This document shows positions 1 through 64,000 of a stretch of 64,000 nt of DNA, piece by piece; position 1 is the stretch's first letter; every line of letters starts with the position of its first letter. Origin of the DNA: an uncultured Armatimonadales bacterium (GTDB lineage: Bacteria; Armatimonadota; Armatimonadia; Armatimonadales; Capsulimonadaceae). A model generated the notes under the pieces. That model was not told where the DNA came from. It worked only from the letters and a program-made list of their open reading frames with translations, and searched no databases. The position numbers and the translations under genes are program-made. The stretch is from positions 5,133 to 69,132 of the forward strand of contig CAXSZN010000013.1 of assembly GCA_964241935.1 (NCBI GenBank). The letters run 5' to 3'.

Positions 1-120
1 AAGCGGCAGCACCTGAACACGCAAAGGGTGGTGGAAGTGCCGGTTCAGGCAAGCGGCAAGCATAACAGCAGAAACCGATAGAAGGCCGATCCAGAAAAGT
101 GCACGTTGATTTCGGTTCAT
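1..120 (-). CDS. 5' end of a signal-peptide/lipoprotein-like gene that continues beyond the left edge
   Basis: ATG at 120-118 on the minus strand. The translation MNRNQRALFWIGLLSVSAVMLAACLN.. has a basic n-region, a hydrophobic core and an LAAC lipobox-like motif. Only 40 codons are visible. Confidence 0.3.
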   Translation of the reverse strand, partial: MNRNQRALFWIGLLSVSAVMLAACLNRHFHHPLRVQVLPL

Positions 121-145
121 CTTTGCCTTCTATCGTTGAAGGATG

Positions 146-1723
146 TTAATAGCCCAGGGCCAAGCCTTCGACGCGGGGGTCGGAGCCGGCGGTTAAGAGA
201 CCGTCGGGGTCGCGGGTGATGATCTGGGAGGCGCAGGAGCCGGACCAGGGGGTGCCGACATTGAGTTGATGGCCCCGGCGGCGCAGCTCATAACAGGTGT
301 CGAGCGGGAGGCGGTCTTCGACGAACAATTGCGGGCCGTCGGGGCCGACGTGCCATTTGGGGCTTTCAATGGCTTCCTGCGGGTCGCGCCCGTGGTCAAT
401 CATCTGGGTGATGGTCTGGAGATTGGTTTGCACCTGCACATCCGCGCCGGGCGTGCCGCCTGCCGCCCAGAAATCGTCGCCCCGCAGCAGCATAAACGTG
501 TTCAGCGTGTGCATGGGGCGCTTGCCGGGCGCAAGCACGTTGGGGTTCTTGGGGTCTAAGCTGAAGCCGGTCATGCGGTTGTTCAGAAGAACGCCGGTGC
601 CGGGGACGACCACGCCGGAGCCGTAGCGGTGGAAAACGCTTTGGATCCAGCTTACTGCGTTGCCGTGGGCGTCTACGACGCAGAACGAGGTTGTGTCGGA
701 GCCGCCGCTGACAGTCGGCAGGCGGCCCGGCGAGTAGCGCGGCGCGGCAGTCTGAAGCTGCAGCCGCTTGCGCTGCTGCGCGGCGTACTCTTTGGACAGC
801 AGGGTTTGCAGCGGCGTCTTGGGGACATCGCCGAGGTAGGCCAGCCGGTCGGCGAAAGCCAGCTTTTTGGCTTCCGCCATCAGATGCACGGCGTCCGGTC
901 CTTCCGGGTCCAGCGCAGCCAGGTCGTAGCCTTCCAGAATGTTCAGCATCTGCAATAACAAGCAGCCCTGCGAGACCGGCGGGTTTTCGGTGACAGTGAC
1001 GCCCCGGTAGGTCGTTTTGATCGGGTCAGTGACAAGTGTTCGGTGCTGCGCCAGGTCAGTGGAGGTGAAAAAGCCGCCGTTTTGATGGGAGTAGTCGAGC
1101 AGCTTTTCGGCGAACTCACCTTCATAGAACGCTGCCCGCCCGCCGCCTGCAATCTGATGCAGGGTTTGGGCCAAATCCGGCTGATACAGCGTTGCGCCGG
1201 GCCGCAGGGTGCCGGGAACCAGCGCCGCGCCGGAATGTGCAAACTCGCGCCACAGAAAATCGTGTGCCCCGAGCAGCGCGGCTTGCCAGGCGGGCAGTGC
1301 GTAGCCGTCTTCCGCCAGCGCGATGGCCGGAGCCAGCACTTCGGATAAAGTCATGGTTCCCCAGGTGGACAGCAGGGTCGTCCAAGCATCTACCACGCCG
1401 GGAACGGCAGCCGCACGGATGCCGCGCTCGGGGATTTCGCCGCCCATCGCCTCTAAAGTCGCGCCGGCCGGGGCGATGCCGCTGCCGTTCAGCGCGGAGA
1501 GCTTGCGGGCGGGCGCGTCCCAGATTTGGGCAAACGCATCGCCGCCGACATGGGAGTTGTGGGGTTCCATGACGGCCAGCGCCGCACCCATCGCGACAGT
1601 CGCGTCGGCGGCATTGCCGCCGACGCGCAGTATCTCGATGCCAATCAGCGAAGCGATTGGGTTAGCCGAAGCGACCATTGCCGTCTGCGCCGTTCGAAGC
1701 GGCGTCCGTGTCGGGATTTCCAT
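146..1723 (-). CDS. ggt: gamma-glutamyltransferase family protein
   Basis: 525-aa ORF. It has the N-terminal VASANPIAS..GGNAADA region and a GGSDTTSFCVVD autoprocessing-threonine motif typical of GGT/Ntn hydrolases. Confidence 0.85.
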   Translation of the reverse strand: MEIPTRTPLRTAQTAMVASANPIASLIGIEILRVGGNAADATVAMGAALAVMEPHNSHVGGDAFAQIWDAPARKLSALNGSGIAPAGATLEAMGGEIPERGIRAAAVPGVVDAWTTLLSTWGTMTLSEVLAPAIALAEDGYALPAWQAALLGAHDFLWREFAHSGAALVPGTLRPGATLYQPDLAQTLHQIAGGGRAAFYEGEFAEKLLDYSHQNGGFFTSTDLAQHRTLVTDPIKTTYRGVTVTENPPVSQGCLLLQMLNILEGYDLAALDPEGPDAVHLMAEAKKLAFADRLAYLGDVPKTPLQTLLSKEYAAQQRKRLQLQTAAPRYSPGRLPTVSGGSDTTSFCVVDAHGNAVSWIQSVFHRYGSGVVVPGTGVLLNNRMTGFSLDPKNPNVLAPGKRPMHTLNTFMLLRGDDFWAAGGTPGADVQVQTNLQTITQMIDHGRDPQEAIESPKWHVGPDGPQLFVEDRLPLDTCYELRRRGHQLNVGTPWSGSCASQIITRDPDGLLTAGSDPRVEGLALGY

Positions 1724-1778
1724 GCGCTACGTCCTCTGCTATGTGTAAATATACTTTACAATGTGGTAAAATAAGTTT

Positions 1779-1998
1779 ACCAGAACGGGTAGGCATTCGC
1801 TAGAACGAATACCCACCCGCCGTCAGTCTACTTTTTCAGTAGTTGATGGCTCGCAGCGGCTGCTGACGCGACTGCCGCGATAATCTGCGTAATCACTCTG
1901 AGTTTCAGAGCGAACCGCTTGGGTACTTGCTTCAAGAGACTTCACCTCCTTTCGGCAAGATTGAGAAGACAGCCCCGAACAGGCTGTCTTTTCGTTTT
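1779..1998 (+). ncRNA. candidate cis-antisense RNA covering small ORF copy 1
   Basis: Plus-strand extended -10 TGgTAAAAT at 1764-1772. The plus-strand hairpin AGACAGCC(1967-1974)/GGCTGTCT(1982-1989) is followed by TTTTCGTTTT, an intrinsic-terminator shape. Transcript ends are inferred, not observed. Confidence 0.35.
1828..1935 (-). CDS. small hydrophobic/basic peptide, 35 aa (MKQVPKRFALKLRVITQIIAAVASAAAASHQLLKK), candidate type I toxin-like membrane peptide, copy 1
   Basis: AGGAGG, a 9-nt spacer, TTG at 1935-1933, and TAG at 1830-1828. It is below the 60-aa cutoff of the ORF track. The paralog at 2093-2200 differs largely by synonymous or conservative substitutions. Confidence 0.6.
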   Translation of the reverse strand: MKQVPKRFALKLRVITQIIAAVASAAAASHQLLKK

Positions 1999-2043
1999 CA
2001 TTATAACATCGTTTTGGATAACATACTGTGGTATAATCGCAGC

Positions 2044-2262
2044 AGCAAAACGGGCAGGCATTGGCTGTCACCAACACCTGCCCGCCGTCAGGCTACTTTT
2101 TGAGTAGCTGGTGGATCGCAGCGATTGCAGATACAATCGCGGCGATGATTTGCGAAATCACTCTGAGTCTCAGAGTGAAGCGCCAATTGCCTTGCTTCAA
2201 GAAGCATCACCTCCTTTCAGCAAGATTGAGAAGACAGCCCCAACAGGCTGTCTTTTCGTTTT
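2044..2262 (+). ncRNA. candidate cis-antisense RNA covering small ORF copy 2
   Basis: Plus-strand extended -10 TGgTATAAT at 2029-2037. The hairpin AGACAGCC(2232-2239)/GGCTGTCT(2246-2253) is followed by a T-run to 2262. Confidence 0.35.
2093..2200 (-). CDS. small hydrophobic/basic peptide, 35 aa (MKQGNWRFTLRLRVISQIIAAIVSAIAAIHQLLKK), copy 2
   Basis: Same architecture as copy 1: AGGAGG, 9 nt, TTG at 2200-2198, TAG at 2095-2093. By hand alignment, 9 codons differ only synonymously from copy 1. Replacements are mostly K/R, T/S, V/I and A/V. Confidence 0.6.
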   Translation of the reverse strand: MKQGNWRFTLRLRVISQIIAAIVSAIAAIHQLLKK

Positions 2263-2357
2263 CATTGTAGCACTTCCCTCGCATTAGTTCTAAGCAGGAA
2301 ACGACGCTTAAGCAGGCGAACTTAGCAGAGATTTCGCCATCAAGAGGAGACTTATCC

Positions 2358-3407
2358 ATGCCTGAGCCAGCCGCCCTCATTCTGCCGTTTGACTTCGCCC
2401 ATGCGCCCGAACATGAATACCAGGCGATGCACCGCTTTGCCAACATCATGCAGGCGGAAATCCTGCCGGATGACCCGCCGACGCCGCTGACAGAAATGGT
2501 GGCGGAGATGCAGAATATGCCGGACTTTATCAGCGCGTTTGCCTGGGCGGCCTGGGATTTAGAGCAGTCGCAGATTGTCGGCAGCGCCAATGTCGGCTTT
2601 ATGAAGACCGAGGAAAACAAGCATCTTGCCTGGTGCGATCTGGGCGTTCTGCCGGAACTCCGGCGGCAGGGGATCGGACGGCAGCTTCTGGCCGCGATTG
2701 CCGAGGTGCCGCAGCGCGAAGAGCGGCGGCTGCTGATGTTCGGCACCAACGCCCGCGTTCCGGCGGGGGAAGCCTTTTTGGAGCGGCTGGGCGGCGAACG
2801 GGCGATGGAGTCGCATACCAATCAGCTTGTCTTGGCCGATCTGGACCGGACACTTTTAGACCAGTGGATGCTGCCGGACAGCGCGGGCCGCTTCACGCTG
2901 GAGTCCTGGGAAGGGCCGCATCCCGAGGACCTGCTGCCGGCGATCACTGCCCTGAATGAAAAGGCGTGGAACACCATGCCGCGCGACGCCATGGATATGG
3001 AAGACATACACTTCACGCCGGAGCAGATGCGGCAGATGGACCAGCAGACGCTGGCCGGCGGCACCGAGCGCTGGACGCTGGCAACCCGCGAGGCAGCTTC
3101 CGGGAAGTTTGTCGGGTACACGGAAGTTTTGTGGAACCCCAGCCGCCCGCAGATACTGCGTCAAGGCGGCACCGGCGTTTATCCCGAGTATCGTGGCTCT
3201 GGCCTCGGGAAGCGCCTTAAAGCCGTGATGCTGGACCGGGTGCTCCGGGAGCGGCCGGAAGCGCGGTTTGTCCGCACGGGCAACGCCGACTCCAATGGCC
3301 CGATGCTGCGGATCAACCACGCGCTTGGCTTCCGGCCGTACCTGTCCCGCACCGAATGGCAGGTAGAAACGGGGAAAGTGCTGGCTTATCTGGGCGTGTC
3401 CGCCTGA
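2358..3407 (+). CDS. two-domain GNAT family N-acetyltransferase
   Basis: 349 aa with two acetyl-CoA-binding-like motifs, LRRQGIGRQLL and YRGSGLGKRLK. Confidence 0.75.
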   Translation: MPEPAALILPFDFAHAPEHEYQAMHRFANIMQAEILPDDPPTPLTEMVAEMQNMPDFISAFAWAAWDLEQSQIVGSANVGFMKTEENKHLAWCDLGVLPELRRQGIGRQLLAAIAEVPQREERRLLMFGTNARVPAGEAFLERLGGERAMESHTNQLVLADLDRTLLDQWMLPDSAGRFTLESWEGPHPEDLLPAITALNEKAWNTMPRDAMDMEDIHFTPEQMRQMDQQTLAGGTERWTLATREAASGKFVGYTEVLWNPSRPQILRQGGTGVYPEYRGSGLGKRLKAVMLDRVLRERPEARFVRTGNADSNGPMLRINHALGFRPYLSRTEWQVETGKVLAYLGVSA

Positions 3408-6400
3408 TTCTGGGCGGTGACAGCCTGCGCGGCTGTCCGGGCACGCTTTGGGCGGGACGGGCGGCTGATCAGCGGCGCGGCAGGATTGCCGTGGGTGACC
3501 TGGTTCCGGCCCGATTCTTTGGAACAATACAGCGCTTTATCCGCACACGCGGTCATTGACTCCGGATTTGGCGTATCCAGCGAGAGGGTGCAGACGCCGA
3601 GGCTCACCGTCACCGGACGCAGGTCCCAGTCTCCTCCGGCAATCGCTCCCCGAAGACGCTCGGCAATGACCAGCGCCCCGGCTTCGTCTGTTTGAGGCAG
3701 GACGATGACAAATTCCTCGCCGCCGTACCGGGCCGCGACATCCGTATCGCGGGCGGCGTGTTCCAGGGTCTGCGCGACTTGGCGCAGCACGGCATCGCCC
3801 GCCGGGTGGCCGAACGTGTCGTTGTACTGTTTGAAGTGGTCTACATCCAGCAGCAGCAGGGACAGCGGCTGATGGTAGCGCACCGCGCGGGCATGTTCCT
3901 CCGCCAGCTTCTCGCCAAAAATCCGGCGGTTCTTCAGGCCGGTCAGGCCATCGGTAGTCGCCAGCTCTTCCAGCGCTTTGTTGGTGTTCTCCAGCTGGCT
4001 TTTCTGGAACTCTAAAACAACCGTGTAGTCTTTGATCTGCTGCTCCGCCTGCTTACGCTCGGTCAGATCGTGCCAGACGGAGAGCAGGACCGGCTTATCG
4101 CCGAGCATCACTTTCGTTAATGTCACGGCGACCGGGATTTCAGCGCCGTCCAGGGCCAGGCGTACCCATTCAAAGTGATGAGTGCCGTTTTGCCGGGCCA
4201 GCGCACACATTTCATCGCCCTTCTCGCGGGACCCCCGCCCGTCCGGCTGGCGCTCCGGGGACAGCCGCGCCGGATGCACTCCCAGCAGCCGCGCCTTGTC
4301 GGTGCAGCGCATCATCGCCAGCGCCGCCGCGTTGCAGTCAATAATGCCGTCCTCATCAAACAGCAGATGCGCGTCGGAAGACTGCTCGAACAGCACCCGG
4401 AACCGCTCTTCCGACTGGGCACGCTCGGTGACGTCAAAACAAACTCCGATGATCCCCGTAACCGCCCCGGACGCATCGCGCTGCGGCTTGAGTTCGACAT
4501 GCAGGCACAGCGCCTCGCGGCGCAGATCATAGGAGACCGTCTCGCCTGCAAGGGCGCGGCGGGAGCAAGCATCCACGGCAGGATCGCCGCCGCTGAACTC
4601 AAAAATCGACCGGCCCACCGCTTCGCCCGGCGCAAGGCCGAGCGCCGAAAGACCGCTGCCTTCGGAAAGCGTAATCACGCCGTTTCTATCGGCGGCGTAC
4701 AGGATCACCGGAGCGCTGCCCAGCATGGCCCGCAGCGCTTCCTCGCTGCGTCGCAGCGCATCTTCCATACGCTTGCGCTCGGTGATGTCGCGCACGGCGG
4801 TCACACGCGCGGGCAGGCCGTTCCAGACAGCAGTGCGCCCGCGAACCTCCATCTGGAACGTGCTGCTGTCCCGGCGCTGCCCAACAGCCTCGTAGGCAGA
4901 CTCTTCGCCCTCGGTGACTTTTTGCGTGACCAAAGCCTGCGATTCGGGAGCCGCCAAATCTTTGCCGGCCATTCCAACGATTTCTTCTCGGGCTTGGTAG
5001 CCATACAAAGACAGAAACGCCGGGTTTGCGTCCAAAATAACGCCGTTCTGGCTGACCGCGATGCCTTCAAACGCCGCATCCGAGAAGTAGCGCAGCCGGG
5101 CTTCGCTTTCCCGCAATGCGTCCTCCGCCTTCCGCCGGGCCGTGATGTCCCGCGAGATGCAGGACAGTCCGACGACCTCTCCCTGAGCGTCATGGAGCGG
5201 CGAGAACGTCAGCGCGAGGTTCAGGACCGCACCGCCCTGCTGATGCCGCACGACTTCCACCGGTTTCAGAGGCTCCCCGTTCAGCAAACGGGCAATCATG
5301 GTGTCCACCACGCCTTTCTGCCCGTTCGGAACGAGAACATCAGCGTGATGTCCAACTACCTCCGTCTCAGCGTAGCCGTAGAGGCGATTAGCGCCGGCGT
5401 TCCAGCTTACAATCGTGCCGTCCAGAGTCATTGCCAGGATTGCTTCTTCCGACGATTGAACAATGGCCGCCAGCCGTGACAGCTCCCTTTCAATCCGGCG
5501 GCGGGCCGTAATATCGTACATGGCCGCCACCGCACCGAGCTTCTGGCCGGTGCGGCTGTAAATCGCCTGACCGGAGGCAAGCAGGGTGCGGGCAGGAGAA
5601 TCGCCTGGCGCGATGACCATTTCGGCGTCTCGCACTACCTCGCCGCTGAAAGCTCGAAAAAGAGGGATCTCTTCCGTTGCAAGCGGCGTCATGCCGTCTG
5701 CGTGATACAAGTCGAAGTGCTCCGCCCACTGCTCCGGCGGCAGCGGCTCTTCGGACATGCCATGAAACTCACGGGCGGCTCGATTAAACAAAGTCAGCTT
5801 CCCGTGCGCGTCGCAGGCGACAATCCCGGACTGCAGGCTTTCCAGCATCGCCGATTGGAAGTCACGCTCCATTTGCAGTTGTTCTTCAATCTTCTTTTTC
5901 GCCGTGATGTCCGTAAATGTCAAGACAGCAGCGTAAGCAGCCTCCTGACCGATGCGAAACACCGGGGCGGCTGTCACTGCCAGCCAAACCACTTCCATGC
6001 CGGGCCGGCGGATGCCCAGTACGACTACTTCCTGGGGACAGGCAGTTTCCAGAGCCAGGCGGCCGGGATGCTGGTGAGACGGCAGGTCATCTCCATTTTC
6101 CCGCAGGAGCTGCCAGTCTTGACGCAGCAGCGGCTGCCCGACCAGGCTTTGGAGACCGGCCGGGCCAGTGCCTAAAATCCGCTCCGCCCCGGCATTGCCG
6201 AGCAGAACAACGCCGTCCCAATCTACGACGATGTACCCTTCCTGCATGGCATTGATGGACTGGGCAAATAGGTTCCGGCTGTCCTGAGACGCGGCCAGCG
6301 CCTGACGCATCTCGCCTTCCGCCGCCCGCAGCCGGAGCAGCAGCAGGCTGGAAGCGGCCAGCGAGCAGAGCAGCCCGGCCAAGCCGAGGCGCAGCAGCGT

Positions 6401-6922
6401 GGACGCCGCGTGGTCTCTGGACGCCGCTTCCTGGGCAATCCGCCGGGTCAGCGCATCGGCAGCCAGCCGCATGGCATCCGCCGTCCGCCAGTCCACCTGC
6501 CCGGTCTGCCGCAGTGATCCGGAAAACTCGCTCCAGGCCGGGTCCGCCGCCGCAGCCGCCTCGGGATAACGCGCATGCAGACGGCCTTCAATATCAGTCA
6601 TCGCCTGCATCTGCGCCTGCCAGCCGCTGTCTGACGCGCTGCTGTTGTCTGACGCGCTGCTGTTTTTTCGAGCGGCTTCATAGACCCAAAGGCTGCGGTA
6701 GCGCAGTGAGCCGCTCAGGTTCACGTCTTGAAACGCACGGGCCGAGCGGCTGCCGGCTCCCATCGCCACCAGCAGCAGGGCGATGGAAACCACGCCGGTC
6801 GCCGCCAGCAGCCAGGCCAGTGTGCGGTGCCATCGGTGCAGGCCGGTTTGAGCGGAAGCGCCTGGAAACAAAAAGGAAGTCTGAAAAGAGGAAAAAGTCA
6901 CCGCGAGTTGTCTGCCAATCAA
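3386..6922 (-). CDS. membrane-anchored multi-PAS sensor diguanylate cyclase (GGDEF)
   Basis: 1178 aa. It has an N-terminal TM - periplasmic-type region - TM, several PAS/PAC-like blocks (..DITARR/DITERK..), and a C-terminal GGDEF domain with RYGGEEF. An in-frame 18-bp duplication gives NSSASDNSSASD. Confidence 0.85.
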   Translation of the reverse strand: MIGRQLAVTFSSFQTSFLFPGASAQTGLHRWHRTLAWLLAATGVVSIALLLVAMGAGSRSARAFQDVNLSGSLRYRSLWVYEAARKNSSASDNSSASDSGWQAQMQAMTDIEGRLHARYPEAAAAADPAWSEFSGSLRQTGQVDWRTADAMRLAADALTRRIAQEAASRDHAASTLLRLGLAGLLCSLAASSLLLLRLRAAEGEMRQALAASQDSRNLFAQSINAMQEGYIVVDWDGVVLLGNAGAERILGTGPAGLQSLVGQPLLRQDWQLLRENGDDLPSHQHPGRLALETACPQEVVVLGIRRPGMEVVWLAVTAAPVFRIGQEAAYAAVLTFTDITAKKKIEEQLQMERDFQSAMLESLQSGIVACDAHGKLTLFNRAAREFHGMSEEPLPPEQWAEHFDLYHADGMTPLATEEIPLFRAFSGEVVRDAEMVIAPGDSPARTLLASGQAIYSRTGQKLGAVAAMYDITARRRIERELSRLAAIVQSSEEAILAMTLDGTIVSWNAGANRLYGYAETEVVGHHADVLVPNGQKGVVDTMIARLLNGEPLKPVEVVRHQQGGAVLNLALTFSPLHDAQGEVVGLSCISRDITARRKAEDALRESEARLRYFSDAAFEGIAVSQNGVILDANPAFLSLYGYQAREEIVGMAGKDLAAPESQALVTQKVTEGEESAYEAVGQRRDSSTFQMEVRGRTAVWNGLPARVTAVRDITERKRMEDALRRSEEALRAMLGSAPVILYAADRNGVITLSEGSGLSALGLAPGEAVGRSIFEFSGGDPAVDACSRRALAGETVSYDLRREALCLHVELKPQRDASGAVTGIIGVCFDVTERAQSEERFRVLFEQSSDAHLLFDEDGIIDCNAAALAMMRCTDKARLLGVHPARLSPERQPDGRGSREKGDEMCALARQNGTHHFEWVRLALDGAEIPVAVTLTKVMLGDKPVLLSVWHDLTERKQAEQQIKDYTVVLEFQKSQLENTNKALEELATTDGLTGLKNRRIFGEKLAEEHARAVRYHQPLSLLLLDVDHFKQYNDTFGHPAGDAVLRQVAQTLEHAARDTDVAARYGGEEFVIVLPQTDEAGALVIAERLRGAIAGGDWDLRPVTVSLGVCTLSLDTPNPESMTACADKALYCSKESGRNQVTHGNPAAPLISRPSRPKRARTAAQAVTAQNQADTPR

Positions 6923-7055
6923 GTTATTTTATACAGCCATGAGAATTACTTGGATTATTGGCGAAGAAACAGCAAATAATCAGCCAAAAACAAACATGGT
7001 TGTCCGCTTTTGGCTGTCTCAAAATACCAGTTTTTAGAAAGTTTTGTTTGCCGCG

Positions 7056-7637
7056 CTACCGCAGCGGCAGGATCATTTGCAGGCCGAAGCCGCGCGAATC
7101 CGGCTGAATGATAGGAGACAAAATGAGGCCGCGCGGTTCGGACAGCTCCAAACGCGCGGTGCCGTAGCCGAGCAGCGCACCGGCGATCACATCGCGCCCG
7201 TAATGCCGGTGCAGGCGAATCCGCGAGTACGAAATCAAAGTCGCGCCGGTGAACCAGGCAGCGGTCTCGTGCGGATGCAGGTCGCTTTCAACTGCTGCCG
7301 CCGCAAATGCCGCCGTGGCATGGCCGCTCGGAAAGCTGTCGTGGGCATTCGAGTCGGGCCGCTTTTCATGAAACAAGTTCTTGAAGCCTTCTCCCAGCAG
7401 CGTGGCGGTTCCAATCGCATCGGCGGCCCGCAGAGCATGATTGGTGCCATGCTTGCCATCAGACAGCAGCGGCAGACCGACGGCGGCGGCCAAGTAGATG
7501 ACATTGCCGCTGCCGGACGCAAAGTTAGATGCCTGACGTGCCGGGGAGTCGGCAAAAGCAGCAGGCGTGGCAGCAAGCATCATAGCGCAAGCGGCACCAA
7601 GGACGGCGAGTTGACAGCAGGAAACCAGGGTAGACAT
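7056..7637 (-). CDS. PAP2 family phosphatase with signal peptide
   Basis: All three PAP2 motifs are present: KNLFHEKRP, PSGH and SRIRLHRHYGRD. Confidence 0.85.
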   Translation of the reverse strand: MSTLVSCCQLAVLGAACAMMLAATPAAFADSPARQASNFASGSGNVIYLAAAVGLPLLSDGKHGTNHALRAADAIGTATLLGEGFKNLFHEKRPDSNAHDSFPSGHATAAFAAAAVESDLHPHETAAWFTGATLISYSRIRLHRHYGRDVIAGALLGYGTARLELSEPRGLILSPIIQPDSRGFGLQMILPLR

Positions 7638-7687
7638 AGAGGAAGTTCCAATCTAGATGATACGAATTGGCAGGAATGCGAGAAAGT

Positions 7688-9118
7688 TCACTGCTCATCC
7701 TTCGGCTCGCCTGCCGCCGGACGGCGCGGCGGGCGGCGCGAAGGACGCACGGCAGCGGCGGCCCGAATTTTGAGAAGGCGCGGCAGGGCAAAGAACCTGA
7801 CATAACCGCCCCACGCTAAGACAAGAGCGACAAGCAAAAGCCCTGCGCCCCACGCTTCAGCGCCGGGCTGGGTGAAAACGCCGACGCCCATCGCCACGAA
7901 GACCAGGGCCGTAAGACCCGGCAGCCACAGGCCGCCGCTCATGCGGAACGGCCTCGCCCGGTCTGCGTCTTTGAGTCGCAGCGCGATCACGGCGGCGGCA
8001 GCAAGCGCATAGATGAACGCCTCGGTGGCAGCGGCTAGATTGACCAGCAGCACAAAGCGCTGAGACCAGTAAACAAGCGCCGAGACGGCGAGGGCGACAG
8101 CATACACGAGAAACACGGCGCGGTCGGGCGTGCTGAATCTTCTGGAGATGCTGGACAGCTTTTGCGGCAGGACTTGGTCACGGGCCATGCCGTAGATGAA
8201 CCGGCTGACCCCCATCAGCCCGGCGTTAAACGTCGTCAGGGACATGCACAGGCTGGTGCCGATCATCACCCACCGGCCCGCCGGCCCCAAAACAAGCCGG
8301 GCAAACTCTACATGAGGAATTGGCTGCCGCCCGCCTGCCGGGTCCAGCAGAAGAAGGCTGCGCGGCATGAGGCCGGAAAACATTGCGGTCGCGACCAGCG
8401 CATAGGCCAGCACGAGGAGGCCGACCGCGAGGAACATGCCGGTCGGAATGGCGGACGGCGACTTGACTTCATCCGCCAGCGGCGTCACCCACTCGAAGCC
8501 GACAAACAGGAAAATCGCGACGCCGACCGCCTGAAACAGCGGCCCCACCCCGCCGGTGTGCAGCGGTTGCGGCACTTGAAAATGAGCATGGGAGAGCGCA
8601 AGAACGCTCAGGACGGCGATAGACGCGACGACCGAATAAGTCAGCACGTTTTGGAACGTCCCGGCGATCTTCAGGCCGCAGAAGTTGAAGCCTGTCGCAA
8701 GCGTCAGCATGAGAAAAATCCAGACCGGCGGCTTCACGGCAGGCAGAGCATCGCTGAGAACATGCGACAGCACATACGCCTCGGTGCCGACCACAAGCGT
8801 CACCACCGACATGTAAGTCAGCGCGACCACCAGCGACAGCGGCTCGCCAAAAGCTTTGTTGATATAAAGCCGGATGCCGTTGACGCTCGGCCACATGCCG
8901 TTCAGCTCGGAAAACGCAGCGGCGGCGAGGGCGCACAACGCCCCGGCGACCGCGATGGCGATCCACGCCGCGTCGCCCGCCAAGTAGCAGGCCATCTGCA
9001 CGACCACCAGAAACGTAGACGACGCAAATGTCAGCCCGGCGCTTGTGGACACCACTGTCGCCAGCCCGATGGTGCGTTTAAGCTGCGGCCCGGCAGTCGT
9101 CTTAGGGTCTACTCCCAT
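7688..9118 (-). CDS. APC superfamily amino acid/polyamine permease
   Basis: 476 aa, about 12 hydrophobic segments, typical APC N-terminal region, and an Arg-rich C-terminal tail. Confidence 0.8.
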   Translation of the reverse strand: MGVDPKTTAGPQLKRTIGLATVVSTSAGLTFASSTFLVVVQMACYLAGDAAWIAIAVAGALCALAAAAFSELNGMWPSVNGIRLYINKAFGEPLSLVVALTYMSVVTLVVGTEAYVLSHVLSDALPAVKPPVWIFLMLTLATGFNFCGLKIAGTFQNVLTYSVVASIAVLSVLALSHAHFQVPQPLHTGGVGPLFQAVGVAIFLFVGFEWVTPLADEVKSPSAIPTGMFLAVGLLVLAYALVATAMFSGLMPRSLLLLDPAGGRQPIPHVEFARLVLGPAGRWVMIGTSLCMSLTTFNAGLMGVSRFIYGMARDQVLPQKLSSISRRFSTPDRAVFLVYAVALAVSALVYWSQRFVLLVNLAAATEAFIYALAAAAVIALRLKDADRARPFRMSGGLWLPGLTALVFVAMGVGVFTQPGAEAWGAGLLLVALVLAWGGYVRFFALPRLLKIRAAAAVRPSRRPPRRPAAGEPKDEQ

Positions 9119-9459
9119 AGCATCGCGATGACGAAGTCTAAGCGCACGATGTCGTCTTCCGGCCCCTGTATTCGCAGCGTGCCGTCGTTGTACGGGTCAT
9201 TCGGAGACAGCTCACCATAAAAGATCTGGGTCAAAATCTCGGCGGACGATTGCAGCACCAAATCCGCCGCCGCCGGGGCGTCCGGCAGAGCTGAGACGGT
9301 CCCGTCGCGCGTGATGAGCGCCGCGTCCGTGCCTAAATCGGTTGCCTGGATGTGCATGACCCGGTTCCAGTCCTTAATCATCGCCATCAAGCGCGTGTTC
9401 TCGTTGCAGCTTTCTGCAAACGAGTTCAAGCTGTCTTGCAGTTCTTCTGTCGTTGCCAT
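9109..9459 (-). CDS. SCP2 sterol-binding-domain-like small protein
   Basis: Start chosen at MATTEEL, where AAGGAG lies upstream. The C-terminal ..DGTLRIQGPEDDIVRLDFVIAML pattern resembles SCP2 family proteins. Its stop overlaps the permease start by 10 nt. Confidence 0.55.
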   Translation of the reverse strand: MATTEELQDSLNSFAESCNENTRLMAMIKDWNRVMHIQATDLGTDAALITRDGTVSALPDAPAAADLVLQSSAEILTQIFYGELSPNDPYNDGTLRIQGPEDDIVRLDFVIAMLWE

Positions 9460-9490
9460 TGGAAACTCCTTGTTGCTGGTTCCACGGATT

Positions 9491-10408
9491 TCAATCCGTG
9501 GCTTTGAGAGCATGGAACGAACCATGCCAGCCCAGACGCTCAGTCCAGTCCTCATACACAGACGGCGTGATCTCGGTCAGCGGCAGACCGATGACGGCGA
9601 CTAAAGCGGCTTCCATCAAATTAGTGCCGCCGGAAAGACCGTCGAGTTCGGGCGTCGTCGTGGCGGCCCAGGCCGCACCGGCGTCGGCCATCCGCTTGAG
9701 TGAATGCGGGCGGGTGGTGTTGGTGACAATCCCCTTGCCGGGCGGCAGCGAGGGCGGCAGATGGCGCAGGATCAGATGCCCATCGCCGGCAATCACGTCG
9801 GCGGCGTCGTAGTATTTGGCATAGCGAGGATCGGCGGCCTGGATGTCCTGCGCCGCGCCGGTAGGATACAGCAGGTGAAACGGCACCGACAGCAGGCGGG
9901 ATTTGTACTTGCGGGCTAAATCTTCAATCTCGGAAAGCAGTGTGAGGGGGAAATCCAGGCCGATATTGAAGATCAAGTCGCCGAAGACGCACGGGCAGCC
10001 AAGCTCTGCAAACGAGGCCGCCATGCCGAAGCGGTCCAAAGCACTCACCATCAGCACCCGGCTGTTTTTATGAATATGCCCCGCGTCCGCAAGCTCGCGG
10101 ACGACGCGCCGCTCCAGCGTGTTCTTGAGGCCGCTGCCGTCCACCACCGGCGTTGTTTTGGCCGCTTCCGCCAAGCGCAGGCCGTCACCGATAAAGAAAG
10201 TCTGGCCGCCGACAGAAAGGGAGATGTCAATGCCGCCCAGACCCAGTGCATCGGCTTTGCCGTCAAGTTCTTGAATGCGCCGCTTCGCCCGATCCATGTC
10301 ACCGTTCGTGCCTTCGCGCGTCAGCCTGACCGTTTGTCCCGCCAGCGTGATTTCGCGCGTGAAATCCCCCGCCGCGGACCCGAGGCTGACACTCACTACC
10401 TGTTTCAT
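9491..10408 (-). CDS. conserved hypothetical protein (from memory resembles a family often auto-annotated as quinate 5-dehydrogenase)
   Basis: Start chosen at MKQVVSVSLGS. The longer ORF to 10537 reads through a palindromic repeat. The function assignment is from recollection only. Confidence 0.6.
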   Translation of the reverse strand: MKQVVSVSLGSAAGDFTREITLAGQTVRLTREGTNGDMDRAKRRIQELDGKADALGLGGIDISLSVGGQTFFIGDGLRLAEAAKTTPVVDGSGLKNTLERRVVRELADAGHIHKNSRVLMVSALDRFGMAASFAELGCPCVFGDLIFNIGLDFPLTLLSEIEDLARKYKSRLLSVPFHLLYPTGAAQDIQAADPRYAKYYDAADVIAGDGHLILRHLPPSLPPGKGIVTNTTRPHSLKRMADAGAAWAATTTPELDGLSGGTNLMEAALVAVIGLPLTEITPSVYEDWTERLGWHGSFHALKATD

Positions 10409-10463
10409 GCCACCCATCATACCTGCCTCGGCGCGGAAAAATCCAGTGGCCGGGAAGGGAGAA

Positions 10464-10554
10464 CCCCCTAGCCCCCAATAATGGGGGAACCGGAACAGGC
10501 TAAGATAGGCGTCTTTGCTTCCCTCTTGTTCCCCCATTATTGGGGGCTAGGGGG
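10464..10554. repeat. palindromic MITE/REP-like element, family A copy 1
   Basis: Terminal inverted arms CCCCCTAGCCCCCAATAATGGGGGAAC / GTTCCCCCATTATTGGGGGCTAGGGGG. Each arm is itself a C5/G5 hairpin. Confidence 0.85.
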
Positions 10555-10557
10555 ATT

Positions 10558-11817
10558 TTAGTGCGACGCATTTACCGGCTTGGAGCGGCCAAAAGGGCGC
10601 CGGGCGAACAGCGCCGCGTAAACCGCCTCCATTTTTCGAGCCGTGTGGCTGATCGTAAACAAGCGCTCGACCCGCTTTTTGCCGGCCAGCCCCATCGCCC
10701 GCGCCCCGACCGGATCGGCCAAAAGACGCCCAATGGCCGCGGCCATGTCTTCCGCGCTGCCCATCGGCACCAAGTATCCGGTTTCGCCGGGAACGACAAT
10801 CTCCGGCAGCGCCCCGCCATCTGTCGCAACCAGAGGCTTGCCCGCCGCCATGCCCTCAATCACGACCTGTCCAAACGGCTCTCCGAGAACGCTGGCATGG
10901 ACCACAATGTCAATCTGAAACAGAAGCTGGGCAACATCGTCGCGAAAGCCCAGAAAGCTGACGGTGTCCGTGATATGAAGCTGCCCCGCCATCGTGTGCA
11001 GCGCCTGCTCGTACTCAAACTCGCCGAACAGCGGCGCTCCGATGATCCAGAACCGGGCGTCGGGAAAGCGGTCGCGCAGGGCGGCGGCGGCCCGCAGGAA
11101 CACATGCTGCCCTTTCCACTCGGCGATGCGCCCGATCAGCGCGATCACCGGCGGATGGCCCCAAGCCGTGTCGTCTTCCGGCCTGTCCGCACTGTCCTGC
11201 GGCTTTTGGACGTAGCCGTCGTGGACAATTTCCAGGGGAACACCGCTGTAAACGACTGCGCCGGTTTTCGGACGCCGAGGCCAGAGCTGGTTGAGAGTGC
11301 TTTGCGAGTTAGTCACCACCACCTGCGGCAGCAGGCGCGAGAGCAGGCGAAACGCAAACGCCACGGATCCCGGCAGGTATTCGCTGTTGATGTTGTCCCG
11401 GATATGCCACAGCACGGGAATCCGCGCCAGCCGTCCGGCTACACCGCCGTAAATATCAGATTTCAGAGAGTTTGTGTGAATCAAATCTACGGAATGCGCC
11501 TGTGCCCAGCGGGCCAGCTCCCGGCTGTATGCGAAGAGCTGCCGAACCTGCCCGAGACGCAGCAAAGACCTGACGCCGAGGCTGTCTTTGCGTGTGTCCC
11601 GCAGCGCCGAATCCAGCGGCAGAACTGTCGTCTCAATCCCCGCCGCCCGCAGCCTGGCCGCCAGCGGTCCGTCTTCCGCCAGCACCACCAGCGGGCGATA
11701 AAGCGCCGGATCCAGCGCCGTCACCAGGTTCAGCAGCGCGATCTCTCCGCCGCCCATCTTGGCCGTGTGGTCCAGGTAAAGGATGGTTTTGGGAGAAGCA
11801 GGGGAAACAAAGGCCAT
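10558..11817 (-). CDS. GT4 family glycosyltransferase
   Basis: C-terminal GEPFGQVVIEGMAAGKPLVATDGGALPEIVVPGETGYLV (EX7E-type region). The start is either 11835 or 11817, and I prefer MAFVSPA. Confidence 0.8.
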   Translation of the reverse strand: MAFVSPASPKTILYLDHTAKMGGGEIALLNLVTALDPALYRPLVVLAEDGPLAARLRAAGIETTVLPLDSALRDTRKDSLGVRSLLRLGQVRQLFAYSRELARWAQAHSVDLIHTNSLKSDIYGGVAGRLARIPVLWHIRDNINSEYLPGSVAFAFRLLSRLLPQVVVTNSQSTLNQLWPRRPKTGAVVYSGVPLEIVHDGYVQKPQDSADRPEDDTAWGHPPVIALIGRIAEWKGQHVFLRAAAALRDRFPDARFWIIGAPLFGEFEYEQALHTMAGQLHITDTVSFLGFRDDVAQLLFQIDIVVHASVLGEPFGQVVIEGMAAGKPLVATDGGALPEIVVPGETGYLVPMGSAEDMAAAIGRLLADPVGARAMGLAGKKRVERLFTISHTARKMEAVYAALFARRPFGRSKPVNASH

Positions 11818-11829
11818 AAAATAATTTTC

Positions 11830-11848
11830 ATGCACGATTCATGCCAAG
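11830..11848 (-). promoter_or_regulatory. sigma-54-like -24/-12 element (CTTGGCATGAATCGTGCAT)
   Basis: TGGCAT-N5-GTGCA has GG and GC at the canonical 12-nt register. It is 18/19 identical to the element upstream of csrA (51853-51871). Confidence 0.45.
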
Positions 11849-11861
11849 CACATCCTCAGCG

Positions 11862-11896
11862 TGTTAAGACCATGCCACAAACGGCATGGTCTTAAA
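11862..11896 (-). terminator. hairpin downstream of the SDR gene (weak terminator candidate)
   Basis: GTTAAGACCATGCC..GGCATGGTCTTAAAC inverted repeat with no clear U-tract. Confidence 0.3.
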
Positions 11897-11905
11897 CCCA
11901 CGCCG

Positions 11906-12664
11906 CTAGATTGCCTGCTGATGTGGGCGGATTTGCAGCAGGATCACATCGCTGCGCTCCGGCTGCACCAGGCAAAAGTGAACCGCTGCGGCAATGTCCT
12001 CCGACAGCAGCATCTTTCCTTCGGCTTCCTGCGCGGGCTGCTCTTCGGGCGTCGAGTTCGGGAAGTCTGCGCCGACCTTGCCGGGTTCCACCAGCGAGAC
12101 TTTAATGCCCATTTCGTTGACCTGCTTGCGAAGCGACTCCGAGAAGCCTTCAATCGCGGCTTTGGTCGCCACATAGATGTCCGCGCCGCCGTCGCGCAGC
12201 TTCGCGCTGAGCGAGCCGATATTGACGATATGCCCGCTTTTTTTCTCTTTCATGCGGTCAATCGCCTGGCGCGAACAGCCCATGTAGCCCAGAATGTTCG
12301 CTTGAACCACATACTGCCACTCGGCATACTCCGTGTCTACAATGCTTTGGGCGGCTTCAGCGGCGTTGTTGACCAGAATGTCCACGCCGCCGAGCTTTGT
12401 GTCGGCTTCGGCAAAGATTTTCTCAATATCTTCGGGCTTTGTCGTGTCGGCGACAACGCCGAAGACTTTGCCTTCCGCCGGCATATCGGCCAGCGCTTCC
12501 TTCAGCTCGGCTTCATGGCGGCCTAAAATCAAAACATTGGCCCCCTGGGACGCCAGCAGCTCGGCGGTGGCCCGGCCAATACCGGTCGTCCCGCCGGTGA
12601 CGACAACTGCTTTACCCTTGAGGCTGGTAGGAACAACTTCTTTTCGCATAGGACTTGCTTCCAT
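11906..12664 (-). CDS. short-chain dehydrogenase/reductase (SDR)
   Basis: VVVTGGTTGIGRA Rossmann motif and YVATK catalytic motif. The start is at 12664 or 12649. The 324-aa ORF-track version is an upstream over-extension. Confidence 0.8.
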   Translation of the reverse strand: MEASPMRKEVVPTSLKGKAVVVTGGTTGIGRATAELLASQGANVLILGRHEAELKEALADMPAEGKVFGVVADTTKPEDIEKIFAEADTKLGGVDILVNNAAEAAQSIVDTEYAEWQYVVQANILGYMGCSRQAIDRMKEKKSGHIVNIGSLSAKLRDGGADIYVATKAAIEGFSESLRKQVNEMGIKVSLVEPGKVGADFPNSTPEEQPAQEAEGKMLLSEDIAAAVHFCLVQPERSDVILLQIRPHQQAI

Positions 12665-12767
12665 TCGTAGTTTTTTAGTGACAGTCTGTGGTATACCCGT
12701 GTGCTTTTTGGGAAAAACTAGACAAGCATAGTTTAGAAACAAGCAAGTGTTAGGAAGAAGAAACAAG

Positions 12768-14942
12768 ATGGGCGATATTGCAAATGACAAGGTGGCAGGC
12801 ATTGATCCCTGGACGGCAGCGGTATCCCAAGAGCTGACAGCAAACCCGCCGCTCTTTGAGCAAAAGCTTTCCGGCGGCATGACGCTGACCGTGCAGCCGG
12901 GGATCGAATCACTTTGGCTAGTGGCACGCGGGCCGGGCGGCGGCGGTGCCGCCTTTCGCGCGGCTTACGCGCCCGGCGGGCTGACCGTGGAAGAAGTCCG
13001 CGCCGAAGAACAGGCCGTGCAGGTGACGCTCCAAGCGCCGAGCGGCATGTTTAGCGTCGCGGTCGAAGTCGTCAGCGGTAAACTGCTGCACTGGACGACG
13101 ACGCAGACTCCGGCCTTTGACTTGGTCCTGCCGTTCAGTCCGCGCGACGTTTACCCGCTGGATCAAAACAACAGTCCCGCAGAAGCACGCGGCACGGCCC
13201 ATGCCGGGCAGCCGGCAGCCGGCGCATCGGCGCTGTTCTTTACGGTGGCCGAGCCGGCGTTTGGGTCGGCCCTGTACCTGCACAACTTTTCCGCGCTGAA
13301 CCCGCTGTTTGAGACGCTCGGCACCCGGCCCCTGGGCCTTGTCGGCGGGCTGTGGCCGCAGATTGGATTTGCGCTGCCACCGTCCGAAACGCCGCTGCCG
13401 GCAGGGAAGCCGGTGGTCGTTTCCGATGCGTTTGTCTGCGTCAGCCCCGAAATTCCTGCAAGCGAGCGTGACGCGGCGAAGCTGTATTTAGACTGTCTTG
13501 CAGCACTGTATCCGTACTTGCCCCAGCCGGGAACCCAGTGGCGGGACTGGCCGAAGCGGGCCGCAAACGCCCTTTATGATTTGCAGACGAGCGCCGGCTG
13601 CCTGGTTCAGCAGAACGGCTTCACCTATGCCCGGCCTTATTTAGATGCCGAAGAGCCGGACAGCATGGTCCAGCTTGCTCTCATGCTGCCGCTGATCGAA
13701 TACAGCGAATGGACCGGGCAGCCGGTGCCGCTGGCTTCGGCGCTCCGGGCCGGCATCCCGGCGTTCTACGATGCCGCGCTGGGCGCGATGCGCCGTTACC
13801 TGCCGGACGCCCCGAAAGATAAAGACCGCAATGAATCCGACTCCTGGTATCTATATCATCCGCTGCTGGACTTGGCGCGTTTAGCAAAGCGCGGTGACGA
13901 TGAAGCGCGTCATCTGCTCTTCAGCTCCTTAGAACATGCGATCACGGCCGCCCGCCACTTCAAGTACCGCTGGCCCGTCAAGTTCCATTTGGAGACTTTG
14001 GAAGTGCTGACCGGTATCCGCAAGCCAAACGAGCCGGGGCAGTCGGATGTCGGCGGCATCTACGCCGCTGTGATGATCGAAGCCTGGGACTTATCCGGCG
14101 ATGATCGGTATCTAGAAGAAGCCAAAGCCGCCGTCCGCGCCTTGACCGGCTACCGGTTTGCGGTCGGCTACCAGTTCAACATCACTGCTATCGGTGCGGC
14201 GGCCTGCCTGCGCTTGTGGAAGACCACTGGGGACGACTTTTTCCGAGACCAAAGCCTGGTGCTGCTGGCATCGTTCTTCCAGCATACCACATTTTACGAC
14301 TGCCATCTCGGAACCGCGAAGTTCTTCCCGGCGTTTCTCGGCGTTTTGTGCCTGCACGATGCCGAATACACGGCGGTCTTTGAAGCTTTTGAGTCGTTTG
14401 CCGCGTTCCATCAGATGTTTGAGCACGCCGGCGACGCCCTGCCGGACTCGGCGCGTCTATTGATTACGGAATACTGCCGCTGCCTGCTGAACCGGGCCTG
14501 GTACTACTACCCCGGCGAGCTGCCGGAAGAGTGTTTGGCGAAAGAAATCCGCAACGGGCATCTGGACCGGACGCTTGCTCTTCCGATGGAAGACCTGTAT
14601 CCTATCGGCGACCCCGCCGGCGCGGTCGGCCAGGAAGTCTACGGCGCGGGCGCGGCCTTTGCGTTCGCCACCCGCACCTTCCACTCCCTGCCGGACGCCC
14701 CGTTCCAAGCCGCCTGCGATTATCCGGTGACTGTTTCAAGCGCCGATGCCCACTGCGTCGCCCTGCGCGTCCACGGCGTTCCGTCCCGCATTTGCCGCTT
14801 CAAGCTGATTTCTTCTGATGGTTCCCTGCCGCTTGTCACCCTGCGTCACGGCGGCCAGGAACTGCCTGGTTCCGACAGTCGCCCCGGCGAGCGCGAGTAT
14901 GCCGTTCCCGGCGGCAGCGACATTGAAATCCGCTGGCAATAA
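12768..14942 (+). CDS. large conserved hypothetical protein (about 724 aa)
   Basis: Long ORF with sensible composition and ATG at 12768 after AGGAAG. I could not recognise a domain with confidence. Confidence 0.65.
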   Translation: MGDIANDKVAGIDPWTAAVSQELTANPPLFEQKLSGGMTLTVQPGIESLWLVARGPGGGGAAFRAAYAPGGLTVEEVRAEEQAVQVTLQAPSGMFSVAVEVVSGKLLHWTTTQTPAFDLVLPFSPRDVYPLDQNNSPAEARGTAHAGQPAAGASALFFTVAEPAFGSALYLHNFSALNPLFETLGTRPLGLVGGLWPQIGFALPPSETPLPAGKPVVVSDAFVCVSPEIPASERDAAKLYLDCLAALYPYLPQPGTQWRDWPKRAANALYDLQTSAGCLVQQNGFTYARPYLDAEEPDSMVQLALMLPLIEYSEWTGQPVPLASALRAGIPAFYDAALGAMRRYLPDAPKDKDRNESDSWYLYHPLLDLARLAKRGDDEARHLLFSSLEHAITAARHFKYRWPVKFHLETLEVLTGIRKPNEPGQSDVGGIYAAVMIEAWDLSGDDRYLEEAKAAVRALTGYRFAVGYQFNITAIGAAACLRLWKTTGDDFFRDQSLVLLASFFQHTTFYDCHLGTAKFFPAFLGVLCLHDAEYTAVFEAFESFAAFHQMFEHAGDALPDSARLLITEYCRCLLNRAWYYYPGELPEECLAKEIRNGHLDRTLALPMEDLYPIGDPAGAVGQEVYGAGAAFAFATRTFHSLPDAPFQAACDYPVTVSSADAHCVALRVHGVPSRICRFKLISSDGSLPLVTLRHGGQELPGSDSRPGEREYAVPGGSDIEIRWQ

Positions 14943-15002
14943 CACATCTGACTTGCAATTTGTGGGGGCGCTGCTTGCTGCGCCCTCTTACGTTTGTATC
15001 AG

Positions 15003-15239
15003 GCGTTAGGGAACCGTGCCGTTCAGGAACCGTGCCATGAATGGCACGGCTACACAGCGAAGACGCTACAAAACACCCGCTTCGCGGGGTTAAGATAGTT
15101 TCGGAATGTTCTTAGTCCCGCGCCTTCCAGGTCTGCCATTGCAGAAGCGGTACTTCGTGGCGTCTGCGCCGTATAGCCGTGCGTTTTAACGCATGGTCCC
15201 TAAACCGCATGTTTCCTGAACGGTACAGTTCCCTAACGC
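15003..15239. repeat. MITE-like element, family E (27-bp terminal inverted repeats)
   Basis: GCGTTAGGGAACCGTGCCGTTCAGGAA (15003-15029) pairs with TTCCTGAACGGTACAGTTCCCTAACGC (15213-15239). Internal hairpins are present, e.g. CCGTGCCATGAATGGCACGG. Confidence 0.8.
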
Positions 15240-15346
15240 ACCATTCTTTAACGCACGCCTTCTTTTGATTGACCACACCCGCTCGCGGGTAAATTGAAGC
15301 AGTTCTCCTCTTATCCTACAAAGCATTTTTCGGAAAGGGCAATTTT

Positions 15347-16585
15347 ATGACACAGCGTTCCGCCCGTTATGTTCTCATCGGCGGCGGCCTCGCCTCCGCG
15401 ACTGCGGCGGAAACGATCCGTAAGTATGATCTCAAAGGCGAGATACTGATAATCGGCTCCGAACCCCACCCGCCGTATCACCGCCCCCCGCTGTCCAAAG
15501 AATACCTGCGCGGGGAAGCAAGCGCCGAAGACGTGCTGCTGATCAAGCCGGAAGAGTGGTACGCCGAGAACGGCGTCACGCTGCTGACGGAAACCAAAGC
15601 AGCGGGCGCAAACACGAAGACGAAGCTGGTCACGCTGGACAACGGCGACACGATTACCTACGAGAAGCTGCTGGTCGCCACGGGATCGTCGCCGAAGACG
15701 CTGGATGTTCCCGGCATGGACGGGCCGAATGTCCGGACCCTGCGGACGTGGGATGACAGCGACGCGCTCCACACGCACTTGGGCCGGAAGATTATTTTAG
15801 TCGGCGGCGGCTATATCGGCGTGGAAGTCGCGGCGGATTTTCTGACCAAAGGCGGACAAGCGACAATTGTCGAGCCGACAAGTCACTTGTGGAGCAAATT
15901 CGCGTCGCCGGAATACGGTGCGTTCTTGAAGAAAAAGATGGAAGCGGCGGGTGCGGAAGTTGTTCTTGGCGACGAAGTCACGGAAATCACTCCCACGGGT
16001 GTTAAGACCAAGTCCGGCCAAGCGATCAGCGGCGACATTGTGCTGGTGGCTGTCGGCGTCAAGCCCAATCTGGAGTTTGCACTCGCCGCAGGCTTAGACG
16101 TAGACGAGAAAAAGAACGGCGTTCTGGTCAATGAGTTTCTGCAAAGCAGCGCCCCGGATGTCTACGCCGCCGGGGATGTAGCAGGCTTCCAAGACCCGGT
16201 GCTGGGCAAACAGTGGCGCGTCGAGCACTGGAACAATGCCCTTTGGCACGGCGAGATCGCCGGAGCGAACATGGCAGGCCAGAAGATCGCCTACGATCAT
16301 GTCCCGAACTTCTTTTCCGATGAGCTGGACATTCACTTTGAGCTGTTCGGCGACCCGCAGGGCGGCAAAGGCGGCTTGTTCCACGGTGACCCTGCATCGA
16401 ACCGCTTTGACGAGCTGTATCTCGACGACGACAACCGGGTTGTGATGGTGATCTCGGTCAACCCGCCCCAAGAGCTGTACGACACGCTCGGCAAGCTGCC
16501 GCGCGTCAAGCCCGACATAGACGATCTTAAAGAAGAAATCAAAAGTGCAGACTTTGATTTAGACCTGCTGCTGGCTCTGGACTGA
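15347..16585 (+). CDS. FAD-dependent pyridine nucleotide-disulfide oxidoreductase (ferredoxin-reductase/AIF-like)
   Basis: YVLIGGGLASATAAE and ILVGGGYIGVEVAA dinucleotide-binding motifs, plus AAGDVA. Confidence 0.85.
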   Translation: MTQRSARYVLIGGGLASATAAETIRKYDLKGEILIIGSEPHPPYHRPPLSKEYLRGEASAEDVLLIKPEEWYAENGVTLLTETKAAGANTKTKLVTLDNGDTITYEKLLVATGSSPKTLDVPGMDGPNVRTLRTWDDSDALHTHLGRKIILVGGGYIGVEVAADFLTKGGQATIVEPTSHLWSKFASPEYGAFLKKKMEAAGAEVVLGDEVTEITPTGVKTKSGQAISGDIVLVAVGVKPNLEFALAAGLDVDEKKNGVLVNEFLQSSAPDVYAAGDVAGFQDPVLGKQWRVEHWNNALWHGEIAGANMAGQKIAYDHVPNFFSDELDIHFELFGDPQGGKGGLFHGDPASNRFDELYLDDDNRVVMVISVNPPQELYDTLGKLPRVKPDIDDLKEEIKSADFDLDLLLALD

Positions 16586-18652
16586 TGCCGGCGCAGCGAG
16601 GAACGCCCGAATGCATTCCGGATCCCACTGAGTCCCCGCGCCTTCTTCCAAGATCTGCCTGGCTTTTTGTGCATCCATCCCTTTTCGGTAGGGCCGGTCG
16701 GTAGTCATGGCGGAATACGCATCGGCAACGGCCATCAAACGTGCGAAAAGAGGCGTTTCTTCCCTCACCAGTCCAAACGGATACCCCTCGCCGTCCCACC
16801 GCTCATGGTGATGGCGGATCGCGCCGAGCGCTTCCTCAAAACCCGGCACGGCGCCGACAATGTTCGCGCCCATGACCGGATGCTGCTGAATGGCTTCGAA
16901 CTCTGCCGGGGTCAAGCGGCCCGGCTTGCGGAGGATGTCGTCGGGGACGCCGATCTTCCCGACATCATGCAGCAGTGCCGCAAGCGCGATTGTCTGCTGG
17001 GCGGCTTCGTCCAATCCAAGCGCCGACGCAATTTGCAGGCTGTGGACCATCACATCTTCCGAGTGGCGGCAGGTGTAGCGGTCTTTGACATCTACGGCAT
17101 TCACCAAAGCGCTCAGCATCAGGAAGCCGGAACGGGAATGAGCAAACCGCGCCCGGAAGCTTTCCACGAGCGCGGCTTTCGTGCCTTCGCCCGCTTTCGC
17201 CGCCCGCAGGCGCTGATCTGCCAGCTCGACCAGCTCCAGGCGGGTTGCCGCGTCTTCCATGAAAGTCGCCACACCCACAGACGCTCCAATCGGGATAACC
17301 GTGCCGTAGCCGGGGGGCGTGTAGCCCAGCTCCGACAGGGCTGCCCGCAGGCGCTCCTCCAAGCTGCCGACATCTTCTGTTTCCGGAACAGTGGCAAGCA
17401 GCGCGAACTCATCGCCGCCGAACCGGGCCAGCGTATCATACGAGCGGCAGCTTCCGCGCAGCGCCGAAGCGACCTGGCACAAGATGCCGTCGCCGACGGA
17501 GTGCCCGTACACGTCGTTAAAGAACTTGAAGTTGTCCACATCAATCATCGCCATGACCAGCCGCTCGCCGGAGCGCTGGGCGCGGTCCGCTTCGGCTTCC
17601 AGGCGCTTCTGAAAGCCCCGATGGTTCCACAGCCCTGTCAGAGAGTCCAGGTCGGCGCGTTCCAGCGCTTCCGCCAGCAGCGTTTCCCGCTGCATTTCCA
17701 TCACTTTCCGCGCGGTGATGTCGCGCTGAACCGAGACCCAGTGCGTGTACCAGCCTTTAGAGTTTGCAATCGGGACAACATTCAGCTCAGACCAGAACTT
17801 TGTGCCGTCCTTGCAGTAGTTCAGCACTTCAACCTGCACCGGCTTCCATTTTTTTAGGTGTTTTCGAATCTTGTTGTTGACAATTTGATCGGTGTCCGGC
17901 CCTTGCAGCATACGCGGCGTCTGGCCGATCGCTTCCTCCGCCGTATACCCTGTCATTTTAGTGAAAGCGGCATTGACATACACAATGCGTGGGCCGGGCT
18001 GGCTGATCGGCTCGGCTTCGGTGATAATGATGACATCGTTGGCCTTCTCCACGGCGGCCTCCAGCAGGCGCAGGCGCTCGGTCACTTTCCAGCGCTCCCG
18101 CATGACTTGTTCCTGCTCTGCGACCCGGCGGCGCAGCTCAAGCTGGGCCATGACCTGGCGGCTGAGGATCATCAGCGCTTCCTGCTGTTCGCAGGTGAGT
18201 GTGCGCGGCTTGCTGTCTAAAACGCACAGCGTTCCCAGCGTTTCTCCTTCGGGGGTAACTAAAGGCGCTCCGGCGTAGAAGCGTAGATGCGGCCCGTCCG
18301 TCACGAGCGGGTTGGCGGCAAACCGTGCGTCGAGCGCCGTATCGGGGATGACAAACAAACCTGATTGGCCGAGCGCATGGACGCAGAAGGAGAGTTCGCG
18401 CGGGATTTGGCTTGTTTCCACGCCCTTCCGTGCCTTGAACCACTGCCGATCTTTGTCTATCAGCGTAATCAATGCTACCGGCACTTCACAAAGAGCGGAA
18501 ACGAGATGGATGATGTCATCAAAATCTTTTTCCGGCGGGGTATCCAGAATGCTGTAAGAGCGCAGCGCCGCGAGGCGGCTGTCTTCGTCCAAATAGAGTT
18601 GATTGTTTATGAAGTCAGGGCTGGAAGAAGAACACATTATCGATCCTAACAT
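16559..18652 (-). CDS. GAF-PAS-GGDEF-HD-GYP multidomain c-di-GMP signalling protein
   Basis: N-terminal GAF-like region, a PAS domain, RFGGDEF, then LLHDVGKIGVPD and HHERWDGEGYPFGL (HD-GYP). Confidence 0.85.
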   Translation of the reverse strand: MLGSIMCSSSSPDFINNQLYLDEDSRLAALRSYSILDTPPEKDFDDIIHLVSALCEVPVALITLIDKDRQWFKARKGVETSQIPRELSFCVHALGQSGLFVIPDTALDARFAANPLVTDGPHLRFYAGAPLVTPEGETLGTLCVLDSKPRTLTCEQQEALMILSRQVMAQLELRRRVAEQEQVMRERWKVTERLRLLEAAVEKANDVIIITEAEPISQPGPRIVYVNAAFTKMTGYTAEEAIGQTPRMLQGPDTDQIVNNKIRKHLKKWKPVQVEVLNYCKDGTKFWSELNVVPIANSKGWYTHWVSVQRDITARKVMEMQRETLLAEALERADLDSLTGLWNHRGFQKRLEAEADRAQRSGERLVMAMIDVDNFKFFNDVYGHSVGDGILCQVASALRGSCRSYDTLARFGGDEFALLATVPETEDVGSLEERLRAALSELGYTPPGYGTVIPIGASVGVATFMEDAATRLELVELADQRLRAAKAGEGTKAALVESFRARFAHSRSGFLMLSALVNAVDVKDRYTCRHSEDVMVHSLQIASALGLDEAAQQTIALAALLHDVGKIGVPDDILRKPGRLTPAEFEAIQQHPVMGANIVGAVPGFEEALGAIRHHHERWDGEGYPFGLVREETPLFARLMAVADAYSAMTTDRPYRKGMDAQKARQILEEGAGTQWDPECIRAFLAAPASVQSQQQV

Positions 18653-18805
18653 ACGGCTTATCGCGTGGGCGCTGCTGTAATTGTGGCAGATTTCGCTTTG
18701 CGGCTCAGACTGTTTTTGAAAATGTATGCTAAGAAAGCGCCCTGCCCCTCTACCCCAGGGCAGAACACAAGGGCAGAAACGCAGTCTCAGAGCGGCCTTC
18801 TGTTC

Positions 18806-21058
18806 TCAGCGGTTTGCCAGAAAGCGGTCCGCAGTCCGCAGGCTGAGGGCCATGATTGTCAGCGCCGGATTGACGCTCAGGGCGCTGGGGAAAACCGAGT
18901 TGTCCACGATAAACAGGCCGGGGACATCGTGCGCCGCGCCGTCGGGACTGACAACCGACGCAGACGGGTCGTCTCCCATCCGGCAGGTGCCGATGATATG
19001 CGCGTAGCGCTCTAAAGCCCAGACTTCTTTGGCCCCGGCTTCCGCCCAAATCGCCCGCATGATCTTCTCGCCGTGCGCGGTCATGCGCTTTTCGTTCTCG
19101 CCCGCCGTGAAGTGGACGCGCGGCTTGGGCAGTCCGCGAACATCGGTCTCAGAAGAAAGTTCCATAAAGTTGTGGTCGTAGGGCAGGCAGTCGCCGCAGA
19201 TGTTGATGCCCGCGACATGGTTGTAGCCGCGCATGTGTTTGCGGAGCTTCTCGCCCCAGATCCCTTCGGCGCGGGCAAGCTGGCTGACATAGGTCGCCGG
19301 CATGACCCCAATGGATTGCAGCAGGTAGCCGCCCGCGAAGTCGGCGTCTTTAGGCCGGTGCGTGTCTTCCGAGATTAACGAGCCGGGAATGCCCTTGTAC
19401 GGGCGGATGTCGTCATCAAACTGGCCCCAAAGCTGGATGGCCGTATGGGCCATGAAGTTGCGCCCGACCTGGCCGCTGCTGTTCGCGAGATCGTTCATCA
19501 AAAGCAAACGCGGGCTTTCAATCGCGCCGCCGCACAAGAAGACGTTCCGGCAGGGCTGACGGTGCTCGCGGCCGTCCTGCGTATAAACAACGGCGGTCAC
19601 TGCGCCCGATTTATCCGTTTCGATCTGGGTGACAAAGCACTCAGGGCGCACTTCGGCCCCGTTCTGGAGCGCGATGGGGATAAACGTCACGTCCATGCTG
19701 GCTTTTGCGCCGACACTGCATCCCGCCTGGCAGAAGCCCCGGTTGGTACATGCCCGACGCCAGCCGATGCCCGGCTGGAAGTACGGCGCAGACAGCGCGG
19801 CGTTCGGCGCAGGCGACGTTTTGACGCCGAGCTTTCCACAAGCAGCTTCCATAAGCTGCGCTGCCCCGTTCAGCGGCAGCGGCGGCAGGGGATACGGCTG
19901 GCTGTGGGCGTCCCACGGGTACGGCGATGGGCCGGAGATGCCGAGAAACTGCTCCAGCTCGTTGTAGTACGGCTCCAAATCGGCGTAGCCGAACGGCCAG
20001 TCCACGCCGACCCCGAACTCCGAGTGCAGCCGGAAATCGCCGCCGTGGGCGCGGGGCGTGTAGGCCGTGTAATGCAGGGTCGAGCCGCCGACCCCGATGC
20101 CGGAATTGTTCGCGCCGAACCCGATCGGGTTGCCGCCTGCGCTCAGGCGCTCGTCGTTCCAGAACAGCTTTTCTTGTTCCCGCTCATCGGTGGCAAAGTC
20201 GCGGGCCGGGTCCCAGAACTTGCCGGCATCGAGTGCCACAACGCTCAGGCCCGCCGACGCCAGCCGGGCCATCAGCGGCGCACCGCCCGCGCCGGTGCCG
20301 ATAATGACAGCGTCTACGGCGTCAGCCACGGGGTAGGTCTTGCCGGCACGCGGCGGCGCTGGGACTGTCGCCGTGACGGGTTCCGGCGCGGCCATCGTCA
20401 GCGTGACCGCTTCCGGCCTCAGCGGCTCAGACTGGTCCGGCTTCGGCTCCCATGCTTCCAGATCATTTTTCAGTGTCCGTGACCAGCCCTGCCCGTCGGC
20501 CATGCCGGCATAGCCGATTTCTTCCTGGGCCAGCGGATGACAGTAATAACAGCCCACCGCTTCCGCCAGCAGGTCTTCAAAGTACAGAGGGCCGGGCAGC
20601 GCCTGCCAAATCTCGCCCGGCGCCTGCCCTGCCTGCACGGCGGTCAAGACCGCGTCCTGCCGGTCCGCCGTCAGACTGGCGAACTCGGCTTGATACTGAA
20701 CCAGCGCCGATTGGTCCAGCCCTTGTAACCCAAGACGAGCCGCATCGGTGTCCGGCGGCAGGGCATCATAGCGCCAGCCGTCGCTTTTGCCGCCGGCCAG
20801 CCGTTTGTCAATCGCCATCGCCATCTCGCGGGCGGAGGGATGCGCCGGCCCCGCCAGCAGCCGGTCCAGTGCGGAAGTCAGCGTGTAGAAGTCATGGTCG
20901 GAAAAAAAGCGCGGCACTGCGTCAGCCGTTAGTGGCTCTAAACGCGCGTTCAGCACGGCGCGGGTGGCGGGAGTCACGAAATTGGTGTTTAGAAGTGCAC
21001 GGACAGTGCCGGAGGGGTATGTGTCGGCCAGTGTGTCGGTAGGGTTGTCGAGTGACAA
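18806..21058 (-). CDS. fusion of a gluconate 2-dehydrogenase subunit-3-like domain with a GMC family FAD oxidoreductase
   Basis: The N-terminal ~230 aa (FFSDHDFYTLTSALDRLL.., GWRYD.., FEDLLAEAVGCYYCHP) resemble the small gamma subunit. They are followed by DAVIIGTGAGGAPLMARLASAG and a GMC-type C-terminus. Confidence 0.75.
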   Translation of the reverse strand: MSLDNPTDTLADTYPSGTVRALLNTNFVTPATRAVLNARLEPLTADAVPRFFSDHDFYTLTSALDRLLAGPAHPSAREMAMAIDKRLAGGKSDGWRYDALPPDTDAARLGLQGLDQSALVQYQAEFASLTADRQDAVLTAVQAGQAPGEIWQALPGPLYFEDLLAEAVGCYYCHPLAQEEIGYAGMADGQGWSRTLKNDLEAWEPKPDQSEPLRPEAVTLTMAAPEPVTATVPAPPRAGKTYPVADAVDAVIIGTGAGGAPLMARLASAGLSVVALDAGKFWDPARDFATDEREQEKLFWNDERLSAGGNPIGFGANNSGIGVGGSTLHYTAYTPRAHGGDFRLHSEFGVGVDWPFGYADLEPYYNELEQFLGISGPSPYPWDAHSQPYPLPPLPLNGAAQLMEAACGKLGVKTSPAPNAALSAPYFQPGIGWRRACTNRGFCQAGCSVGAKASMDVTFIPIALQNGAEVRPECFVTQIETDKSGAVTAVVYTQDGREHRQPCRNVFLCGGAIESPRLLLMNDLANSSGQVGRNFMAHTAIQLWGQFDDDIRPYKGIPGSLISEDTHRPKDADFAGGYLLQSIGVMPATYVSQLARAEGIWGEKLRKHMRGYNHVAGINICGDCLPYDHNFMELSSETDVRGLPKPRVHFTAGENEKRMTAHGEKIMRAIWAEAGAKEVWALERYAHIIGTCRMGDDPSASVVSPDGAAHDVPGLFIVDNSVFPSALSVNPALTIMALSLRTADRFLANR

Positions 21059-21111
21059 GAAAGACTCTTTTCTAGTTGAGGGAGATGCAAGTGCAAGATG
21101 GGTGAGATGGA

Positions 21112-21225
21112 CGAGTAGTTGAAAACTACTCGCTAGGAAAAGTACCCTCCGGGTAGAAGAAAAGCTACGGTAGCACTCTTTCGTCCGCAGGACGCCTCCT
21201 CTAGCGCGTAGTTTTCAACTACTCG
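21112..21225. repeat. palindromic MITE/REP-like element, family B copy 1
   Basis: Arms CGAGTAGTTGAAAACTACTCGCTAGG / C(T)AGCGCGTAGTTTTCAACTACTCG. Each arm is a hairpin, and the core contains CGTCCGCAGGACG. Confidence 0.85.
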
Positions 21226-21242
21226 CACTTCCCTGCACTTCC

Positions 21243-23042
21243 TTATAAGCTGCCGCGTTTCGCTTCCAGCTCTTCCCAGCGGGCGTACAGTGCCAAGACT
21301 TGGTCACGGGCTTGCGGCAGGGCATTCCAGACTTCCTGCAAGCGCACGGCGTTTGACGCCACTGCCGGGTCTGCAAGCTGCCGCTCCAGCGCCGAAACCG
21401 CTTCTTCAGCGGCTTCAATTCTAGCGTCCATCTGGCCCAGCTCGCGCCGCTCCGATGTGGAAAGCCGGTTTGGCGCGGGCGCGGCAGCTTTTGGACGCAC
21501 GGCAGCGACAGGAGCAGCAGCCGGAAGCGGCTTCTGCGCGGCTTCCCACTGGGCCAGCCCCGTAAAGTGCGCCGTGCCTCCGAGTCCATCCAGCGCCAGC
21601 AGATCCGTTGAAACCCGGTCCAGCAGGTAGCGGTCATGGGTCACCAGGACTAAAGCGCCGGGGAACGACAGCAGGCTGTCTTCTAAAACTTCCAGCGTCG
21701 GAATATCTAAATCGTTGGTCGGCTCATCCAAAATCAGCACATCGGCAGGCTGAAGCATAAGATTGGCGATGAGTATCCGGGCCTGCTCGCCGCCGGACAG
21801 CACCCGAATGGGCGTGTTCAATTGATCGGTCTTGAACAAGAACCGCTTGGCCCAGCCGGAAACGTGCATTGGGTTCCCGCGGTACGTCACCGTGTCGCTG
21901 TTCGGACTCAAAGCATCGCGCAGGGACAGCGTCTTATCAAGCTGCTGCCGAGCCTGGTCAAACAGCACGACCCGCAAGCCTTCAGCCCGCTTGAGCGTCC
22001 CGCTGTCCGGACTAATCTCGCCGGTCAGCAGCTTAATCAAAGTCGTCTTGCCGCTGCCGTTTGGCCCAATCAGTCCTAAACGAGTGCCTGGTGCAAGCGT
22101 TACGTCTAAGCTTGAAAACAGCGTCCGTCCGCCCAGCGTCTTTGACAAGTCTTTGGCGACAATAAGATCGCGCGTCTGCCGGCCTGACGCCGTAAAATCT
22201 ACCCCGGCGGTCTTTCCCTGAGAGTTACGGAACTTCAGCTCGGCGAGTTCCTCAATCATCTGCCCGGCCTGCTGAATGCGTCCCTGCGCTTTGGTGGATC
22301 GCGCCTGCGCCCCGCGCTGCAGCCATTCGATTTCCCGCTTGACCTGGGTTTGAAGTGCGTCTTCCCGGTGCGCCTGCGCCGCCAAGTATCCTTCGCGCTG
22401 AACCAAAAAGTCGCTGTAAGCGCCGTTGACGCTGAGATAGCCTTCGGCATAGGCCGGATGCAGCTCGACCACACGGTTCGTGACATTCTCCAAGAACACC
22501 CGGTCATGGCTGATTAAAACAAACGCAAACTGCGCGTCCTGGAGCAGCCCTTCCAGCCACAAAACGCCTTCTAAATCCAAATGGTTCGTCGGCTCGTCTA
22601 TGAACAAAAGCTCGGCATCCTGCACGAGTGCGCGGGCCAAAGACAGCCGCTTTTTCCAGCCGCCCGACAGTGTTTCGACAGCTTGATCGCGCCGCTCAAA
22701 CCCGACTTTGCCCAGCGCCACTTCGATGCGAACATCCCGCTCAATCTCGTCTAAATGCTCTCCGTTCAGCGCCTCCATCAGCACGGTTTCCACCGTCGCG
22801 CCCGGCGGGAAGCTGTCTTCTTGTGCGATGTACGCCGTCCGCAGGCCGCGCCGCGCCGACACCGTGCCGCTGTCCGGCTTTTCGAGGCCCGCGAAGATCC
22901 GCAGCAGGGTAGATTTGCCTGCCCCGTTCGGCCCAATCAGCCCCATTTTCTCGTCGTCGCCCACGCCGAGCGAGATGTCCTTGAAAAGAGGCCGCGCCCC
23001 GTAAGATTTTGTCAGCGCCGCGCAGCTTAGTAAAACAGCCAT
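21243..23042 (-). CDS. ABC-F family ATPase (Uup-like)
   Basis: Two ABC cassettes (GPNGAGKSTLL/LSGGWKKRLSLA and GPNGSGKTTLI/LSGGEQARILIA) with no TM domain and a C-terminal coiled-coil-like tail. Start chosen at MAVLLSC, because the longer ORF runs through the tRNA. Confidence 0.85.
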   Translation of the reverse strand: MAVLLSCAALTKSYGARPLFKDISLGVGDDEKMGLIGPNGAGKSTLLRIFAGLEKPDSGTVSARRGLRTAYIAQEDSFPPGATVETVLMEALNGEHLDEIERDVRIEVALGKVGFERRDQAVETLSGGWKKRLSLARALVQDAELLFIDEPTNHLDLEGVLWLEGLLQDAQFAFVLISHDRVFLENVTNRVVELHPAYAEGYLSVNGAYSDFLVQREGYLAAQAHREDALQTQVKREIEWLQRGAQARSTKAQGRIQQAGQMIEELAELKFRNSQGKTAGVDFTASGRQTRDLIVAKDLSKTLGGRTLFSSLDVTLAPGTRLGLIGPNGSGKTTLIKLLTGEISPDSGTLKRAEGLRVVLFDQARQQLDKTLSLRDALSPNSDTVTYRGNPMHVSGWAKRFLFKTDQLNTPIRVLSGGEQARILIANLMLQPADVLILDEPTNDLDIPTLEVLEDSLLSFPGALVLVTHDRYLLDRVSTDLLALDGLGGTAHFTGLAQWEAAQKPLPAAAPVAAVRPKAAAPAPNRLSTSERRELGQMDARIEAAEEAVSALERQLADPAVASNAVRLQEVWNALPQARDQVLALYARWEELEAKRGSL

Positions 23043-23127
23043 AAAATCATTATAGAGAGGCAAAGAAAAGCGACCTGCGCCAATGCCGGCAAGGTCGCAA
23101 AACACGCAATTATGAAACGAAATCAGA

Positions 23128-23200
23128 TGCACCCGGAGCGATTTGAACGCCCGACCGATCGCTCCGAAGGCGATTGCTCTATCCACTGAGCTACGAGTGC
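23128..23200 (-). tRNA. tRNA-Arg (anticodon UCG)
   Basis: Hand-folded cloverleaf: acceptor GCACTCG/CGGGTGC, D arm GCTC-AGTGGATA-GAGC, anticodon stem ATCGC/GCGAT with loop CTTCGGA, and T arm GGGCG-TTCAAAT-CGCTC. Confidence 0.85.
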
Positions 23201-23320
23201 AACAGGGAAAGTGTACCCGCTGGGACATCAGAAGTCAAGGCAGAGCGCGGGTTTCAGACGGGCAGCATTCAGGTACAAACGGGAGGTCTAAAACTACTTT
23301 TCTCTTGAAAGAAGCTGTAT

Positions 23321-24376
23321 ATGATCAAAGCGACCGGATACGCGACGGCGGACGCACAGACGCCGCTGACTTCGTTTGATTTTGAGCGCCGGGAACCCGG
23401 CCCGAAAGATGTCCAGATTGACATTCTTTACTGCGGCGTCTGCCACTCCGACTTGCACCAAGTCCGCAATGAATGGGGCAACACAATTTACCCGTGTCTG
23501 CCGGGCCATGAGATTATCGGGCGCGTTTCTCAGATCGGCCCGGAAGTCACCAAATACAAAGTCGGGGATACCGTGGGCGTCGGCTGCATGGTGGATTCCT
23601 GCCAGCAGTGCGAGGCGTGCCGGCAGGGCCTGGAGCAGTACTGCGAAGGCCCGAACAGCTTCACGGCCACCTACAACGGCCCCTTTAAGCCCGACGGCTC
23701 CAATACCTTCGGCGGCTATTCCGATACCATTGTCGTGTTTGAGGATTTCGTGCTGCGGATTCCGGAATCCCTGGAACTCCAAAGCGCCGCGCCGCTGCTC
23801 TGCGCCGGGGTGACCACTTATTCGCCGCTGCGCCACTGGAAAATCGGGCCGGGCGAGAAAGTCGGCATTGTCGGCATCGGCGGCCTGGGCCATATGGCAA
23901 TCCAGCTTGCCAGCGCGATGGGCGCGGAAGTGACGGCGTTCACCACGTCACCGAGCAAGGAAGCGGATGCAAAACGCCTGGGCGCAAGCCATGTTGTGCT
24001 GTCCACCGACAAGGACGCCATGAGCAAGTACGAGTCAAAGCTCGACTACGTTCTTTTAACGATCCCGGACCCGGTTGACGTCAATCCTTATGTTCAGCTT
24101 TTGAAGCGGGATGGAACTTTGACCATTGTCGGCGTTCTCGCTCCGCTGGAACCGGGAGTGAACAACAACTACATGGCGATGGGCCGCCGCTCAGTGGCAG
24201 GCTCTTTGATTGGCGGCATCCCGGAAACTCAGGAAGTGCTGGACTTTTGCGCCAAGCACAGCATCACGTCAGACGTAGAAGTGATTCCGATCCAGGACAT
24301 CAACACCGCTTATGAGCGCATGAAAAAAGGCGATGTGAAATATCGGTTCGTGATTGACATGGCATCGGTGAAGTAA
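23321..24376 (+). CDS. Zn-dependent NAD(P) alcohol dehydrogenase (YahK/cinnamyl-ADH-like)
   Basis: GVCHSDLH, GHEIIGRV, a CxxCxxC structural-zinc region and a GIGGLGH Rossmann motif. Confidence 0.85.
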   Translation: MIKATGYATADAQTPLTSFDFERREPGPKDVQIDILYCGVCHSDLHQVRNEWGNTIYPCLPGHEIIGRVSQIGPEVTKYKVGDTVGVGCMVDSCQQCEACRQGLEQYCEGPNSFTATYNGPFKPDGSNTFGGYSDTIVVFEDFVLRIPESLELQSAAPLLCAGVTTYSPLRHWKIGPGEKVGIVGIGGLGHMAIQLASAMGAEVTAFTTSPSKEADAKRLGASHVVLSTDKDAMSKYESKLDYVLLTIPDPVDVNPYVQLLKRDGTLTIVGVLAPLEPGVNNNYMAMGRRSVAGSLIGGIPETQEVLDFCAKHSITSDVEVIPIQDINTAYERMKKGDVKYRFVIDMASVK

Positions 24377-24380
24377 GAAG

Positions 24381-24474
24381 CCCCCCAGCCCCCAATCATG
24401 GGGGAGCATGATTAAGATGCGAATGCCGCTTGTGTCGTCTCTATATTGCTCCCCCATGATTGGGGGCTGGGGGG
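24381..24474. repeat. palindromic element, family A copy 2
   Basis: CCCCCCAGCCCCCAATCATGGGGGAGC / GCTCCCCCATGATTGGGGGCTGGGGGG. Confidence 0.85.
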
Positions 24475-24478
24475 CTTC

Positions 24479-26050
24479 CTACTTCGCCCTTAACAATCCG
24501 TACTCGATGCTGTCTACGACCGCGTGCCAGGAGGCGTCAATGATGTTGGTGGAAACGCCGATGGTAGACCAGGTTTCTTCGGCATCGGCGCTGTCCACCA
24601 CGGTGCGAACTTTGGCCGCCGTGCCTTCTTTGACATTGACAACACGCACTTTGAAGTCGGTTAATCTGATCTCGGCAAGCTCCGGGTAATGCGGCATCAG
24701 CGCGAGGCGCAGGGCGCTATCCAGAGCATTGACCGGACCGTCGCCTTCCGCCACAGTCAGCATTTCCTGGCCGCCGACCCGCAGCTTCAGCGTCGCTTCC
24801 GTGATTGGCTCGTTGTCGTAGGAGCGTTTCTCGACAATGACCCGGTAGCCGATGAGGTCAAACAGCCGCCGGTAGCTGCCCGTGGCTTTTTTCACCAACA
24901 GCTCAAATGACGCTTCCGCGCCTTCAAACGAATAGCCTTGATGCTCCAGCGCCGTGACCTGCATCAAGATTTCTTTGGTTTCCGGGCTGTCCTTTCGCAG
25001 ATCCAAGCCCCGCTTCTGAGCCTTTTCCAGAATGGTGGACGCGCCCGAAAGCTCGGAAATTAAGATGCGGTTCTCGTTGCCGACCAGCGCCGGGTTCAGG
25101 TGGATATACGTCTCCGGGTTCTTCCGCATGGCGTCCACATGCAGCCCGCCTTTGTGGGCGAACGCCGAGCGCCCGACATACGCCGCCGACGCTTTCGGCG
25201 GGATATTGGCGATCTCGTCCAAATAATTCGACAGCTCCGACAGCTCCGTTAAGTGTACCGCACAGTTTAACTCATACCCCAGCTTCAGCGCAAGCGACGG
25301 CATGATACTAGTCAAATTGGCGTTGCCGGTGCGCTCCCCCAGCCCATTGATCGTCCCCTGCACCTGCCGGCAGCCGCTTTGGATACCGACCAGGCTGTTC
25401 GCGACCCCGCACTCGGTATCGTTGTGCGTGTGGATAGCAAACTTGCCTTTTGAAAATCTTTTTACGACTTCGCCGACAATCACTTCAATTTCACTCGGCA
25501 GTGTCCCGCCGTTGGTGTCGCACAGCGCAACGCAGTCCACGCCCACCGAGAGCGCCGCGTCTAAGCATTGTGCTGCATACTCACGGCTGCGCTTCCAGCC
25601 GTCAAAGAAATGCTCGGCGTCATAAATGACTTCCTTGCCGTGTGCTTTGTAGAACGTCACCGTGTCGGCAATCATCGCCAAGTTTTCTTCCAGCGGCAGG
25701 CGCAGGGCTTCGATGACATGAAAATCCCAGGCTTTCCCCACAAACGTCACCACGGGCGTTCCGGCGTCCAGAAGCTGCTGCAAGTTCGGATCGTCTTCGG
25801 CGCGACGGTGAGGCCGCCGGGTCGAGCCGAACGCGGCAAGCTTGGCGTGGTTAAGCTTCACGGCCTTCATGCGCTCAAAAAACTCAATGTCTTTCGGGTT
25901 CGATCCCGGCCAGCCGCCTTCAATATAGTCAATGCCAAAGGCGTCCAGACGCTTGGCGATGCGGATTTTGTCTTCCACGCTGAAAGAAATCCCCTCGCCC
26001 TGCGAGCCGTCCCGCAGCGTCGTATCATAAATGTCAATTCGTGTGTTCAT
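24479..26050 (-). CDS. cimA: citramalate synthase / LeuA-related (R)-citramalate synthase
   Basis: IYDTTLRDGSQGEGISFS, a HMGL-like barrel, and a C-terminal LeuA-dimer-type regulatory domain. It is the last gene of the ilv-leu block. Confidence 0.75.
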   Translation of the reverse strand: MNTRIDIYDTTLRDGSQGEGISFSVEDKIRIAKRLDAFGIDYIEGGWPGSNPKDIEFFERMKAVKLNHAKLAAFGSTRRPHRRAEDDPNLQQLLDAGTPVVTFVGKAWDFHVIEALRLPLEENLAMIADTVTFYKAHGKEVIYDAEHFFDGWKRSREYAAQCLDAALSVGVDCVALCDTNGGTLPSEIEVIVGEVVKRFSKGKFAIHTHNDTECGVANSLVGIQSGCRQVQGTINGLGERTGNANLTSIMPSLALKLGYELNCAVHLTELSELSNYLDEIANIPPKASAAYVGRSAFAHKGGLHVDAMRKNPETYIHLNPALVGNENRILISELSGASTILEKAQKRGLDLRKDSPETKEILMQVTALEHQGYSFEGAEASFELLVKKATGSYRRLFDLIGYRVIVEKRSYDNEPITEATLKLRVGGQEMLTVAEGDGPVNALDSALRLALMPHYPELAEIRLTDFKVRVVNVKEGTAAKVRTVVDSADAEETWSTIGVSTNIIDASWHAVVDSIEYGLLRAK

Positions 26051-26054
26051 AGTT

Positions 26055-26462
26055 TTAGAGATCGAAGTCTAAAGGATACTTGTTTGGCAGATATGAACGA
26101 AGTTCAGAAAGGTCGCTTGCCCATCGTAAAACAAGACTAGCCAGCTCATCTTCGGAAGCTACATGAAATCGCTCGTTTATAGTCGGCTTGAGATCATCAA
26201 TAGCTTCGCTGTACCAGAGATCAATTTTCTCTGTTTCAATCTCGATGTGGTTTACTTTGAAGCCAGCAAGTATGTTCTCTTCGACATATACTCGACGCGA
26301 AGTTTGACTGACTTCGTCCCACTCCACAAGTTCCGGGTCAACCTGTGGCCTGATAACAACAAGCGCCGTGTGTTCCGGGAGCGCTGGAGTCACCTCGGCA
26401 GTCACTTCACCTGCCAACCTGAGCTGGTTAAGAATTTTGAGCGGGAACATAGGCTGGTCCAT
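26055..26462 (-). CDS. hypothetical protein, AT-richer orphan inserted between leuB and cimA
   Basis: About 135 aa (MDQPMFPLKILNQL..). The stop is 4 nt before the cimA start. Composition is visibly AT-richer than the neighbours, and I recognised no domain. Confidence 0.55.
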   Translation of the reverse strand: MDQPMFPLKILNQLRLAGEVTAEVTPALPEHTALVVIRPQVDPELVEWDEVSQTSRRVYVEENILAGFKVNHIEIETEKIDLWYSEAIDDLKPTINERFHVASEDELASLVLRWASDLSELRSYLPNKYPLDFDL

Positions 26463-26471
26463 TACAGGAGT

Positions 26472-26565
26472 CCCCCTAGCCCCCAATAATGGGGGAACCG
26501 GATTAAGGTGCGAACGCTGCTTGTGTCATCTCTGTATTGCTCCCCCATGATTGGGGGCTGGGGGG
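26472..26565. repeat. palindromic element, family A copy 3
   Basis: CCCCCTAGCCCCCAATAATGGGGGAAC / GCTCCCCCATGATTGGGGGCTGGGGGG. The internal segment is about 80 percent like copy 2. Confidence 0.85.
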
Positions 26566-26575
26566 CTAAAACTTC

Positions 26576-27685
26576 CTAATCCCGTGGGTCGGTGCCCATT
26601 TTGACTGCGGCGGCAACCAAATCACCCATTTGGCGGCAGTTGACGTGGACGATGTTGGGGGACTCGGCGTAGATGTCGGCGGTGCGGTAGCCGGACTGCA
26701 AGATATGGGCGACGGCGTCTTCAATGCCTTTGGCGGCGTCTTCCGCGCCGAGCGAGTAGCGCAGGAGCAGGGCGCCGGACAAAATGGTCGCCAGCGGGTT
26801 CGCTTTGCCCGTGCCGGCGATGTCCGGGGCGCTGCCGTGGCTCGGCTCGTACAGGCCGAACGTGCCATGTTCGGTCTTCTTTGCGCCGAGCGACGCCGAC
26901 GGCAGCATTCCAAGCGAGCCGGTCAATTGGGCGGCTTCGTCGCTGAGAATGTCGCCGAACAGGTTTTCGGTGACAATCGTGTCAAATGACTGCGGGCGGC
27001 GGACCAAGTCCATTGCAGTCGCGTCAACAAGCTGATGCGACAGCTCGATGTGCGGGTACTCGGCGGCAAGCTGCGTCACGGTTTCGCGCCACAAGCGGGA
27101 CGTTTCCAGGACGTTTGCTTTGTCCACACTGAGCAGCTTGCGCCCGCGCTTTTCCGCCGCTTCAAAGCCGACACGGGCGATGCGCGTGATTTCGTCACGG
27201 GTGTAAACGCAGGTATCCACGGCCCGGTCGCCTTCCCAAAGCTTGGGCTGCCCGAAGTAGAGGCCGCCGGTCAGCTCGCGGACCACTAAGATGTCAAAGC
27301 CGCCTTCCACTAAATCCGGCCGCAGGGGGCAGGCGGCGGCAAGCGACGCATACAGGACGCACGGGCGCAGATTGGCGTACAATTCTAGCTTCTGGCGCAG
27401 AGGCAGCAGCGCCCCGCGCTCCGGGCGCAGGTTGGGGTCCGGGATGGCGTCGTACTGCGGGCCGCCGACCGCGCCGAAGTAGATGGCATCCGAGGCTTCC
27501 GCCAGCGCCAGGGTGTCCGGCGGCAGGGGATGGCCTGTCGCGTCATACGCCGCCCCGCCGACCAGCGCTTCGGTTACTTCCAGGGTCAGGTCGTATTTTC
27601 CCGCCGCTGCGTGCAGGACTTTCAGACCCTCCGCCATGATTTCCGGTCCGATGCCGTCGCCGGCCATGACTGCAATTTTTGCCAT
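26576..27685 (-). CDS. leuB: 3-isopropylmalate dehydrogenase
   Basis: [16 protein letters not shown].., [25 protein letters not shown]. Confidence 0.9.
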
Positions 27686-27720
27686 AATTTGTTTTCCAAT
27701 AATTGAGAAGCCTAACAGGA

Positions 27721-27787
27721 GGCGAACACAAGGTTCGCCCCTACGAGGCAGGTTGGATGATGTAGGGCGCGAACCTCGTGTTCGCCC
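27721..27787. repeat. palindromic element, family C copy 1
   Basis: GGCGAACACAAGGTTCGCCCCTAC ... GTAGGGCGCGAACCTCGTGTTCGCCC. Each arm is a GGCGAAC/GTTCGCC hairpin. Confidence 0.8.
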
Positions 27788-27795
27788 TCTGTACT

Positions 27796-28263
27796 CTATT
27801 CACTCCTCAGCGTCCGCAGAAAGTCGCTGTACCCCATTTTGCGCCAGAATGCCTGCGACGCCGGGTTGGCCCGGACGACCTGCACTTCTACTGCCGTGAT
27901 GCCGCGCGAGACAAACCAGGCTCGCAGGCGGCTGTGAAGCTGGCGCCCCGTGCCCTGCCGCCGCCAGCCGTCCTTGACACAGACATCGGCGATGTAGCCG
28001 CAGTCGCCGGACGAAAGCGTCGGCCGCTGCATGATCTGCCCGAACGTGTAGCCGACCACGCTTTGCTCGTAGGCGGCGACATAAATCGCCATGTTCGGGT
28101 TCTCCAGGTTATCCCGCAGATAGCCGAGAAACCAGTCCGCCGCCTGGGCGTTCAGCGTGAGGCGCGGGTCGTAGGCAGCGTTGATGTCCTGCAAGTCCCG
28201 CCAAAGCGTGATGATGGTCGGCAGGTCCAGCATTTCGGCGGGGCGGATGATGATGTCAGGCAT
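27796..28263 (-). CDS. GNAT family N-acetyltransferase
   Basis: 155 aa with the acetyl-CoA motif [16 protein letters not shown]. Confidence 0.8.
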
Positions 28264-28278
28264 AGAGTTTTAGAAGCA

Positions 28279-28385
28279 CGAGTAGTTGAAAACTGCTCGC
28301 TAGGTTAAGCGTCCTGCGGACGATAAGAACGGTCCTCTGATACCCGACAGGGTACTTCTCCCAGCGAGTAGTTTTCAACTACTCG
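28279..28385. repeat. palindromic element, family B copy 2
   Basis: CGAGTAGTTGAAAACTGCTCGCTAGG ... CCAGCGAGTAGTTTTCAACTACTCG, with the core CGTCCTGCGGACG. Confidence 0.85.
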
Positions 28386-28402
28386 TCTTAATTCGCCCCT
28401 TC

Positions 28403-29974
28403 TCAAACATGCTCTAAAACGCGCTCCGTTTCCGTGCGCCCCCCCGACCGGGCGATCTGCTTGTTCAGCGCCTGCAAGTACGCTTTCGTAGACGCGACAA
28501 AAATGTCCGTGTTCGCTGCGTGGCCGGTGTAAATCATGCCGCCTTCGGCTTTAATGCGAATAGTCACGTCCGCCATCGCGTCAATGCCTTCAGTGACACT
28601 CTGCATGGTGAACTCGATCAGGTCATTCGGGACTTGGACAATGCGGTTAATTGCCCGGTAGATCGAGTCGACAGGGCCGTTGCCGATATCGGCGTCCATG
28701 AGGATAGCTTTGTTGAGATGACGCAGCTTGACGGTGGCTGTCGGAATGGCGTGGTCGCCGCAGGAAACCTGCACCTGCACCAGCTCATAGGTCTGCGGCA
28801 CGGTTGTCAGCTCATCGCCGACAATCGCGTCCAAATCTTCGTCATACACCACTTTTTTGTTGTCGGCCACCAGCAGAAAGCGCGTGTAAACTTTTTCAAA
28901 CTCGTCTTCCGAGGCAAACGTGTGACCAAGCTCAGTTAAGCGATGCCGAACACCGGCCCGGCCTGAGCGGGCCGACAGAATAATCTTGCTTTCGCTGATG
29001 CCGACCGTCTTCGGGTCAATGATCTCATAAGTGGAGCGCTCTTTCAGAACACCGTCCTGATGAATGCCCGACGAATGCGCGAACGCATTAGCCCCGACAA
29101 TCGCTTTGTTGGGCTGGACTAAGATACCCGTCATGGTCGAGACCATGCGCGAGGTCTTATAGATTTCTTCGGTCTTGATGTTCGTAAACAGCTTGTAAAC
29201 ATCGGCGCGGGTATGAAGCGCCATCACGACTTCTTCCAGCGACGTATTCCCGGCCCGCTCGCCGATGCCGTTGACGGTGCATTCCACCTGCCGTGCCCCG
29301 GCTTTGACGGCGGCAAGCGCGTTTGCCGTCGCCATGCCGAGGTCGTTGTGGCAGTGCGCCGACAGCACGATATTCTCGCTGCCGGGAACATGGTTTAAGA
29401 TGCCCGCAAACAGCGCTCCGTATTCTTCCGGCGACATATAGCCTGTTGTGTCGGGGACATTGATCACGGTTGCGCCGGCTTTAATTACCGCTTCAACAAC
29501 CCGGTACAGATATTCCGGCTCGGCTCGCCCGCTGTCTTCCGTGAAGTATTCAATATCCTGGCAGCCGAGTGAACGGGCGTGCTTGACCGCCGCGACGCCG
29601 ATTGCCAGCGCTTCTTCACCGCTCTTTTTGAGCTTGTACTTTAAATGGCTTTCGCTGACGCCCAGCCCGGTATGAATGCGGGGCCGCGCCGCGCCTTTCA
29701 GCGCATCCCACGCGACATCAATGTCGCGCGGCACCGCGCGGGTCAGCCCGCAGACAGTCACGCGGTCGGAGACGGCGGCGGCGACGCGGCGCACGGCCTC
29801 AAAGTCGCCGGGGCTTGAAATCGGGAACCCGGCTTCAATCACGTCCACGCCGAGGCGCTCTAGCTGCCGGGCGATCTCCACTTTCTCGTCAATGTTCAGC
29901 GACGCCCCCGGCGACTGCTCGCCGTCGCGCAGGGTGGTATCAAAGATTTGGACTTGATTGCTATTGGTGTTCAT
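28403..29974 (-). CDS. leuA: 2-isopropylmalate synthase
   Basis: IFDTTLRDGEQSPGASL.., HCHNDLGMATAN, and a C-terminal LeuA allosteric domain. Confidence 0.9.
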   Translation of the reverse strand: MNTNSNQVQIFDTTLRDGEQSPGASLNIDEKVEIARQLERLGVDVIEAGFPISSPGDFEAVRRVAAAVSDRVTVCGLTRAVPRDIDVAWDALKGAARPRIHTGLGVSESHLKYKLKKSGEEALAIGVAAVKHARSLGCQDIEYFTEDSGRAEPEYLYRVVEAVIKAGATVINVPDTTGYMSPEEYGALFAGILNHVPGSENIVLSAHCHNDLGMATANALAAVKAGARQVECTVNGIGERAGNTSLEEVVMALHTRADVYKLFTNIKTEEIYKTSRMVSTMTGILVQPNKAIVGANAFAHSSGIHQDGVLKERSTYEIIDPKTVGISESKIILSARSGRAGVRHRLTELGHTFASEDEFEKVYTRFLLVADNKKVVYDEDLDAIVGDELTTVPQTYELVQVQVSCGDHAIPTATVKLRHLNKAILMDADIGNGPVDSIYRAINRIVQVPNDLIEFTMQSVTEGIDAMADVTIRIKAEGGMIYTGHAANTDIFVASTKAYLQALNKQIARSGGRTETERVLEHV

Positions 29975-29985
29975 AGTTATTCTCG

Positions 29986-30148
29986 GAACCCACCCCGCTC
30001 GTTCCTCGCTTCCCCTCCCGAAGCGGGAAGGGTAGGAGATAGAATTGAAGGCCCGTTACCCTCTTGGCTCTGAACTCTGGCCCTTCCCGTTTATGCTTCG
30101 CATTACTCCGTATCGGGAGGGGAAGCGAGGAATGAGCGGGGTGGGTTC
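29986..30148. repeat. MITE-like element, family D (~36-bp terminal inverted repeats)
   Basis: GAACCCACCCCGCTCGTTCCTCGCTTCCCCTCCCGA ... TCGGGAGGGGAAGCGAGGAATGAGCGGGGTGGGTTC. Confidence 0.85.
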
Positions 30149-30154
30149 TTTTCA

Positions 30155-30922
30155 TTAAATCGCCGGCATGACGTTGCCGCCGCAGACGGGGACATACGCC
30201 CCGGTAATATAGCTCGACAAGTCGGATGCCAAGAACGCGACGACGTTGGCAATTTCCTGGTCCGTGCCTCGCCGTCCTAATGGCACCGACTTTTCATAGT
30301 CTGGCTGCGCTTCCGACCCCGAGGCCCGGTCATTGTCGCTAATGGTCCAGCCCGGCGCAACTTGATTGACCGTAATGCCGTGCGTCCCGACTTCCTTTGC
30401 CAAGATACGCAGGACGCCGTCCATGCCGCGCTTGCCGGAAACATATGCCGACTGTGTTGGAAAGTTCTGCATGGCGCACTCGGTATTGATACCGATAACG
30501 CGCCCGCCATGTCCCGCCTCAATCATGCCCGGCACAAACGCCTGCGCCATCAGGACATTATGCAGAACGCAGCTCTGGAACTGGCTTTCGTAGGCTTCCG
30601 GCGACTGCTCCAGGACACTCTTCCAGGGCGATGAGATGACCGCGTTGTTGACGATAATATCTGCCGTGCCTAAACTCTGCACGACCGCATCCCGCAGCGC
30701 AAGAACGCTGGCTTTGTCCGAGACATCGGCCTGAACAGTAATTGCTCGCCGCCCTATATTCTCTACTTCAGCTTTCAGCTCCGCCGCTTTGCCTGCGTTC
30801 TGCAAATAGTGAATGGCAACGTCGGCCCCGCATGACGCCAGCGTCCGCACCATGACACGGCCAAGCTGCCCCGTCGCGCCCGTCACCACAGCGATTTTGC
30901 CCGTCAAATCTAATGTCAGCAT
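30155..30922 (-). CDS. SDR family oxidoreductase (FabG-like)
   Basis: VVTGATGQLGRV and YVSGK motifs. It lies inside the ilv-leu block. Confidence 0.8.
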   Translation of the reverse strand: MLTLDLTGKIAVVTGATGQLGRVMVRTLASCGADVAIHYLQNAGKAAELKAEVENIGRRAITVQADVSDKASVLALRDAVVQSLGTADIIVNNAVISSPWKSVLEQSPEAYESQFQSCVLHNVLMAQAFVPGMIEAGHGGRVIGINTECAMQNFPTQSAYVSGKRGMDGVLRILAKEVGTHGITVNQVAPGWTISDNDRASGSEAQPDYEKSVPLGRRGTDQEIANVVAFLASDLSSYITGAYVPVCGGNVMPAI

Positions 30923-30941
30923 TGTGTTACGGCCTTATTAT

Positions 30942-31022
30942 GTAGGGGCGAACCTTGTGTTCGCCCTTCCGCAACAGCGGGCGGATGCCGGAAAGAAGGG
31001 CGAACACAAGGTTCGCCCCTAC
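30942..31022. repeat. palindromic element, family C copy 2
   Basis: GTAGGGGCGAACCTTGTGTTCGCCC ... GGGCGAACACAAGGTTCGCCCCTAC. Confidence 0.85.
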
Positions 31023-31034
31023 CCGGAACAGCCG

Positions 31035-32048
31035 TTAATCGCTTACGGTATCCGGCTTCTTGACCCAGGACATCAGGCCGCGAAGCTGCTTGCCGACGGC
31101 CTCAAGCTGCGACGCGCTATCCAGCGCTGCCAGGGCATTGAACATTGGGCGATTGGCCTTGTTTTCCAAAATCCAGTCGCGGGCGAACTGCCCGGTCTGG
31201 ATTTCTTTGAGAATCTTGACCATCTCGGCTTTCGTGGCATCGTTGACAATGCGCGGGCCGCGCGTCATGTCCCCGTACTGGGCGGTGTCCGAGATCGAGT
31301 AGCGCATTCCTGCAATGCCGGCCTCGTACAGCAAATCCACAATTAGCTTCAGCTCATGCAGGCACTCAAAATAGGCAATCTCCGGCTGATAGCCGGCATT
31401 GACCAGGGTTTCAAAACCGGCCTTGACCAGCGCCGTCGTGCCGCCGCACAGGACCACCTGCTCGCCGAACAAGTCCGTTTCGGTTTCTTCCTTGAACGTC
31501 GTCTCTAGTACCCCCGCCCGGCTGCCGCCGATGCCTTTGGCCCACGCCAGCGCGATATTCTTGGCGTTCCCTGTAGCGTCCTGCGCGACCGCGATCAAGC
31601 ACGGGACACCTTTGCCTTCAGTATACGTCCGGCGGACCAGATGCCCCGGCCCTTTCGGCGCGGTCATAAACACGTCCACGCCGTCTTTGAGCGGAATTTG
31701 CCCAAAGTGGATATTGAAGCCGTGGCCGAACGCCAGCGCGTTGCCGGGTTCTAAATTGGGCGCGATGCTTTCCTTGTAGACATCGCCCTGAAACTCATCG
31801 TTGATAAGCATCATCACCACATCCGCTTCTTTCGCAGCTTCTTCGACCGACTTCACCGTAAGCCCCACTTCCTCCGCCTGCGCCCAGCGCTTCGAGCCGG
31901 GCCGCAGCCCCACGCGCACATCCATCCCGCTGTCCCGCAGGTTCAGCGCATGGGCGTGACCCTGCGAGCCGTACCCAATCACGGCAAGCTTCTTGCCCTC
32001 TAAAAACCCCAAATCGGCATCAGTGTCGTAATAAACCTTCGCGGCCAT
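31035..32048 (-). CDS. ilvC: ketol-acid reductoisomerase
   Basis: [20 protein letters not shown].. and a class I KARI length of 337 aa. Confidence 0.9.
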
Positions 32049-32075
32049 GTGTTTGTGTGTCTCCTCGTGTCGTTA

Positions 32076-32783
32076 TTAATCTAAATCAAGAACTTCCCAA
32101 TCTAGGGAAAAGAGTTGCGCTGTTTCCCGCAACACCTCTTGGCTGCGTGCGCCTATCCAAATCCACCGATAGCCGTCTTCTGAGGCTTCAGTCTCGATTA
32201 GAACATCATTGCCACCGTAGAGACGTGAGATAGAAACAGGCCAGTGCCATTCAGGAAAACCGAGCAGCACGAAATTTTGTTCTACTATTGTCAGTGTATC
32301 GCTGTTCGCCGAAGAATTGTCGCCAAACTTTCCACCAAAGCAAGCAGTTTCTAAAATGACCATTTGCGTGATAAACTCGGAGAGCGTCTGGTTCTCAATT
32401 GTGCCGGTCTCATCAAGATATACAGGCGGGTCATCCAGATTGAGATCACTTACGAGTACGCCCCAGTTCACGACTGCCTGGTTTTCTGTGTAGAAGCATA
32501 AAACCCTTGCGCCGTCTTCCTCTTGGGTGTACAAGCGATCCGGTGAGCGCAGGAAGTTCTGAGCGGCTGTTATATCTTTGCGCTTGCCGGCAAGCTGATA
32601 CCATTCCCGCAAAGCAAGCGGCAGCTTCAGCCCAAGCCGTTTCTCCGCCGCATCGAGTTCCGCCGCTGAGTAGCCGTCGCCTGGCTTTAAGGGACTGTGC
32701 CACTCGGCGATGAAGTCTTGGAGTAGCGACCAGCGATCTTTGCGAGTAGACAGCCGGTCGGCGAACTCGTGCGGGTTGAACAT
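32076..32783 (-). CDS. SMI1/KNR4 (SUKH-1) family protein, immunity-protein-like
   Basis: ELDAAEKRLGLKLPLALREWYQLAGKR is the classic SMI1/KNR4 N-terminal signature. Composition is AT-richer. Confidence 0.7.
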   Translation of the reverse strand: MFNPHEFADRLSTRKDRWSLLQDFIAEWHSPLKPGDGYSAAELDAAEKRLGLKLPLALREWYQLAGKRKDITAAQNFLRSPDRLYTQEEDGARVLCFYTENQAVVNWGVLVSDLNLDDPPVYLDETGTIENQTLSEFITQMVILETACFGGKFGDNSSANSDTLTIVEQNFVLLGFPEWHWPVSISRLYGGNDVLIETEASEDGYRWIWIGARSQEVLRETAQLFSLDWEVLDLD

Positions 32784-32795
32784 GGCGAACGGCTC

Positions 32796-33056
32796 CTAAT
32801 CGCCGGGCAGGTTCGGCACCAGCAGAACCTTTAAATGTTTCTCAGCTTCAATGTCTTCTGCCACTTGTTCCATGAGGTCGCGGTAGTCACGCAGGCGGAT
32901 GTCCGGCGGCTCAGGAGTGACGACTACATACCACCAGTCGCCTTCATGCTGCGCTCCGAGACGGGAAACATTCAAGCGATAGTCTTTTGGCTGATGCCGG
33001 TCAACATATTCCTCAACAATGTTCAATGTCTCGTTCATAGTTTCCGTTTCGCTCAT
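32796..33056 (-). CDS. small acidic hypothetical protein (86 aa)
   Basis: Start chosen at MSETETMNE. It overlaps the HEPN gene 3' end by 44 nt. I recognised no domain. Confidence 0.5.
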   Translation of the reverse strand: MSETETMNETLNIVEEYVDRHQPKDYRLNVSRLGAQHEGDWWYVVVTPEPPDIRLRDYRDLMEQVAEDIEAEKHLKVLLVPNLPGD

Positions 33057-33435
33057 ACAGGCACCCCAGGTAGTTGAAAATCTTTTTCGCCGCAAGGTAT
33101 GAGTCCCGACAGCTTTGTTTGTCAACGCGGATCAGCGAGTAGTCGGCGGCAAGGCGATCTAAATATAACGCCGTAACAAGCGCCGTCAGGTTGTTCAGAC
33201 GACCCGCGCTCATGTGCATAAAGTAGGCACGGTTCAGCCGGGGCAGTTCATTATGTCCGGGTGTGTTGCGGCCATCACGGAAAGCCGGCCTTGCACCGCG
33301 CCGGATTAGCTCATATGTCAGCACTGAGAACGCCGCGTAGTAAAACCGGCTTGTCGCGTTCCGGTCATAGCCGCCGTCGTATAGCGTAACTGCCGCCCGA
33401 AAGTTGTCAGCGCCGATCTCCTGCCACGTTGCCAC
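33013..33435 (-). CDS. HEPN domain protein (Rx4H motif present)
   Basis: AGGAGG, 5 nt, then GTG at 33435. SRFYYAAFSVL, RNTPGH (Rx4H) and DRLAADY match the canonical HEPN (PF05168-type) pattern. Confidence 0.7.
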   Translation of the reverse strand: MATWQEIGADNFRAAVTLYDGGYDRNATSRFYYAAFSVLTYELIRRGARPAFRDGRNTPGHNELPRLNRAYFMHMSAGRLNNLTALVTALYLDRLAADYSLIRVDKQSCRDSYLAAKKIFNYLGCLYERNGNYERDIEHC

Positions 33436-33757
33436 TGTCTCCTCCTTGAACGCCCCCTTGAGGCATCTGCTTCCGGGCCGTGTAAACGCCCGCGCCGATG
33501 CCTGCGGCAATGCCAATCAGCACAAACAAGCCCAAGTTGACCAGCAGGTTCTTGACGGTGTCTAAACCCAGATGGTCTGTGATGGCGTTGTAGACGGTCC
33601 AAAGCGCATAATTGCCGACGCCCGCAGCGATGCCGATTGCCAACCCAAGCGGCAGGCGCTTGGCGGCGTACCCCCAGGCCAGGCCAATCAGCGGAGCGAG
33701 TATCAGAACGCACAGCATGAGCAGGTGCGCTTGGTGCGGGTCAATCAGCTCTTTCAT
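33407..33757 (-). CDS. small integral membrane protein (about 3 TM segments)
   Basis: 116 aa with hydrophobic segments LLMLCVLILAPLIGLAWGY, LAIGIAAGVGNYALW and LGLFVLIGIAAGIGAGVY. The ATG lies 3 nt after the ilvN stop, and the 3' end overlaps the HEPN start. Confidence 0.6.
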   Translation of the reverse strand: MKELIDPHQAHLLMLCVLILAPLIGLAWGYAAKRLPLGLAIGIAAGVGNYALWTVYNAITDHLGLDTVKNLLVNLGLFVLIGIAAGIGAGVYTARKQMPQGGVQGGDSGNVAGDRR

Positions 33758-33760
33758 CGG

Positions 33761-34264
33761 CTAAATCCCGCGAACGCCCCGCGCCATGGCGATCCGCCCG
33801 GTGCGGACCAGCTCCCGGATGCCGTAAGGCTCCAGCAGCTTTTCGAACGCATCTATTTTGTCGTTCGCGCCGGTCAGCTCAATCACAAATGTTTTCTCGG
33901 ACATATCAATCACCCGGCCCCGAAACACTTCGACAAGCTGCAAAAGCGCCGTTCGGTTCTCGACCAAAGCATTGACTTTAATCAACGCCAGCTCGCGGGC
34001 GATAATCGGGATATTAATATAGTCCTGGACTTTAGACACTTCAATCAGCTTATGCAACTGCTTGGTGATCTGCTCCACTTCCCCCTCGTCACCGTTGACC
34101 ACCAAAGTCATGCGCGACAATTCCGGGTTCTCGGTGATCGAAACCGCGAGAGACTCGATATTGTAGCCCCGGCGCGAGAACAGCCCGGACACGCGCGAAA
34201 GCACGCCCGGCTTGTTGTCCACTAAAACTGTGATTGTATGCTGCTGGCCTGAAATCTGCTGCAA
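33761..34264 (-). CDS. ilvN: acetolactate synthase small (regulatory) subunit
   Basis: HTITVLVDNKPGVLSRVSGLFSRRGYNIESL, an ACT domain, 167 aa. Confidence 0.9.
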   Translation of the reverse strand: MQQISGQQHTITVLVDNKPGVLSRVSGLFSRRGYNIESLAVSITENPELSRMTLVVNGDEGEVEQITKQLHKLIEVSKVQDYINIPIIARELALIKVNALVENRTALLQLVEVFRGRVIDMSEKTFVIELTGANDKIDAFEKLLEPYGIRELVRTGRIAMARGVRGI

Positions 34265-34278
34265 AGCGCCTTTGCTCC

Positions 34279-34641
34279 TTAACTGTTGCCTGGAACGGGC
34301 AAACCCAGAATGCTGGCGATGCCTTGCTCCACTTGCGAGAAATCCTTGTCGGTCATTTTGCCAAGCACACGCTCGACATCACGCTGATCTACCATTCCCA
34401 GGTAGCCGCGAACTGCGGAGGGCTTGAGTAATCCGGCAGTCTGCCATTCTCCCAAAGTCGTATCCCCTGGACGAAACGGTGCATTCAAATTGCTGGTGAT
34501 CGCCGCGACGACAATTTTAATGCCTGATCTATTGAATGCTTCCGTGCTGAGAACCACGGCAGGACGCTTCTTGCCGCCGGGTCCATCCGTAAAAGGCATC
34601 TCGACTAAGAGAATATCGCCGCGCTGGTAATACTGCCTCAT
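34279..34641 (-). CDS. mazF: MazF/PemK family type II toxin (endoribonuclease)
   Basis: RGDILLVEMPF..KKRPAVVLS..VVAAITSN is a PemK-like fold signature. It overlaps the upstream antitoxin gene by 4 nt. Confidence 0.75.
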   Translation of the reverse strand: MRQYYQRGDILLVEMPFTDGPGGKKRPAVVLSTEAFNRSGIKIVVAAITSNLNAPFRPGDTTLGEWQTAGLLKPSAVRGYLGMVDQRDVERVLGKMTDKDFSQVEQGIASILGLPVPGNS

Positions 34642-34871
34642 AGGTTATCGTACACCGCGTCAGAATCGTTATCCCAAATTTCCCAAAGTGAGCGGTACGA
34701 AAGAGCCTGCCAATCTGCCAGCAGTGCGTGCTCCACGTCTTCTTCACGCTGCCGAGCGGAGAAAGCTTCCAGCGCGAGCGTTGCAACCAGCTCTCGTTCT
34801 TGCCCGCGCTTCTGCGCTTCTTCTTCCAGCCATGCCTCCGTTTCCGGCGAAATGTCAATCGTCATTGTCAT
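34638..34871 (-). CDS. type II antitoxin partner of MazF
   Basis: 77-aa acidic protein immediately upstream of, and overlapping, mazF. The assignment is positional. Confidence 0.6.
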   Translation of the reverse strand: MTMTIDISPETEAWLEEEAQKRGQERELVATLALEAFSARQREEDVEHALLADWQALSYRSLWEIWDNDSDAVYDNL

Positions 34872-35015
34872 GGTTTACCTCAAAAGTTGCGGTCATAGCT
34901 ACATCAGTTTGTTTATACAGCGCAGTACCTCATCACGGTTCTTGGCAATCTTCATCCACTTCGGCAAGTACCGAGCTAGGCCCGTGTTCGGGTAAGAGCA
35001 TTCATCTCGCAAATC

Positions 35016-35049
35016 CGCTTCAATGTAACGCTTCAATGTAACGCTTCAA
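35016..35049. repeat. 13-bp tandem duplication (cgcttcaatgtaa x2 plus a partial third unit)
   Basis: Units at 35016-35028 and 35029-35041, with a partial unit at 35042-35049. The length is not a multiple of 3. Confidence 0.9.
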
Positions 35050-35391
35050 GTACGCCAAGTGAGGCCGATTGTAGGCCCATAAAGTTTCACCGCAGCAAGG
35101 CATCTGAAACCAGAGTGGCAGGTTGAAATACCAGTCCGTAGGACTACCGTAGGCATATCCATCTGTCTTAAGGTCTTTGATGTGACCACAGTGGCGGCAA
35201 ATCAGACGCGCGTAGCAAATCACGCCATGTAAACGATACGGCCCGGATGCCTCCCGCTGGGAGAAGTTATGGGCAAACTTAGGCTCAATCTTGCGAACGG
35301 TAGCACAACTGCTGCAAACAGGGCAGCGGACGAAGAACACATCGGCAAAGGTGTGGAGATGCTCCCCCATGTTTTGGAACTGGGTCGTCAT
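35020..35391 (-). CDS. zinc-ribbon (CxxC..CxxC) hypothetical protein, apparently truncated by a 13-bp tandem duplication
   Basis: CPVCSSC and CRHCGH pairs. Deleting one 13-nt repeat unit extends the frame 38 codons to a TAG at 34901-34899. Confidence 0.55.
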   Translation of the reverse strand: MTTQFQNMGEHLHTFADVFFVRCPVCSSCATVRKIEPKFAHNFSQREASGPYRLHGVICYARLICRHCGHIKDLKTDGYAYGSPTDWYFNLPLWFQMPCCGETLWAYNRPHLAYLKRYIEALH

Positions 35392-35414
35392 TGTTCCTCC
35401 GATGCGGCCTTACA

Positions 35415-37220
35415 CTACCCCAGCGCTTCCTGGCCGGCGTAGGCGGGGATGCGCTCGGTTTTTTCGTCTTCATGGGCGGGGCGGGTGTCTTCGTCGTCCA
35501 TGTAAACTTCGCTCGCCATGTAGCTGTCGAGCGGGACCATGCCTTCGGGGCGGGAGACGACCATTTGGGAGATGGTGCCGCCGCTTGGGATCATGGGGTA
35601 GACGTTTTCTTCTTTGGCAATGCGGAAGTCAATCACGGTTGGGCGGTCGGTGATGGACATGGCTTCTTCTAAAGTCGCCCGCACGGCGGACGGCTGGGAG
35701 CAGCGGATGCCGTGGGCGCCGTAAGCTTCGGCGAGCTTCAGGAAGTCCGGGGACGCCTCTAAATCCACGCTGGAATAGTGCGAGTCCCAGAACAATTCCT
35801 GCCACTGGCGGACCATGCCGAGGTAAGTGTTGTTTAAGATGCAGATTTTAATCGGCAATTTGTAGATGGTCGCCACCATCAGCTCCTGAATGCACATCTG
35901 GATCGAGCCGTCGCCGGAAACGCAGAAGACCGGCGTGTCCGGCGAGCCGAACTGTGCGCCGATGGACGCCGGCAGGCCGAAGCCCATCGTGCCGAGGCCG
36001 CCGGAAGTCACAAACTGGCGCGGACGCAGGCACTTGTAGAACTGGGCCGCCCACATCTGGTGCTGGCCGACATCGGTCACGACAATGCCGTTGTGGTCGG
36101 CCACTTCCCCGATCTGCTCGATCACATACTGGCCGTGCAGGATACCGTCGGCGGGATAATGCAGCGGAAAGTCAGCCTTCCACTGCTGGACCCGCGCCAC
36201 CCACTCCGGGTGCTTTTTCGCGTCAACCACTTTCAGCAGCTCGGTTAAAACCGCTTTGACATCGCCGACAATTGGCACATCAGCGGGCAGAACTTTGCCG
36301 ATCTCGGCGGGGTCTACGTCAATATGAATAATTTTGGCGCTTGGCACCCACGAGTCCACTTTGCCGGTCACGCGGTCATCAAAGCGGGCGCCGACCGCGA
36401 TCAGCAAATCGCACTCGGAAACGGCGTAGTTGGAGTAGGCCGTACCGTGCATTCCGAGCATTCCCAGTGACAGGGCGTGAGTTTCCGGGAACGCGCCCAG
36501 CCCTTTGAGCGTAGTCGCGACCGGAATATCGGTCATCTCGGCTAAAGCCCGAATCTCTTCGTAAGCGCCCGAATAGATCGCGCCGCCGCCGACGTATAAC
36601 AGAGGCCGCTCGGCTTCGCCCATCAGCTCCGCCGCCCTCTGGATCTGGCGCGAATGGCCTTTCACCGTCGGCTTGAAGCTGGGGATGGAGACTTCTTCGA
36701 CGGGCGTGTAGTCAAACTCAGCCCGCAGAATGTCCTGCGGGATGTCCACCAGCACCGGGCCGGGCCGTCCTGAGCGGGCGATATGGAACGCTTCAGCAAT
36801 AATGCCGGGCAGCTTCTCAACATCTTTGATCAGCCAGTTATGCTTGGTGATCGGCATGGTAATGCCTGTAATGTCGGCTTCCTGGAATGCATCCGTGCCG
36901 ATCAAGTTCGTCTTGACCTGCCCCGTAATGGCGACAATCGGAACCGAGTCCATCATGGCGTCGGCAATCGGCGTCACTAAATTGGTCGCACCCGGCCCGG
37001 AAGTCGCCAGACAGACACCGACTTTGCCGGTCGCCAGCGCGTAGCCTTCGGCCATGTGGCCTGCGCCCTGCTCATGGCGAACTAAGATGTGCCGGATGTC
37101 CGGGAACTGGTACAGCGTGTCATACAGCGGGATGACGGCCCCGCCGGGATAGCCAAAAATCGTATCAACGCCTTCGCGCTTGAGGCATTCTAAGAGTGCG
37201 CGGCTGCCGGTCATTTTCAT
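35415..37220 (-). CDS. ilvB: acetolactate synthase large (catalytic) subunit
   Basis: MKMTGSRALLECLKREGVDTIFGYPGGAV.. and the ThDP motif GGLGTMGFGLPA. Start at 37220 or 37214. Confidence 0.9.
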   Translation of the reverse strand: MKMTGSRALLECLKREGVDTIFGYPGGAVIPLYDTLYQFPDIRHILVRHEQGAGHMAEGYALATGKVGVCLATSGPGATNLVTPIADAMMDSVPIVAITGQVKTNLIGTDAFQEADITGITMPITKHNWLIKDVEKLPGIIAEAFHIARSGRPGPVLVDIPQDILRAEFDYTPVEEVSIPSFKPTVKGHSRQIQRAAELMGEAERPLLYVGGGAIYSGAYEEIRALAEMTDIPVATTLKGLGAFPETHALSLGMLGMHGTAYSNYAVSECDLLIAVGARFDDRVTGKVDSWVPSAKIIHIDVDPAEIGKVLPADVPIVGDVKAVLTELLKVVDAKKHPEWVARVQQWKADFPLHYPADGILHGQYVIEQIGEVADHNGIVVTDVGQHQMWAAQFYKCLRPRQFVTSGGLGTMGFGLPASIGAQFGSPDTPVFCVSGDGSIQMCIQELMVATIYKLPIKICILNNTYLGMVRQWQELFWDSHYSSVDLEASPDFLKLAEAYGAHGIRCSQPSAVRATLEEAMSITDRPTVIDFRIAKEENVYPMIPSGGTISQMVVSRPEGMVPLDSYMASEVYMDDEDTRPAHEDEKTERIPAYAGQEALG

Positions 37221-37254
37221 TGTCAAGTCCTTCCAGTTACTTTTACCTTTAAAT

Positions 37255-37312
37255 TCAAAAAAGCCTCTCGTCACACAGTTGCCCGGAGGCAAGGGACGAG
37301 AGGCTCTTTTTG
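37255..37312 (-). terminator. intrinsic terminator of the T-box leader (attenuator)
   Basis: The minus strand reads AAAAAGAGCCUCUCGUC..(inner UUGCC/GGCAA stem)..GACGAGAGGCUUUUUU, about 40 nt before the ilvB start. Confidence 0.85.
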
Positions 37313-37553
37313 AAAAGCTTCACGCGGTACCACCCTTGTTCGGTTCAAGACCTCTTCGCTGAGGCGATAAACCGCACTTGGAGCGCGATTACGGGCGCGA
37401 ACCGGAGTATCTTAATATCTTACGAGTTCAGACACTCTGCTCAGAGGGGAGAGAGCGAAACGCTTGCTGCCGTCTCGCACCAGGCGACGGCTCTCTGAAA
37501 GTAAACCTGTTCGGACATTGTCCTCGTCAATGCAGTTAGATTATTTTGTTGTG
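37255..37553 (-). promoter_or_regulatory. T-box riboswitch leader of the ilv-leu operon, probably Leu-specific
   Basis: The conserved T-box sequence AACAAGGGTGGTACCGCG lies at plus 37323-37335 (cgcggtaccaccc). AGAGAG and GGTGCGA stem-I-type motifs are present. An alternative antiterminator is possible, with AAGAGGUCUU pairing AAGAGCCUCU of the terminator 5' arm. The candidate specifier is GAA-CUC-G. Confidence 0.85.
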
Positions 37554-37559
37554 CCGCGA

Positions 37560-37588
37560 ATTATACCTGTATTCAAGCAGGGTGTCAA
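37560..37588 (-). promoter_or_regulatory. consensus sigma-70 promoter of the ilv-leu operon
   Basis: The minus strand reads TTGACA (37588-37583), a 17-nt spacer, then TATAAT (37565-37560). Confidence 0.8.
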
Positions 37589-37606
37589 GGCTTTGCCACT
37601 ATCTTT

Positions 37607-38074
37607 TCAACTGATCTTGGCTTGCGTTAAACTTTTTCGGCGCGGAGCGGCAGTTGCATCAATTCTCAAGCTGACCACGCCATCTTCAATTCTAGTTGTA
37701 TCCGGCAGATTCAGTTCGGCAAGTTTGTTACAAACATGCTCTGCTGCCGAGATTAATTCCCAAATAAAATCTTGCCTCGGCACAGTCCATACTGTTTCCA
37801 GTTCAAGGGCCGAAATGAAGAGGCTATCGTCGATTGACCGCAGGGTGAGCGAATAAGGACCGTCCATGAAGTCAAGCTCGATCTCATTAGCTCCTGTCAA
37901 TAGATCTTTTGCCGCTCTCAACCACCAACCCAACACGACTGTGCCAAAATCCTCCCAGCCCTCAACAGGATAAAACTCTTTATTGTGAGTCCAGTAGATT
38001 ATAAAGAGCGGGCTGGCGTTGCGCCGGGCATAGGTTTCCATCAAACCTTCATCAAAACTTAGGTTTAATCTCAT
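37607..38074 (-). CDS. hypothetical protein, putative immunity partner of the upstream toxin-like gene
   Basis: 155 aa, AT-richer, starting 28 nt downstream of the toxin-like ORF. I recognised no domain. Confidence 0.5.
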   Translation of the reverse strand: MRLNLSFDEGLMETYARRNASPLFIIYWTHNKEFYPVEGWEDFGTVVLGWWLRAAKDLLTGANEIELDFMDGPYSLTLRSIDDSLFISALELETVWTVPRQDFIWELISAAEHVCNKLAELNLPDTTRIEDGVVSLRIDATAAPRRKSLTQAKIS

Positions 38075-38102
38075 TTCACTACCTCAATCGGATAAGCAGT
38101 TT

Positions 38103-38390
38103 CTACCACTTTGTCTGCGTATTGAACCAGAACTCGATTGTTCTACCGCCCAAAACATCTTTCCCGCGATATTTGATACGTTCCGCTCCTGAAAAATCTT
38201 TCTGCGTCTTGATTTTCTCCCTTAGCTTCCATGCAGCTTGAACAGTAGCTTTGACTTGGTCATCGGTAAGTCCAGCGAAAATATCCTTTTTACCGCTTTG
38301 CCGCGCGATTAGTCCAGTATCCGAGTGAGCCTCCAAGATGTGTTCCCAATCAAAACCAAGAGCAGCAGGGCCGCGAAAATCATCAGTCAT
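38103..38390 (-). CDS. stand-alone toxin-like domain resembling bacterial EndoU-type nucleases
   Basis: 95 aa. The pattern WEHILEAH..SGKKDIF..DDQV..RIKYRGKD..GRTIEFWFN recalls the HIL..H ... K..F ... Y.G...G..I pattern of polymorphic-toxin EndoU C-termini. This is from memory and unverified. Confidence 0.4.
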   Translation of the reverse strand: MTDDFRGPAALGFDWEHILEAHSDTGLIARQSGKKDIFAGLTDDQVKATVQAAWKLREKIKTQKDFSGAERIKYRGKDVLGGRTIEFWFNTQTKW

Positions 38391-38399
38391 AGATTAGCC

Positions 38400-39203
38400 C
38401 TACTTTTTGAGCAGCATCTTTGTTTCCGGCAGGGTCAGCTTGCTGCTGTCAAAAGTGGAATTGAGCATCTTTTTGCCCATCTGCGACGTGGCGACGGCGG
38501 TGGTGACATGGGAGATAAACGCGGTCAGGACTTCGAGATCGGGGTAGCCGTCGGAGCGCTCGACGACAACGTAGCCGCCGCCGGATGCGGCGAACGCAAA
38601 GCCCTGACGGTTTGGAAAACCGATCATGACCAGCTTGTACGCATCGGCGTCGGCATACAAAATCCGGTGCGCTCCTTCGGACGCGAACGCCGTCTCGTAG
38701 AAGCTGTTGGAGTCAAATGCCGGAACAGCAGGGAGGGGAGCCGCAAAGACGGGAGCCGAAAGCGGCGACTTCGGCACAGCAGGATTGCCGAGTGTGGCTG
38801 CCATTCGGGGCGAGGCCGGAGCGGCGACTTCATACACGACGACATGAACATGGTTGACGTCTTTGAGCATTGCGGCCAAATCGCCGCTGGCAATGGCCTG
38901 AGCGATGGGATTTTGAGCTGCCACTATTGCCGTCGTCTGCCCTGGCAGAAGAACCGTCGGCGAGCCGGTTTCCCCGATGCCTTTCAGGAACGACTTGACC
39001 ATGCCGAGCAGGTCCTCGCTGCGGGCATCCATTTCCACGCGCAGCTTGCCGCCGGGCGGCGCGGGAATAATCAGTGGGGCGAGCGCAGAAGCTGGAGTCA
39101 TCGGCGTTGGTGCGGCCTGCTGGGCTGAAGCGGGGAAAGCGGCCAGCGCAATGCCGGCAGTCAGCGCAAGCGATGTGAAAAAAGTGGTGGGTAATCGGCG
39201 CAT
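38400..39203 (-). CDS. secreted hypothetical protein (signal peptide)
   Basis: MRRLPTTFFTSLALTAGIALAAFPASAQQ is a signal peptide. The protein is Pro/Ala-rich with no recognised domain. Confidence 0.6.
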   Translation of the reverse strand: MRRLPTTFFTSLALTAGIALAAFPASAQQAAPTPMTPASALAPLIIPAPPGGKLRVEMDARSEDLLGMVKSFLKGIGETGSPTVLLPGQTTAIVAAQNPIAQAIASGDLAAMLKDVNHVHVVVYEVAAPASPRMAATLGNPAVPKSPLSAPVFAAPLPAVPAFDSNSFYETAFASEGAHRILYADADAYKLVMIGFPNRQGFAFAASGGGYVVVERSDGYPDLEVLTAFISHVTTAVATSQMGKKMLNSTFDSSKLTLPETKMLLKK

Positions 39204-39227
39204 GGTTTTTCCTTTGTGGTGGAAGCG

Positions 39228-39683
39228 TTAGACAACTGCTTCCGCAGGGACAGCTTGGAGTTCATTGCTTCGGGCGATAATGGATTGAATAATTGCGTTG
39301 ATGGTGTTTGATGTGAGCACATCTTCGAGTTGATCAAGGAACGCTGACTCTGTTCCAGTCACTTCTAGCCAATTACCACCTCCTATTCGTTTCAACTCCA
39401 TAGCAATACCAGGAGGAACGGTAAATCTGACGGGGTACACCATGTCTTTTTGATGCGATATAGAAAAAAGACGATGCCGATATCCACCAAGAGCAGGCGC
39501 AATAACGTCAAGCTGATACACAGTTTCGCCCTTATCGCTGGTAGATGTGACGATCTCAGCTTCAATCAGTCCCTGAGTCATCTGCTCCAAGTTGGCCGCC
39601 TGTGTTCGCAGGATAGCAAGAGGCGTAAGCACTTCTACTTTTACATCTTTTTCCGACCACAAGTTAGGTATTCGTTGTGCCAT
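39228..39683 (-). CDS. hypothetical protein, partner of the EEP-family gene
   Basis: 151 aa, AT-richer, starting 16 nt after the EEP gene stop. Confidence 0.55.
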   Translation of the reverse strand: MAQRIPNLWSEKDVKVEVLTPLAILRTQAANLEQMTQGLIEAEIVTSTSDKGETVYQLDVIAPALGGYRHRLFSISHQKDMVYPVRFTVPPGIAMELKRIGGGNWLEVTGTESAFLDQLEDVLTSNTINAIIQSIIARSNELQAVPAEAVV

Positions 39684-39699
39684 GTTGTTTTATCCTTGT

Positions 39700-40515
39700 T
39701 CACAAGTCAAGCTGAAACAGCAGCGGAAGATGGTCTGAGCCATGCGCGTCCGAAGGCAAGCCGTTTTGCGTGAGTAAAGAAGAGCGGCCATCCGAGTCAA
39801 GAATACGGACATCTACAAGTTTGTCTATCAGTGCAGGCCGAACCAGCACTTGATCATACATATTCCAGAAAAACTGCCCCGGCTTAGAGGAATGCAAGTA
39901 GTAGGTTCCCGGTGGTCCATCGGTTCCGTCTCCAAAGAACTTCCACATAGGATTGTAGAAGAAACGGTAAGGCCGTCCGCGAACGTCGCGTTCTTCCCGC
40001 TGCGCCAGTTTCTTTGTCATCACTGCGTGCAGAGCCTGAGCACCGATGACGCCGGGATCAAACGGGTTCATATTGAAGTCCCCGACCAAAATAGTGCGAA
40101 AATTCCCTAGCTTCTCTTCTTCACGCCCGATGTCCTGAGCAAGAATTACAGATTCCAGTGTTTGGTCGGTTTGATCCCAGTTCACCTTACTTGGATAATG
40201 CAGCACTGCAAGTAGCAGCCCGCCGGGTTCGCCGAGGTGCAGACGCCGGATTGTCAAGCCGCCTATCGGGTCGTTAAAGAAGTCTACCAGCAAAGCCCCG
40301 TCAAAGCGCGTGAATATCTTGATTTTTGTTCCCAAGCTGAAGGGAAAGTGATAAGCTCCTGGCTGTGACTGATTTAATGAAGCCAGCAAGGCTGCCATTT
40401 CCACTTGGCACTCGGCAAGCATGATCACATCAACCGAGTGCGCTTCCGCAAGATTGGCAATCTGTTCTTGTAATGGCTGCCGATTGACATTCCAGAACAA
40501 GAAGGTGGTCAACAT
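39700..40515 (-). CDS. endonuclease/exonuclease/phosphatase (EEP) family protein
   Basis: FLFWNVN.., LAECQ, GDFNMNP and SDHLPLLFQLDL are EEP catalytic motifs. There is no signal peptide. Confidence 0.75.
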   Translation of the reverse strand: MLTTFLFWNVNRQPLQEQIANLAEAHSVDVIMLAECQVEMAALLASLNQSQPGAYHFPFSLGTKIKIFTRFDGALLVDFFNDPIGGLTIRRLHLGEPGGLLLAVLHYPSKVNWDQTDQTLESVILAQDIGREEEKLGNFRTILVGDFNMNPFDPGVIGAQALHAVMTKKLAQREERDVRGRPYRFFYNPMWKFFGDGTDGPPGTYYLHSSKPGQFFWNMYDQVLVRPALIDKLVDVRILDSDGRSSLLTQNGLPSDAHGSDHLPLLFQLDL

Positions 40516-40565
40516 TCAGAAATCACTTTCTGCCTCTGCGCCAGCGGGTTGCGATTTCTCGCGGC

Positions 40566-41711
40566 TCAGGTCGTGGATGAGACTTGGGTGCCGTTGTAGA
40601 CGCGCAGGTGCAGGTGGGCCTTCTCTAAACGCGGCAGGTTGAGCTGGCCTTTGGCGATGGCGCTGACGGTGTAGGTGTTCGGGTCGCCGTCGCTGACGTA
40701 CTTCAGATTTCTGTCTTTTTCCATGAGATCCAGCCAGTAGCGGATGGTGTATTTGCCGGCACCGGGGATAATGCGCGGGAGATAATACGGGTCGAAATTG
40801 TGGCCGTAGAAGTCTTTGCCCATGGGAGATGCCGCCGGGTCGGCTCCGGCTTTGAGGGCGCAGATATTGTGGTAGGTCTGGCCGCCGCTTGACCCGCTGA
40901 TGACCAGCTTTTTGTTTTTTGGGAAGACGCCGTAAGGCATCGCCAATGTGTCCACGTTGTAGTTCGGCAGGTAGGTGTGGATGTTGGCGACCGCGCCGGC
41001 AAGCTCGGCTTCGACCTGGGAATCCGGCCAGTGGCGAATGCCGGCTTTGTGGTGGATCGTGTGGTTGCCGACCTCAAAGCCATCTTTGATCAAATAATCC
41101 ATTTTGCCCTGAGCGAATGACTTCTGGTAGAACGGCGGCGGCAGGGTGGTCCCGACATCGGTCAGCACAAAGAACGTGCCTTTCAGCGGCCAGTCGGGGT
41201 GCTTGGCATGGAAGTCGTCCAAAATGCCGACCGCGCAGTTGGGATCAATCTTGCCGTCGTCGGTGTAGTTGAACTGGCCGCGCAGGGCGTCGTCAAATGT
41301 CAAAATGACGGGAGACATGCCGGCGGGAACATCAATCTTGCCGTTGACGTAGTCATCCAAGCTGATTGGACGGTAGTTGTGGGCGTACAGCCACTCGATA
41401 TCCTGCCGGAACGCGGCGACCGGGTACTGGTAACCGGTCGTCTTAGTGGTCATCACAAGATCATGGTATTCTAAAATCGGCACCAGCCCGGCTTCATTCG
41501 GCTGCACTTTAGTAAAGTCCACCGGCAGGATCGGCAGGGCCTGGGCCGGCGGAGCTGCCGCCATTTTTGGCCGGGCGCTTTCAACCGGCGCGGCTTTTGT
41601 ATGGTGGAACCGGGCCAGCAGGCTGCTGTGGCAGCCGGACAGCATAAGCGCGGCGGCGCAAAGGAGCGGGGCGGAAGAAACGGGACGGAGAAAAGAACGA
41701 GCGCTTCGCAT
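40566..41711 (-). CDS. polysaccharide deacetylase (CE4/NodB-homology) lipoprotein
   Basis: Lipobox LMLSGC, plus LTFDDA and GNHTIHH motifs. Confidence 0.8.
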   Translation of the reverse strand: MRSARSFLRPVSSAPLLCAAALMLSGCHSSLLARFHHTKAAPVESARPKMAAAPPAQALPILPVDFTKVQPNEAGLVPILEYHDLVMTTKTTGYQYPVAAFRQDIEWLYAHNYRPISLDDYVNGKIDVPAGMSPVILTFDDALRGQFNYTDDGKIDPNCAVGILDDFHAKHPDWPLKGTFFVLTDVGTTLPPPFYQKSFAQGKMDYLIKDGFEVGNHTIHHKAGIRHWPDSQVEAELAGAVANIHTYLPNYNVDTLAMPYGVFPKNKKLVISGSSGGQTYHNICALKAGADPAASPMGKDFYGHNFDPYYLPRIIPGAGKYTIRYWLDLMEKDRNLKYVSDGDPNTYTVSAIAKGQLNLPRLEKAHLHLRVYNGTQVSSTT

Positions 41712-41757
41712 GGAGTATCCTTTATTGCACAAAACGAGGAGTTTAGATCATTATACC

Positions 41758-42141
41758 ATGCGAAGAGTCTGGCTGCCGCGAATCTGGAACGGCGTCAGCA
41801 GTGTAATCGGCCTCGTGGGGGCACTTGGCGGGCGATGGCTCTGGAACTCGAACGCTTTAATGCTGGAAGTGGCCGGGGGCTGGCTGATTGGGCTGCTGTC
41901 GCGGGCCGGCTGGGCCAGCGCCATTACGCTGGGCGAAGTCGTGCTGTATGCTGACCAAGCCCTCATTCCCATCCTGCATGACCACGAGATGGTGCATGTC
42001 AAGCAAGGCCGTTTGTGGGGGCCGTTCTTTCTGCCCGCGTATGTGCTGGAGTCGGCGTATCAGTGGCTCCGCACCGGCGACGGCTACCGCCGGAACCGCT
42101 TTGAGGTCGCGGCGTACTCAATCGGTCAAAAAGATGAGTAG
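41758..42141 (+). CDS. small membrane protein with an HExxH motif
   Basis: 127 aa with two hydrophobic segments and HEMVHVKQ. The longer ORF-track version overlaps the divergent deacetylase gene. Confidence 0.5.
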   Translation: MRRVWLPRIWNGVSSVIGLVGALGGRWLWNSNALMLEVAGGWLIGLLSRAGWASAITLGEVVLYADQALIPILHDHEMVHVKQGRLWGPFFLPAYVLESAYQWLRTGDGYRRNRFEVAAYSIGQKDE

Positions 42142-42208
42142 GAGTTTAAGTAGGAATTTGAGTAGGAATTAACAGCTTGGCTGCCGAATAAACACGCAGG
42201 AGAACAAC

Positions 42209-42718
42209 ATGCAAACAACTTTGTGGCGTGTGTGCAGCATGGCCGCCGTGCTGGCACTGACAGCTCCCGCCGGGGCCGGACCAAGCAGTGCAAAAACAGG
42301 GGTGCCGGCTGCACGGCGCGAAATCCAGGCGATTTACGGCAAGATTGACGCGGCAATCAATCAAAAAGACGTAGACACGGCGTTTGACTATGACGCGGAC
42401 GATTGCCAATACTATGACAAGCAGGGCCGTCTTCTGGACGAAGGCAGCGGGCGTCAGGAGGTAGTGGACATACTGGACAAAGTGGACACCGTCAAGGAAA
42501 CAACAGTGATCACCAGTTTCGCCGGGTCCGATGCCGATGCGACCGTTACGGTCAAAGCCCATATCGTGCTGTCAGTTTCCAACAACATTAATGGGCGGGC
42601 CGCCAAGTTTGCCATAGACGACATTTCCCGCGACTACTGGGTGAAGACCGATGACGGCTGGAAGCGCAAGCGCTCCCGCGACATCAAAGGCAAATTCGCC
42701 ATGCACAAAAACTTCTAA
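42209..42718 (+). CDS. secreted SnoaL-like/DUF4440 (NTF2-fold) protein
   Basis: Signal peptide, then IQAIYGKIDAAINQKDVD..WVKTDDGWKRKR, typical of DUF4440-like proteins. Confidence 0.6.
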   Translation: MQTTLWRVCSMAAVLALTAPAGAGPSSAKTGVPAARREIQAIYGKIDAAINQKDVDTAFDYDADDCQYYDKQGRLLDEGSGRQEVVDILDKVDTVKETTVITSFAGSDADATVTVKAHIVLSVSNNINGRAAKFAIDDISRDYWVKTDDGWKRKRSRDIKGKFAMHKNF

Positions 42719-42758
42719 TCCACTTATCATAATAAGCGGCTTATCAAAAAGCACAAGA

Positions 42759-42806
42759 AAAAAGCCGTGCCTGTCAGCGAGGCTGACGCGGGACGGCTTT
42801 TCTTTG
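42759..42806. terminator. bidirectional intrinsic terminator between convergent genes
   Basis: AAAAAAGCCGTGCC..(inner CTGTCAGC/GCTGACG stem)..GGGACGGCTTTTCTTT. Confidence 0.7.
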
Positions 42807-42927
42807 CGCTCGGCTTGCCCTTTCAGGGAGCCGGTGGCGCAGCCGGAGAGTGTCCGGGGTTGCTCTCATTGTAACACTGCGCGGTTGATCTGTCAAGCAA
42901 TTTAGAAAATGAATTCCAAGCAACTTT

Positions 42928-43836
42928 TTAGAGCAGCGCTGCGGCAAGCGCGGCCTTGTCCTGGGCGGCATCGCCGAGGGCGGCGGGAACGATAGAAACG
43001 CCTTCCCAAACAATCGGCCAGCAGTAAGCTTTTGCCGCCGCGCGAATAGGTTCCAGAAACAAGTCGGCGGCATGAACGGCGAGAGTTCCCAGCACAATCC
43101 GCTCCACGTTGAGCGTCTGCAAGAGATTTGCCAGGCCAATGCCCATTGCCAAAGACGCATCGGCGATCACAGATTGGGCAATCGGCTCGCGTAAACGAGC
43201 GCGGGCGCAGACATCATGTGCGGTCAAGTTGTCTTCGCCGTACCGCTCCCGGCCCATGCGTCCGATGCTGGTGCCGGACGCCATCGCTTCCAAACAGCCG
43301 CGCTTGCCGCACAGGCATTGGACACCGTTTGGATAGATCGTCGCGTGGCCGATTTCTCCCGCGAGGTCACGCCGTCCCCGGTACAAAACGCCGTCCAAGA
43401 TCAAGCCCGCGCCGACGCCGGTTCCCATTGTCAGGAACGCCATATCCCGGCATCCCTGCCCTGCGCCCCAGCGATGCTCCGCCACTGCCGTCGCGTTGGC
43501 ATCGTTTTCCAGTGTCACCGGCAGGCCCAAATCAGCTTCCAGCAGCGCCTTCAGAGGCACATCTACCCAATGCGGCAGGTTTGGCGGGGCGTGAACAATG
43601 CCGGTTCGCGAGTTGAGCGGCCCGCCGCAGGAAACGCCGGCGGCAGCGATTTCCGTCAGGGCCGCGCCGTGGGTGCGGCAGACTTGGTGTACCAAATCCA
43701 GCAGCAGTGCATACGCCTCCTGCCAGCTTCCCGGCGGAGTCAGCGCCGACACCCGCGCCAGCACGGCACCGTCGGCGTCGCCTATGACCGCCGCCGATTT
43801 TGTCCCGCCAATATCAATGCCAAGCAGTAAAGTCAT
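42928..43836 (-). CDS. ROK family sugar kinase
   Basis: LLGIDIGGTK and CLCGKRGCLEAMASG (the ROK zinc motif). Confidence 0.85.
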   Translation of the reverse strand: MTLLLGIDIGGTKSAAVIGDADGAVLARVSALTPPGSWQEAYALLLDLVHQVCRTHGAALTEIAAAGVSCGGPLNSRTGIVHAPPNLPHWVDVPLKALLEADLGLPVTLENDANATAVAEHRWGAGQGCRDMAFLTMGTGVGAGLILDGVLYRGRRDLAGEIGHATIYPNGVQCLCGKRGCLEAMASGTSIGRMGRERYGEDNLTAHDVCARARLREPIAQSVIADASLAMGIGLANLLQTLNVERIVLGTLAVHAADLFLEPIRAAAKAYCWPIVWEGVSIVPAALGDAAQDKAALAAALL

Positions 43837-43982
43837 AGGTGATAAAAAATATCAGAAAGTCGCCAGGGGTGTGGAAACCCCCAGCAAAGAAGCGTCCTGC
43901 GGACGAAGAACAAGCTGCTTTTTGCAAAATCTTTGTCCGAAGGACATGTTCTTGCCGGGGTTTTCTACAGCCCGGCACTCAT

Positions 43983-44300
43983 CTACTGCGTGGTGGGCTG
44001 GACATGCCCGGCCATTGGGGTTTCGGTTTGCTTGTCAAACGCTTCCCCTTTTTCGCCGTGCTGCTTTTCCGCGCTTGGAATGCCGCTAGACGCTGGGGCT
44101 TCGCTGCTGGCCCCGGCATGGTTGCTGCGGAGAGTTGCTTCTTTTTCCTTGCCGTCGCCGCCGTCCGCGAAGAGGTGCTTTGTCGTCTCGGTGTCCGCCG
44201 GGAGCGTCTGCTCGAAGGCGTCCGGCTGGGTCAGCCCAATATGCTGTTCAATATGGTCTTCCGCTTTATTCTCGATTTTGTCTTCGTATTCGTTCGCCAT
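43983..44300 (-). CDS. acidic, low-complexity hypothetical protein
   Basis: AGGAG, 9 nt, then ATG. 105 aa, rich in E/D/K/T and probably disordered. Confidence 0.45.
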   Translation of the reverse strand: MANEYEDKIENKAEDHIEQHIGLTQPDAFEQTLPADTETTKHLFADGGDGKEKEATLRSNHAGASSEAPASSGIPSAEKQHGEKGEAFDKQTETPMAGHVQPTTQ

Positions 44301-44313
44301 AGCCAAAATTCTC

Positions 44314-45276
44314 CTAAATCTGTTGTACCCATTTCATGTGGGCGTCGTGCATGGCGGGAACGATGTCGTGGCCGGTCGCCGGCAGATACAGCATCTCTTT
44401 TTCGCAGACCATCTCGTTGTAAACCGCGTAAATGGTCGGCGGCTTGCAGCTTGGGTCGCGCCCGCCTGCGCTCACCTGCGTCGGGCATCCGATATTCGCG
44501 GCATGGGACAGCGGGTCGAAGTAAGAATATGTTTGATAGATTTGCTCGGCAGTTTCGGGATGCGCTTCGGCGTAGTCCGCGATCAGGCCACGGGCATCGG
44601 GATAGCGGGCGACGCCCATTTTCTTGTACTTGCTCCGGTCCAGCAGCGACAGCGCGAGTTCTAAAGCGCAAAGCCAGGGCATATCAGCCAGGCACAGCTT
44701 GACTTCAGGGGCAAGCGCGGCAGTCACCAGCGCTAGTCCCCCACCCTGGCTCATGCCGCCGACACTCAGACGGTCTGCACCGGCTTCCGGCTGGGCGGCC
44801 AGCACGTCCAGCGCCCGCAGGCAGTGGCCGACGATTTTTCGGTAAATGTAAGTCTGCGGCGACTCAATGCCCTGCGTGATGTAGTCTGCATTTGAGAGAC
44901 TTGGGTGCTGATACGGCGTGTCCGGCAGATGACCGTGAATGTTCAGGCCCAGGGTCACCGTATCCGGGTACAGCGCTTCCGGCCCCGGCGGCGGATTGCC
45001 GAGCGAGTACCCCGGCAGCCACAGATACCCGCGATGCCCAGTCTGCGTTGTCAGAAGTTTGGGAACCGCCAGCCAGCCATAGACCAGCATGTCGCCTAAA
45101 GACGAGAACCGCAGCCAGTCTATCGTGTGCGTTTCCGTTTCGCCCCCCGCCCCGGCCAGCCGCTCCCAATCGGCAGGAACTTCTGTCAGATCCGACTTGA
45201 CGCCATTCCAGAAAGCGTCAAAATCCGCAGGGCGTTTGAAGGCGGCGCGGGTTTGTTCTAAAAGAGTGGTTGACAT
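44314..45276 (-). CDS. acetylxylan esterase / cephalosporin-C deacetylase (CE7, AXE1)
   Basis: GGMSQGGGLAL nucleophile elbow and an AXE1-type N-terminal region. Confidence 0.8.
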   Translation of the reverse strand: MSTTLLEQTRAAFKRPADFDAFWNGVKSDLTEVPADWERLAGAGGETETHTIDWLRFSSLGDMLVYGWLAVPKLLTTQTGHRGYLWLPGYSLGNPPPGPEALYPDTVTLGLNIHGHLPDTPYQHPSLSNADYITQGIESPQTYIYRKIVGHCLRALDVLAAQPEAGADRLSVGGMSQGGGLALVTAALAPEVKLCLADMPWLCALELALSLLDRSKYKKMGVARYPDARGLIADYAEAHPETAEQIYQTYSYFDPLSHAANIGCPTQVSAGGRDPSCKPPTIYAVYNEMVCEKEMLYLPATGHDIVPAMHDAHMKWVQQI

Positions 45277-45313
45277 AGATACTGGCAATCAAAAACCGGA
45301 CGCGCGGCTTTCT

Positions 45314-45443
45314 CCGGGCACTGAAGTACCCGTCTGGGAGGCGCAGACGCCGACCGTCCTGCGGACGGAAGAACATAACAGTGTTTCTTTTCTGTCTCCT
45401 GGACAGTTGGCGAAGCCTCCCAAACGAGTACTTCAGTGCCCGG
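45314..45443. repeat. palindromic intergenic element (16-bp terminal inverted repeats, CGTCCTGCGGACG core)
   Basis: CCGGGCACTGAAGTAC ... GTACTTCAGTGCCCGG. The internal cgtcctgcggacg hairpin is shared with family B. Confidence 0.75.
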
Positions 45444-45682
45444 ACTGCCAGGTTCAAGTCAACGGCACAGTCCAAGCCGCTCCGTTTCGGCCCCGTCACT
45501 TCCTCGCATAGCCCGCCGTCATTGGCCTTTTGATGATGGCGCGAACGGCGGCGGCGGTGTCCGTGTCTTTTTCAGACGCGCTACGTTAAGGTTGATGATT
45601 TCGGAGGAAATCGCTGATTGGGTGTGTTTGTTCTGTGCCTCACATGGAATTTAGTATACACGATAATGCCTGTGAGTGTATA

Positions 45683-47167
45683 ATGAGCGTTATGCCACAA
45701 GCAAAAGACAAAAAGAAATACAAGACACTGATTGTTTGGCTGCGGCGGGACCTGCGGGTATCGGACAATGCGGCGCTGTCTGCCGCCTGCGCTCAGGCGG
45801 AGCAGGTGGTGCCGCTGTTTGTGTTTGACCCGGACATTTTGAGCCGTGAAGACACCGGCGCGGCGCGGGTGGCGTTCTTGATTGACGCGCTCGGCGTTTT
45901 AGACGCTAATCTTCAGAAGCGCGGCGGGCGGCTGATTGTGCGGCGGGGCAAGGTGCCGGAGCAGATTGTCAAAGCTGTCGAAGATTTCGGGGCGGACGGC
46001 GTGTTCCATCAGCGCGAATATGAGCCGTTCGGCGTCAAGCGCGACGAAGCCGTCGCGGCGGCGCTGAAAGAACAAGGTAAAGTGGTGGAGACGTTTGGCG
46101 GGCTGTCGCTGTTTGAGCCGCCGGAAGTCATGTCCAAAACGGGGACGCCTTACACAGTTTTCGGGCCGTACAAGCGCGAATGGTTCTCCCGGCCTGCCGA
46201 TGGCCCGGTGCGGGCGCCGTCGCATGTGCCGGTTCCTGAGAACGCCTACAGTGATGCGCTGCCGTCGGCGAAAGAGCTGAAGTTCCAGACCCCGCAGACA
46301 TTTGACTGCGGTGGGGAAGACGCGGCGCACGCGCTCTTGAAAGCGTTTTTGGCGAAAAAAATCAAAGAATATGACTCTGCTCGTGATATTCTCAGTGAAG
46401 ACGGGACTTCGCGGCTGTCGCGGCACCTGCATCTCGGCACGCTGTCGGCGCGGTTTGTGGTAGACGCTGTTCGCAGAGCCGGTTTAGATAAGCCGTCGGG
46501 CAGTCCAACCAGCGAGCAGAAGGCGGAGCATCAGCAGGAGCCGGAGCATAGCACGTTTCTGTCGGAGATCGCCTGGCATGATTTTTATTTGCAGATTTTG
46601 TACCACTTTCCCCATGTCGCCGAAGGGCCGTTCAAAAAGCAATTCGCCGGGCTTGAATGGGAAAACAATAAGACGCTGTTTGAGGCATGGAAAACGGGTC
46701 AAACGGGCTATCCTATCGTAGATGCCGCCATGCGGCAGATGAACTCGGAAGCGTGGATGCACAACCGGGGGCGGATGATCGTGGCGTCCTTTCTGACCAA
46801 AGACCTGCTGATTGACTGGCGCTGGGGCGAGAAATACTTTATGCAGCAGCTTGTGGACGGTGACCAGGCCGCAAACAACGGCGGCTGGCAGTGGGCGGCG
46901 GGAACCGGAAACGATGCCCAGCCGTTTTTCCGTATCTTTAATCCTACGAGCCAGGGCGAGAAGTTCGACCCGGACGGCGCGTATGTCAAGCGCTGGGTGC
47001 CGGAGCTTGCCCGTGTCCCGGCAAAGTTCATTCATGCGCCCTGGAAGCTGTCCGACGCCGAGCGGGCGCTGGCCTGCCCCGACTACCCGAAGCCGATTGT
47101 AGACCATGCCGTGCAGCGCGGACGCGCTTTAGAGATGTACGCGAAAGCCGCAAAAGAGAAACCATGA
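45683..47167 (+). CDS. phr: deoxyribodipyrimidine photolyase / cryptochrome family
   Basis: WLRRDLRVSDN, TGYPIVDAAMRQ and WMHNRGRMIVASFL. TATAAT at 45679-45684 sits 7 nt before the second ATG (45692), so a leaderless start there is possible. Confidence 0.85.
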   Translation: MSVMPQAKDKKKYKTLIVWLRRDLRVSDNAALSAACAQAEQVVPLFVFDPDILSREDTGAARVAFLIDALGVLDANLQKRGGRLIVRRGKVPEQIVKAVEDFGADGVFHQREYEPFGVKRDEAVAAALKEQGKVVETFGGLSLFEPPEVMSKTGTPYTVFGPYKREWFSRPADGPVRAPSHVPVPENAYSDALPSAKELKFQTPQTFDCGGEDAAHALLKAFLAKKIKEYDSARDILSEDGTSRLSRHLHLGTLSARFVVDAVRRAGLDKPSGSPTSEQKAEHQQEPEHSTFLSEIAWHDFYLQILYHFPHVAEGPFKKQFAGLEWENNKTLFEAWKTGQTGYPIVDAAMRQMNSEAWMHNRGRMIVASFLTKDLLIDWRWGEKYFMQQLVDGDQAANNGGWQWAAGTGNDAQPFFRIFNPTSQGEKFDPDGAYVKRWVPELARVPAKFIHAPWKLSDAERALACPDYPKPIVDHAVQRGRALEMYAKAAKEKP

Positions 47168-47214
47168 AAAAAGCCATGAAAACACAGCAGCAGGCGCGTG
47201 GCAATGAATGGCAT

Positions 47215-47380
47215 AAGAACGAAGAACGTGGGATTGAAATCCTGCGCTGTGGGGCGAAGCGCCTACCGTCCACCTTCGTGGACGAAGAACAAGGCAGCAA
47301 TACAAGCATAATCTTTGTCCGCGAAGGCGGACATCGGGCGTCTGCGCCCCACAGCGCAGGATTTCAATCCCACGCTTCTT
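47215..47380. repeat. MITE-like element, family F
   Basis: AAGAACGAAGAACGTGGGATTGAAATCCTGCGCTGTGGGGCG (47215-47256) pairs with CGCCCCACAGCGCAGGATTTCAATCCCACGCTTCTT (47345-47380). Confidence 0.8.
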
Positions 47381-47445
47381 ATTCTCACGCTTCTTATTCT
47401 CACGCTTCTTATTCCCACGCTTCTTATTCCCATGCTTCCTGTTAC
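47371..47445. repeat. 15-bp tandem repeat x5 (cacgcttcttattct)
   Basis: Five units, the last degenerate, continuing from the right arm of the family F element. In the 47164 frame they would encode HASYS x5. Confidence 0.9.
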
Positions 47446-47460
47446 GCTCTCGCGCTGCTG

Positions 47461-48168
47461 ATGCTCTGCTTGGTTTTCGTGTTCGGCTTGCCAGGCTACG
47501 CACAAACATCTGCGCCGCCGGTCACGATCAGCGGGCCGCCGGATGTGCTGGTAATTGTGTACCAGCAGCCGGGCGGCGCGGACCCGGTAGACATCACCTA
47601 TGCCGGCGCGGTTCCTCATGCCCAGGCGCTGCGGGACTACCAGGCGCTGACCCAGGCAGCGGGCTGGCCGGTCAGCACACACAGCATTAAAGACGCTTCC
47701 GCGCCTATGCAAAGCCATTCCGGCCCGATGACAAGCATTGTGTTTCAAGCGCTTGGGGTGGTTCAGGACGCAACCCACACGTTCCCGATCCAGACGTTCG
47801 CCCAGGCATTCCGCGCTTACAAGCGGATCAACGTCGTTTTCTTTGCCGGCCCGCAGTTCCAGTTCCAGGGACCGCGCTTTTATGCCGACACTGACATTCG
47901 GATGACTCTGGACCAGCAGGGCACGACGTATGTGTATGCACTCCAGATATTAAACTCCCAGATGACCGGCCTGCCGCCGCTGGGAACCGTGCCGCCGGCA
48001 GTCACCGCCGGGCACCGCTCGATTGGACTGCTGCTGCTGGGCATCCTCAGTGCGGCGGCGCTCGCCGGTCTCGCGGTTTACTGGCTGACCGCGCGTCTCA
48101 CTCCCAAGACGCTGCCGGAAGACGACAGCGTCGGCACCGACAGCCGGATCGAAGTCGGAACAAAATAG
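47461..48168 (+). CDS. hypothetical exported protein with a C-terminal TM anchor (start uncertain)
   Basis: MLCLVFVFGLPGYAQ is a signal-like N-terminus, and SIGLLLLGILSAAALAGLAVYWL is a C-terminal TM segment. The ORF-track start at 47164 reads through the MITE and the 15-bp repeats. Confidence 0.5.
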   Translation: MLCLVFVFGLPGYAQTSAPPVTISGPPDVLVIVYQQPGGADPVDITYAGAVPHAQALRDYQALTQAAGWPVSTHSIKDASAPMQSHSGPMTSIVFQALGVVQDATHTFPIQTFAQAFRAYKRINVVFFAGPQFQFQGPRFYADTDIRMTLDQQGTTYVYALQILNSQMTGLPPLGTVPPAVTAGHRSIGLLLLGILSAAALAGLAVYWLTARLTPKTLPEDDSVGTDSRIEVGTK

Positions 48169-48252
48169 AAGTCGGAACAAAATAGAAGCCGGAACAAAAC
48201 AGAAGCCGGAACAAAACAGAAGCCGGAACGAACTAGAAGTCGAAATAAAAAG
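48151..48252. repeat. 17-bp tandem repeat x6 (gaagYcggaacaaaaYa), each unit with a GGA
   Basis: Units start at 48151, 48168, 48185, 48202, 48219 and 48236. The array ends 8 nt before the pilT ATG, and the first unit overlaps the upstream stop codon. Confidence 0.9.
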
Positions 48253-48260
48253 GTAACCCT

Positions 48261-49322
48261 ATGCAGGAAATCCATGAACTCTTGAAAGTTGCCGCGGCGC
48301 AGAAAGCATCGGACGTCTTTATCAAAGCGAACTCGCCGCCTGCCATGCGGATCAGCGGGCGCATTCACATGACCGATGCGCCGCCGCTCTCGGAAGACGA
48401 CTGCCGCAATCTCGCGTACAGCATTATGAGCCACGAGCAGATCGGGCGCTTTGAGCACCGGCATGAGCTGGACCTGGCGTTTGAAGTGCCGGGCGTCTGC
48501 CGCATCCGCTGCAATGTTTACCAGCAGCGCGGCTCGATGGGCATGGTTTTGAGGCTGATTCCGCTGAAGATCTTTTCGCTGGAGCAGCTTGGGATGCCGC
48601 CGGTCTTGTCGGAGCTGACCAAGTCGCGCCAGGGCCTGATTTTGGTGACCGGGCCGACAGGTTCGGGCAAGTCCACCACAATGGCGGCGATGATTGATTT
48701 GATCAACTCGACGCGGCCTGCAAATATCATCACTTGCGAAGACCCGATTGAGTTCATGCACCCGGACAAAAAGTCCATTGTCTCTCAGCGCGAAATCGGC
48801 CTGGATACGGACTCGTTCGCCGACGCGCTGAAGTACATGATGCGCCAGAACCCGGACGTGCTGCTGATTGGAGAAATGCGCGACATTGAGACCATGAGTG
48901 TCGGCCTCGCCGCCGCCGAAACCGGCCACTTGGTCTTTTCTACTCTGCACACAGCGTCTGCGGCGGAAACTTTAGACCGTATCATCAACATGTACCCGCC
49001 CCAAGACCGGGACATGGTCTGCCTGCGGCTGGCCGGGTCCCTGCGCGGGGTTATCTCCCAAAAGCTGCCGCCGCGCGTGGACGGCACGGGCCGGGTCGGC
49101 GCGGTCGAGATCATGGTAGTCACTCCGACTGTCTCCAAGCTGATTGAAGAAGGCCGGGCATCCCAGCTTTACGGGGCCATTGCCGAAGGCAACTTCTGGG
49201 GAATGCAGACCATGAACCAGTGCCTCATCAAGTATGTCCGCGCGGGGTTAATTGCCGAAGAAGAAGCCCTGGCAAACGCCGGCAACGTCACCGAAATGAA
49301 ACAGATGCTCCGCCGGCCTTAA
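48261..49322 (+). CDS. pilT: type IV pilus retraction ATPase PilT
   Basis: GPTGSGKSTT Walker A, DVLLIGEMRD Walker B, TGHLVFSTLHT, and the PilT-typical length of 353 aa. Confidence 0.9.
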   Translation: MQEIHELLKVAAAQKASDVFIKANSPPAMRISGRIHMTDAPPLSEDDCRNLAYSIMSHEQIGRFEHRHELDLAFEVPGVCRIRCNVYQQRGSMGMVLRLIPLKIFSLEQLGMPPVLSELTKSRQGLILVTGPTGSGKSTTMAAMIDLINSTRPANIITCEDPIEFMHPDKKSIVSQREIGLDTDSFADALKYMMRQNPDVLLIGEMRDIETMSVGLAAAETGHLVFSTLHTASAAETLDRIINMYPPQDRDMVCLRLAGSLRGVISQKLPPRVDGTGRVGAVEIMVVTPTVSKLIEEGRASQLYGAIAEGNFWGMQTMNQCLIKYVRAGLIAEEEALANAGNVTEMKQMLRRP

Positions 49323-49339
49323 CAGTACAGGATTAGAGT

Positions 49340-49451
49340 CCCCCCGGCCCCCAATAATGGGGGAGCATGAGAAAAAAGCAACCCGTAGGGGCGTTGCTTG
49401 CTGCGCCTTCTGCTCTTAACTCTGGCTCCCCCATTATTGGGGGCCGGGGGG
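49340..49451. repeat. palindromic element, family A copy 4
   Basis: CCCCCCGGCCCCCAATAATGGGGGAGC ... GCTCCCCCATTATTGGGGGCCGGGGGG, with a different internal module. Confidence 0.85.
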
Positions 49452-49492
49452 CTTCTGCTCCGCGCTTCCACCACCCGACGACAGGACCAACC

Positions 49493-51572
49493 ATGCCCAC
49501 TCACACATTCACACGCCGCGTCGCTATTCTTGCCCTGCTCCTCGCACTGACAACAACTTGCAGCCTCTGCCGCGCTCAAGCCGACCCGCCGAAGCCGTTT
49601 CTGCACCCGCTGTTTACCGACAACATGGTCTTGCAGCGCGGTATGGCCGACCCCATTTGGGGCTGGACAGTACCAGGGCAAGCCGTGGATGTCAGTTTTC
49701 ATGGCACAACCACGCGGGCAATTGCGGGACCAGATGGCAGATGGACGGCAAAGATTGGCCCCTTCAAGGCAGGCGGCCCTTACACATTGAGTGTTGCTGG
49801 TCCCCGTAGAATGGATGTAGAGGAGCTGGTGCCGCTGCCACTTCCAGTGCCGAATGTGAAAGCGAACGCGATTACGCTCAAAAATGTCATGGTGGGGGAT
49901 GTGTGGCTTTGCTCGGGGCAGTCGAATATGGAGTTTGGGGTCGGCAACTTGGCGCAGCCCGACCAGACAATCGCGGGGGCGAATGCGCCGAATATCCGGC
50001 TGTTTACGGTGCCGAAAAACATGGCGGCGAGTCCGCAGGAGACGCTCGCGGGCGGTCAGTGGCAAGCCTGTACGCCCGAGACGATCAAAAGCCAGGGAAC
50101 GTGGAACGGCTTCAGCGCCGTGGCCTACTTCTTTGGGCGCGACTTGCAGCAAAACACGCATGTTCCCATCGGCCTGCTGCTGTCGTCGTGGGGCGGAACC
50201 CCTGCCGAAGCCTGGACTTCGGAAGCCGCGCTGAAGAAGAATGTCCCCGAGTTTGATCCGCAGCTTGCCCAGCTTGATGCTTCCCGCGACCCCGGCACTG
50301 CCGAGACTCAGGCCGAGCGCTTCGCCGCCTGGTATGCGAAGAATGATCCCGGCACACTGGCAGAACCCGGACTTCAACGATGCCGCCTGGAACGCGCTGC
50401 CGCAGCCGGGCTTCTTTCAACTCGCCGGCGATCCCGCCCTGGCCGGCGTCAACGGCGTGGTCTGGTACCGACGTACATTTGACCTGCCTGCCGCAGATGC
50501 CGGCAAGGCCGCCGTGCTGCATCTGCTGGCGGACGACAACGATACCACCTGGGTCAACGGCGTCCAGGTCGGCGCAACGGAAGGCTACAAAGTTCCCCGT
50601 GCCTATCCCGTTCCTGCAAGCCTGCTGAAGCCTGCCGGGAATGTCGTGGCCGTGCGGCTGCTGGACACCGGCGGCAACGGCGGGCTTTATGACGATCCGG
50701 CGATAAATCCGGCAGGCTTAAGCTTGGAAGTGCCCGGCGGCCAGAACCTGCCGCTGGCCGGACCCTGGCGCGTCCATTTGGGCGTCTCGCTGACGGCGGC
50801 CTCCCCGCTGCCGGTTTCGCCGGAAAACAACCCGAACTTGCCGTCGGTTTTGTACAACGGCCTGATTAGCCCTCTTGCCACGTTTGGCATCAAAGGCACG
50901 ATCTGGTATCAAGGGGAGACCAACGAAGGACGCGACGCCCAGTACCGGCGTCTGCTGCCGGCTCTGATTTCCGACTGGCGTCAAGCGTGGGGCGAGGGCA
51001 GCTTCCCGTTTTTGATCGTCCAGCTTGCCGGGTGGCAGCCGGCCGGGGAAAGTCTGGCCAAGCTGCGGGACGCCCAGTGGCAGACCGCGCGGACGGTTCC
51101 AAGCGCGGGCATCGCGACGGCGATTGACGTCGGCGATCCCAGCGACATTCACCCAAAGAACAAGCAGGAAGTGGGCAGGCGCCTGGCGCTCGTGGCGGAA
51201 GCGAAAGCCTACGGCGAAAAAGTGGCTTACTCCGGACCGATTTACCAAAACATGACCGTGAACGGCTCGGCGGCAACGCTGACGTTCACCCATCTTGAGG
51301 GTGGCCTGCTTTCGAAATCCGGTCCGGCCCTGACGGGGTTTGAGGTCGCCGGCCCAGACGGCAAGTTCGTTCCGGCGGACGCCAAGATTGTGGGAAATAC
51401 AGTTGTCGTCTCGTCACCCGGTGTACCAAGTCCGATTTCTGTTCGCTACGCCTGGTCGGGCTATCCGTCATGCAGCCTCTACAATGGGGCAGGATTGCCC
51501 GCGCTGCCGTTTGACACAAGCAGCGATGGCACCACGCGCACGGAGTTCAATGTTGGACCCGGCACCTTTTGA
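49493..51572 (+). pseudogene. sialate O-acetylesterase (SGNH/SASA family) split by a frameshift near 50345-50365
   Basis: The N-terminal half (signal peptide, CSGQSNM) is in the 49367 frame. The C-terminal half (NPDFNDAAWNALP.., WYQGETNE) is in the 50241 frame. Homologs as I recall them are single polypeptides. Confidence 0.7.
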
Positions 51573-51592
51573 GCCGGGTTCTTCCGCCAGCT

Positions 51593-51802
51593 TCACTGAA
51601 CAGCCGGCGGCTCGGTTTGTGCGAGCTGGCGCTCCAGCACGACTTCCTTGCGCTGTACCGGAATTTCATTCGGCGCAAAGACGCCGACGATCACCTGGTC
51701 GCCGACAACTTCCAGGATTTCGATTTCGATCACGTCCAGACCTTCCCCGATCTGAATGATCGAGCTGCTTCCGTCGTGCGGGCGGCGATTGAAAAGATGC
51801 AT
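51593..51802 (-). CDS. csrA: carbon storage regulator CsrA
   Basis: ..IIQIGEGLDVIEIEILEVVGDQVIVGVFAPNEIPVQRKEV aligns with the CsrA consensus (..GIDAPKEVSVHREEIY). Confidence 0.8.
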   Translation of the reverse strand: MHLFNRRPHDGSSSIIQIGEGLDVIEIEILEVVGDQVIVGVFAPNEIPVQRKEVVLERQLAQTEPPAVQ

Positions 51803-51852
51803 GACTACCCTTCACGCTGACGAGAATAGACCTTGCAGCGGTATTGTTGCCT

Positions 51853-51871
51853 ATGCACAATTCATGCCAAG
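51853..51871 (-). promoter_or_regulatory. sigma-54-like -24/-12 element (CTTGGCATGAATTGTGCAT) upstream of csrA
   Basis: TGGCAT-N5-GTGCA with canonical GG/GC spacing, about 50 nt upstream of the csrA ATG. It is near-identical to 11830-11848. Confidence 0.45.
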
Positions 51872-51992
51872 TAGACATACGGGGAAGAAAAAGTTTCAGG
51901 CAAGCGTTTAAAGCACCGGCAGCGGCGTTTAATCCGGGGTGCTGTGCGGCAATAACGCCCTAACATGCGCTGATGCAGCAAGGAAAAACTCC

Positions 51993-52865
51993 ATGACCGA
52001 TAAACCGGCCCGGCCCACAACCGCCGACATTCCCGCCCAGACAATCCCTTATCCCGGCAAGCAAAGCGACATGAAGCTCCCGCCGCAGACGGATTTGGTC
52101 GGCTACAAGCCTGCCGGGAAGCTGCTGGGCAAGAAAGCGATCATCACCGGCGCAGACTCCGGCATCGGCCGGGCCGTCGCGCTGGCATTCGCTCTGGAAG
52201 GCGCAGACGTCGCGATTGTCTACAATGAAAACGACGGCGACGCGGAAGAAACGCGGGCGAAAGTGGAAGAAACCGGCCGCCGCTGCCTGGTGCTGAAAGC
52301 CGATGTCCGCGACTCGGTGGCGTGCCATGCGGCAGTCGCGCAGGCAGTAAGCGAGCTGGGCGGGCTGAACATTCTAGTCAACGATGCGGCGTATCAGGCC
52401 GTGCAGCCTTCTTTGGAAGACATCAGCGAAGAGCAGTTCCGGCGGACGTTCGAGACGAATATCTTCGGCTACTTTTACATGGCAAAAGCGGTCCTGCCGC
52501 ACCTGACCAAAGGCGACACAATTGTCAACACCGGCAGCATTGTCGGCCTAGTCGGCGAAAAGCATTTGATTGACTACTGCGCCAGCAAAGGGGCCATCCA
52601 TGCGTTCACTAAAGCTTTGGCGCTGAATTTGGGACCGAAAGACATCCGGGTCAACTGCGTCTGCCCTGGCCCGGTCTGGACCCCGAACATTCCCGGCACG
52701 ATGCTTTTAGAAGACGTGAAGACCTTCGGCGGCGAAGTGGCGCTGGCGCGTCCGGGCCAGCCCGATGAGCTGGCTCCGATTTATGTTTTTCTCGCCTCCG
52801 ACGATGCCAGCTTTATGACCGGCGCATTGGTCGAAGTCACCGGCGGCAAGATGTCCAGCAGCTAA
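51993..52865 (+). CDS. SDR family oxidoreductase (YhdF/general-stress-type)
   Basis: IITGADSGIGRA, NDAA and YCASK motifs. Start chosen at MTDKPARP. Confidence 0.8.
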   Translation: MTDKPARPTTADIPAQTIPYPGKQSDMKLPPQTDLVGYKPAGKLLGKKAIITGADSGIGRAVALAFALEGADVAIVYNENDGDAEETRAKVEETGRRCLVLKADVRDSVACHAAVAQAVSELGGLNILVNDAAYQAVQPSLEDISEEQFRRTFETNIFGYFYMAKAVLPHLTKGDTIVNTGSIVGLVGEKHLIDYCASKGAIHAFTKALALNLGPKDIRVNCVCPGPVWTPNIPGTMLLEDVKTFGGEVALARPGQPDELAPIYVFLASDDASFMTGALVEVTGGKMSSS

Positions 52866-53010
52866 GTAACGTGTCAAAATTTTTTGCGGGCGACTCAAGT
52901 CGCGGCAGCCAGTGCGCCAAACCTGCCTTCGCAGGTTCAGAAAGACTCTCAGAGAGACTCTCCGAAAAACTCTCAGAGGAATGACGAGGCTGCGAAGGCA
53001 GACTTAGTGC

Positions 53011-53068
53011 CGCGAAGCGGTACTTCGTGGCGTCCGCGCTATGTAGCCATGTGCTTCAGCACGTGGTT
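53011..53068. repeat. repeat module shared with the family E element (15151-15198)
   Basis: cgcgaagcggtacttcgtggcgtccgcgctatgtagccatgtgcttcagcacgtgg compares with gcagaagcggtacttcgtggcgtctgcgccgtatagccgtgcgttttaacgcatgg. It is embedded in a hairpin-rich spacer at 52880-53110. Confidence 0.7.
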
Positions 53069-53127
53069 TCCAGAACAAACGCATTTGTGCAGCAACGCCG
53101 TATCAGGTTAAAATTGCCGGGCCGGCG

Positions 53128-53661
53128 CTAGGAAGTGTGCTGGCCCAGGGCGTAGCGGGCCAGCAGGGCATCAATGAGGATTGCCGTCCACAGATCATGC
53201 TCTTCAGAGTCGGAAAACTCGAAGCGCAGGCCCGCCGCGCCGGTTTTAACGTCGCGCCACATCAGGTCTCCCAGCGTCAGCACCGCCGGGCCGGAGACGC
53301 CGCGCAGGCGCACCGGCGCCGGGCCGTCCAGCCAGGCGGGAACGGCAGCGAGCCGGACACCGCCAATTCCCAGATCGCTCGTTGAAGCCGGCTGCCAGGC
53401 GCTGCCGTCATGCATTTCTACCGTGACGCCTTCCGGGGCGGGCCAGCGCCGGAAGTCGCGCCGCCCGCCGCCGGCCGCTTCCTGCGATTTTGCGCCGGCA
53501 GGCTCAGCAAGCCGCAGACGCTCCAGCAGCAGCATGGCTTCGTCCTGCCGCCGCAGCGCCGCTTCAATGTCGCCTTCTTCAACACCGTCTTCTTCTTCCA
53601 TCTCAATATCGCCGATGGCATCGCGCAGTTCCCGCTCGCCCATGTCTTCGTAATCGCTCAT
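53128..53661 (-). CDS. PilZ domain (c-di-GMP receptor) protein with an acidic N-terminal region
   Basis: RRDFRR followed by DLGIGG matches the PilZ RxxxR / D-x-S-x-x-G signature. Confidence 0.65.
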   Translation of the reverse strand: MSDYEDMGERELRDAIGDIEMEEEDGVEEGDIEAALRRQDEAMLLLERLRLAEPAGAKSQEAAGGGRRDFRRWPAPEGVTVEMHDGSAWQPASTSDLGIGGVRLAAVPAWLDGPAPVRLRGVSGPAVLTLGDLMWRDVKTGAAGLRFEFSDSEEHDLWTAILIDALLARYALGQHTS

Positions 53662-53735
53662 TGTGTTGTCTCCTGTGAACGCTTTTTCCTGATAAGATTT
53701 GCAGGAACAAGGGTGCAGCGGGAAGAAACAAGGAA

Positions 53736-53841
53736 CGAGTAGTTGAAAACTACTCGCTAGGAAAAGTACCCTTCGGGTGCAGAAAAGATATAATTCGCGT
53801 CCGCAGGACGCCTCACCTAGCGAGTAGTTTTCAACTACTCG
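53736..53841. repeat. palindromic element, family B copy 3
   Basis: CGAGTAGTTGAAAACTACTCGCTAGG ... CCTAGCGAGTAGTTTTCAACTACTCG, with the core CGTCCGCAGGACG. Confidence 0.85.
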
Positions 53842-53867
53842 TTTCTTCCTTGCTCCCTCCTCGTTTC

Positions 53868-55154
53868 TTATCCTGCCTGCGGCACACTTTGCAGGGCCGC
53901 GATCATCCGGTCAATTTCTTCGGTTGTGTTGTAATGCGCCAGGCCGACCCGCACCGCGCCGCCGCTTCCTTCAAGGCCCAGCGCTTCCATGAGGCGCAGG
54001 GCATAGTAGTTGCCGCTCCAGACACAGATGCCGTAGGCCGCCAGATGTTCGGCTGTCTCACGCGGCGTGAGGCGCGGCCAGGTGAATGCGACAGTCGGCA
54101 GACGCTCGTCGAGACGTGCCAGGTCGGTGAGGCCGTAAATCGTAATGTCGGGGATGCTTTGCAGGCCGGTGACAAGATGCCGGGACAGCGTCTGCTCGTA
54201 GGCGCGAACCGCCGCCAGCGCCGTCTTTAGCGTCAGCCGCCGGCCCGTGTAGCCCTGCGCTGCGTACTCGGCATGAAACGGCAGGCCATTAAGCGTACCG
54301 ATATGTTCCAGATACACAATCGCCGCTGTGACGCCCGCGAGGCCTTCGTGGTTCAGCGTTCCCAGCTCCCATCGGTACGGAATGCTGTCTTTGGACGGCT
54401 TGACTTTGTGCGGCGTCAAGCGCCTCAGATGCTCCGCTTTGCCGTACAAAACTCCCATGTGCGGCCCGAAGAACTTGTACGGCGAACAGGCCAAAAAGTC
54501 ACAGTCCAGGGCTTGGACATCAATCGGGCCGTGCGGGGCGTACTGCACGGCGTCTACAAAGACCAGCGCCCCGAACTCATGCGCCATTTGAGTGATCTTG
54601 GCGACATCCGGCACCGTACCGACCGCGTTGGACGCATGAGTCACGGCAACCAGCTTTGTTCGGGGTGACAGCGCCGCTATGAGGCCGTCCATGTCTAAAG
54701 TCCCGTCTGCGAGATGCACGGGAACAACGCGGAGCTTCGCGCCGGCGGCTTCGAGGTCCACCCAGGGCGCGACATTAGCGTCATGGTCCAGCGCCGTCAC
54801 CACCACTTCGTCGCCAGGCTGGATCGTATCGGCAAGGGACCGCGCCAGGTGAAACGTCAGCGCCGTCATGCTCGGGCCAAAGACAATCGTTTCCGGCCCC
54901 GGCGCGTTCAGCAGGTCGGCCACCGACGCCCGCGCTTCGGCGACTACGGTGTCGGTTCGGCGGCTGGTTGCAAACGCCCCCCCGACATTGGCGTTGGCTA
55001 TTCTGTAATAGCTCGCCACTGCCTCAATTACTGGGTCAGGAACCTGCGTGCCGCCGGGATTATCAAAGAAGACCGCCGGGTTCCCATCCAGTGTCAGCGA
55101 GAACGACGGGAACTGGGCGCGAAGCGGGGCAGGGTCAAAGCAAAAGTCAATCAT
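53868..55154 (-). CDS. class V aminotransferase, cysteine desulfurase-like protein
   Basis: FFDNPGGTQVPDPVIEAV.., THASNAVG.., SPYKFFGPHMG (PLP-lysine region). Start chosen at MIDFCFDP. Confidence 0.75.
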   Translation of the reverse strand: MIDFCFDPAPLRAQFPSFSLTLDGNPAVFFDNPGGTQVPDPVIEAVASYYRIANANVGGAFATSRRTDTVVAEARASVADLLNAPGPETIVFGPSMTALTFHLARSLADTIQPGDEVVVTALDHDANVAPWVDLEAAGAKLRVVPVHLADGTLDMDGLIAALSPRTKLVAVTHASNAVGTVPDVAKITQMAHEFGALVFVDAVQYAPHGPIDVQALDCDFLACSPYKFFGPHMGVLYGKAEHLRRLTPHKVKPSKDSIPYRWELGTLNHEGLAGVTAAIVYLEHIGTLNGLPFHAEYAAQGYTGRRLTLKTALAAVRAYEQTLSRHLVTGLQSIPDITIYGLTDLARLDERLPTVAFTWPRLTPRETAEHLAAYGICVWSGNYYALRLMEALGLEGSGGAVRVGLAHYNTTEEIDRMIAALQSVPQAG

Positions 55155-55327
55155 GCCTGCATATTCGAGATTTGCGCTGCAAATCCTGCTTAAAGAACAG
55201 GGCGCAGACGCCGAAAATAATACGCAAACATATTGCAATTCCTTTAGCCGCTGAGTATAATGTCACTTATCCGGCAGCGCGAAGTTTATGCATAAAATTC
55301 AATCTAGGAAGCCACGAATGGGCTGCT

Positions 55328-55683
55328 ATGAAACAGTGTCCTGTTTGTCTTGAAACGGACTCAAGTTCATTTGGCTCGAGCAAAGCCAAAAGCGATAGAT
55401 TACAAACACACCGCAACTCGTGCAAGAAAATCATTCAGGACAAGTCGTTCTCGAAAATTAGCGGCAGTCGTATCTTTATCTCAAAAAGCATCCCTGCGTA
55501 GGGTGCGGCGAAACAGACCTGTATCCGCTTCAATATGACCACAACCAGGGTGTCAAAAAAAACGCCTCTGAACTTATTGTGGATGGTTTCAAACAGGATA
55601 CAATCCTGAAAGAGACCAAGCTTTGTCAAGTTCTTTGTATTCGGTGCCACCGAAAGAAAACAGCAGGCGATCAGGGTCTTTAA
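55328..55683 (+). pseudogene. frameshifted HNH endonuclease remnant
   Basis: Frame 1 gives MKQCPVCLETDSS..C. A second frame gives ..YLYLKKHPCVGCGETDLYPLQYDHN..KLCQVLCIRCHRKKT (HNH with zinc-finger cysteines). The region is AT-rich and abuts tRNA-Lys. Confidence 0.6.
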
Positions 55684-55706
55684 ACTTTTATCGAGCGTCT
55701 TAATAT

Positions 55707-55779
55707 GGGAGTATAGCTCAGTTGGTAGAGCAGCAGACTCTTAATCTGCGGGTCCACGGTTCGAGCCCGTGTGCTCCCA
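55707..55779 (+). tRNA. tRNA-Lys (anticodon CUU)
   Basis: Acceptor GGGAGTA/TGCTCCC, anticodon stem GCAGA/TCTGC with loop CTCTTAA, and T arm CACGG-TTCGAGC-CCGTG. Confidence 0.9.
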
Positions 55780-55784
55780 TTGCA

Positions 55785-55826
55785 CAAAAAAGCCTGAATG
55801 CTAGAAATAGCATTCAGGCTTTTTTG
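55785..55826 (+). terminator. intrinsic terminator after tRNA-Lys
   Basis: AAAAAAGCCTGAATGCT-agaaat-AGCATTCAGGCTTTTTT. Confidence 0.85.
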
Positions 55827-55927
55827 GCTTCGCAGGTATAATGACGTTTTCGCGTCAAAGCGAATTGGCGCTTGTCTCCACTTCACACTCTTTGCTTCAA
55901 GCCACACATCATTTTCAAGGGAGAACC

Positions 55928-58900
55928 ATGCAGAACAATTTACGGAACAAAACATCACTGGCAGCGGAACACGACTCGGCGGAACACGACTCGGCATCAC
56001 AAGACCCGGCGCCGGGCAGGCGCAAGCTAACGCGGCGGGCATTTGTCAAAGGAGTGCTGTTCGTGGCCGGCGGCACGGGCCTCGGGCTGACTGCGTTTCG
56101 GCTGGGCGGCAGCACCCCGGTCATGGCGGCCGGCGGCGGCACGGGCAAGCCGACGCTTTATATGGTCGCAACGGCGCACATTGACTCCCAATGGAACTGG
56201 ACGGTGCAGCATGTGATCGAGCACTGCATTCCGAACACAATGCAGCCCAACTGGGCGCTGTTTGAGAAGTACCCGGCTTATAACTTCAACTTCGAGGGCG
56301 TCATCCACTATATGTGGTTCAAGGAGTACCATCCGGAAGCCTGGCCGGAGCTGCAATCCTGGGTCAAAAAGGGACGATGGAAGCTGTCGGGATCGTGGAT
56401 CAATGCTGTGGACGTGGTCAATCCCAGCCCGGAGTCACTGTTCCGGCAGGCGCTGTACGGCCAGCAGTTCTTCCGGCAGGAGTTTGGGCAGGTTTCCTCC
56501 GACATCTACCTGCCGGACTGCTTCGGCTTCCCTTACTCTCTGCCGACCATCGGACGGCACTCGGGTTTGCAGTCGTTTTCCACCCAGAAGTTTGATTTGT
56601 GGGGCGGCTGGTTCCCATCACCGTTCTCGGTCGGACGCTGGGAAGGCGCGGACGGCTCGCAGCTTGTGACTGCCTTGCGGCCCGGCTCTTACGGCCACGA
56701 TGTCCGTGCCGATACCGCCATTACCCCCGAATGGAACTCGGACATGGCAAATGCCGGCGGCAAGCAGGTGGACCTGCGCTACTTCGGCACCGGCGACCAG
56801 GGCGGAACGCCGGATGAGGCTTCGGTTTCATGGGTTCAGCACTCCGTGGATGACACCACGGCCCCGGTGCGGGTCATCAACACCAGCGCAGATCAGTTGG
56901 CGAAAGACCTGACGCCTGATGAGATCGCGGGTCTGCCGCATTACAAAGGCGAGCTGACCATGAAGACGCACGGCGTCGGCGGCTATACGTCGCAGGCGGC
57001 CCACAAAAAGTGGAACCGGATGAACGAGCAGATGGCGGATGCCGCCGAACGGGCATCGCTTGCCGCCGCCTGGCTCGGCGGGCCGGCTTATCCGCAGCAG
57101 ACGTTGAAAGAAGCCTGGATCCGCGTTTTGTGGAACCAGTTCCATGACACCATGCCCGGAACACTCACGCCGCAGGGCTATACGTTTACCTGGAATGACG
57201 ACTTACTTAATCTTAATCAGTTCTCGCACATTGTGACAACCGGCGTCGGCACTATCGCGAGGCACTTGGACACACGCACGTCAGGCGTCCCGCTTGTCGT
57301 TTATAATCCGCTGGACCAGCCGCGCACGGATGCCGTGGAAGCGACCGTCACGCTGCCCCAGGCCGCGCCGCATGTGCGCGTCTTTGACACCGTGACGGGC
57401 GCGGAAGTGCCGAGCCAGACGCTGTCTCAAAATGGGCAGAGCGCAAAAATTGTCTTTATTGCCCACGCGCTGTCGGTCGGCTGCCGCATTTATGATGTCC
57501 GGCCTTCTGAAACGGCCTGTGCCCTGAAGACGGGCCTGAGCGCATCGGCGGCAACGCTGGAAAGCCGCCGTTACCGGGTGAGCATCAGCAAGACCGGCGA
57601 CATCAGCGGCGTGTATGACAAAAAAGCGCAAACCCAGCTTCTTTCTGGGGTCAGCCACCTGGAAGGCTTCCACGACTATTCGCCGAACTGGCCGGCGTGG
57701 GAGATCCTCTACGACACCGTGCATAACCCGCCGCGCAGCATCATGCAGGACAACGCGCGGGTGCGCGTCACCGAGCATGGCCCCGCCCGCGTCGCCGTGG
57801 AAGTCTCGCGCACGCTTGGCGAAACCACTTGGGTGCAGCATCTCCGGCTCACGCCGGGCGGCGACTGGGTGGAAGTGCATAACGACGTTGACTGGCAGTC
57901 GCCGGGAACGCTGGTCAAAGCATCGTTTCCGATGACCGCGTCTAACCCGATTGCCACGTTTGACTTGGGGCTAGGCACGATTGAGCGGCCCAACGCCGAC
58001 CCGAACCGGTACGAAGTCAACGCCCAGCAGTGGGCGGATTTGACGGACGCCGGCGGCGGTCACGGCATGGCGGTTCTGACACGGTTCAAGTACGGCTGGG
58101 ACAAAACAAACGACAACACGCTGCGCTTGTCCCTGCTGCGCTCGCCCGACGGCGACAATTACCCGTGGCAGAAGACCAACGATCTGGGCATTCACCACTT
58201 CCCATATGCGCTTGCGGGACACAGCGGCGACTGGCGCTCCGGCAAAGTGGTGGGTCTGGCCGCCCGCTTCAACCAGCCGTTAACCGCATTCCAGACGGCG
58301 AAACATGCCGGAGCCGGCGGACGTGAGTTCTCGCTGCTGAAAATCAGCACGGACCAAGTCGGGATACGCGGCATGAAGAAGGCCGAAGACAGCGGCGAAT
58401 GGGTGGTCCGGGTGCAGGAGATGCACGGGCAGCCGGTGCAGGGCGCGGCAATTGCATTCACCGCCCCGATTGTTAGTGTTCGGGAAATTGACGCGACTGA
58501 GCAGGTCGTCGGGCATTACGCGGCGACGAACGGCACACTGGTAATGGACTTGACCGCTTATCAGCCGCGTTCTTTTGCCGTCACGCTGGCTCCCGCGCCG
58601 CACCCAATCGCCGCGCCAATCAGCACTCCGGTCACTCTGCCGCTGAACTTCGGCGGGGTCACGCCGCGCAGCAGCCGCGCGTCAAGCGCGTTCGACCGGA
58701 CCGGCGGCAGCTATCCCGACGAGCTTTGGCCGGCGTCGGTGTCGTCAAACGGCGCAGACTTCACACTCGGCACCGGCGCAAGCCGGATGGTGTCGTGCGT
58801 GGGCCAAACCATCGCACTGCCGGCAGGCAGCCACAACCGCCTGTACCTGCTGGCGGCGGCGGCCAATGGCGACAAATCGGGCGTGTTCACGGTTCACGGA

Positions 58901-59932
58901 GCCGGCGGCGCGGCGCACAAGACGACGCTGAAAGTTCAGGACTGGCAGGCGCTGACCGGCCAGTGGTACTCTCGCGTCACTCACAACAATCCCGGCGATC
59001 CGGCCACGTTCGGACCCGGCACGGGCTATCCCGACCCGAACTGGAACGGCAACTTGATCCTGGCGAACATGTCGGTCAAGAATGTCCGGGAGGGCCGGGC
59101 CACAGACATTGAACGGCTGACGCCGGGCTTTGTGAAGCGCGACCCAGTAGCCTGGGTTGGGACGCACCGGCACGACGTAAACGGCGACCTGCCGTACTGC
59201 TTCTGCTACCTGTTCCAGTACGCGCTGGACCTGCCAGCCGGAGCCACCAGCATAACGCTGCCCAGCAGCCCGGACATCCGCGTCATGGCGATGACGGCGG
59301 TTCAAAACGCCATTGACGACACCCGGCCCGCCGGCGTGCTGTATGAGCCGGACCCATTCCCGGCAATCACGCCGCGGACACCCGCACCGATCGCGAAGCG
59401 GCTGCCGCCCGGCACAATCGTGTTCCAGCAGGCCGGTCTTCAGACCTTCGACGGCACCCAGCGCGGCGTTTTCCAGCGTGACGTTCCCAACCTGCCCTAT
59501 GAAGGATCGGACCCGTGGACAATCAACCAGTTCGTCTACTTCGATAAGCAGCCGGAAGACCTGACCGTTATCAGCGGCTTTGGAGACGGCTCCGACACCG
59601 GCGGCCAGCAGCGGTTCTTAAGCAAGTTCAATGACGGCATCCATTTCTGGGGCAGCAATGTAGATGTGACGACCGGTGTGCCGTTTGACCTGAACAAGTG
59701 GCAGATGGTCACGCTGACCTACGACGGCGCGACGCTGACGATCTACAAGAACGGCGAAGTCATCAAGACCGCATCGCTCTCGCTCAGCGATGCCGCCAGC
59801 GTTGTTCAAATCGGCACGCACGGTCCGTGGAATAACTACGAGATGAGCGGCCGGGTCTCCGGGTTCGCGATCTGGAACTCCGCGCTTGACGCCGGCGCCG
59901 TCAAGTCGCAGATGGCGCACATGCCGCAGTAA
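55928..59932 (+). CDS. GH38 alpha-mannosidase with Tat-type signal and a C-terminal LamG/concanavalin-like domain
   Basis: RRKLTRRAFVKG twin-arginine motif. LYMVATAHIDSQWNW and WNQFHDTMPGT are GH38 hallmarks. The C-terminal ..WQMVTLTYDGATLTIYKNGE.. is LamG-like. An in-frame 15-bp duplication gives AEHDSAEHDS. Confidence 0.8.
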   Translation: MQNNLRNKTSLAAEHDSAEHDSASQDPAPGRRKLTRRAFVKGVLFVAGGTGLGLTAFRLGGSTPVMAAGGGTGKPTLYMVATAHIDSQWNWTVQHVIEHCIPNTMQPNWALFEKYPAYNFNFEGVIHYMWFKEYHPEAWPELQSWVKKGRWKLSGSWINAVDVVNPSPESLFRQALYGQQFFRQEFGQVSSDIYLPDCFGFPYSLPTIGRHSGLQSFSTQKFDLWGGWFPSPFSVGRWEGADGSQLVTALRPGSYGHDVRADTAITPEWNSDMANAGGKQVDLRYFGTGDQGGTPDEASVSWVQHSVDDTTAPVRVINTSADQLAKDLTPDEIAGLPHYKGELTMKTHGVGGYTSQAAHKKWNRMNEQMADAAERASLAAAWLGGPAYPQQTLKEAWIRVLWNQFHDTMPGTLTPQGYTFTWNDDLLNLNQFSHIVTTGVGTIARHLDTRTSGVPLVVYNPLDQPRTDAVEATVTLPQAAPHVRVFDTVTGAEVPSQTLSQNGQSAKIVFIAHALSVGCRIYDVRPSETACALKTGLSASAATLESRRYRVSISKTGDISGVYDKKAQTQLLSGVSHLEGFHDYSPNWPAWEILYDTVHNPPRSIMQDNARVRVTEHGPARVAVEVSRTLGETTWVQHLRLTPGGDWVEVHNDVDWQSPGTLVKASFPMTASNPIATFDLGLGTIERPNADPNRYEVNAQQWADLTDAGGGHGMAVLTRFKYGWDKTNDNTLRLSLLRSPDGDNYPWQKTNDLGIHHFPYALAGHSGDWRSGKVVGLAARFNQPLTAFQTAKHAGAGGREFSLLKISTDQVGIRGMKKAEDSGEWVVRVQEMHGQPVQGAAIAFTAPIVSVREIDATEQVVGHYAATNGTLVMDLTAYQPRSFAVTLAPAPHPIAAPISTPVTLPLNFGGVTPRSSRASSAFDRTGGSYPDELWPASVSSNGADFTLGTGASRMVSCVGQTIALPAGSHNRLYLLAAAANGDKSGVFTVHGAGGAAHKTTLKVQDWQALTGQWYSRVTHNNPGDPATFGPGTGYPDPNWNGNLILANMSVKNVREGRATDIERLTPGFVKRDPVAWVGTHRHDVNGDLPYCFCYLFQYALDLPAGATSITLPSSPDIRVMAMTAVQNAIDDTRPAGVLYEPDPFPAITPRTPAPIAKRLPPGTIVFQQAGLQTFDGTQRGVFQRDVPNLPYEGSDPWTINQFVYFDKQPEDLTVISGFGDGSDTGGQQRFLSKFNDGIHFWGSNVDVTTGVPFDLNKWQMVTLTYDGATLTIYKNGEVIKTASLSLSDAASVVQIGTHGPWNNYEMSGRVSGFAIWNSALDAGAVKSQMAHMPQ

Positions 59933-59975
59933 CAAAACCGGCACGGGAAACTTTCCCGTGCCGGTTCTTTCGGAC

Positions 59976-60746
59976 CTAGCGGTCCAGCCGCTTCACGCCG
60001 TCGAGCGCCGCCAGTGCCAGCACACGCGGCTTGACAATCGCCGTCCAAGCTTCGTAGCCCTGGGCGTTGAAATGCAGGTTGTCGGCCCGCAGCAGATTGG
60101 CGGGCGGCTGGCCGTCGGGGGTCAGCAGAACGTCATGCGAGTCGATGAAATTCAGCTTCTCGGCTGGAGAATTGTTTTCAAACGTCCATTCTTCAATAGA
60201 ATGGTTTAGCTTCAAAGTCGCATCTTCCAGGTTCCAGCGGGAAACGGTCGGGTTGACCGAGATGTAAACAATGCGCGTGTCCGGGAGGGCTGCATGGACT
60301 TTAGCCACAAAGTCCTTGTACTCTTGGAACACCTGCGGGGCCGTTTTGTTGCCGTAAGCCAGATCATTCGTGCCCGCGCAGAAGACAATGATCTTGGGCT
60401 TGTAAGGCACCGCGATGCGGTCCACATACAGCGTGTTCTCGAAGATCTGCGAGCCGCCGAACCCGCGATTGATTGTCGGAATTTCCGGAAAGTCGCGTGC
60501 CGTGTCCCACATCCGAATGCTGGAGCTGCCCATAAACAGCACCGCCCCCGCCGGCGGCATTTGTTTCTGGTCGGCCTTCAGGAACGCATTCATCTCCGGC
60601 GCGGCGTCCGCAGCGGCGGGCAAAGGCAGCAAAGCCGGAGCGGGAGATTGCGCTGTCACCGGCAGACAGCCAAAGCCGAGCGAGAACGTGCCCAGCACCA
60701 AAGCGCCTGCGAGCAGCCGTGGCGAAAGAAGCTTGATTTGTTTCAT
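59976..60746 (-). CDS. SGNH/GDSL family hydrolase with signal peptide
   Basis: FMGSSSI (block I Ser), GFGGSQ, GTND and DNLHFN (block V). Confidence 0.8.
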   Translation of the reverse strand: MKQIKLLSPRLLAGALVLGTFSLGFGCLPVTAQSPAPALLPLPAAADAAPEMNAFLKADQKQMPPAGAVLFMGSSSIRMWDTARDFPEIPTINRGFGGSQIFENTLYVDRIAVPYKPKIIVFCAGTNDLAYGNKTAPQVFQEYKDFVAKVHAALPDTRIVYISVNPTVSRWNLEDATLKLNHSIEEWTFENNSPAEKLNFIDSHDVLLTPDGQPPANLLRADNLHFNAQGYEAWTAIVKPRVLALAALDGVKRLDR

Positions 60747-60812
60747 ATCATTCCTCACTGCTTCCAGTATACCGAATTTTATCATACCTACTGACTGAAA
60801 AAATAGCACCCA

Positions 60813-61418
60813 ATGACTGAAAACCAACGCTGGTTCAAACCGATTATCGCGGCATTGCGTCAAATAGATACCGAAGAAGACCTTCAGCGGGACTTGGAGC
60901 AGGAAGACCGGCGCACGGAAGAAGCGCTGATGCAGGGGCCGCTGGACGCGGATTTAGTGCGTCACTTGTTTGAGCAGCATGACCCGCTGGCGCTGGTGCT
61001 GCGGGCCAGGCTGCATTTGGAAGACGTGCTGGATGCCGTCATCGCCAAACGCTTCAAGAACGCCGAGGTTCTGCTGCAAGGCCGCTCGTACTCCTTCTCG
61101 GTCAAGATGGACCTGCTGCGGGCCGCGAACTATCTGGACCAGAAAATATACCATGATTTGCACGGGGTGAGCCGCCTCCGCAACAGCTACGCACACCATT
61201 TGTCGTCAAACATCGGCGAGTACGATTTAAGCGTTTTTACTGACTGCGCCGGCCTCAAAGCCATCACACAGAAGTTTGACACGCCTGCCGCACGGGAGCG
61301 CCTGAACATCTTCTTTTTTCGTCAGATTGCCTTGCAGCTCCTGCGGCGGCTGGTAGTGCGGCACAAATTATGTCCGCAGAAAGCCTCGTATGCTGCCGCC
61401 GACAGAACAACTTCTTGA
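60813..61418 (+). CDS. MtlR/DUF4145-like HEPN-type protein (Rx4H motif)
   Basis: FSVKMDLLRAANYLDQKIYHDLHGVSRLRNSYAHH resembles the MtlR-like/HEPN RN..AH signature. Confidence 0.5.
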   Translation: MTENQRWFKPIIAALRQIDTEEDLQRDLEQEDRRTEEALMQGPLDADLVRHLFEQHDPLALVLRARLHLEDVLDAVIAKRFKNAEVLLQGRSYSFSVKMDLLRAANYLDQKIYHDLHGVSRLRNSYAHHLSSNIGEYDLSVFTDCAGLKAITQKFDTPAARERLNIFFFRQIALQLLRRLVVRHKLCPQKASYAAADRTTS

Positions 61419-61474
61419 CAAGGTGCAGCGGTTTGTGCCGCATTCGGTGCTGCTTGTTTCGCCGTAGGACGCTG

Positions 61475-62308
61475 ATGAACGATTATTACCGCTTGTACCA
61501 ATCTCTTTATGACGCACTGCCCCTGCCTCAAGCAGCGATTGATATTGCTTTTCGGAACATCGCGCTTCCCTTTTACTCCGCTGAAAACTCGTTTGATGCC
61601 TATGGCTTTGTTCCGGCGCTGCTGCCGCTGTGGACTGGGGATGGGATACCGACCTATACCGGCTACTGGAAGCACTGGTTCGGCACACGTCAGATGACTT
61701 TGGTCCAAGTAAACGTAGAAGAATTTTATGGAACGCGAGAAGTGGCCCGTACTTTTCCTCAGCTCGCCTGCGAAGCGGTACTTTGCGCTATTGAATCCAT
61801 CCATGCGTTGACGCCTGAAATCACTGAGTTTGGCACAAAAGCGGGACTGGCCCTGGCGGAAATGCAGCAAATTGAAGAAGCGTGGCAGGAACATGGAAAT
61901 GAAGCCGCCGGACTGATTTCGCTCCCGGCGTTCGCGTCTGCTCCACCGCTTGCCTGCTTTTGGGAAGAAGATGGGTATCAGGGTTATGCTGGTGACTTTC
62001 CTCATGGAGCCATGGAGCTGACTGAAGAAGCCGTCAGAAACATGTGTACGGAGGAAGCAAGCCCGGAACTTCATCGGCGGATTGCCGCGCTGCCTTTCGC
62101 GCCGGCTTGGTTTACGACAAAGACGCAGGCTCCAGTCTTTGATGCGCTTTTGCAGCAGGGGGATTATCAAGGAGCCTGGATGTCCCTTAACTCCACAGGC
62201 TGGCGGTTTGCGGAAGCAAAAGACGCGCTGCACCGGCTGGCTCGGGCCGCAAACGTCCCTGGCCTGGACTTGCTGGCGGCAGCTTGGGCTGCGGTACCGC
62301 ATGAGTAA
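61475..62308 (+). CDS. hypothetical protein
   Basis: 277 aa starting MNDYYRLYQSLY. Composition is protein-like, whereas the overlapping 359-aa minus ORF is Arg-rich junk. I recognised no domain. Confidence 0.5.
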   Translation: MNDYYRLYQSLYDALPLPQAAIDIAFRNIALPFYSAENSFDAYGFVPALLPLWTGDGIPTYTGYWKHWFGTRQMTLVQVNVEEFYGTREVARTFPQLACEAVLCAIESIHALTPEITEFGTKAGLALAEMQQIEEAWQEHGNEAAGLISLPAFASAPPLACFWEEDGYQGYAGDFPHGAMELTEEAVRNMCTEEASPELHRRIAALPFAPAWFTTKTQAPVFDALLQQGDYQGAWMSLNSTGWRFAEAKDALHRLARAANVPGLDLLAAAWAAVPHE

Positions 62309-62493
62309 ATACGTCTTCTCGCGCTTTAGGTGGTCACACTGTATTAAGACTTCATCAGCTTCTTTGTGCTTGATTTTGCCAAAGGCCGCTGCGGGCTGCA
62401 AGACCGCCTTTCAGAAACTGTGATACTGAAGCTCTCCTACCCTCTGTGCAGGAAGGCGGCAAAGACGGCAGGGAATGCTGGGAGGAAGACAGC

Positions 62494-63087
62494 ATGATTG
62501 ACGAAGCATCGGCGCGGGCAGCCATCGAGCGCTGCCGGCAAATCACCTGGCAGAGAGATCCCCGCCGCCTCAGCTCGCAAGTGGCTTTGATCAAGGAGTT
62601 TCTGCGCCGGGCGGCGGCTGCCGCCGAGGCGTTGGGCGCCTCGAAAGAGTGGCGCTGGGACGATTACACCCGCCTGCTGCCTTTGCCGGGCATTGACCGG
62701 CAGTTTCTGCCGGGATGGACCTTCCTGGATCATTATGGGAAATCGGAGTATCATGGTCCTGGACTGGACCTGCTGGAAGAAGAAGTCGCCGCGCTGCAAG
62801 TGCACATACATACAATCAGCTCGCACGGAGGCTATTATGGCAAGCGGGCCTGCGGGTGGTATATCCGCTGGGCCTCGGTCAAAAACCTGCCGCCGGTCGC
62901 GGCGCTCGGCCTGCCGGATCCCTACGAGCCGCTGATCCTCTTTTACGAGCGTGGCGGCAGTTTCCACCGGGAGTCAAACTTTCTGGAGCTGGACGGGGCG
63001 AATGTGATCCTCAGCGCCTACTTCAATCTGCCGCCACTCCCACTGGACACGGCGGCATTGGACGCGCTCGACGCGCCGGAGCCGTAG
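62494..63087 (+). CDS. hypothetical protein
   Basis: 197 aa starting MIDEASARAAIERC. I recognised no domain. Confidence 0.5.
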   Translation: MIDEASARAAIERCRQITWQRDPRRLSSQVALIKEFLRRAAAAAEALGASKEWRWDDYTRLLPLPGIDRQFLPGWTFLDHYGKSEYHGPGLDLLEEEVAALQVHIHTISSHGGYYGKRACGWYIRWASVKNLPPVAALGLPDPYEPLILFYERGGSFHRESNFLELDGANVILSAYFNLPPLPLDTAALDALDAPEP

Positions 63088-63224
63088 ATTAAGCTGGGCG
63101 TTTAACCCCTATGGCGTCCAGAGGAGGCATGGTTACAGCCGGCATCCAAAACGCTATTTCTGCGTCTTGTTTGTACATTCCAAAAAAGCCTGCTTGTTCA
63201 GCATCTCGCCCATCGGCTTCTCTG

Positions 63225-63252
63225 TTGACAAATTGCACGTTTCAGGTATAAT
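63225..63252 (+). promoter_or_regulatory. near-consensus sigma-70 promoter of tRNA-Leu
   Basis: TTGACA (63225-63230), a 16-nt spacer, then TATAAT (63247-63252), 15 nt before the tRNA 5' end. Confidence 0.75.
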
Positions 63253-63267
63253 AACGCTGCCCCAGGA

Positions 63268-63350
63268 GCCGAAGTGGCGGAATGGCAGACGCGGAGGTCT
63301 CAAAAACCTTTGGGGGCAACCTCGTGGGGGTTCGAGTCCCCCCTTCGGCA
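63268..63350 (+). tRNA. tRNA-Leu (anticodon CAA), long variable arm
   Basis: Acceptor GCCGAAG/CTTCGGC, anticodon loop CTCAAAA, a long variable arm, and T arm GGGGG-TTCGAGT-CCCCC. Confidence 0.9.
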
Positions 63351-63369
63351 GTGAATTGAACAGTGAAAT

Positions 63370-63409
63370 AAAAACAGCCGGCTCTTCGGAAGAAGAGCCG
63401 GCTGTTTTA
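63370..63409. terminator. intrinsic terminator (bidirectional shape) after tRNA-Leu
   Basis: AAAAACAGCCGGCTCTTC-ggaa-GAAGAGCCGGCTGTTTT. Confidence 0.85.
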
Positions 63410-63421
63410 CGTTCGAAGATG

Positions 63422-64000
63422 CTACTGCCGCTCGCGGACATCGCGCAGGTACTTGACGTGGCCGTCAAAGAAGACCCGGTTGCGCCCGCCAAAGTGGACC
63501 GCGACACCGCGCAAGCTCGCCGGAGAACTGAGAGCATCAGGAAAGTACGGGTCTACGGCAAGCTCTAAGTCGGACTCGCTGTCCGGCACGAGCGGAAAAA
63601 TCGTCGTTTCCGGCATCGGACCGGTATTTTGCGCGTCTATGTCTGCAATGCAAGCGCTCGGTGTCTTGCCCCAGCAGTCGGTCTGCTTGAACGGATTTTC
63701 ATGGCGGTCAAAGCGCCACATCCAGTAGCGTGTCGTCAGACCTCCCTCGGTCTCTTTCACACGTGGGTCTTCCCCAAGCGCCGTGCCGGAAACACTTGGG
63801 CAGGTCCAGATCGCGTCGCCTTTGATGTATGGGTTCAGCACCAAAGCAGCCCAAGCGCAGCGCGGGTCTGAGAATGGAAAGCCGGCACCCCAGGGCGGCG
63901 ATTGGGCTGTCGTGGGCAGGGGCAGCATGTACGGCGCTTTGAGGTCGCGCCGGTCCGGCAGCAGTTCGTCACTGTCCTGCTCGTACTGGATCATCGCCAG
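63422..64000 (-). CDS. C-terminal part of a DUF1559 / H-X9-DG prepilin-associated protein (5' end outside the window)
   Basis: The C-terminal VHFGGRNRVFFDGHVKYL fits the H-X9-DG motif exactly. The frame is open to the window edge. Confidence 0.7.
   Translation of the reverse strand: MAMIQYEQDSDELLPDRRDLKAPYMLPLPTTAQSPPWGAGFPFSDPRCAWAALVLNPYIKGDAIWTCPSVSGTALGEDPRVKETEGGLTTRYWMWRFDRHENPFKQTDCWGKTPSACIADIDAQNTGPMPETTIFPLVPDSESDLELAVDPYFPDALSSPASLRGVAVHFGGRNRVFFDGHVKYLRDVRERQ

Follow-up and report, generated by a model that had tools for sequence, protein, structure and literature searches.

Tandem sense/antisense cassettes encoding a basic 35-residue peptide: a candidate new family of type I toxin-antitoxin modules

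The locus and its two repeat units

The locus consists of two tandem units at positions 1762-2275 of the window (the whole 64-kb stretch of DNA that was analyzed), in the intergenic region between the gene for gamma-glutamyltranspeptidase (GGT) and a GNAT gene (Table 1). The initial annotation described two direct repeats of ~265 bp, which is borne out by the start-to-start spacing of 265/264 nt, and all the motif positions that it listed proved correct when the sequence was re-read. The two units are 91-92% identical across the part that includes the RBS and the 5' hairpin and 76% identical over the part that includes the ORF and the 3' hairpin (1762-1918 versus 2027-2183); no further copies of the unit are present in the 64-kb window. 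On the minus strand of the units, a spacer of 9 nt separates the AGGAGG motif from the TTG start codon. The predicted transcripts of ~215 nt fold far better than shuffled sequences in the sense (z = -9.2 and -7.7) as well as the antisense orientation (z = -8.3 and -5.9). These signals are not due to chance because 27 related loci carry the same unit with the same signals.

A 23-nt inverted repeat is shared by ORF 1 (1859-1881) and the coding region of the GGT gene (1590-1612). A link in trans to GGT via this repeat was considered and rejected: in the other GGT-linked loci, the match extends over 8-12 nt only, and the repeat is, judging by these matches, a chance or lineage-specific feature.

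Table 1. Features of the two units and the adjacent GGT gene (window coordinates)
Feature	Position	Strand	Evidence and remarks
GGT gene (gamma-glutamyltranspeptidase)	146..1723	-	Pfam G_glu_transpept, E = 1e-135; context, outside the module
Unit 1 antisense promoter, extended -10 TGGTAAAAT	1764..1772	+	Read from sequence; conserved in relatives
Predicted antisense RNA 1	about 1779 to 1999	+	From promoter TGGTAAAAT
Unit 1 P4 (CGGGTGGGTATTCG-loop-CGAATGCCTACCCG) + GUUCUGG	1780..1819	-	Predicted mRNA 1 terminator, weak U-run
ORF 1, 35 aa MKQVPKRFALKLRVITQIIAAVASAAAASHQLLKK	1828..1935	-	Diverged paralogue; copy adjoining GGT
Unit 1 SD/start-enclosing structure	1926..1959	-	Fold; CTTGC 1959-1955 with GCAAG 1930-1926
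Unit 1 P1 hairpin + T-run	1962..1999	+	Predicted terminator of antisense RNA 1; 5' stem-loop of mRNA 1
Unit 1 sense promoter, extended -10 TGTTATAAT	2000..2008	-	Read from sequence; conserved in relatives
Unit 2 antisense promoter, extended -10 TGGTATAAT	2029..2037	+	Read from sequence; conserved in relatives
Predicted antisense RNA 2	about 2044 to 2263 (~220 nt)	+	From promoter TGGTATAAT
Unit 2 P4 hairpin + GUUUUG	2045..2084	-	Predicted mRNA 2 terminator; covariation
ORF 2, 35 aa MKQGNWRFTLRLRVISQIIAAIVSAIAAIHQLLKK, TTG start, TAG stop	2093..2200	-	Predicted toxin
Unit 2 intra-ORF hairpin P3b (AUCGC-C-GCGAUUG ... CAAUCGC-U-GCGAU)	2115..2146	-	Fold; RNAalifold columns 118-131/136-149
Unit 2 intra-ORF hairpin P3 (TCACTCTGA-gac-TCAGAGTGA), codons 8-15	2158..2178	-	Fold and covariation
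Unit 2 initiation structure P2a + P2b	2191..2224	-	MFE fold and RNAalifold
Unit 2 P1 hairpin + T-run (GAGAAGACAGCC-loop-GGCTGTCTTTTC-GTTTTC)	2227..2263	+	Predicted intrinsic terminator of antisense RNA 2
Unit 2 sense promoter, extended -10 TGCTACAAT	2264..2272	-	Read from sequence; conserved in relatives

The 35-codon ORF and the encoded peptide

Both ORFs encode the peptides originally reported, 35 aa each, and the hand count of 19 differing codons, nine of these synonymous and 10 not, is correct; by codon position, the differences between ORF 1 and ORF 2 are distributed 6/7/13. The coding selection that was deduced from this count is apparent in the homologues, which evolve under purifying selection in the proposed frame: across the family, pN/pS is 0.31 in the ORF frame versus 1.2-1.4 in the other sense frames, the codon-position entropy is 0.48/0.38/0.92, and stop codons occur in all other frames (6-22 of 22 units). 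As judged from sequence conservation, the 35-codon ORF is a real gene. Two overlapping candidates were rejected, namely the 84-aa ORF (1823-2077, minus strand), which is absent from copy 2, as previously noticed, and shows a pN/pS above 1 in its frame, and an antisense frame (pN/pS 0.43) that shares the sense wobble positions and contains stops in 15 of the 22 units. ORF 2 is the copy nearest to the single-copy orthologues, and its orthologues in three related loci (L001, L002 and L004) show mostly synonymous differences. In ORF 1, two positions that hardly vary elsewhere carry replacements, W6K and I29S; the second copy in L004 (LKQVPWRIALKLRVISQIIAAVASVAVAIHQLLKK) is of the same paralogue type.

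The peptide contains 12 hydrophobic residues out of 15, with the best 19-aa Kyte-Doolittle mean of 1.6-1.9, and is predicted by AF2 to form a single helix (residues 5-34, pLDDT 87); its net charge is +6/+7, with both termini basic, and the hydrophobic moment is 1.0-1.4. Most known type I toxins are less cationic. With its small size (less than ~70 aa), predicted hydrophobic helix and intergenic location, the peptide conforms to the small-protein profile of the type I toxin-antitoxin (TA) class, and it has all the properties used operationally by Fozo 2010 (16-70 aa, at least 10 of 15 residues hydrophobic, polar C-terminus, tandem intergenic; PMC2887945).

Promoters and terminal hairpins on both strands

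The extended -10 boxes pointed out on both strands keep a fixed spacing in the relatives although the flanking sequences are unrelated. A sense box of the TGnTAnAAT type is located 9-10 nt before the 5' hairpin in 24 of the 27 subfamily A units, whereas a box of this type is found on the wrong strand in none of the 27 (chance expectation, ~1%). The antisense box (TGGTATAAT, TGGTATACT or TGCCATAAT) is present in 22 of 26 units, versus ~1% by chance, 11-18 nt ahead of the inner stem of the P4 complement, and the TGCCATAAT group also retains a -35 element, GTTTAC, at 17 nt. In subfamily B, by contrast, no antisense promoter recurs consistently at the equivalent position.

The plus-strand hairpin that the initial annotation read as an intrinsic terminator (P1) is called as such by a terminator scan in both units (1962-1994 and 2227-2258, with 13-pair stems), and the two P1 hairpins with their T-runs are the only terminator-like signals called in 1500-2600, on the plus strand only. 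The complement of P1 in unit 2 is the 5'-terminal stem-loop of the predicted mRNA 2. P1 covaries across the relatives, and where its pairing departs from Watson-Crick, the sense strand mostly has A·C, equivalent to G·U on the antisense strand (26 versus 4; over five columns, sense A·C 16 versus G·U 4). With only about nine independent events versus about four, this wobble bias leans toward the antisense strand in a manner that is suggestive but not decisive.

At the opposite end of unit 2, the complement of P4 would form the 5' hairpin of antisense RNA 2. Among the relatives, both-sided changes are found at nine of the 11 inner pairs of P4, the wobbles are sense-specific (69 G·U versus 1 A·C), and standard pairs account for 96.3% on the sense strand versus 75.7% on the antisense strand. 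Several sense terminators have poor U-runs, e.g., ...CTCTTGTCACA in L010, L012 and L013. The hairpin covariation, the search for which in related genomes had been proposed in the initial annotation, is found upon comparison with the relatives.

Strand-resolved covariation of the mRNA fold

Application of RNAalifold to 24 related units yields six helices, P1, P2a, P2b, P3, P3b and P4, with both-sided changes that preserve pairing at 25 of the 56 pairs. The fraction of paired cells is 95.9%, compared to 38-48% when the partners are slid, and the number of compensated pairs was reached by none of the 500 shuffles. The asymmetry of G·U and A·C combinations assigns P2a, P2b, P3, P3b and P4 to the sense strand. 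The consensus fold contains no competing antiterminator pairing, and the hairpins are independent. Pairing of the 3' arm of P1 with ORF nt 8-15, a possible alternative conformer that came up in an unconstrained helix search, was discarded, being without RNAalifold support.

Two aspects of this fold are absent from the initial annotation, the sequestration of the SD and the start codon in conserved helices and the presence of two conserved hairpins within the ORF. In unit 2, P2b is nested inside P2a (CTTGCT 2224-2219 with AGCAAG 2196-2191) and is formed by the SD AAGGAG (2216-2211) and CUUCUU, a stretch that overlaps the TTG start (2200-2198). These initiation helices (RNAalifold columns 38-43/69-74 and 50-54/60-63) are preserved in compensatory variants, such as CTTGTCG/CGACAAG and CTCGC/GCGAG, and their wobbles occur exclusively on the sense strand (24 G·U versus 0 A·C in P2a and 43 versus 0 in P2b). 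In unit 1, AGGAGG (1950-1945) and TTG (1935-1933) similarly lie inside the enclosing structure. SD sequestration in the toxin mRNA is a recurrent feature of the hok, aapA1 and tisB systems (see PMC6733600). Within the ORF, five of the six pairs of P3 show both-sided changes, e.g., GTCTTGA/TCAAGAC and CTCTCA/TGAGAG, and P3b encodes the near-invariant palindromic core of the peptide, IAAIVSAIAAI.

The family and its genomic context

The family to which the two ORFs belong is unnamed and comprises about 70 metagenomic proteins of subfamilies A (35 aa) and B (38 aa); most of the homologues are exactly 35 or 38 aa long. The SD, the start codon (with TTG/ATG interchange) and the position of the stop codon are conserved in most of the members, and within a shared 14-codon core, the two subfamilies differ only at third positions. 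Tandem pairs or triplets are present in at least 11 loci (the window, L003, L004, L006/7, L012, L013, L018, L019, L023, L024 and L026), so that tandem duplication is a trait of the family, not a one-off event. There are several loci per genome, in one case on a single contig (L010 and L018). Tandem arrangement, multiple copies, lineage-specific expansion and decayed copies, which are typical although not defining of type I TA, are all found in this family, and TA and defence genes abound in its neighbourhoods.

The initial annotation held that relatives with a disrupted ORF and a conserved nucleotide sequence would indicate a pure RNA element. Such cases do exist, the RNA elements being kept despite disruption of the ORF in four to five relatives: codon 6 of L005 is TGA, CTT takes the place of the start codon in L003_2788, L006_2661 contains an insertion and L019_351 a frameshift, and the ORF of L022 shows a compensated frameshift. 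Nevertheless, only a minority of copies is affected, and for three of four cases (L003, L006 and L019), the decayed copy adjoins an intact one in the same array; in L005, the contig ends ahead of the ORF of the second copy.

The previously expressed view that the peptide falls outside the known toxin families agrees with the searches of Pfam, NCBIfam and PADLOC, in which four representative peptides gave no match above noise. By sequence, the peptide belongs to none of the catalogued type I families (Ibs/Sib, Ldr/Rdl, Fst, Hok/Sok, TisB and others). In the Rfam searches, nothing in 1500-2600 comes close to threshold, and the whole window yields tRNAs only; the matches at E <= 10 in 1500-2600 were dismissed as noise, the best being a trypanosomatid snoRNA (E = 0.78), as was 'Chloroflexi-1' (14.7 bits against a gathering score of 80). 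Searches of plasmids, phages and viral contigs produced no matches to the family. Two large proteins from the search of representative sequences, P0003 (2038 aa, 31 stretches) and P0013 (784 aa), were rejected as members because the matches are repetitive and of low complexity.

GGT is the same-strand downstream neighbour of the ORF in the window and also in L001, L002, L004, L009-L013 and L023; this adjacency is common but not obligatory.

A candidate type I toxin-antitoxin cassette

The type I TA reading proposed in the initial annotation is supported, each of its computationally testable predictions having turned out as expected, and we hold with moderate confidence, on the strength of the comparative sequence data, that the ~265-bp units are self-contained sense/antisense cassettes of a new family of this type. 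"Candidate" is the correct word for the family because the toxicity of the peptide, transcription of both strands and antisense control through RNA-RNA interaction are what we infer. Under this interpretation, the extended -10 on the minus strand would produce an mRNA of ~213 nt that starts at the P1 stem-loop, holds the SD and start codon locked in the nested P2a and P2b, encodes the strongly basic single-helix peptide and ends at the GC-rich P4 terminator. The second extended -10, just past P4, would fire in the opposite direction and give rise to an antisense RNA of ~220 nt ending at the P1 complement and its U-run. Because of the cis arrangement, the antisense RNA would be fully complementary to the mRNA and would pair with it, probably starting with loop-loop contacts of the mirrored P3, P3b and P4, thereby blocking the RBS and/or forming a duplex for RNase III, so that the peptide is kept off. 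Should the antisense RNA level fall, the stable, structured mRNA would be translated, and the peptide would be expected to insert into the membrane and damage it.

Certain features speak against a type I TA module: the strongly cationic character of the peptide, the placement immediately upstream of GGT that many subfamily A loci share, which is atypical for a selfish module, the weak U-runs of several sense terminators, the lack of a consistent antisense promoter in subfamily B and the absence from the plasmids and phages searched.

Alternative interpretations

The best-surviving alternative posits a non-toxic small membrane or regulatory protein that is tuned by a cis-antisense RNA, i.e., the same anatomy with no addiction, and could, for example, modulate a membrane complex or GGT-related metabolism. 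We consider this rather unlikely, although the strong purifying selection fits it well, as do the near-invariant small-residue core AAxxSAxAA, suggestive of specific helix packing, the GGT-adjacent position conserved in many genomes, the absence of the family from the plasmids and phages searched and a peptide more basic than typical toxins. Conversely, diverging tandem paralogues, several loci per genome and pseudogenized copies are unusual for a housekeeping gene, promoter, terminator and antisense signals accompany every copy, and the double sequestration of the SD and the start codon points to translation that is off by default.

It is very unlikely that the product is a cationic amphipathic peptide that is released or cytolytic in the manner of phenol-soluble modulins or leaderless bacteriocins, with the antisense RNA only modulating its level: the peptide is indeed short, leaderless, highly charged and amphipathic, with a single helix and copies in tandem, but genes for transport, immunity or maturation are not conserved nearby, the contexts are heterogeneous, and the copies are not arranged as an operon, each being a separate unit predicted to be silenced at the level of translation.

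The placement upstream of GGT, which the initial annotation does not mention and which is conserved in many relatives, brings up the possibility of a leader peptide or attenuator, such that translation of the ORF decides whether P4 terminates transcription before GGT. In the GGT-linked loci listed above, the ORF indeed lies on the same strand about 105-380 nt upstream of GGT, the linkage persists with different genes on the far side of the ORF, and P4 starts about 8 nt past the stop codon, so that a terminating ribosome would overlap it. Outside these loci, an obligatory co-directional position of the ORF and terminator upstream of a target gene is not observed: the downstream genes are unrelated in L018-L020 (ankyrin) and L021 (thyX), a convergent gene faces the ORF in L022 and L024-L027, which leaves nothing downstream to attenuate, and what comes after the upstream copy of a tandem array is a further copy. 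The consensus fold has no competing antiterminator, the whole peptide is under purifying selection with synonymous drift, unlike leaders with regulatory codons, and a conserved opposing promoter is positioned between P4 and GGT. As read from these sequences, the genomic context largely refutes the leader-peptide explanation, which appears extremely improbable.

Finally, a pure RNA element (a structured sRNA from one or both strands) with an incidental ORF can hardly apply, given that the dense covarying structure along the whole unit and the few relatives retaining it with a disrupted ORF are outweighed by the period-three variation, the low pN/pS confined to the ORF frame, the conservation of the SD, start and stop in most members and the small number of disrupted copies, mostly next to intact ones.

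Implications

To our knowledge, no type I TA has been reported in Armatimonadota, and if the units are type I TA cassettes as favoured here, the family would add this deep-branching, scarcely cultured phylum to the range of such systems. The narrow known range of type I TA is suspected (PMC12390103; PMC5367252) to be an artefact of homology-based searching. The comparative support for the present family is unusually strong, with about 70 members, covarying helices and a strand-resolved G·U/A·C asymmetry, and this strand test is applicable to other cis-antisense loci. The same bases are subject to overlapping constraints from protein coding, mRNA structure and predicted antisense structure, and the compact, fully delimited candidate sense/antisense pair of ~215 nt can be synthesized and directly tested.

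A more far-reaching combination, which we regard as doubtful, is that the family is an Armatimonadota-restricted superfamily of mirror RNAs with P3b as a recognition core and a real coupling to GGT. In that case, a duplex of ~215 bp would encode two co-extensive RNAs, each terminator being the 5' hairpin of the other; the core IAAIVSAIAAI would be fixed both by protein function and by the sense-antisense recognition site in P3b; read-through from the cassette or interference by the antisense promoter would set GGT expression; and the module would be a switch for glutathione/gamma-glutamyl metabolism, not a selfish element.

Comparison with known type I systems

The Ibs/Sib modules of Escherichia coli ('QUAD'/SIB repeats) resemble the predicted layout of the present units in that the antisense RNA spans the whole toxin ORF and the RBS, repeated loci occur, in part as tandem copies sharing an intergenic region, and the toxin is small and hydrophobic (PMC8594479, PMC2887945). 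In contrast to the 35-aa peptide with a charge of +6/+7, Ibs are uncharged and consist of 18-19 aa, and the present locus shows neither an Rfam Sib match nor sequence similarity. The Ibs/Sib antisense lies within the mRNA, whereas here the predicted RNAs are roughly co-extensive, the terminators being complements of the opposite 5' hairpins; moreover, Ibs/Sib belong to Proteobacteria and the present family to Armatimonadota.

Like the module predicted here, the Ldr/Rdl systems of E. coli ('long direct repeats'; related to Fst/RNAII) have a 35-aa toxin with one hydrophobic helix and a basic C-terminus, occur as tandem long direct repeats and produce a stable, structured mRNA. The pairing target of Rdl, unlike that of the antisense RNA predicted here, is the 5' UTR and not the ORF as a whole (PMC8594479). 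Ldr/Rdl also has a leader ORF, which the present units lack, and Pfam Ldr_toxin and Fst_toxin are not matched even at E <= 10.

AapA1/IsoA1 of Helicobacter and hok/sok resemble what is predicted for the present units in the silencing of the toxin by an SD-sequestering mRNA fold; like the antisense RNA predicted here, that of AapA/IsoA overlaps the ORF, and these are chromosomal multicopy families (PMC6733600, PMC8594479). These systems require long-range 5'-3' pairing and 3' processing for activation, whereas here the SD is contained in the local P2b nested in P2a, with no processing signal inferable, and the peptides are unrelated.

The hydrophobic moment of the present peptide is close to that of TisB, a short amphipathic helix. 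Zor/Orz came to light as a tandem duplicate in which the similarity continues beyond the ORF (PMC2887945), and charged residues of ZorO matter for toxicity (PMC9860968). In both ZorO/OrzO and TisB/IstR-1, unlike the present units, the antitoxin is divergent and does not overlap the mRNA (PMC8594479), and there is no sequence similarity.

MsoT1/MsoA1 of Microcystis (2025) is also a candidate type I TA that was found by features, not homology, and outside Proteobacteria, Firmicutes and Tenericutes (PMC12390103). It differs from the present family in the phylum, in the larger, unrelated toxin and in an antisense RNA confined to the 3' end; toxicity data support MsoT1, whereas the present family rests on a much deeper sequence comparison.

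Locus Organization

The two direct repeat units, spaced 265/264 nt apart, lie in the 634-nt gap between the genes for gamma-glutamyltranspeptidase (GGT) and a GNAT acetyltransferase, where GC content is about 49% vs about 65% in the flanks. Unit 1 is proximal to GGT and unit 2 distal; they are 76% identical across the ORF with its 3' hairpin, 91-92% identical across the ribosome-binding region and 5' hairpin, and there is no third copy elsewhere within the 64-kb window. All motifs listed in the initial annotation were found at the coordinates it gave, translation of both ORFs agrees with its two 35-codon peptides, and its hand count was exact (19 codons differ, 9 synonymously). It did not stress that both ORFs are co-directional with GGT and immediately upstream of it. 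The only Rfam matches at gathering level in the window are three tRNA genes.

Features of the window with their coordinates
Feature	Position	Strand	Remark
GGT gene	146-1723	minus	Pfam G_glu_transpept, E = 1e-135
ORF 1	1828-1935	minus	35 codons, TTG start
ORF 2	2093-2200	minus	35 codons, TTG start
Terminator-like hairpin/T-run, unit 1	1962-1994	plus	terminator scanner
Terminator-like hairpin/T-run, unit 2	2227-2258	plus	terminator scanner
GNAT acetyltransferase gene	2358-3407	plus	
tRNA gene	23128-23200	minus	Rfam gathering level
tRNA gene	55707-55779	plus	Rfam gathering level
tRNA gene	63268-63350	plus	Rfam gathering level

The units are probably type I toxin-antitoxin modules of a new family. 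In such a module, a stable mRNA, with its 5' end capped by a hairpin and its Shine-Dalgarno (SD) sequence and start codon sequestered, would encode a small helical peptide, and a convergent, co-extensive antisense RNA would cover the ribosome-binding site, cause cleavage of the duplex, or both. The results establish coding selection, the mRNA structure, conserved promoter boxes on the two strands and multicopy behaviour; we infer that both strands are transcribed, that the RNAs act on each other and that the peptide is toxic. The main rival keeps the antisense control but takes the small protein to be non-toxic, and appears distinctly less probable.

The Peptide Family

A profile search with the two window peptides retrieved 11 short relatives (E <= 6e-9) from among 1.84 billion representative proteins, and a second search extended this homologue survey, proposed in the initial annotation, to 70 proteins: 55 of subfamily A (35 aa, consensus MRQGNWRKALKLRVIAQTIAAIVSAIAAIHQLLKK) and 15 of subfamily B (38 aa, consensus MSKNLRRAFVKVRPIAQTIAAIVSAIAAILRILKSLGF). 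All 70 lack Pfam domains and informative names. The initial impression that the peptide falls outside known toxin families holds, in that Pfam, NCBIfam and PADLOC gave no match to the window peptides or to the two consensus sequences. Two matches came from genome collections, both Armatimonadota MAGs (one Capsulimonadaceae, one Armatimonadales); the family was not found in plasmid, phage and viral-contig collections.

The coding-selection signature first seen between the two copies recurs among 22 distinct subfamily A ORFs, with variability of 0.48/0.38/0.92 bits at the three codon positions and pN/pS of 0.31 in the ORF frame vs 1.2-1.4 in the other sense frames. This frame specificity and the shared 14-codon core, in which subfamilies A and B differ at third positions only, show that the ORF is a gene. 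The single antisense frame with a low ratio was rejected; its wobble positions are common with the ORF frame, and stops interrupt it in 15 of the 22 units.

AlphaFold2, given the family alignment, predicts a single helix at residues 5-34 (pLDDT 87). The peptide has a best 15-residue stretch with 12 hydrophobic residues, a KK tail and a net charge of +6/+7; that it is a released cationic peptide seems improbable. All family members have the near-invariant core IAAIVSAIAAI, an amino-acid palindrome encoded by the nucleotide inverted repeat GCGATTG...CAATCGC (window 2115-2146 and 1850-1881), which forms helix P3b. Constraints on protein and on RNA structure thus fall on the same bases, and this joint constraint may be the cause of the extreme conservation of the core in both subfamilies.

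Structure of the mRNA

From 27 related loci (L001-L027), 29 non-redundant units were taken, and RNAalifold, run on the 24 of subfamily A, predicted six helices. The covariance analysis suggested in the initial annotation found that 25 of 56 pairs still pair after changes on both sides, a number reached in 0 of 500 column shuffles; standard pairs fill 95.9% of cells vs 38-48% with partners slid. Compensatory variants include CTTGC/GCAAG, CTTGTCG/CGACAAG and CTCGC/GCGAG in P2a and CTCTGA/TCAGAG, GTCTTGA/TCAAGAC and CTCTCA/TGAGAG in P3. Folding z for the predicted transcripts of the window is -9.2 and -7.7 on the sense strand and -8.3 and -5.9 on the antisense strand.

Helices predicted by RNAalifold, 5' to 3' on the mRNA, with the strand test on the MAFFT/RNAalifold alignment
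Helix	Location	Standard pairs, sense	Standard pairs, antisense	G·U vs A·C
P1	5' end of mRNA			
P2a	closes over SD and start codon	97.9%	81.2%	24 vs 0
P2b	SD with bases just before/overlapping start codon	100%	54.7%	43 vs 0
P3	inside ORF	96.5%	86.8%	18 vs 4
P3b	inside ORF, encodes the invariant palindromic core	93.6%	84.3%	31 vs 2
P4	after stop codon	96.3%	75.7%	86 vs 7

Because G·U on one strand reads as mismatched A·C on the opposite strand, their ratio shows the strand under selection. The sense-strand excess of G·U identifies P2a, P2b, P3, P3b and P4 as mRNA structures; for P4, the count from a separate, strand-neutral hairpin finder was 69 G·U vs 1 A·C. P1 has the opposite bias (16 A·C vs 4 G·U over five columns; 26 vs 4 with the hairpin finder), which is only suggestive of the antisense strand because it reflects about nine independent events vs about four. 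As initially proposed, P1 and the TTTTCGTTTT after it form a canonical intrinsic terminator on the antisense strand, and there only; the two plus-strand sites are the only ones the scan found in the region.

Subfamily B shares this RNA plan; its SD/anti-SD hairpin is explicit (GGAGG...CTCC) and directly adjoins the ATG. Every subfamily B unit also has a second small hairpin, TTTGCTG-loop-CAGCAAA, directly 3' of the terminator (L024 2705-3395; L026 2736-3117; L025; L027). An alternative pairing, GCTGTCTT/AAGGCAGC, joins the P1 3' arm to codons 3-5 (ORF nt 8-15; e.g., L003_3076, L004_2827, named by locus and position) and could be a second mRNA conformer occluding the start region; it finds no support in the consensus fold.

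Promoter Boxes on Both Strands

The extended -10 elements noted on both strands are conserved. On the sense strand, TGnTAnAAT lies 9-10 nt 5' of P1 in 24 of 27 units; on the antisense strand, TGGTATAAT, TGGTATACT or TGCCATAAT lies beyond P4 at fixed spacing in 22 of 26. Wrong-strand controls gave 0/27 and 4/26, respectively, at a chance rate of about 1%, and sequence outside the boxes is unrelated between loci. The TGCCATAAT subgroup also keeps a GTTTAC -35 at 17 nt, with a variable spacer. In subfamily B no consistent antisense promoter occupies the equivalent place; the candidates present are TTGACA-N17/18-CAnACT or, in L025, TATAAT.

Genomic Context, Duplication and Decay

The usual site of a subfamily A unit is about 105-380 nt upstream of GGT and co-directional with it (window, L001, L002, L004, L009-L013, L023), whichever gene (GNAT, SAM synthetase, ParB, beta-propeller) is on the other side. 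This conserved position raised the hypothesis of a GGT leader peptide or attenuator, which was rejected as highly improbable because other members sit by unrelated or convergent genes: between histidine kinase and ankyrin genes in L018 (which shares a 777-kb contig with the GGT-linked L010), upstream of thyX in L021, and facing a convergent gene in L022 and L024-L027. A 23-nt inverted repeat (87%) between the GGT 5' coding region (1590-1612) and the ORF 1 core (1859-1881) is probably due to chance, since it is absent from the other GGT-linked loci, which have only 8-12-nt matches.

Units are paired in tandem in the window, L003, L004, L006/7, L012, L013, L018, L019, L023 and L026; L024 has a triplet. 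The diverged copy 1 of the window has its counterpart in the second copy of L004, so that this duplication is older than their split. In this GGT-proximal paralogue (window 1828-1935; L004 3076-3180), the near-invariant W6 and I29 are lost (K and S in the window), the terminator U-run is weaker and the antisense box is TGGTAAAAT; these changes could reflect relaxed constraint or new function after the old duplication.

Disrupted ORFs in relatives, which the initial annotation took as a potential sign of a pure RNA element, do exist: a TGA at codon 6 in L005, a missing start codon in L003_2788, a MITE-like insertion of about 100 nt in L006_2661 and a frameshift in L019_351. They are a minority of units, and three of the four stand alongside an intact copy, the exception being L005, whose contig ends before the ORF of the second copy. 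A pure RNA element is very unlikely.

The insertion (L006 ~2755-2865, same place in L007) lies within the 3'-terminal part of the upstream ORF and removes the C-terminal KK. Its ends are inverted repeats (CCCGAGTTGCTACC...GGTAGCAACTCGGG) and ACTTAA flanks it on either side, so that it resembles a MITE and its target-site duplication. L022 (4001-4108) has a compensated double frameshift over P3 (a T is gained and, 14 nt further on, one nt is lost) that turns VLKLR into AFETQ, keeping the nucleotide sequence but not that part of the peptide. Other toxin-antitoxin and defence genes abound near units (L014-L017, 2876-3253 region; L023, 1-525 and 6191-6782; L012/L014 upstream): a PemK toxin gene adjoins subfamily B, HigB-like, HTH_3 and AbiEi_3 genes surround the GGT-linked unit of L023, and the upstream region of L012 carries N6/N4 methyltransferase and ParB-like genes, that of L014 likewise the methyltransferase gene.

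Comparison with Known Type I Systems

A literature search combining type I toxin-antitoxin systems with Armatimonadetes returned no paper, and a 2025 study lists type I systems from only three phyla besides its own cyanobacterial candidate (PMC12390103). By Pfam, NCBIfam, PADLOC and Rfam, the units belong to none of the Ibs/Sib, Ldr/Rdl, AapA1/IsoA1 and hok/sok families. In layout, the nearest system is Ibs/Sib, with an antisense RNA over the whole ORF and tandem intergenic repeats, and in toxin size and repeat structure Ldr/Rdl (PMC8594479, PMC2887945); in control of the SD by the mRNA fold, AapA1/IsoA1 and hok/sok are nearest (PMC6733600, PMC8594479).

Follow-up and report, generated by a model that had tools for sequence, protein, structure and literature searches.

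The window is a stretch of 64,000 nucleotides from an uncultured Armatimonadales bacterium. Positions 24479–37588 contain an ilv-leu operon that is read from the minus strand and begins with a promoter and a T-box leader. As originally predicted, nearly every junction of the operon is filled with toxin, immunity and other genes in the same orientation. The features are listed below in the order of reading.

37560–37588, minus strand, sigma-70-type promoter TTGACA-17-TATAAT (12/12 consensus match)
37257–37539, minus strand, T-box leader with Stem I, specifier, T-box motif and intrinsic terminator
35415–37220, minus strand, ilvB, acetolactate synthase large subunit (Pfam TPP_enzyme N/M/C)
34899–35391, minus strand, Zn-ribbon-like cargo gene, frameshifted (two CxxC pairs)
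34638–34871, minus strand, AT, the antitoxin of the MazF pair (77 aa, acidic, pI 4.1)
34279–34641, minus strand, MazF/PemK-family toxin (PF02452, 1.8e-14)
33761–34264, minus strand, ilvN, AHAS small subunit (ALS_ss_C, ACT_AHAS_ss)
33407–33757, minus strand, memb, small membrane protein (two strong hydrophobic segments and a weaker third by hydropathy)
33013–33435, minus strand, HEPN-domain protein (140 aa, basic, pI 9.0, GTG start; also called independently)
32796–33056, minus strand, acidic HEPN partner (86 aa, pI 4.6)
32076–32783, minus strand, SMI1/KNR4 (SUKH-1) immunity-type protein (PF09346, 27.7 bits, cut-off 25.4)
31035–32048, minus strand, ilvC (KARI_N and KARI_C)
30945–31019, minus strand, MITE C copy with inverted arms GGGGCGAACCTTGTGTTCGCCC
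30155–30922, minus strand, SDR oxidoreductase (adh_short_C2, 5.5e-45)
29986–30148, minus strand, MITE D (41-nt arms, 93% complementary)
28403–29974, minus strand, leuA (NF002086, 749 bits, cut-off 532)
28273–28385, minus strand, MITE B (further copies at 21111–21231 and 53720–53857)
27796–28263, minus strand, GNAT acetyltransferase (Acetyltransf_1)
27720–27787, minus strand, MITE C, second of two copies
26576–27685, minus strand, leuB (Iso_dh, 1e-130)
26467–26568, minus strand, MITE A (further copies at 24367–24488, 10459–10557 and 49330–49461)
26055–26462, minus strand, “orphan” gene, 135-aa acidic protein
24479–26050, minus strand, cimA, citramalate synthase, the final operon gene (TIGR00977, 718 bits, cut-off 450)
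24367–24488, minus strand, MITE A copy at the end of the operon, with cimA on one side and a convergent ADH gene on the other

The order and identities of ilvB, ilvN, ilvC, leuA, leuB, cimA, SDR, GNAT, MazF and SMI1 agree with Pfam/NCBIfam profiles (for ilvB also TIGR00118, 824 bits, cut-off 538), and an independent gene caller found the same genes on a separate assembly. The very short junctions of the original prediction are reproduced exactly, i.e. 23 nt between ilvB and the Zn-ribbon gene, 14 nt between mazF and ilvN, 3 nt between ilvN and memb, 27 nt between SMI1 and ilvC and 4 nt between the orphan and cimA, with overlaps of 29 nt (memb/HEPN) and 44 nt (HEPN/acidic partner).

The sigma-70 promoter and T-box leader predicted for the head of the operon are confirmed. 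The leader matches the full RF00230 covariance model (positions 1–219) at 37539–37289 with 89.9 bits and E = 5e-20, slightly below the Rfam gathering score of 93 bits, and the leaders 5′ of ilvB in seven relatives score 100–124 bits. The specifier is the Leu codon CUC at 37451–37449, as it is in 22/22 aligned leaders. The 14-nt conserved T-box sequence AGGGTGGTACCGCG is at 37336–37323. An intrinsic terminator at 37306–37257 consists of a 12-bp stem (11 Watson-Crick pairs and one G·U) followed by T6; the 5′ arm of this stem overlaps with CTCGTCCCTT, the antiterminator partner, making terminator and antiterminator mutually exclusive. In the window and in the close clade the GAA of the S-turn is degenerate. 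A single T-box motif, 5′ of ilvB, is present in 38 of 42 loci. A consensus scan shows one promoter of 11–12/12 per locus in the window and in relatives L083 (12/12) and L099 (11/12), at the equivalent site.

The ilvB-ilvN junction carries three cargo genes in the window. The first is called Zn-ribbon-like only for its CxxC motifs; a Pfam search with it gave no match. A 13-nt tandem duplication at 35047–35022 disrupts it, and deletion of one copy restores an open reading frame with 152 of 161 residues identical to homologue P0084 (homologues are 161–165 aa). An apparent gap of 148 nt between this gene and AT is in reality the out-of-frame tail of the frameshifted gene; the true gap is 27 nt. 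AT overlaps mazF by 4 nt (ATGA) and belongs to a modular antitoxin family whose 29 copies all lie at the ilvB-ilvN junction (29/29). The C-terminal motif of the antitoxin co-varies with toxin type among 20 homologues. Six of 20 family members show weak ParD/RHH matches, and the window antitoxin gave no match in the Pfam search. The MazF sequence covers profile positions 1–109 of 109 in PF02452 (54.3 bits, cut-off 23.1). Elsewhere in the clade the junction holds an antitoxin with a PIN protein, SUKH proteins or an Mrr-type nuclease.

At the memb-ilvC junction the Shine-Dalgarno sequence of the HEPN gene, AAGGAGG, lies within the 3′ end of memb. The window protein scores 17.2 bits against PF05168 (cut-off 22, E = 0.0058, profile positions 3–114 of 117), and the profile matches 18 of 19 family members, the best at 1e-11. 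The Rx4-6H motif reads R-N-T-P-G-H in the window; the histidine is invariant in the family, and about half of its members have Q, L or G in place of the arginine. The acidic partner is always 3′ of the HEPN gene, with one to three tandem pairs per locus, accompanied by SMI1 or not. The partner family has chain lengths of 82–101 aa and an alpha-beta-beta-alpha-beta order. Searches of Pfam and PDB profiles, including NTP_transf_2/MNT, gave no match, nor did structural comparison with an AF2 model (pLDDT 91). The partner represents a new family and is a candidate antitoxin, with toxin and antitoxin roles predicted for the pair. In having a basic PF05168 HEPN or PemK/MazF protein with a small acidic partner in overlapping frames, these pairs resemble HEPN-MNT type II/VII and MazEF systems. 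Unlike HEPN-MNT, the HEPN partner here is not a minimal nucleotidyltransferase but an unclassified protein encoded downstream, and the Rx4-6H arginine is not conserved in its family of HEPN proteins.

The SMI1 gene is found at the memb-ilvC junction in nine loci, and scores of 40–47 bits were obtained for related SUKH proteins at junctions of L001 and L110. Its neighbors in the window are the HEPN partner and ilvC; a cognate secreted toxin is not beside it, and a Pfam scan of the operon genes revealed no toxin that carries a domain for secretion or delivery.

Distal junctions of the clade hold metabolic or uncharacterized genes. The so-called orphan is not without relatives. It has 15 homologue clusters, which make up a small family that occupies this position only; homologues P0116 and P0110 are likewise between leuB and cimA, where other relatives have a P-II gene instead. 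MITEs A–D were correctly recognized as inverted-repeat elements, with arms of 41–64 nt that are 78–93% complementary. The window contains three to four copies each of A and B, two of C (both inside the operon) and one of D. The MITE C hairpin is followed by TTCTTT. Hairpins of this kind between ilvC, SDR, leuA, GNAT and leuB could attenuate or process the mRNA.

The comparison took in about 60 related loci of Armatimonadota. In deep relatives (IlvB 61–77% identical) ilvB-ilvN-memb-ilvC-leuA are contiguous; the ilvB-ilvN gap is mostly 59–264 nt (three relatives carry one extra gene there), the memb-ilvC gap 48–282 nt and the ilvC-leuA gap, in most, 44–97 nt. In the close clade the corresponding ranges are 105–2780, 57–2762 and 50–1755 nt, with zero to three cassettes per junction. 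Clade members L095, L101 and L111 show an uninterrupted ilvB-ilvN. That these two genes are otherwise adjacent holds in 77 non-Armatimonadota loci, with distances of at most 175 nt and one of 420 nt; in the same comparison the Armatimonadota gap is about 1000–2500 nt.

Inserted genes had been described as AT-rich. This is so for the variable cargo, with GC3 of 0.47–0.64 (orphan 0.47) compared with 0.71–0.79 for the backbone (ilvB 0.76, ilvN 0.73), but not for memb (0.72), GNAT (0.85) and SDR (0.69). Low-GC3 genes of the window concentrate at the ilv-leu locus. The original prediction treated all extra genes as invaders, and named conservation of the arrangement at backbone composition as the observation that would speak against invasion; this is what is found for these three genes. 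About 60 loci have memb conserved between ilvN and ilvC, at identities down to 35%, and GNAT is at the leuA-leuB junction in 17 loci. Both are old operon members conserved throughout the lineage. SDR, 85–91% identical in eight loci, is an extra conserved in a subclade and confined to it. The variable cargo consists of the Zn-ribbon gene, AT-MazF, HEPN with its partner, SMI1 and the orphan. The toxin-type cargo is inserted and not ancestral, since it varies among relatives, is missing in deeper ones and has a lower GC3. Purifying selection acts on the variable cargo, in which pN is much lower than pS (0.105 and 0.725 for MazF compared with the L091 allele), and a separate Shine-Dalgarno sequence precedes each gene.

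The cargo does not behave as generic mobile DNA. Among 5.8e9 proteins the Zn-ribbon, acidic-partner and orphan families form 19, 83 and 15 clusters, respectively, and every context examined shows the same junction of the same operon, which for the Zn-ribbon family is that between ilvB and ilvN. A census of 192 cargo open reading frames in 24 loci, scored with a home-made coding score, found 185 co-oriented with the operon (at least 96%), the seven antisense frames being singletons. In every one of the 19 multi-member families co-orientation is 100%, and none occurs at more than one junction. Independent gene calls concur. The loci share ancestry and many are from one metagenome project (JAABU*), so that fewer independent events underlie these counts than their size suggests. 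Metagenome assemblies make up most of the comparison loci, and repeats such as MITEs and gene stubs might mislead assemblers into fusing unrelated fragments. That the arrangement arose from chimeric contigs or faulty binning is nevertheless hardly conceivable, as dozens of independent contigs that come from different projects show it, some of them closed or long (0.86–5.3 Mb), a Logan reassembly is identical to the window, and reading frames overlap cleanly at the junctions.

Traces of exchange are found in the cargo alleles and at the cassette borders. The IlvB sequences of the window and L001 are 96% identical, yet AT is only 36% and MazF only 46% identical; in comparison with L091 the values are 84% for IlvB, 84% for AT and 86% for MazF. 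In L099 the ribosome-binding site and about 22 codons of ilvN are duplicated twice at 95–100% identity, and an AT-toxin cassette follows each stub copy. Other stubs are present in L087 (ilvN 5′), L084 (ilvB 3′) and L099 (ilvC 5′). The window itself contains no ilvN, ilvB or ilvC stubs, and these footprints are confined to relatives. Decay is seen as well, in a 40-aa SMI1 remnant in L001 and in the Zn-ribbon frameshift of the window. The operon genes that were scanned, in the window and in relatives, include no recombinase.

These features are probably best explained by promoterless accessory cassettes that are swapped by recombination anchored in their flanks and co-transcribed with the operon. 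The locus would be a conserved Armatimonadota operon, ilvB-ilvN-memb-ilvC-leuA-GNAT-leuB-cimA, with a single sigma-70 promoter followed by a T-box attenuator of the Leu (CUC) type. In one clade the intergenic junctions of this operon may have become accretion sites. Cassettes, having no mobility genes of their own, would be gained, stacked, swapped and lost through recombination in the biosynthetic genes on either side, which are highly conserved; allelic exchange between strains, together with one-sided homology-facilitated illegitimate joins, is the likely route. Anchoring in flanking genes would explain why each family is locked to one junction, and why ilvN 5′, ilvB 3′ and ilvC 5′ stubs lie between stacked cassettes. 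Since transcription still has to reach the downstream genes (ilvN, ilvC and leu), only co-oriented, terminator-free insertions would persist; transcription from the operon promoter would consequently run through the cargo, whose mRNA would track tRNA-Leu charging. Addictive toxin-antitoxin pairs would aid cassette retention.

The absence of internal signals in consensus scans is in line with co-transcription. As had been expected, no convincing internal promoter or terminator was found in the window, L083 or L099; sense-strand promoters do not reach 10/12, and terminator-like sites are fewer than in shuffled sequence, in scans that overlook weak, non-sigma-70 or Rho-dependent elements. Autoregulated promoters are the rule for type II toxin-antitoxin pairs. 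It is conceivable, if unlikely, that the cassettes, or at least the toxin-antitoxin pairs, have weak or autoregulated promoters of their own and the T-box has no meaningful control over them. Downstream backbone genes would then have internal promoters, and co-orientation would reflect selection against antisense or head-on transcription. Promoter-like matches of 9/12 do occur in ilvN (34044–34016) and HEPN (33189–33162), MITEs may bear outward promoters or partial terminators, and Armatimonadota are reportedly rich in sigma factors (PMC4959169). The 9/12 matches, however, are at or near the shuffled-sequence rate (11 found, 6.7 ± 2.7 expected), and gaps of 3–27 nt with overlaps of 4–44 nt leave no non-coding space. 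Stacked cassettes begin about 25 nt past an ilvN stub. Upstream of AT in the window there is a −10-like TATAAA, 46 nt from the start codon; the consensus scan found no promoter there, where a weak one could escape it, and no conserved palindromic operator was noticed 5′ of the antitoxin genes.

With cassettes read from the operon promoter, RNase toxins would probably travel on a starvation-controlled, T-box-gated messenger. This arrangement could be adaptive, with MazF, PIN and HEPN RNases placed under Leu T-box control in order that the toxin dose should increase with uncharged tRNA-Leu. The outcome in starvation would be growth arrest, mRNA turnover or abortive infection, as in a stringent-response-like module. 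In E. coli, mazEF is downstream of relA and responds to ppGpp. Toxin-type cargo is concentrated in the two promoter-proximal junctions, ilvB-ilvN and memb-ilvC, and distal ones have metabolic genes; the HEPN/acidic-partner family is essentially restricted to this operon, and purifying selection on the cargo also fits. We consider such wiring improbable, however. Readthrough would raise the antitoxin along with the toxin, and on its own thus predicts no toxin activation. Whole cassettes, in zero to three copies, come and go among near-identical backbones, some clade members lack any ilvB-ilvN insertion, decay is ongoing, and the same sites also gather non-toxin cargo (a methyltransferase, GH3 and a TPR protein).

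The head of the locus resembles that of the tRNA-Leu T-box ilv-leu operon of Bacillus subtilis (ilvBHC-leuABCD), with a sigma-70-type promoter, a CUC T-box leader and a terminator/antiterminator preceding ilvB-ilvN(H)-ilvC-leuA-leuB. The Armatimonadota locus differs in that leuCD is absent, cimA is appended, memb and GNAT are built in, and variable cargo separates the AHAS subunits by more than 1 kb. Short, co-oriented, apparently promoterless stacked cassettes that include toxin-antitoxin pairs, vary in presence and are presumably expressed from one upstream promoter recall integrons and superintegrons. However, the ilv-leu locus has no integrase and no attC-like repeats; its cassette borders are ilvN, ilvB and ilvC stubs, each family is locked to one junction, and the array is inside an essential-type biosynthetic operon.

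Core-gene-flanked hotspots of horizontal transfer and defence islands also have variable accessory, defence and toxin-antitoxin genes between conserved homology arms, but here the sites are several junctions within one transcription unit. In the displaced “orphan” toxin-immunity modules of CDI/Rhs loci, such as orphan cdiA-CT/cdiI arrays, successive acquisitions likewise leave the conserved flank behind in truncated copies; the stubs retained here derive from ilvN, ilvB and ilvC and not from a toxin gene. ORFan or foreign genes that land in existing operons gain expression from the native promoter; one study of such events found internal insertions far rarer than appending or prepending, by a mechanism that it called unclear (Price, Arkin & Alm 2006; PMC1480536). 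The ilv-leu locus differs in that genes have been inserted internally again and again, at as many as six junctions, and recombination footprints are visible.

Directly upstream of the promoter, beyond the operon span, is a further inserted gene pair, which belongs to the same cargo phenomenon.

37607–38390, minus strand, gene pair encoding a basic 95-aa and an acidic 155-aa protein

The two genes have GC3 of 0.45 and 0.49 and their products pI of 9.0 and 4.7, respectively, and the pair is present in some relatives and absent in others.

The ilv-leu operon of the window is real, is found across its lineage, and is more structured than could be seen by the original prediction, which was made from sequence alone. 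The gene order and identities proposed there stand: promoter, T-box leader, ilvB, Zn-ribbon gene, antitoxin gene, mazF, ilvN, a small membrane protein gene (memb), HEPN gene, gene of an 86 aa acidic partner, SMI1, ilvC, SDR, leuA, GNAT, leuB, an "orphan" gene and cimA, with MITEs in the distal junctions. The positions most used below are:

24479–37588, minus strand: the ilv-leu operon
37588..37560, minus strand: sigma-70 promoter TTGACA-17-TATAAT, a perfect match
37539..37289, minus strand: T-box leader (RF00230)
33407–33757, minus strand: memb
32796–33056, minus strand: gene of the acidic HEPN partner

Searches of Pfam and NCBIfam support ilvB, ilvN, SMI1/KNR4, ilvC, SDR, leuA, GNAT and leuB. 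MazF matches PF02452 (1.8e-14), and cimA encodes a genuine citramalate synthase (TIGR00977; 718 bits, cut-off 450). The start of ilvB is probably the ATG at 37220, which lies behind a GGAAGGA Shine-Dalgarno sequence, and not a TTG further upstream. The Zn-ribbon protein, antitoxin, memb, acidic partner, "orphan" and two proteins encoded upstream of the promoter (up95 and up155, of 95 and 155 aa) gave no match in family searches of Pfam, NCBIfam and PADLOC. The short distances reported between adjacent genes were all recovered. In addition, independent gene calling on another assembly, from Logan and identical in sequence to the window, gives the same eight genes, of which the antitoxin gene is the first and ilvC the last; these calls include the 140 aa HEPN and 86 aa acidic open reading frames, with their overlaps. 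The four MITE families, A–D, are genuine inverted-repeat elements. MITE A and MITE B have further copies elsewhere in the window, both copies of MITE C are within the operon, and MITE D is present once. A search of Rfam for other RNA elements within the operon gave spurious miRNA-like matches on the MITE hairpins only.

By its IlvC sequence the window belongs to Armatimonadota. This IlvC is 93% identical to that of an uncultured Armatimonadales MAG, 82% to that of another Armatimonadetes MAG and 73% to that of a Chthonomonadaceae MAG. A metagenome scan with the memb alignment added 79 loci, and about 60 operons are informative, with IlvB identities to the window of 61%–96%. In deep relatives the ilvB to ilvN distance is mostly 59–264 nt (three have one extra gene there), memb to ilvC is 48–282 nt, and ilvC to leuA is 44–97 nt in most. 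The corresponding distances in the close clade are 105–2780, 57–2762 and 50–1755 nt. In 77 ilvC loci of other phyla, taken as a control, there are at most 175 nt between ilvB and ilvN, apart from one at 420 nt, and at most 263 nt between ilvN and ilvC. One relative on a 5.3-Mb contig (L161, 7343–12716) has an operon under destruction: the stretch from memb to leuA contains IS1-type and IS4-type transposases and antisense open reading frames, KARI_N and KARI_C of ilvC fall in separate open reading frames, and only the dimerisation domain of leuA is left.

The variable extra genes, here termed cargo, were counted in the junctions of 24 close-clade loci. Choice of open reading frames by length was rejected; 114 of the 353 "genes" so obtained were antisense, i.e. 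shadow open reading frames of high-GC sequence. For this reason an amino acid log-odds coding score was used, with the backbone genes (ilvB, ilvN, ilvC, leuA, leuB and cimA) for training and Pfam-supported genes for validation. This gives 192 junction open reading frames, 185 of which have the orientation of the operon. The 19 multi-member cargo families are all entirely co-oriented, and each is found at one junction. The cargo by junction is:

ilvB to ilvN: a modular RHH/AbrB-type antitoxin (29 copies) with a MazF (9) or PIN (8) toxin
ilvB to ilvN, further: SUKH proteins, Mrr-type restriction endonucleases, the Zn-ribbon protein
ilvN to memb: occasionally a 573 aa TPR protein or a glyoxalase
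memb to ilvC: HEPN and acidic partner in one to three tandem pairs, with or without SMI1
distal junctions: SDR, methyltransferase, PNPOx, epimerase, NMO, PhyH, P-II, HAD, ankyrin and unassigned proteins

Comparison of the antitoxin, MazF, HEPN, acidic partner, SMI1 and Zn-ribbon genes with their nearest alleles shows pN values of 0.08–0.31, far below the pS values of 0.5–0.94, and the backbone genes behave likewise. The cargo genes thus encode functional proteins, with occasional decay. In another relative, on a long contig (L165, 2656–6002), the ilvB-ilvN junction contains co-oriented genes for a methyltransferase and for an 865 aa GH3 glycosidase that includes PA14 and Fn3 domains; very large genes are therefore tolerated at this position.

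The original prediction viewed the extra genes as invaders of the operon. This view is correct for cargo of the toxin and immunity type, which is variable among relatives and has a lower GC3: the Zn-ribbon, antitoxin, MazF, HEPN, acidic partner, SMI1 and "orphan" genes are at 0.47–0.64 and the backbone genes at 0.71–0.79. It does not hold for memb (0.72), GNAT (0.85) and SDR (0.69), which are conserved and have the composition of the backbone. The membrane protein is found in essentially all loci compared, GNAT occupies the leuA-leuB junction in 17 loci, and SDR is present in eight close loci with backbone-like identity. Judged by composition and distribution, these three are fixed operon members and not invaders. 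The opposite proposal, an ancient fixed arrangement for every extra gene, is thus correct for memb, GNAT and SDR and is ruled out for the toxin-type cargo. The membrane protein displays the motif LW..YNA.TD..GLDTV.N and keeps its ilvN-ilvC position across Armatimonadota, with about 35% identity at the lowest; it is a lineage-specific, built-in member of the branched-chain amino acid operon.

Genes of low GC3 in the 64-kb window gather at 26055–40515, which comprises the operon and a co-oriented string of genes upstream of it:

37607–38390, minus strand: up95 (basic, pI 9.0) and up155 (acidic, pI 4.7), a low-GC3 pair located between the ilvB promoter and the next gene
38400–39203: a conserved secreted protein
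39228–40515, minus strand: a 271 aa endonuclease/exonuclease/phosphatase protein (PF03372, 1.6e-9; GC3 0.57) and a 151 aa protein with no assigned family (GC3 0.41)

The up95/up155 pair is present in four relatives (L085, L087, L099 and L102), partial in L083 and absent from L001, L089 and L091. It looks like another toxin-immunity type cassette.

Cargo similarity is uncoupled from that of the backbone. Between L001 and the window IlvB is 96% identical, the antitoxin 36% and MazF 46%; between L091 and the window the values are 84%, 84% and 86%. In several relatives, partial copies (stubs) of the genes on either side stand between stacked cassettes. L099 has three copies, with 95%–100% identity, of the ribosome-binding site and about 22 codons of ilvN; an antitoxin-toxin cassette follows each of the first two copies by about 25 nt, and two HEPN pairs are separated by an ilvC 5′ stub. 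One ilvN 5′ stub is found in L087, a 62-nt ilvB 3′ stub lies before the Zn-ribbon gene of L084, and L001 retains a 40 aa SMI1 remnant. No integrase, transposase or attC-like repeat was found alongside the cassettes, with the exception of L161, where the IS invasion is clearly secondary. Cassettes are probably gained, stacked and replaced by recombination anchored in the conserved flanks, and the route would be allelic exchange together with homology-facilitated illegitimate joins. This is the simplest reading of the stub footprints, all of which are in relatives and none in the window. It would also explain why each family is held to one junction.

The antitoxins at the ilvB-ilvN junction (L099 6536–9251, L083 5905–7678) are mosaics: two DNA-binding types are found at the N terminus, MTMTIDISPE... 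and MLxxKG..., and three types at the C terminus. The C-terminal type follows the toxin, i.e. WDNDxDAVYDxL with MazF and DLAHQHDHYxHGTPKR with PIN.

The HEPN family matches PF05168 in 18 of 19 members (best 1e-11), and the match of the window copy (E = 0.0058) extends over the entire profile. Within the family YRSxxSRFYYA, TPxH and LYxxRxxADY are invariant; in a putative Rx4H motif the arginine varies. A search of PDB sequences with the family profile gave a single weak HEPN match (E = 2.8). The acidic partner is 82–101 aa in length in its family, with a pI of 4.6, and profile searches found no relative in Pfam or PDB. A confident AF2 model (ma7ae68a9a7a4, pLDDT 91) displays an alpha-beta-beta-alpha-beta order. 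Foldseek gave no significant match to it; the best were weak KH-like folds (Era, S3, NusA) with TM about 0.5–0.58, too weak for a KH-like fold to be claimed. The family comprises 83 clusters, all unnamed, among 5.8 billion proteins, and three divergent members on contigs of 0.86–5.3 Mb are each located between ilvN/memb and ilvC. By these searches the acidic partner represents a new family. The pI values of HEPN and its partner (9.0 and 4.6) and of MazF and its antitoxin (9.1 and 4.1) show the charge pattern of toxin-antitoxin pairs, which suggests that HEPN is a putative toxin and the acidic protein its putative antitoxin.

The Zn-ribbon protein has 19 homologue clusters, is uniformly 161–165 aa in length, and is at the ilvB-ilvN position in all contexts examined. 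In the window its gene is frameshifted by a 13-nt tandem duplication (two copies of GAAGCGTTACATT, 35022–35047, minus strand). Deletion of one copy in silico restores an open reading frame with 152 of 161 residues identical to a homologue (P0084). The C-terminal 39 codons survive out of frame as an apparent spacer of 148 nt. No other cargo junction near the promoter shows a large gap; due to the frameshift the spacer is a dead Zn-ribbon tail, and the actual distance to the antitoxin gene is 27 nt. The "orphan" family (135 aa) has 15 homologue clusters, and two diverged members are also at the leuB-cimA junction. In 11 close loci and in deep ones (e.g. L002 14486–14824, L163 13565–13903) a P-II (GlnB-like) gene occupies this junction, where the window has the "orphan" gene and a MITE instead.

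The T-box leader is full length and scores 89.9 bits (E = 5e-20), where the gathering score is 93. Within it are the T-box motif AGGGTGGTACCGCG and a terminator whose 12-bp stem is followed by T6. Of 42 loci, 38 have one motif upstream of ilvB, with no second motif elsewhere in those 20-kb loci. The leaders of seven relatives are above the gathering score (100–124 bits) and show a canonical GAA-(N)-CUC specifier. In an alignment of 22 leaders the CUC codon is invariant and the GAA S-turn is degenerate in the close clade of the window; this is why the window leader falls slightly below threshold. At 37440–37460 the window has CUCU in place of the S-turn, just 5′ of the specifier; this position is variable in the close clade and canonical in deeper relatives. 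Since the T-box and its CUC codon are shared across relatives, the leucine T-box is an old part of this operon. A search of the literature gave no account of a T-box in Armatimonadota/Armatimonadetes.

The absence of strong internal promoters, as originally proposed, is supported by consensus scans. The site ahead of the T-box is the only strong one (11–12 of 12 consensus positions) in the window, L083 and L099, and none of the three has a sense-strand internal promoter of at least 10/12, in a consensus scan that is blind to weak and alternative-sigma sites. Terminator-like sites in the same three loci are below the count for shuffled sequences, Rho-dependent termination being outside the reach of the scan. 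Every one of the cargo genes is preceded by a Shine-Dalgarno sequence of its own. Ahead of each HEPN start this sequence, AAGGAGG, appears in another frame as a conserved "FKEE" peptide. As ilvN, ilvC, leuA and leuB are downstream of cargo and have no recognisable promoters, readthrough of the cargo from the operon promoter is the parsimonious model. Alternatively, MITE hairpins, weak or alternative-sigma promoters or Rho-dependent termination may shape transcription. Under readthrough, the transcription of three RNase-toxin classes is probably governed by a single RNA that senses tRNA-Leu charging. The original prediction placed MazF and HEPN, given co-transcription, under leucine-starvation control; for transcription such wiring is plausible, if unproven, and is not obviously adaptive. 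The link of amino acid starvation to toxin-antitoxin systems has long been debated, and at the ilv-leu locus it is directly testable.

The locus may be rated as a variation on the accessory-gene hotspot and the cassette array, both of which are already known. Its backbone operates in the manner of the ilv-leu T-box operon of B. subtilis. In behaviour the cargo resembles integron cassette arrays, being apparently promoterless, co-oriented and rich in toxin-antitoxin genes; an integron itself is rejected, as neither the integrase nor the attC sites that define one were found with the cassettes. In cargo behaviour the locus is also similar to hotspots flanked by core genes and to the orphan-module arrays of CDI/Rhs loci. 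Unlike known hotspots, it is intra-operonic and occupies several junctions of one housekeeping transcription unit. A further proposal is possible but rather unlikely: a recombinase-free, integron-like platform in which essential-type operon genes would serve as permanent homology arms, a single promoter and leucine T-box would be the sole driver of stacked promoterless RNase-toxin cassettes (MazF, PIN, and HEPN with its new partner), tRNA-Leu charging would directly set toxin-antitoxin dosage, and the cassettes would make up a gene pool that varies between strains and is locked to the locus.

According to Price et al. (PMC1480536), internal insertion into operons is much rarer than terminal addition, and its mechanism is unexplained. 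The locus offers a natural series of dozens of alleles, with zero to three cassettes at each junction and with joins marked by stubs of the flanks, and the insertion mechanism can be read from it. Toxin-antitoxin and defence genes can occupy the gap between two subunits of one enzyme with the operon intact; a literature search found nothing directly relevant on toxin-antitoxin pairs inside biosynthetic operons. Armatimonadota have been noted for unusual genome organisation (PMC4959169). New here are the T-box ilv-leu regulon of this phylum, the family of the HEPN partner and several very small protein families that are each locked to one position.

Two other features of the window were observed. 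An intergenic region at 1762–2241 contains two direct copies of a unit of about 210 nt, with starts 265 nt apart and 76%–92% identity. A tRNA gene at 23128–23200 (minus strand) overlaps the 5′ end of the longest ABC-F ATPase open reading frame (21243–23228), and the true start of the ATPase is therefore downstream of the tRNA.

Follow-up and report, generated by a model that had tools for sequence, protein, structure and literature searches.

HEPN RNases are major toxins in toxin–antitoxin (TA), abortive infection (Abi) and CRISPR-associated systems, and they are known to be neutralised by MNT enzymes, by RnlB/LsoB/Dmd-type binders, or by RNAs. MNT proteins neutralise their HEPN by AMPylation, and genes of the AF0298 type are classically linked to MNT genes. 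In RnlA-RnlB and LsoA-LsoB, the gene for a HEPN RNase toxin comes first, and the second gene encodes a small protein antitoxin that is not an enzyme and works by binding the toxin directly. Most type II antitoxins carry a DNA-binding domain. In HEPN-MNT pairs, the MNT gene lies 5′ (PMC3710099). An alternative, strongly conserved His from the insert between helices 2 and 3 has been described for AF0298 and AbiV (PMC3710099), and the AbiV antitoxin has been reported to be an RNA (10.1101/2024.05.05.592566).

We analyzed a HEPN-encoding cassette within a 64,000-nt stretch of DNA (the window). Its HEPN resembles that of HEPN-MNT systems (HepT-MntA, type VII) in being a small, stand-alone, predicted toxin of the nucleotidyltransferase-associated clade (PF05168), in keeping the conserved Tyr near the end of helix 3 (here Y99), and in belonging to a two-gene module with overlapping ORFs. 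The locus differs from these systems in three respects: (i) the partner is a protein other than an MNT, lacking NTase matches in Pfam as well as G[SG]/DxD motifs and having an α-β-β-α-β topology; (ii) the gene order is reversed, with the HEPN gene 5′ and the partner gene 3′; and (iii) the canonical Rx4-6H His is missing. The adjacent MNT gene by which a type VII TA system is recognized is likewise missing. The AF0298-like HEPN-T protein (2hsb) is the best structural match and also combines a missing canonical His with an alternative His from the helix 2-3 insert, although by sequence no PDB chain was matched significantly here. AbiV shares the alternative His and the toxin-first order with a neutralizer encoded downstream, but the antitoxin of AbiV is reportedly an RNA, whereas the putative antitoxin here is a conserved protein. 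The order of a HEPN gene and then a small protein gene is also that of RnlA-RnlB and LsoA-LsoB; in contrast, RnlA and LsoA are large and multidomain, and no similarity in sequence or fold was detected between the partner and RnlB, LsoB, or Dmd. Finally, the cassette includes a protein that matches PF09346 like the SUKH proteins of polymorphic toxin systems, but no polymorphic toxin gene is adjacent.

Layout of the locus within the ilv operon

The cassette is located between ilvN and ilvC, within an ilvB…ilvC operon that is headed by a T-box; the genome is that of a Capsulimonadaceae-like member of the Armatimonadota. All four ORFs of the original prediction were recovered on the minus strand at unchanged coordinates. 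The features considered here are as follows:

37289-37588, minus strand: upstream control region (promoter and T-box leader before ilvB)
33407-33757, minus strand: 3-TM protein, 116 aa, a neighbour outside the module
33013-33435 (ORF 33013-33516), minus strand: HEPN-fold protein, putative RNase toxin, 140 aa
33053-33075, minus strand: HEPN/small junction, from a DNA alignment with five relatives
32796-33056, minus strand: acidic α-β-β-α-β protein, putative cognate antitoxin, 86 aa, unannotated family
32076-32783, minus strand: SMI1/KNR4 (SUKH-1) immunity-type protein, 235 aa, a neighbour outside the module

As originally predicted, the start of the HEPN gene overlaps the 3′ end of the 3-TM gene (by 29 nt, from the coordinates), and the SUKH gene begins 12 nt after the small gene; its product scored 27.7 bits against PF09346, above the cut-off of 25.4, which places it in the SMI1/KNR4 family. 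Since all four genes have many homologues and are under purifying selection (dN/dS 0.05-0.28 against orthologues, with dS near saturation), they do not represent chance ORFs.

Seven ORFs of the ilvB-ilvC interval were scanned, comprising the four cassette genes, MazF, the 77-aa partner of MazF, and a Cys-rich ORF. None of the seven matched a nucleotidyltransferase family, which bears out the earlier observation that the HEPN has no MNT partner, and none matched the PADLOC-DB v2 HMMs. For the small, 3-TM, and SUKH proteins, nothing was found in NCBIfam, PHROGs, or PADLOC. We also noted that a MazEF-like pair is present in the same operon, upstream of the HEPN-small dyad. A repeat search around the cassette revealed no flanking integration repeats, attC-like sites, repeats, or hairpin arrays.

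Upstream of ilvB, a sigma-70 promoter consensus (12/12) was found at 37588-37560, followed by a T-box leader at 37539-37289 (89.9 bits, E 2.6e-20, just below the gathering score of 93). The genes follow one another closely; no convincing terminator was found between ilvB and ilvC, and no recognizable promoter belonging to the HEPN-small module was apparent, the candidate internal promoter at 33189-33162 being weak. Judged from this arrangement, the module would be co-transcribed with the ilv genes.

The HEPN protein and its small acidic partner

The HEPN gene starts with a GTG at 33435, preceded by the Shine-Dalgarno sequence AAGGAGGAG, and encodes 140 aa compared with 125-127 aa in most relatives; MATWQEIG is the N-terminus of its homologues. 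The difference in length lies at the other end, where the last ~14 residues are a frameshift-derived tail. Alignment with five relatives showed that their HEPN proteins end in YLGVPV and that the HEPN gene overlaps the small gene by only the 4 nt of an ATGA. The junction holds Shine-Dalgarno-like motifs (GGAGGTG/GGGGTG) and the ATGA stop-start overlap used by the relatives, but a 1-nt deletion in a G-run (plus-strand CCCC, 33064-33067) removes the usual stop and lengthens the HEPN frame by 13 codons. The 44-nt overlap given by the coordinates is thus due to this deletion and is an artefact of this lineage or of the assembly. It is real, as first described, but being peculiar to this sequence it does not speak for design.

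A total of 78 homologue clusters were found for the HEPN. The window protein itself scored 17.2 bits against PF05168, below the cut-off of 22, but 54 of 56 family members matched this profile (E<=0.01; best E 2.6e-10). The AF2 model (pLDDT 90.6) is a HEPN-like helical bundle with helices at residues 4-20, 24-45, 77-99, and 106-123 and an insert (46-76) between helices 2 and 3; only the tail (127-140) has low confidence. This four-helix up-down bundle with a helix 2-3 insert is the arrangement of the HEPN superfamily. In a Foldseek comparison of the model with the PDB, the best match was 2hsb, the AF0298 HEPN (prob 1.0), and the other leading matches were likewise HEPN proteins (2q00, 1ufb, 1wol, Csm6', AbiV RNase, and sacsin). 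Sequence searches of the PDB with the HEPN and small-protein profiles gave no significant match to any chain; the leads were a de novo designed protein (E 0.0035) and a "Retron-Kva2 HEPN" (E ~1).

The motifs SRFYYAAF, RNTPGH, and RLAADY, on which the HEPN assignment was originally based, are all present. RNTPGH, however, is not a canonical Rx4H: it spans residues 56-61 inside the helix 2-3 insert, and its R56 varies. The position at the end of helix 3 where Rx4-6H would be expected reads R94-L-A-A-D98-Y99, without His. Invariant residues of the family are R25, S29, Y32, Y33, H61, Y91, R94, D98, and Y99. By sequence and position, RNTPGH matches the 'alternative His' variant of AF0298-type HEPN. 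We are not aware of experiments demonstrating that HEPN proteins of the AF0298 type are RNases; for the protein described here, both RNase activity and toxicity are predicted.

The 86-aa protein starts with an ATG at 33056 and has a pI of 4.6. It belongs to a family of 357 clusters (50% identity, E<=1e-3), recognizable down to ~25-30% identity and including fused two- and three-domain versions. Median pI values differ markedly between the two proteins of the pair (9.5 for HEPN vs 4.7 for the partner family). According to its AF2 model (pLDDT 86.7), the small protein forms a single α-β-β-α-β domain. It matched no family in Pfam, NCBIfam, PADLOC, or PHROG, and Foldseek against PDB and BFVD gave no match at E <= 1e-3. 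The matches that were listed are generic two-layer α/β folds (TM 0.45-0.63), namely KH-II/uS3, Era, BolA, CDF C-terminal domains, and one phage NTase-domain protein. An NTase family was matched by none of 75 partner-family members. A degenerate MNT was considered and rejected, as neither topology nor motifs fit and G[SG]/DxD is missing. No HTH, RHH, or AbrB-type DNA-binding family was detected in the partner, so the feature associated with autoregulation by type II antitoxins is not seen.

Conservation, co-divergence, and decay of the pair

A gene of the small family directly follows HEPN in all 24 intact HEPN genes examined, and the partner gene is directly downstream of HEPN in 28 of the 33 copies seen. 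Within the ilv clade, the prevalence of the dyad is biased upward because most ilv-context loci were retrieved with HEPN or the partner as query. Outside the ilv context, six dyads (L020, L021, L023, L024, L025, and L027) lack the membrane protein, SUKH, and ilv genes. Among them are (i) a stand-alone dyad (L020); (ii) a dyad between rpoB and rpoC in a Phycisphaerales MAG (L021); and (iii) a dyad between a DUF1156 protein and a PLD-SNF2 helicase (L023). Another housekeeping setting of dyad copies is after argF. At least seven distinct genomic contexts were found. The predicted co-occurrence of the 86-aa family with HEPN is thereby confirmed, in six contexts beyond ilv, and the two genes show what is expected of a type II TA pair: they are adjacent, co-directional, coupled, conserved, and context-mobile.

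The two proteins also diverged together. In a mirror-tree analysis, the distance matrices of HEPN and partner were strongly correlated (r = 0.84, Mantel p <= 2e-4). Where pairs are arrayed in tandem (L002 and L004), the nearest relatives of a given HEPN are also those of the partner encoded just downstream of it, which defines three cognate pair types. Such cognate co-evolution, together with insulated paralogous pairs, is likewise characteristic of type II TA systems. The ilvN-ilvC slot of relatives holds between zero and three cognate pairs, of the three types.

Decay of the module was one-sided. Four HEPN genes are disrupted with the partner intact (three by in-frame stops, one by a frameshift), and five partner genes are orphans; an intact HEPN without partner was never seen. 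L028 and P0196 are deletion derivatives from which the HEPN gene was removed. Upstream of a distant partner gene (P0154), at a distance of 187 nt, lies an unannotated 185-aa gene. No relatives of the dyad were found on viral contigs or plasmids, and no description of it was found in the literature. By these comparisons, the HEPN gene and the small acidic gene are a toxin–antitoxin-like pair, conserved and co-evolving, whose partner family is undescribed.

The locus is probably best explained as a two-gene, toxin-first HEPN TA module with a new antitoxin family. The toxin would be a basic HEPN of the AF0298-like "HEPN-T" type, in which the invariant His61 of the helix 2-3 insert and three residues from the end of helix 3 (Arg94, Asp98, and Tyr99) make up the predicted RNase site. 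The small acidic α-β-β-α-β protein would be translationally coupled to HEPN, normally via the ATGA overlap, and would most likely neutralize it by binding to it directly, as type II antitoxins do, not by AMPylation. The original prediction of a new proteinaceous HEPN inhibitor is supported insofar as the acidic protein is a conserved and co-evolving partner; for the inhibitor role, it is the best candidate. The module lacks any recognizable promoter of its own and lies within host operons; in the present case, it occupies a variable slot of the T-box-controlled ilvB…ilvC operon, bounded by the 3-TM gene and ilvC.

Competing explanations and implications

A less likely reading, though one that retains some plausibility, is that the dyad serves mainly in anti-phage defence by abortive infection, the small protein being a sensor or guard that is removed by a phage trigger as in RnlAB/LsoAB or AbiV. 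The toxin-first order is that of rnlAB and abiV1/abiV2 (10.1101/2024.05.05.592566), AbiV is among the fold matches of the HEPN, the dyad between the DUF1156 protein and the PLD-SNF2 helicase has a restriction- or defence-like setting, and HEPN-T genes have been reported to cluster with R-M operons (PMC3710099). However, PADLOC and PHROG gave no matches, viral or plasmid copies were not found, and most copies reside in housekeeping operons (ilv, rpoBC, after argF) and not in defence islands. A role in defence is compatible with the TA module proposed above and does not exclude it.

It is rather improbable that the HEPN is catalytically inert or non-toxic and that the pair has a housekeeping or regulatory function tied to the host operons, for instance in binding RNA or nucleotides or in processing the mRNA of the operon. 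The missing canonical His, the embedding of the pair in essential or biosynthetic operons, and the finding that many HEPN-T domains are non-catalytic substrate-binding modules (PMC3710099) would agree with such a function, but the invariant polar residues H61, R94, D98, and Y99 point to a conserved active or ligand site. Moreover, copy number varies from zero to three across three paralogous cognate types, HEPN was repeatedly inactivated by nonsense mutations with the partner kept, and whole modules were lost. This pattern fits a selfish or toxic element and not a housekeeping one.

Originally, all four genes were proposed to act together, the membrane protein being a sensor or effector; SUKH would then be a second immunity component. 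The genes adjoin one another in the same direction, overlapping or separated by tiny gaps, and the order TM-HEPN-small-SUKH recurs in L001, L002, L007, L016, and L029, but all of these loci come from a single phylum and have the ilv synteny in common. The 3-TM family (346 homologue clusters) is not tied to HEPN as had been supposed: the protein is present in 17 of 18 complete ilvN-ilvC intervals, including L028, where HEPN and the small gene are lost, and is missing beside all six non-ilv dyads. Its 3′ tail is an out-of-frame translation of the 5′ end of HEPN, reaching 29 nt into that gene, and the overlap does not occur in L009, L018, L019, and L022. By distribution, it is a resident gene of the ilvN-ilvC interval, conserved in Armatimonadota, and stands outside the module; a membrane-sensor role was considered and rejected. 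SUKH occurs in only nine of the 18 complete intervals (fragmented in two of the nine), independently of HEPN copy number, and never adjoins a dyad outside the ilv context. GC content of its 3′ half is ~47%, compared with ~58-60% for ilvC and ilvB on either side. The SUKH gene lies between the small gene and ilvC, with no toxin-domain protein adjacent that could be a cognate polymorphic toxin, and it is best regarded as a separate, facultative orphan immunity gene. A single four-gene unit is largely refuted by these co-occurrence data and is now very doubtful.

Least credible is an RNA antitoxin (type III, AbiV/abiV2 style) with the 86-aa ORF incidental: although AbiV, which among relatives sharing this gene order is the closest to have been studied functionally, reportedly has one (10.1101/2024.05.05.592566), we rejected it because a dN/dS of 0.05-0.06 for the 86-aa gene, 357 clusters still recognizable at such low identity, and a confident fold identify the partner as a protein, and fused versions and the lack of repeats or hairpin arrays argue in the same direction.

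If the proposed TA module is correct, a widespread, unannotated family in strict partnership with one HEPN-T subfamily would constitute a new class of antitoxins and would offer a way into the AF0298-type "alternative-His" HEPN proteins, which are poorly understood. Its placement in a T-box ilv operon and between rpoB and rpoC raises the idea that TA modules may hitch-hike on the regulation of host operons, without an autoregulated promoter of their own. Possibly, though we regard this as speculative and rather unlikely, the HEPN-small dyad and the MazEF-like pair are both promoter-less TA cassettes that settle in essential or biosynthetic operons, their dosage being slaved to host-operon regulation (e.g. 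tRNA charging), and the ilvN-ilvC slot is a lineage-wide stacking site for insulated cognate pairs. If true, amino-acid starvation would be linked directly, in a hard-wired manner, to RNase-mediated growth control; the host operons concerned would be the T-box-controlled ilv-leu operon here and the rpoB/rpoC site in the Phycisphaerales MAG. Three insulated pair types at one site would also provide a natural system for toxin-antitoxin specificity.

Genes of the locus and their operon setting

The minus-strand locus is bounded by ilvN and ilvC. The following features were identified:

37588-37560, minus: sigma-70 promoter consensus upstream of ilvB (12/12, TTGACA-17-TATAAT)
37539-37289, minus: T-box leader (89.9 bits, E = 2.6e-20, just missing the Rfam gathering score of 93)
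35415-37292, minus: ilvB, head of the operon
35020-35391, minus: Cys-rich ORF, 123 aa, no family match
34638-34871, minus: acidic ORF upstream of MazF, 77 aa, overlapping the PemK/MazF gene by 4 nt
34279-34641, minus: PemK/MazF toxin gene (Pfam, 54 bits)
33761-34264, minus: ilvN, 5′ flank of the locus
33757-33407, minus: three-transmembrane (3-TM) protein, 116 aa
33435-33013, minus: HEPN protein, 140 aa; GTG start at 33435, behind AAGGAGGAG
33056-32796, minus: acidic small protein (the partner), 86 aa, pI 4.6
32783-32076, minus: SMI1/KNR4 (SUKH) protein, 235 aa (PF09346, 27.7 bits against a cut-off of 25.4)
31035-32048, minus: ilvC, 3′ flank of the locus

The operon order is ilvB, Cys-rich ORF, 77-aa ORF, PemK/MazF, ilvN, 3-TM, HEPN, small gene, SUKH, ilvC, a short-chain dehydrogenase gene, and leuA. 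The HEPN start is supported by homologs beginning MATWQEIG. Since a promoter and T-box precede ilvB and no terminator-like match across the ilv region was convincing (such matches were no commoner than in shuffled sequence), the whole ilvB to ilvC unit is likely co-transcribed under T-box control. A CUC aligned close to the specifier region of this T-box; as a candidate specifier, it would suggest control of the ilvB leader by tRNA-Leu. The Bacillus ilv-leu operon is under tRNA-Leu control. We also noted a second variable slot between ilvB and ilvN (34279-35391, minus), which holds the PemK/MazF gene and the 77-aa and Cys-rich ORFs, and in relatives carries PIN, EcsC, a glycosyltransferase, or other small genes instead of the MazF set.

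The original prediction described HEPN, its two neighbors and SUKH as a four-gene cassette with overlapping reading frames. Its spacing (overlaps of 29 and 44 nt and a gap of 12 nt) agrees with the coordinates, and the reported lack of a minimal nucleotidyltransferase (MNT), the usual HEPN antitoxin, was confirmed, as scanning seven ORFs between ilvB and ilvC gave no match to a nucleotidyltransferase family. All four genes are under purifying selection, with dN/dS against orthologs of 0.05-0.06 (small gene), 0.08-0.11 (HEPN), 0.15-0.22 (3-TM), and 0.07 (SUKH), figures that are approximate because dS is near saturation.

Co-occurrence of the four genes

Using HEPN, small-protein, and 3-TM homologs, 30 loci (25 independent) were gathered and annotated with purpose-built profiles. 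The relatives fetched from genome collections were Armatimonadota, mostly Capsulimonadaceae metagenome-assembled genomes (MAGs). Among 18 independent complete ilvN-ilvC intervals, 17 contained the 3-TM gene and nine SUKH (fragmented in two of the nine). HEPN-small pairs, intact or decayed, were found in 17 of the 18, a count inflated by sampling, as these genes served as the query for most loci; they numbered from zero to three per interval (two in L002, three in L004).

A small-family gene lay directly 3′ of every intact HEPN gene across all loci collected (24/24, leaving out the distant partner P0154). Six further contexts contained this dyad with no 3-TM, SUKH, or ilv gene in its vicinity. 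These comprise (i) another Armatimonadota MAG, where it stands alone (L020); (ii) a Phycisphaerales MAG (L021, JALWOY010000169.1, 4959-5966), where it sits between rpoB (end 4959) and rpoC (start ~5966); (iii) L023 (2601-3897), flanked by genes for a DUF1156 protein and a PLD-SNF2 helicase, a neighborhood that may be described as restriction- or defense-like; (iv) a position 3′ of an ornithine carbamoyltransferase gene (L024); (v) a short soil contig (L025); and (vi) a position 5′ of nifU, with the HEPN gene overlooked by the gene caller (L027). The partner in L023 is a 298-aa protein with three tandem small-domain repeats.

The 3-TM gene can outlive the dyad. In L028, a 4.2-Mb genome, ilvN-TM-ilvC is kept and HEPN, small gene, and SUKH are all absent; the first ~14 HEPN codons remain at this site (4270-4460), a deletion scar indicating secondary loss of the cassette. 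In the same type of search, the 3-TM family yielded 346 clusters versus 78 for HEPN. The C-terminal tail of the 3-TM protein over HEPN results from translation of the conserved HEPN 5′ end in another frame, and the overlap is absent in four loci (L009, L018, L019, and L022). Members of the 3-TM family (~105-118 aa) occur directly 3′ of ilvN across Armatimonadota; compared with Pfam, they matched no family, apart from a weak similarity to DUF2568 (E = 0.011).

Co-conservation with HEPN thus holds for the small gene and fails for the 3-TM gene, which stays in L028 without HEPN, and for SUKH (9/18). Together with the six contexts lacking both, this speaks against the four-gene cassette. We conclude that the functional unit is the HEPN-small dyad, that the 3-TM gene is an operon resident, and that SUKH, an orphan immunity-type gene, is independent and facultative. 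The GC content of SUKH is ~47% in its 3′ half versus ~58-60% in flanking ilvC and ilvB.

The HEPN protein and its partner

The AF2 model of HEPN (pLDDT 90.6) displays helices at 4-20, 24-45, 77-99, and 106-123; residues 46-76 form an insert with a short helix of its own (61-71). Its top PDB fold match was the AF0298 HEPN protein (2hsb, E = 2.9e-3, probability 1.0), with Csm6′ and the AbiV RNase among the further HEPN proteins ranked below it, and PF05168 was matched by 54 of 56 family members. All three motifs named in the original prediction (SRFYYAAF, RNTPGH, and RLAADY) occur in the sequence. RNTPGH had been read as a canonical Rx4H motif; the canonical Rx4-6H motif is located at the end of helix 3 (PMC3710099). 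Here, helix 3 ends in R94-LAAD-Y99 (R94, D98, and Y99 invariant) without a His, and RNTPGH occupies residues 56-61 of the helix 2-3 insert, so the canonical appearance is coincidental. Within it, H61 is invariant and R56 conserved in ~90% of sequences; the HEPN of L021, with Q at the R56-equivalent position, keeps the His. In its insert-derived H61 the protein resembles AF0298-like HEPN-T proteins and AbiV, where an alternative conserved His comes from the insert (PMC3710099). The predicted site is likely formed by H61 with R94, D98, and Y99. Residues 19-73 (33217-33381; RSAxSRFYYAAF...H..lP.L) resemble the 'Retron-Kva2' HEPN subunit (PDB 36ht_I) at a non-significant E of ~1, perhaps a sign that both belong to one HEPN subtype that retrons use as an effector.

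The partner was modeled as α(3-20)-β(27-38)-β(41-49)-α(55-73)-β(76-81) (pLDDT 86.7). Searches of PDB and BFVD gave no significant neighbor (best were generic KH-II, BolA, and CDF-C-terminal-like two-layer folds, E ≥ 0.011), and no Pfam family was common to its members. Across this diverse family, E66 is the only nearly invariant polar residue, the others (V46, L79, and P81) being non-polar, which favors a role in binding over an enzymatic one and speaks against an MNT. Sub-threshold matches to Pfam Imm35 (PF15567, immunity protein 35) were seen for the partner P0132 and one member of the family alignment (E = 2.9e-4 and 8e-3), and a remote link to polymorphic-toxin immunity proteins is possible. 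The partner is a protein, as supported by its low dN/dS, the 357 clusters of its family (50% identity, E ≤ 1e-3), the confidence of its AF2 fold, and the existence of fused two- to three-domain forms (two domains in P0105, P0132, P0147, P0151, and P0154). HEPN RNases work as dimers, and the fused forms would fit this.

Besides pairing and folds, the dyad displays co-evolution, charge complementarity, and an asymmetric decay pattern. Distance matrices of HEPN and partner were correlated over 23 pairs (r = 0.84, Mantel p ≤ 2e-4); within tandem arrays, the closest relatives from other genomes agree between a given HEPN and the partner that follows it. Three cognate pair types (a, b, and c) were distinguished, with the window carrying type c. 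Median pI was 9.5 for HEPN versus 4.7 for partners. In four cases HEPN was disrupted and the partner intact (L008, L010, and L017 have in-frame stops, and the second L001 copy is frameshifted), and five partner genes were orphans; no intact HEPN without a partner occurred among the loci collected. P0196 and L028 are deletion derivatives with HEPN removed. In P0196, the HEPN N-terminus is fused to the small-protein domain.

The HEPN-partner junction and a possible mechanism

In relatives, HEPN ends in YLGVPV-TGA, overlapping the partner ATG as ATGA, and a GGAGGTG Shine-Dalgarno sequence sits within the HEPN 3′ end. Alignment of the junction with five relatives showed that the window is one G short in a G-run (CTGG-GGTG versus CTGGGGGTG or CTGGAGGTG; plus-strand CCCC at 33064-33067). 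This deletion shifts the last three HEPN codons and abolishes the usual stop, so that the reading frame extends into the partner gene by another 13 codons; the extra tail is modeled with low confidence. Either a recent mutation or an assembly homopolymer error is responsible. In both cases the 44-nt overlap, though present, is not a design feature as had been proposed. A weak promoter-like match (CTGACG-16-TATATT, 9/12) lies inside HEPN at 33162-33189 (minus), ~105 nt 5′ of the small gene start; it may serve as an internal promoter for the antitoxin, although chance matches of such quality are common.

We propose that the basic HEPN protein would act as an AF0298-type RNase toxin in dimeric form and that the acidic partner, made from the same mRNA by coupled translation, would bind it and mask the H61/R94 cleft. 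Loss of the partner by proteolysis, dilution, or a phage trigger would then free the RNase. In its toxin-first order and proposed non-enzymatic protein neutralizer, the dyad resembles RnlAB and LsoAB. Toxin-first order is also seen for AbiV, a close structural relative whose neutralizer was reported to be an RNA (10.1101/2024.05.05.592566). Assignment to HEPN-MNT (type VII) systems was rejected, as the dyad differs from them in lacking an MNT and the canonical His and in its reversed gene order. PADLOC gave no match to the dyad, and the literature searched did not describe it. It is best classed as a probable HEPN-toxin toxin-antitoxin (TA) module whose putative antitoxin family is new and unannotated.

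It is conceivable, if rather unlikely, that such dyads are TA cassettes without a promoter of their own, their dosage being dictated by T-box or host-operon regulation. The partner family of HEPN is apparently undescribed and its comparative evidence clean; as a concept, it extends well-known TA biology. The dyad is unusual in settling inside core operons.
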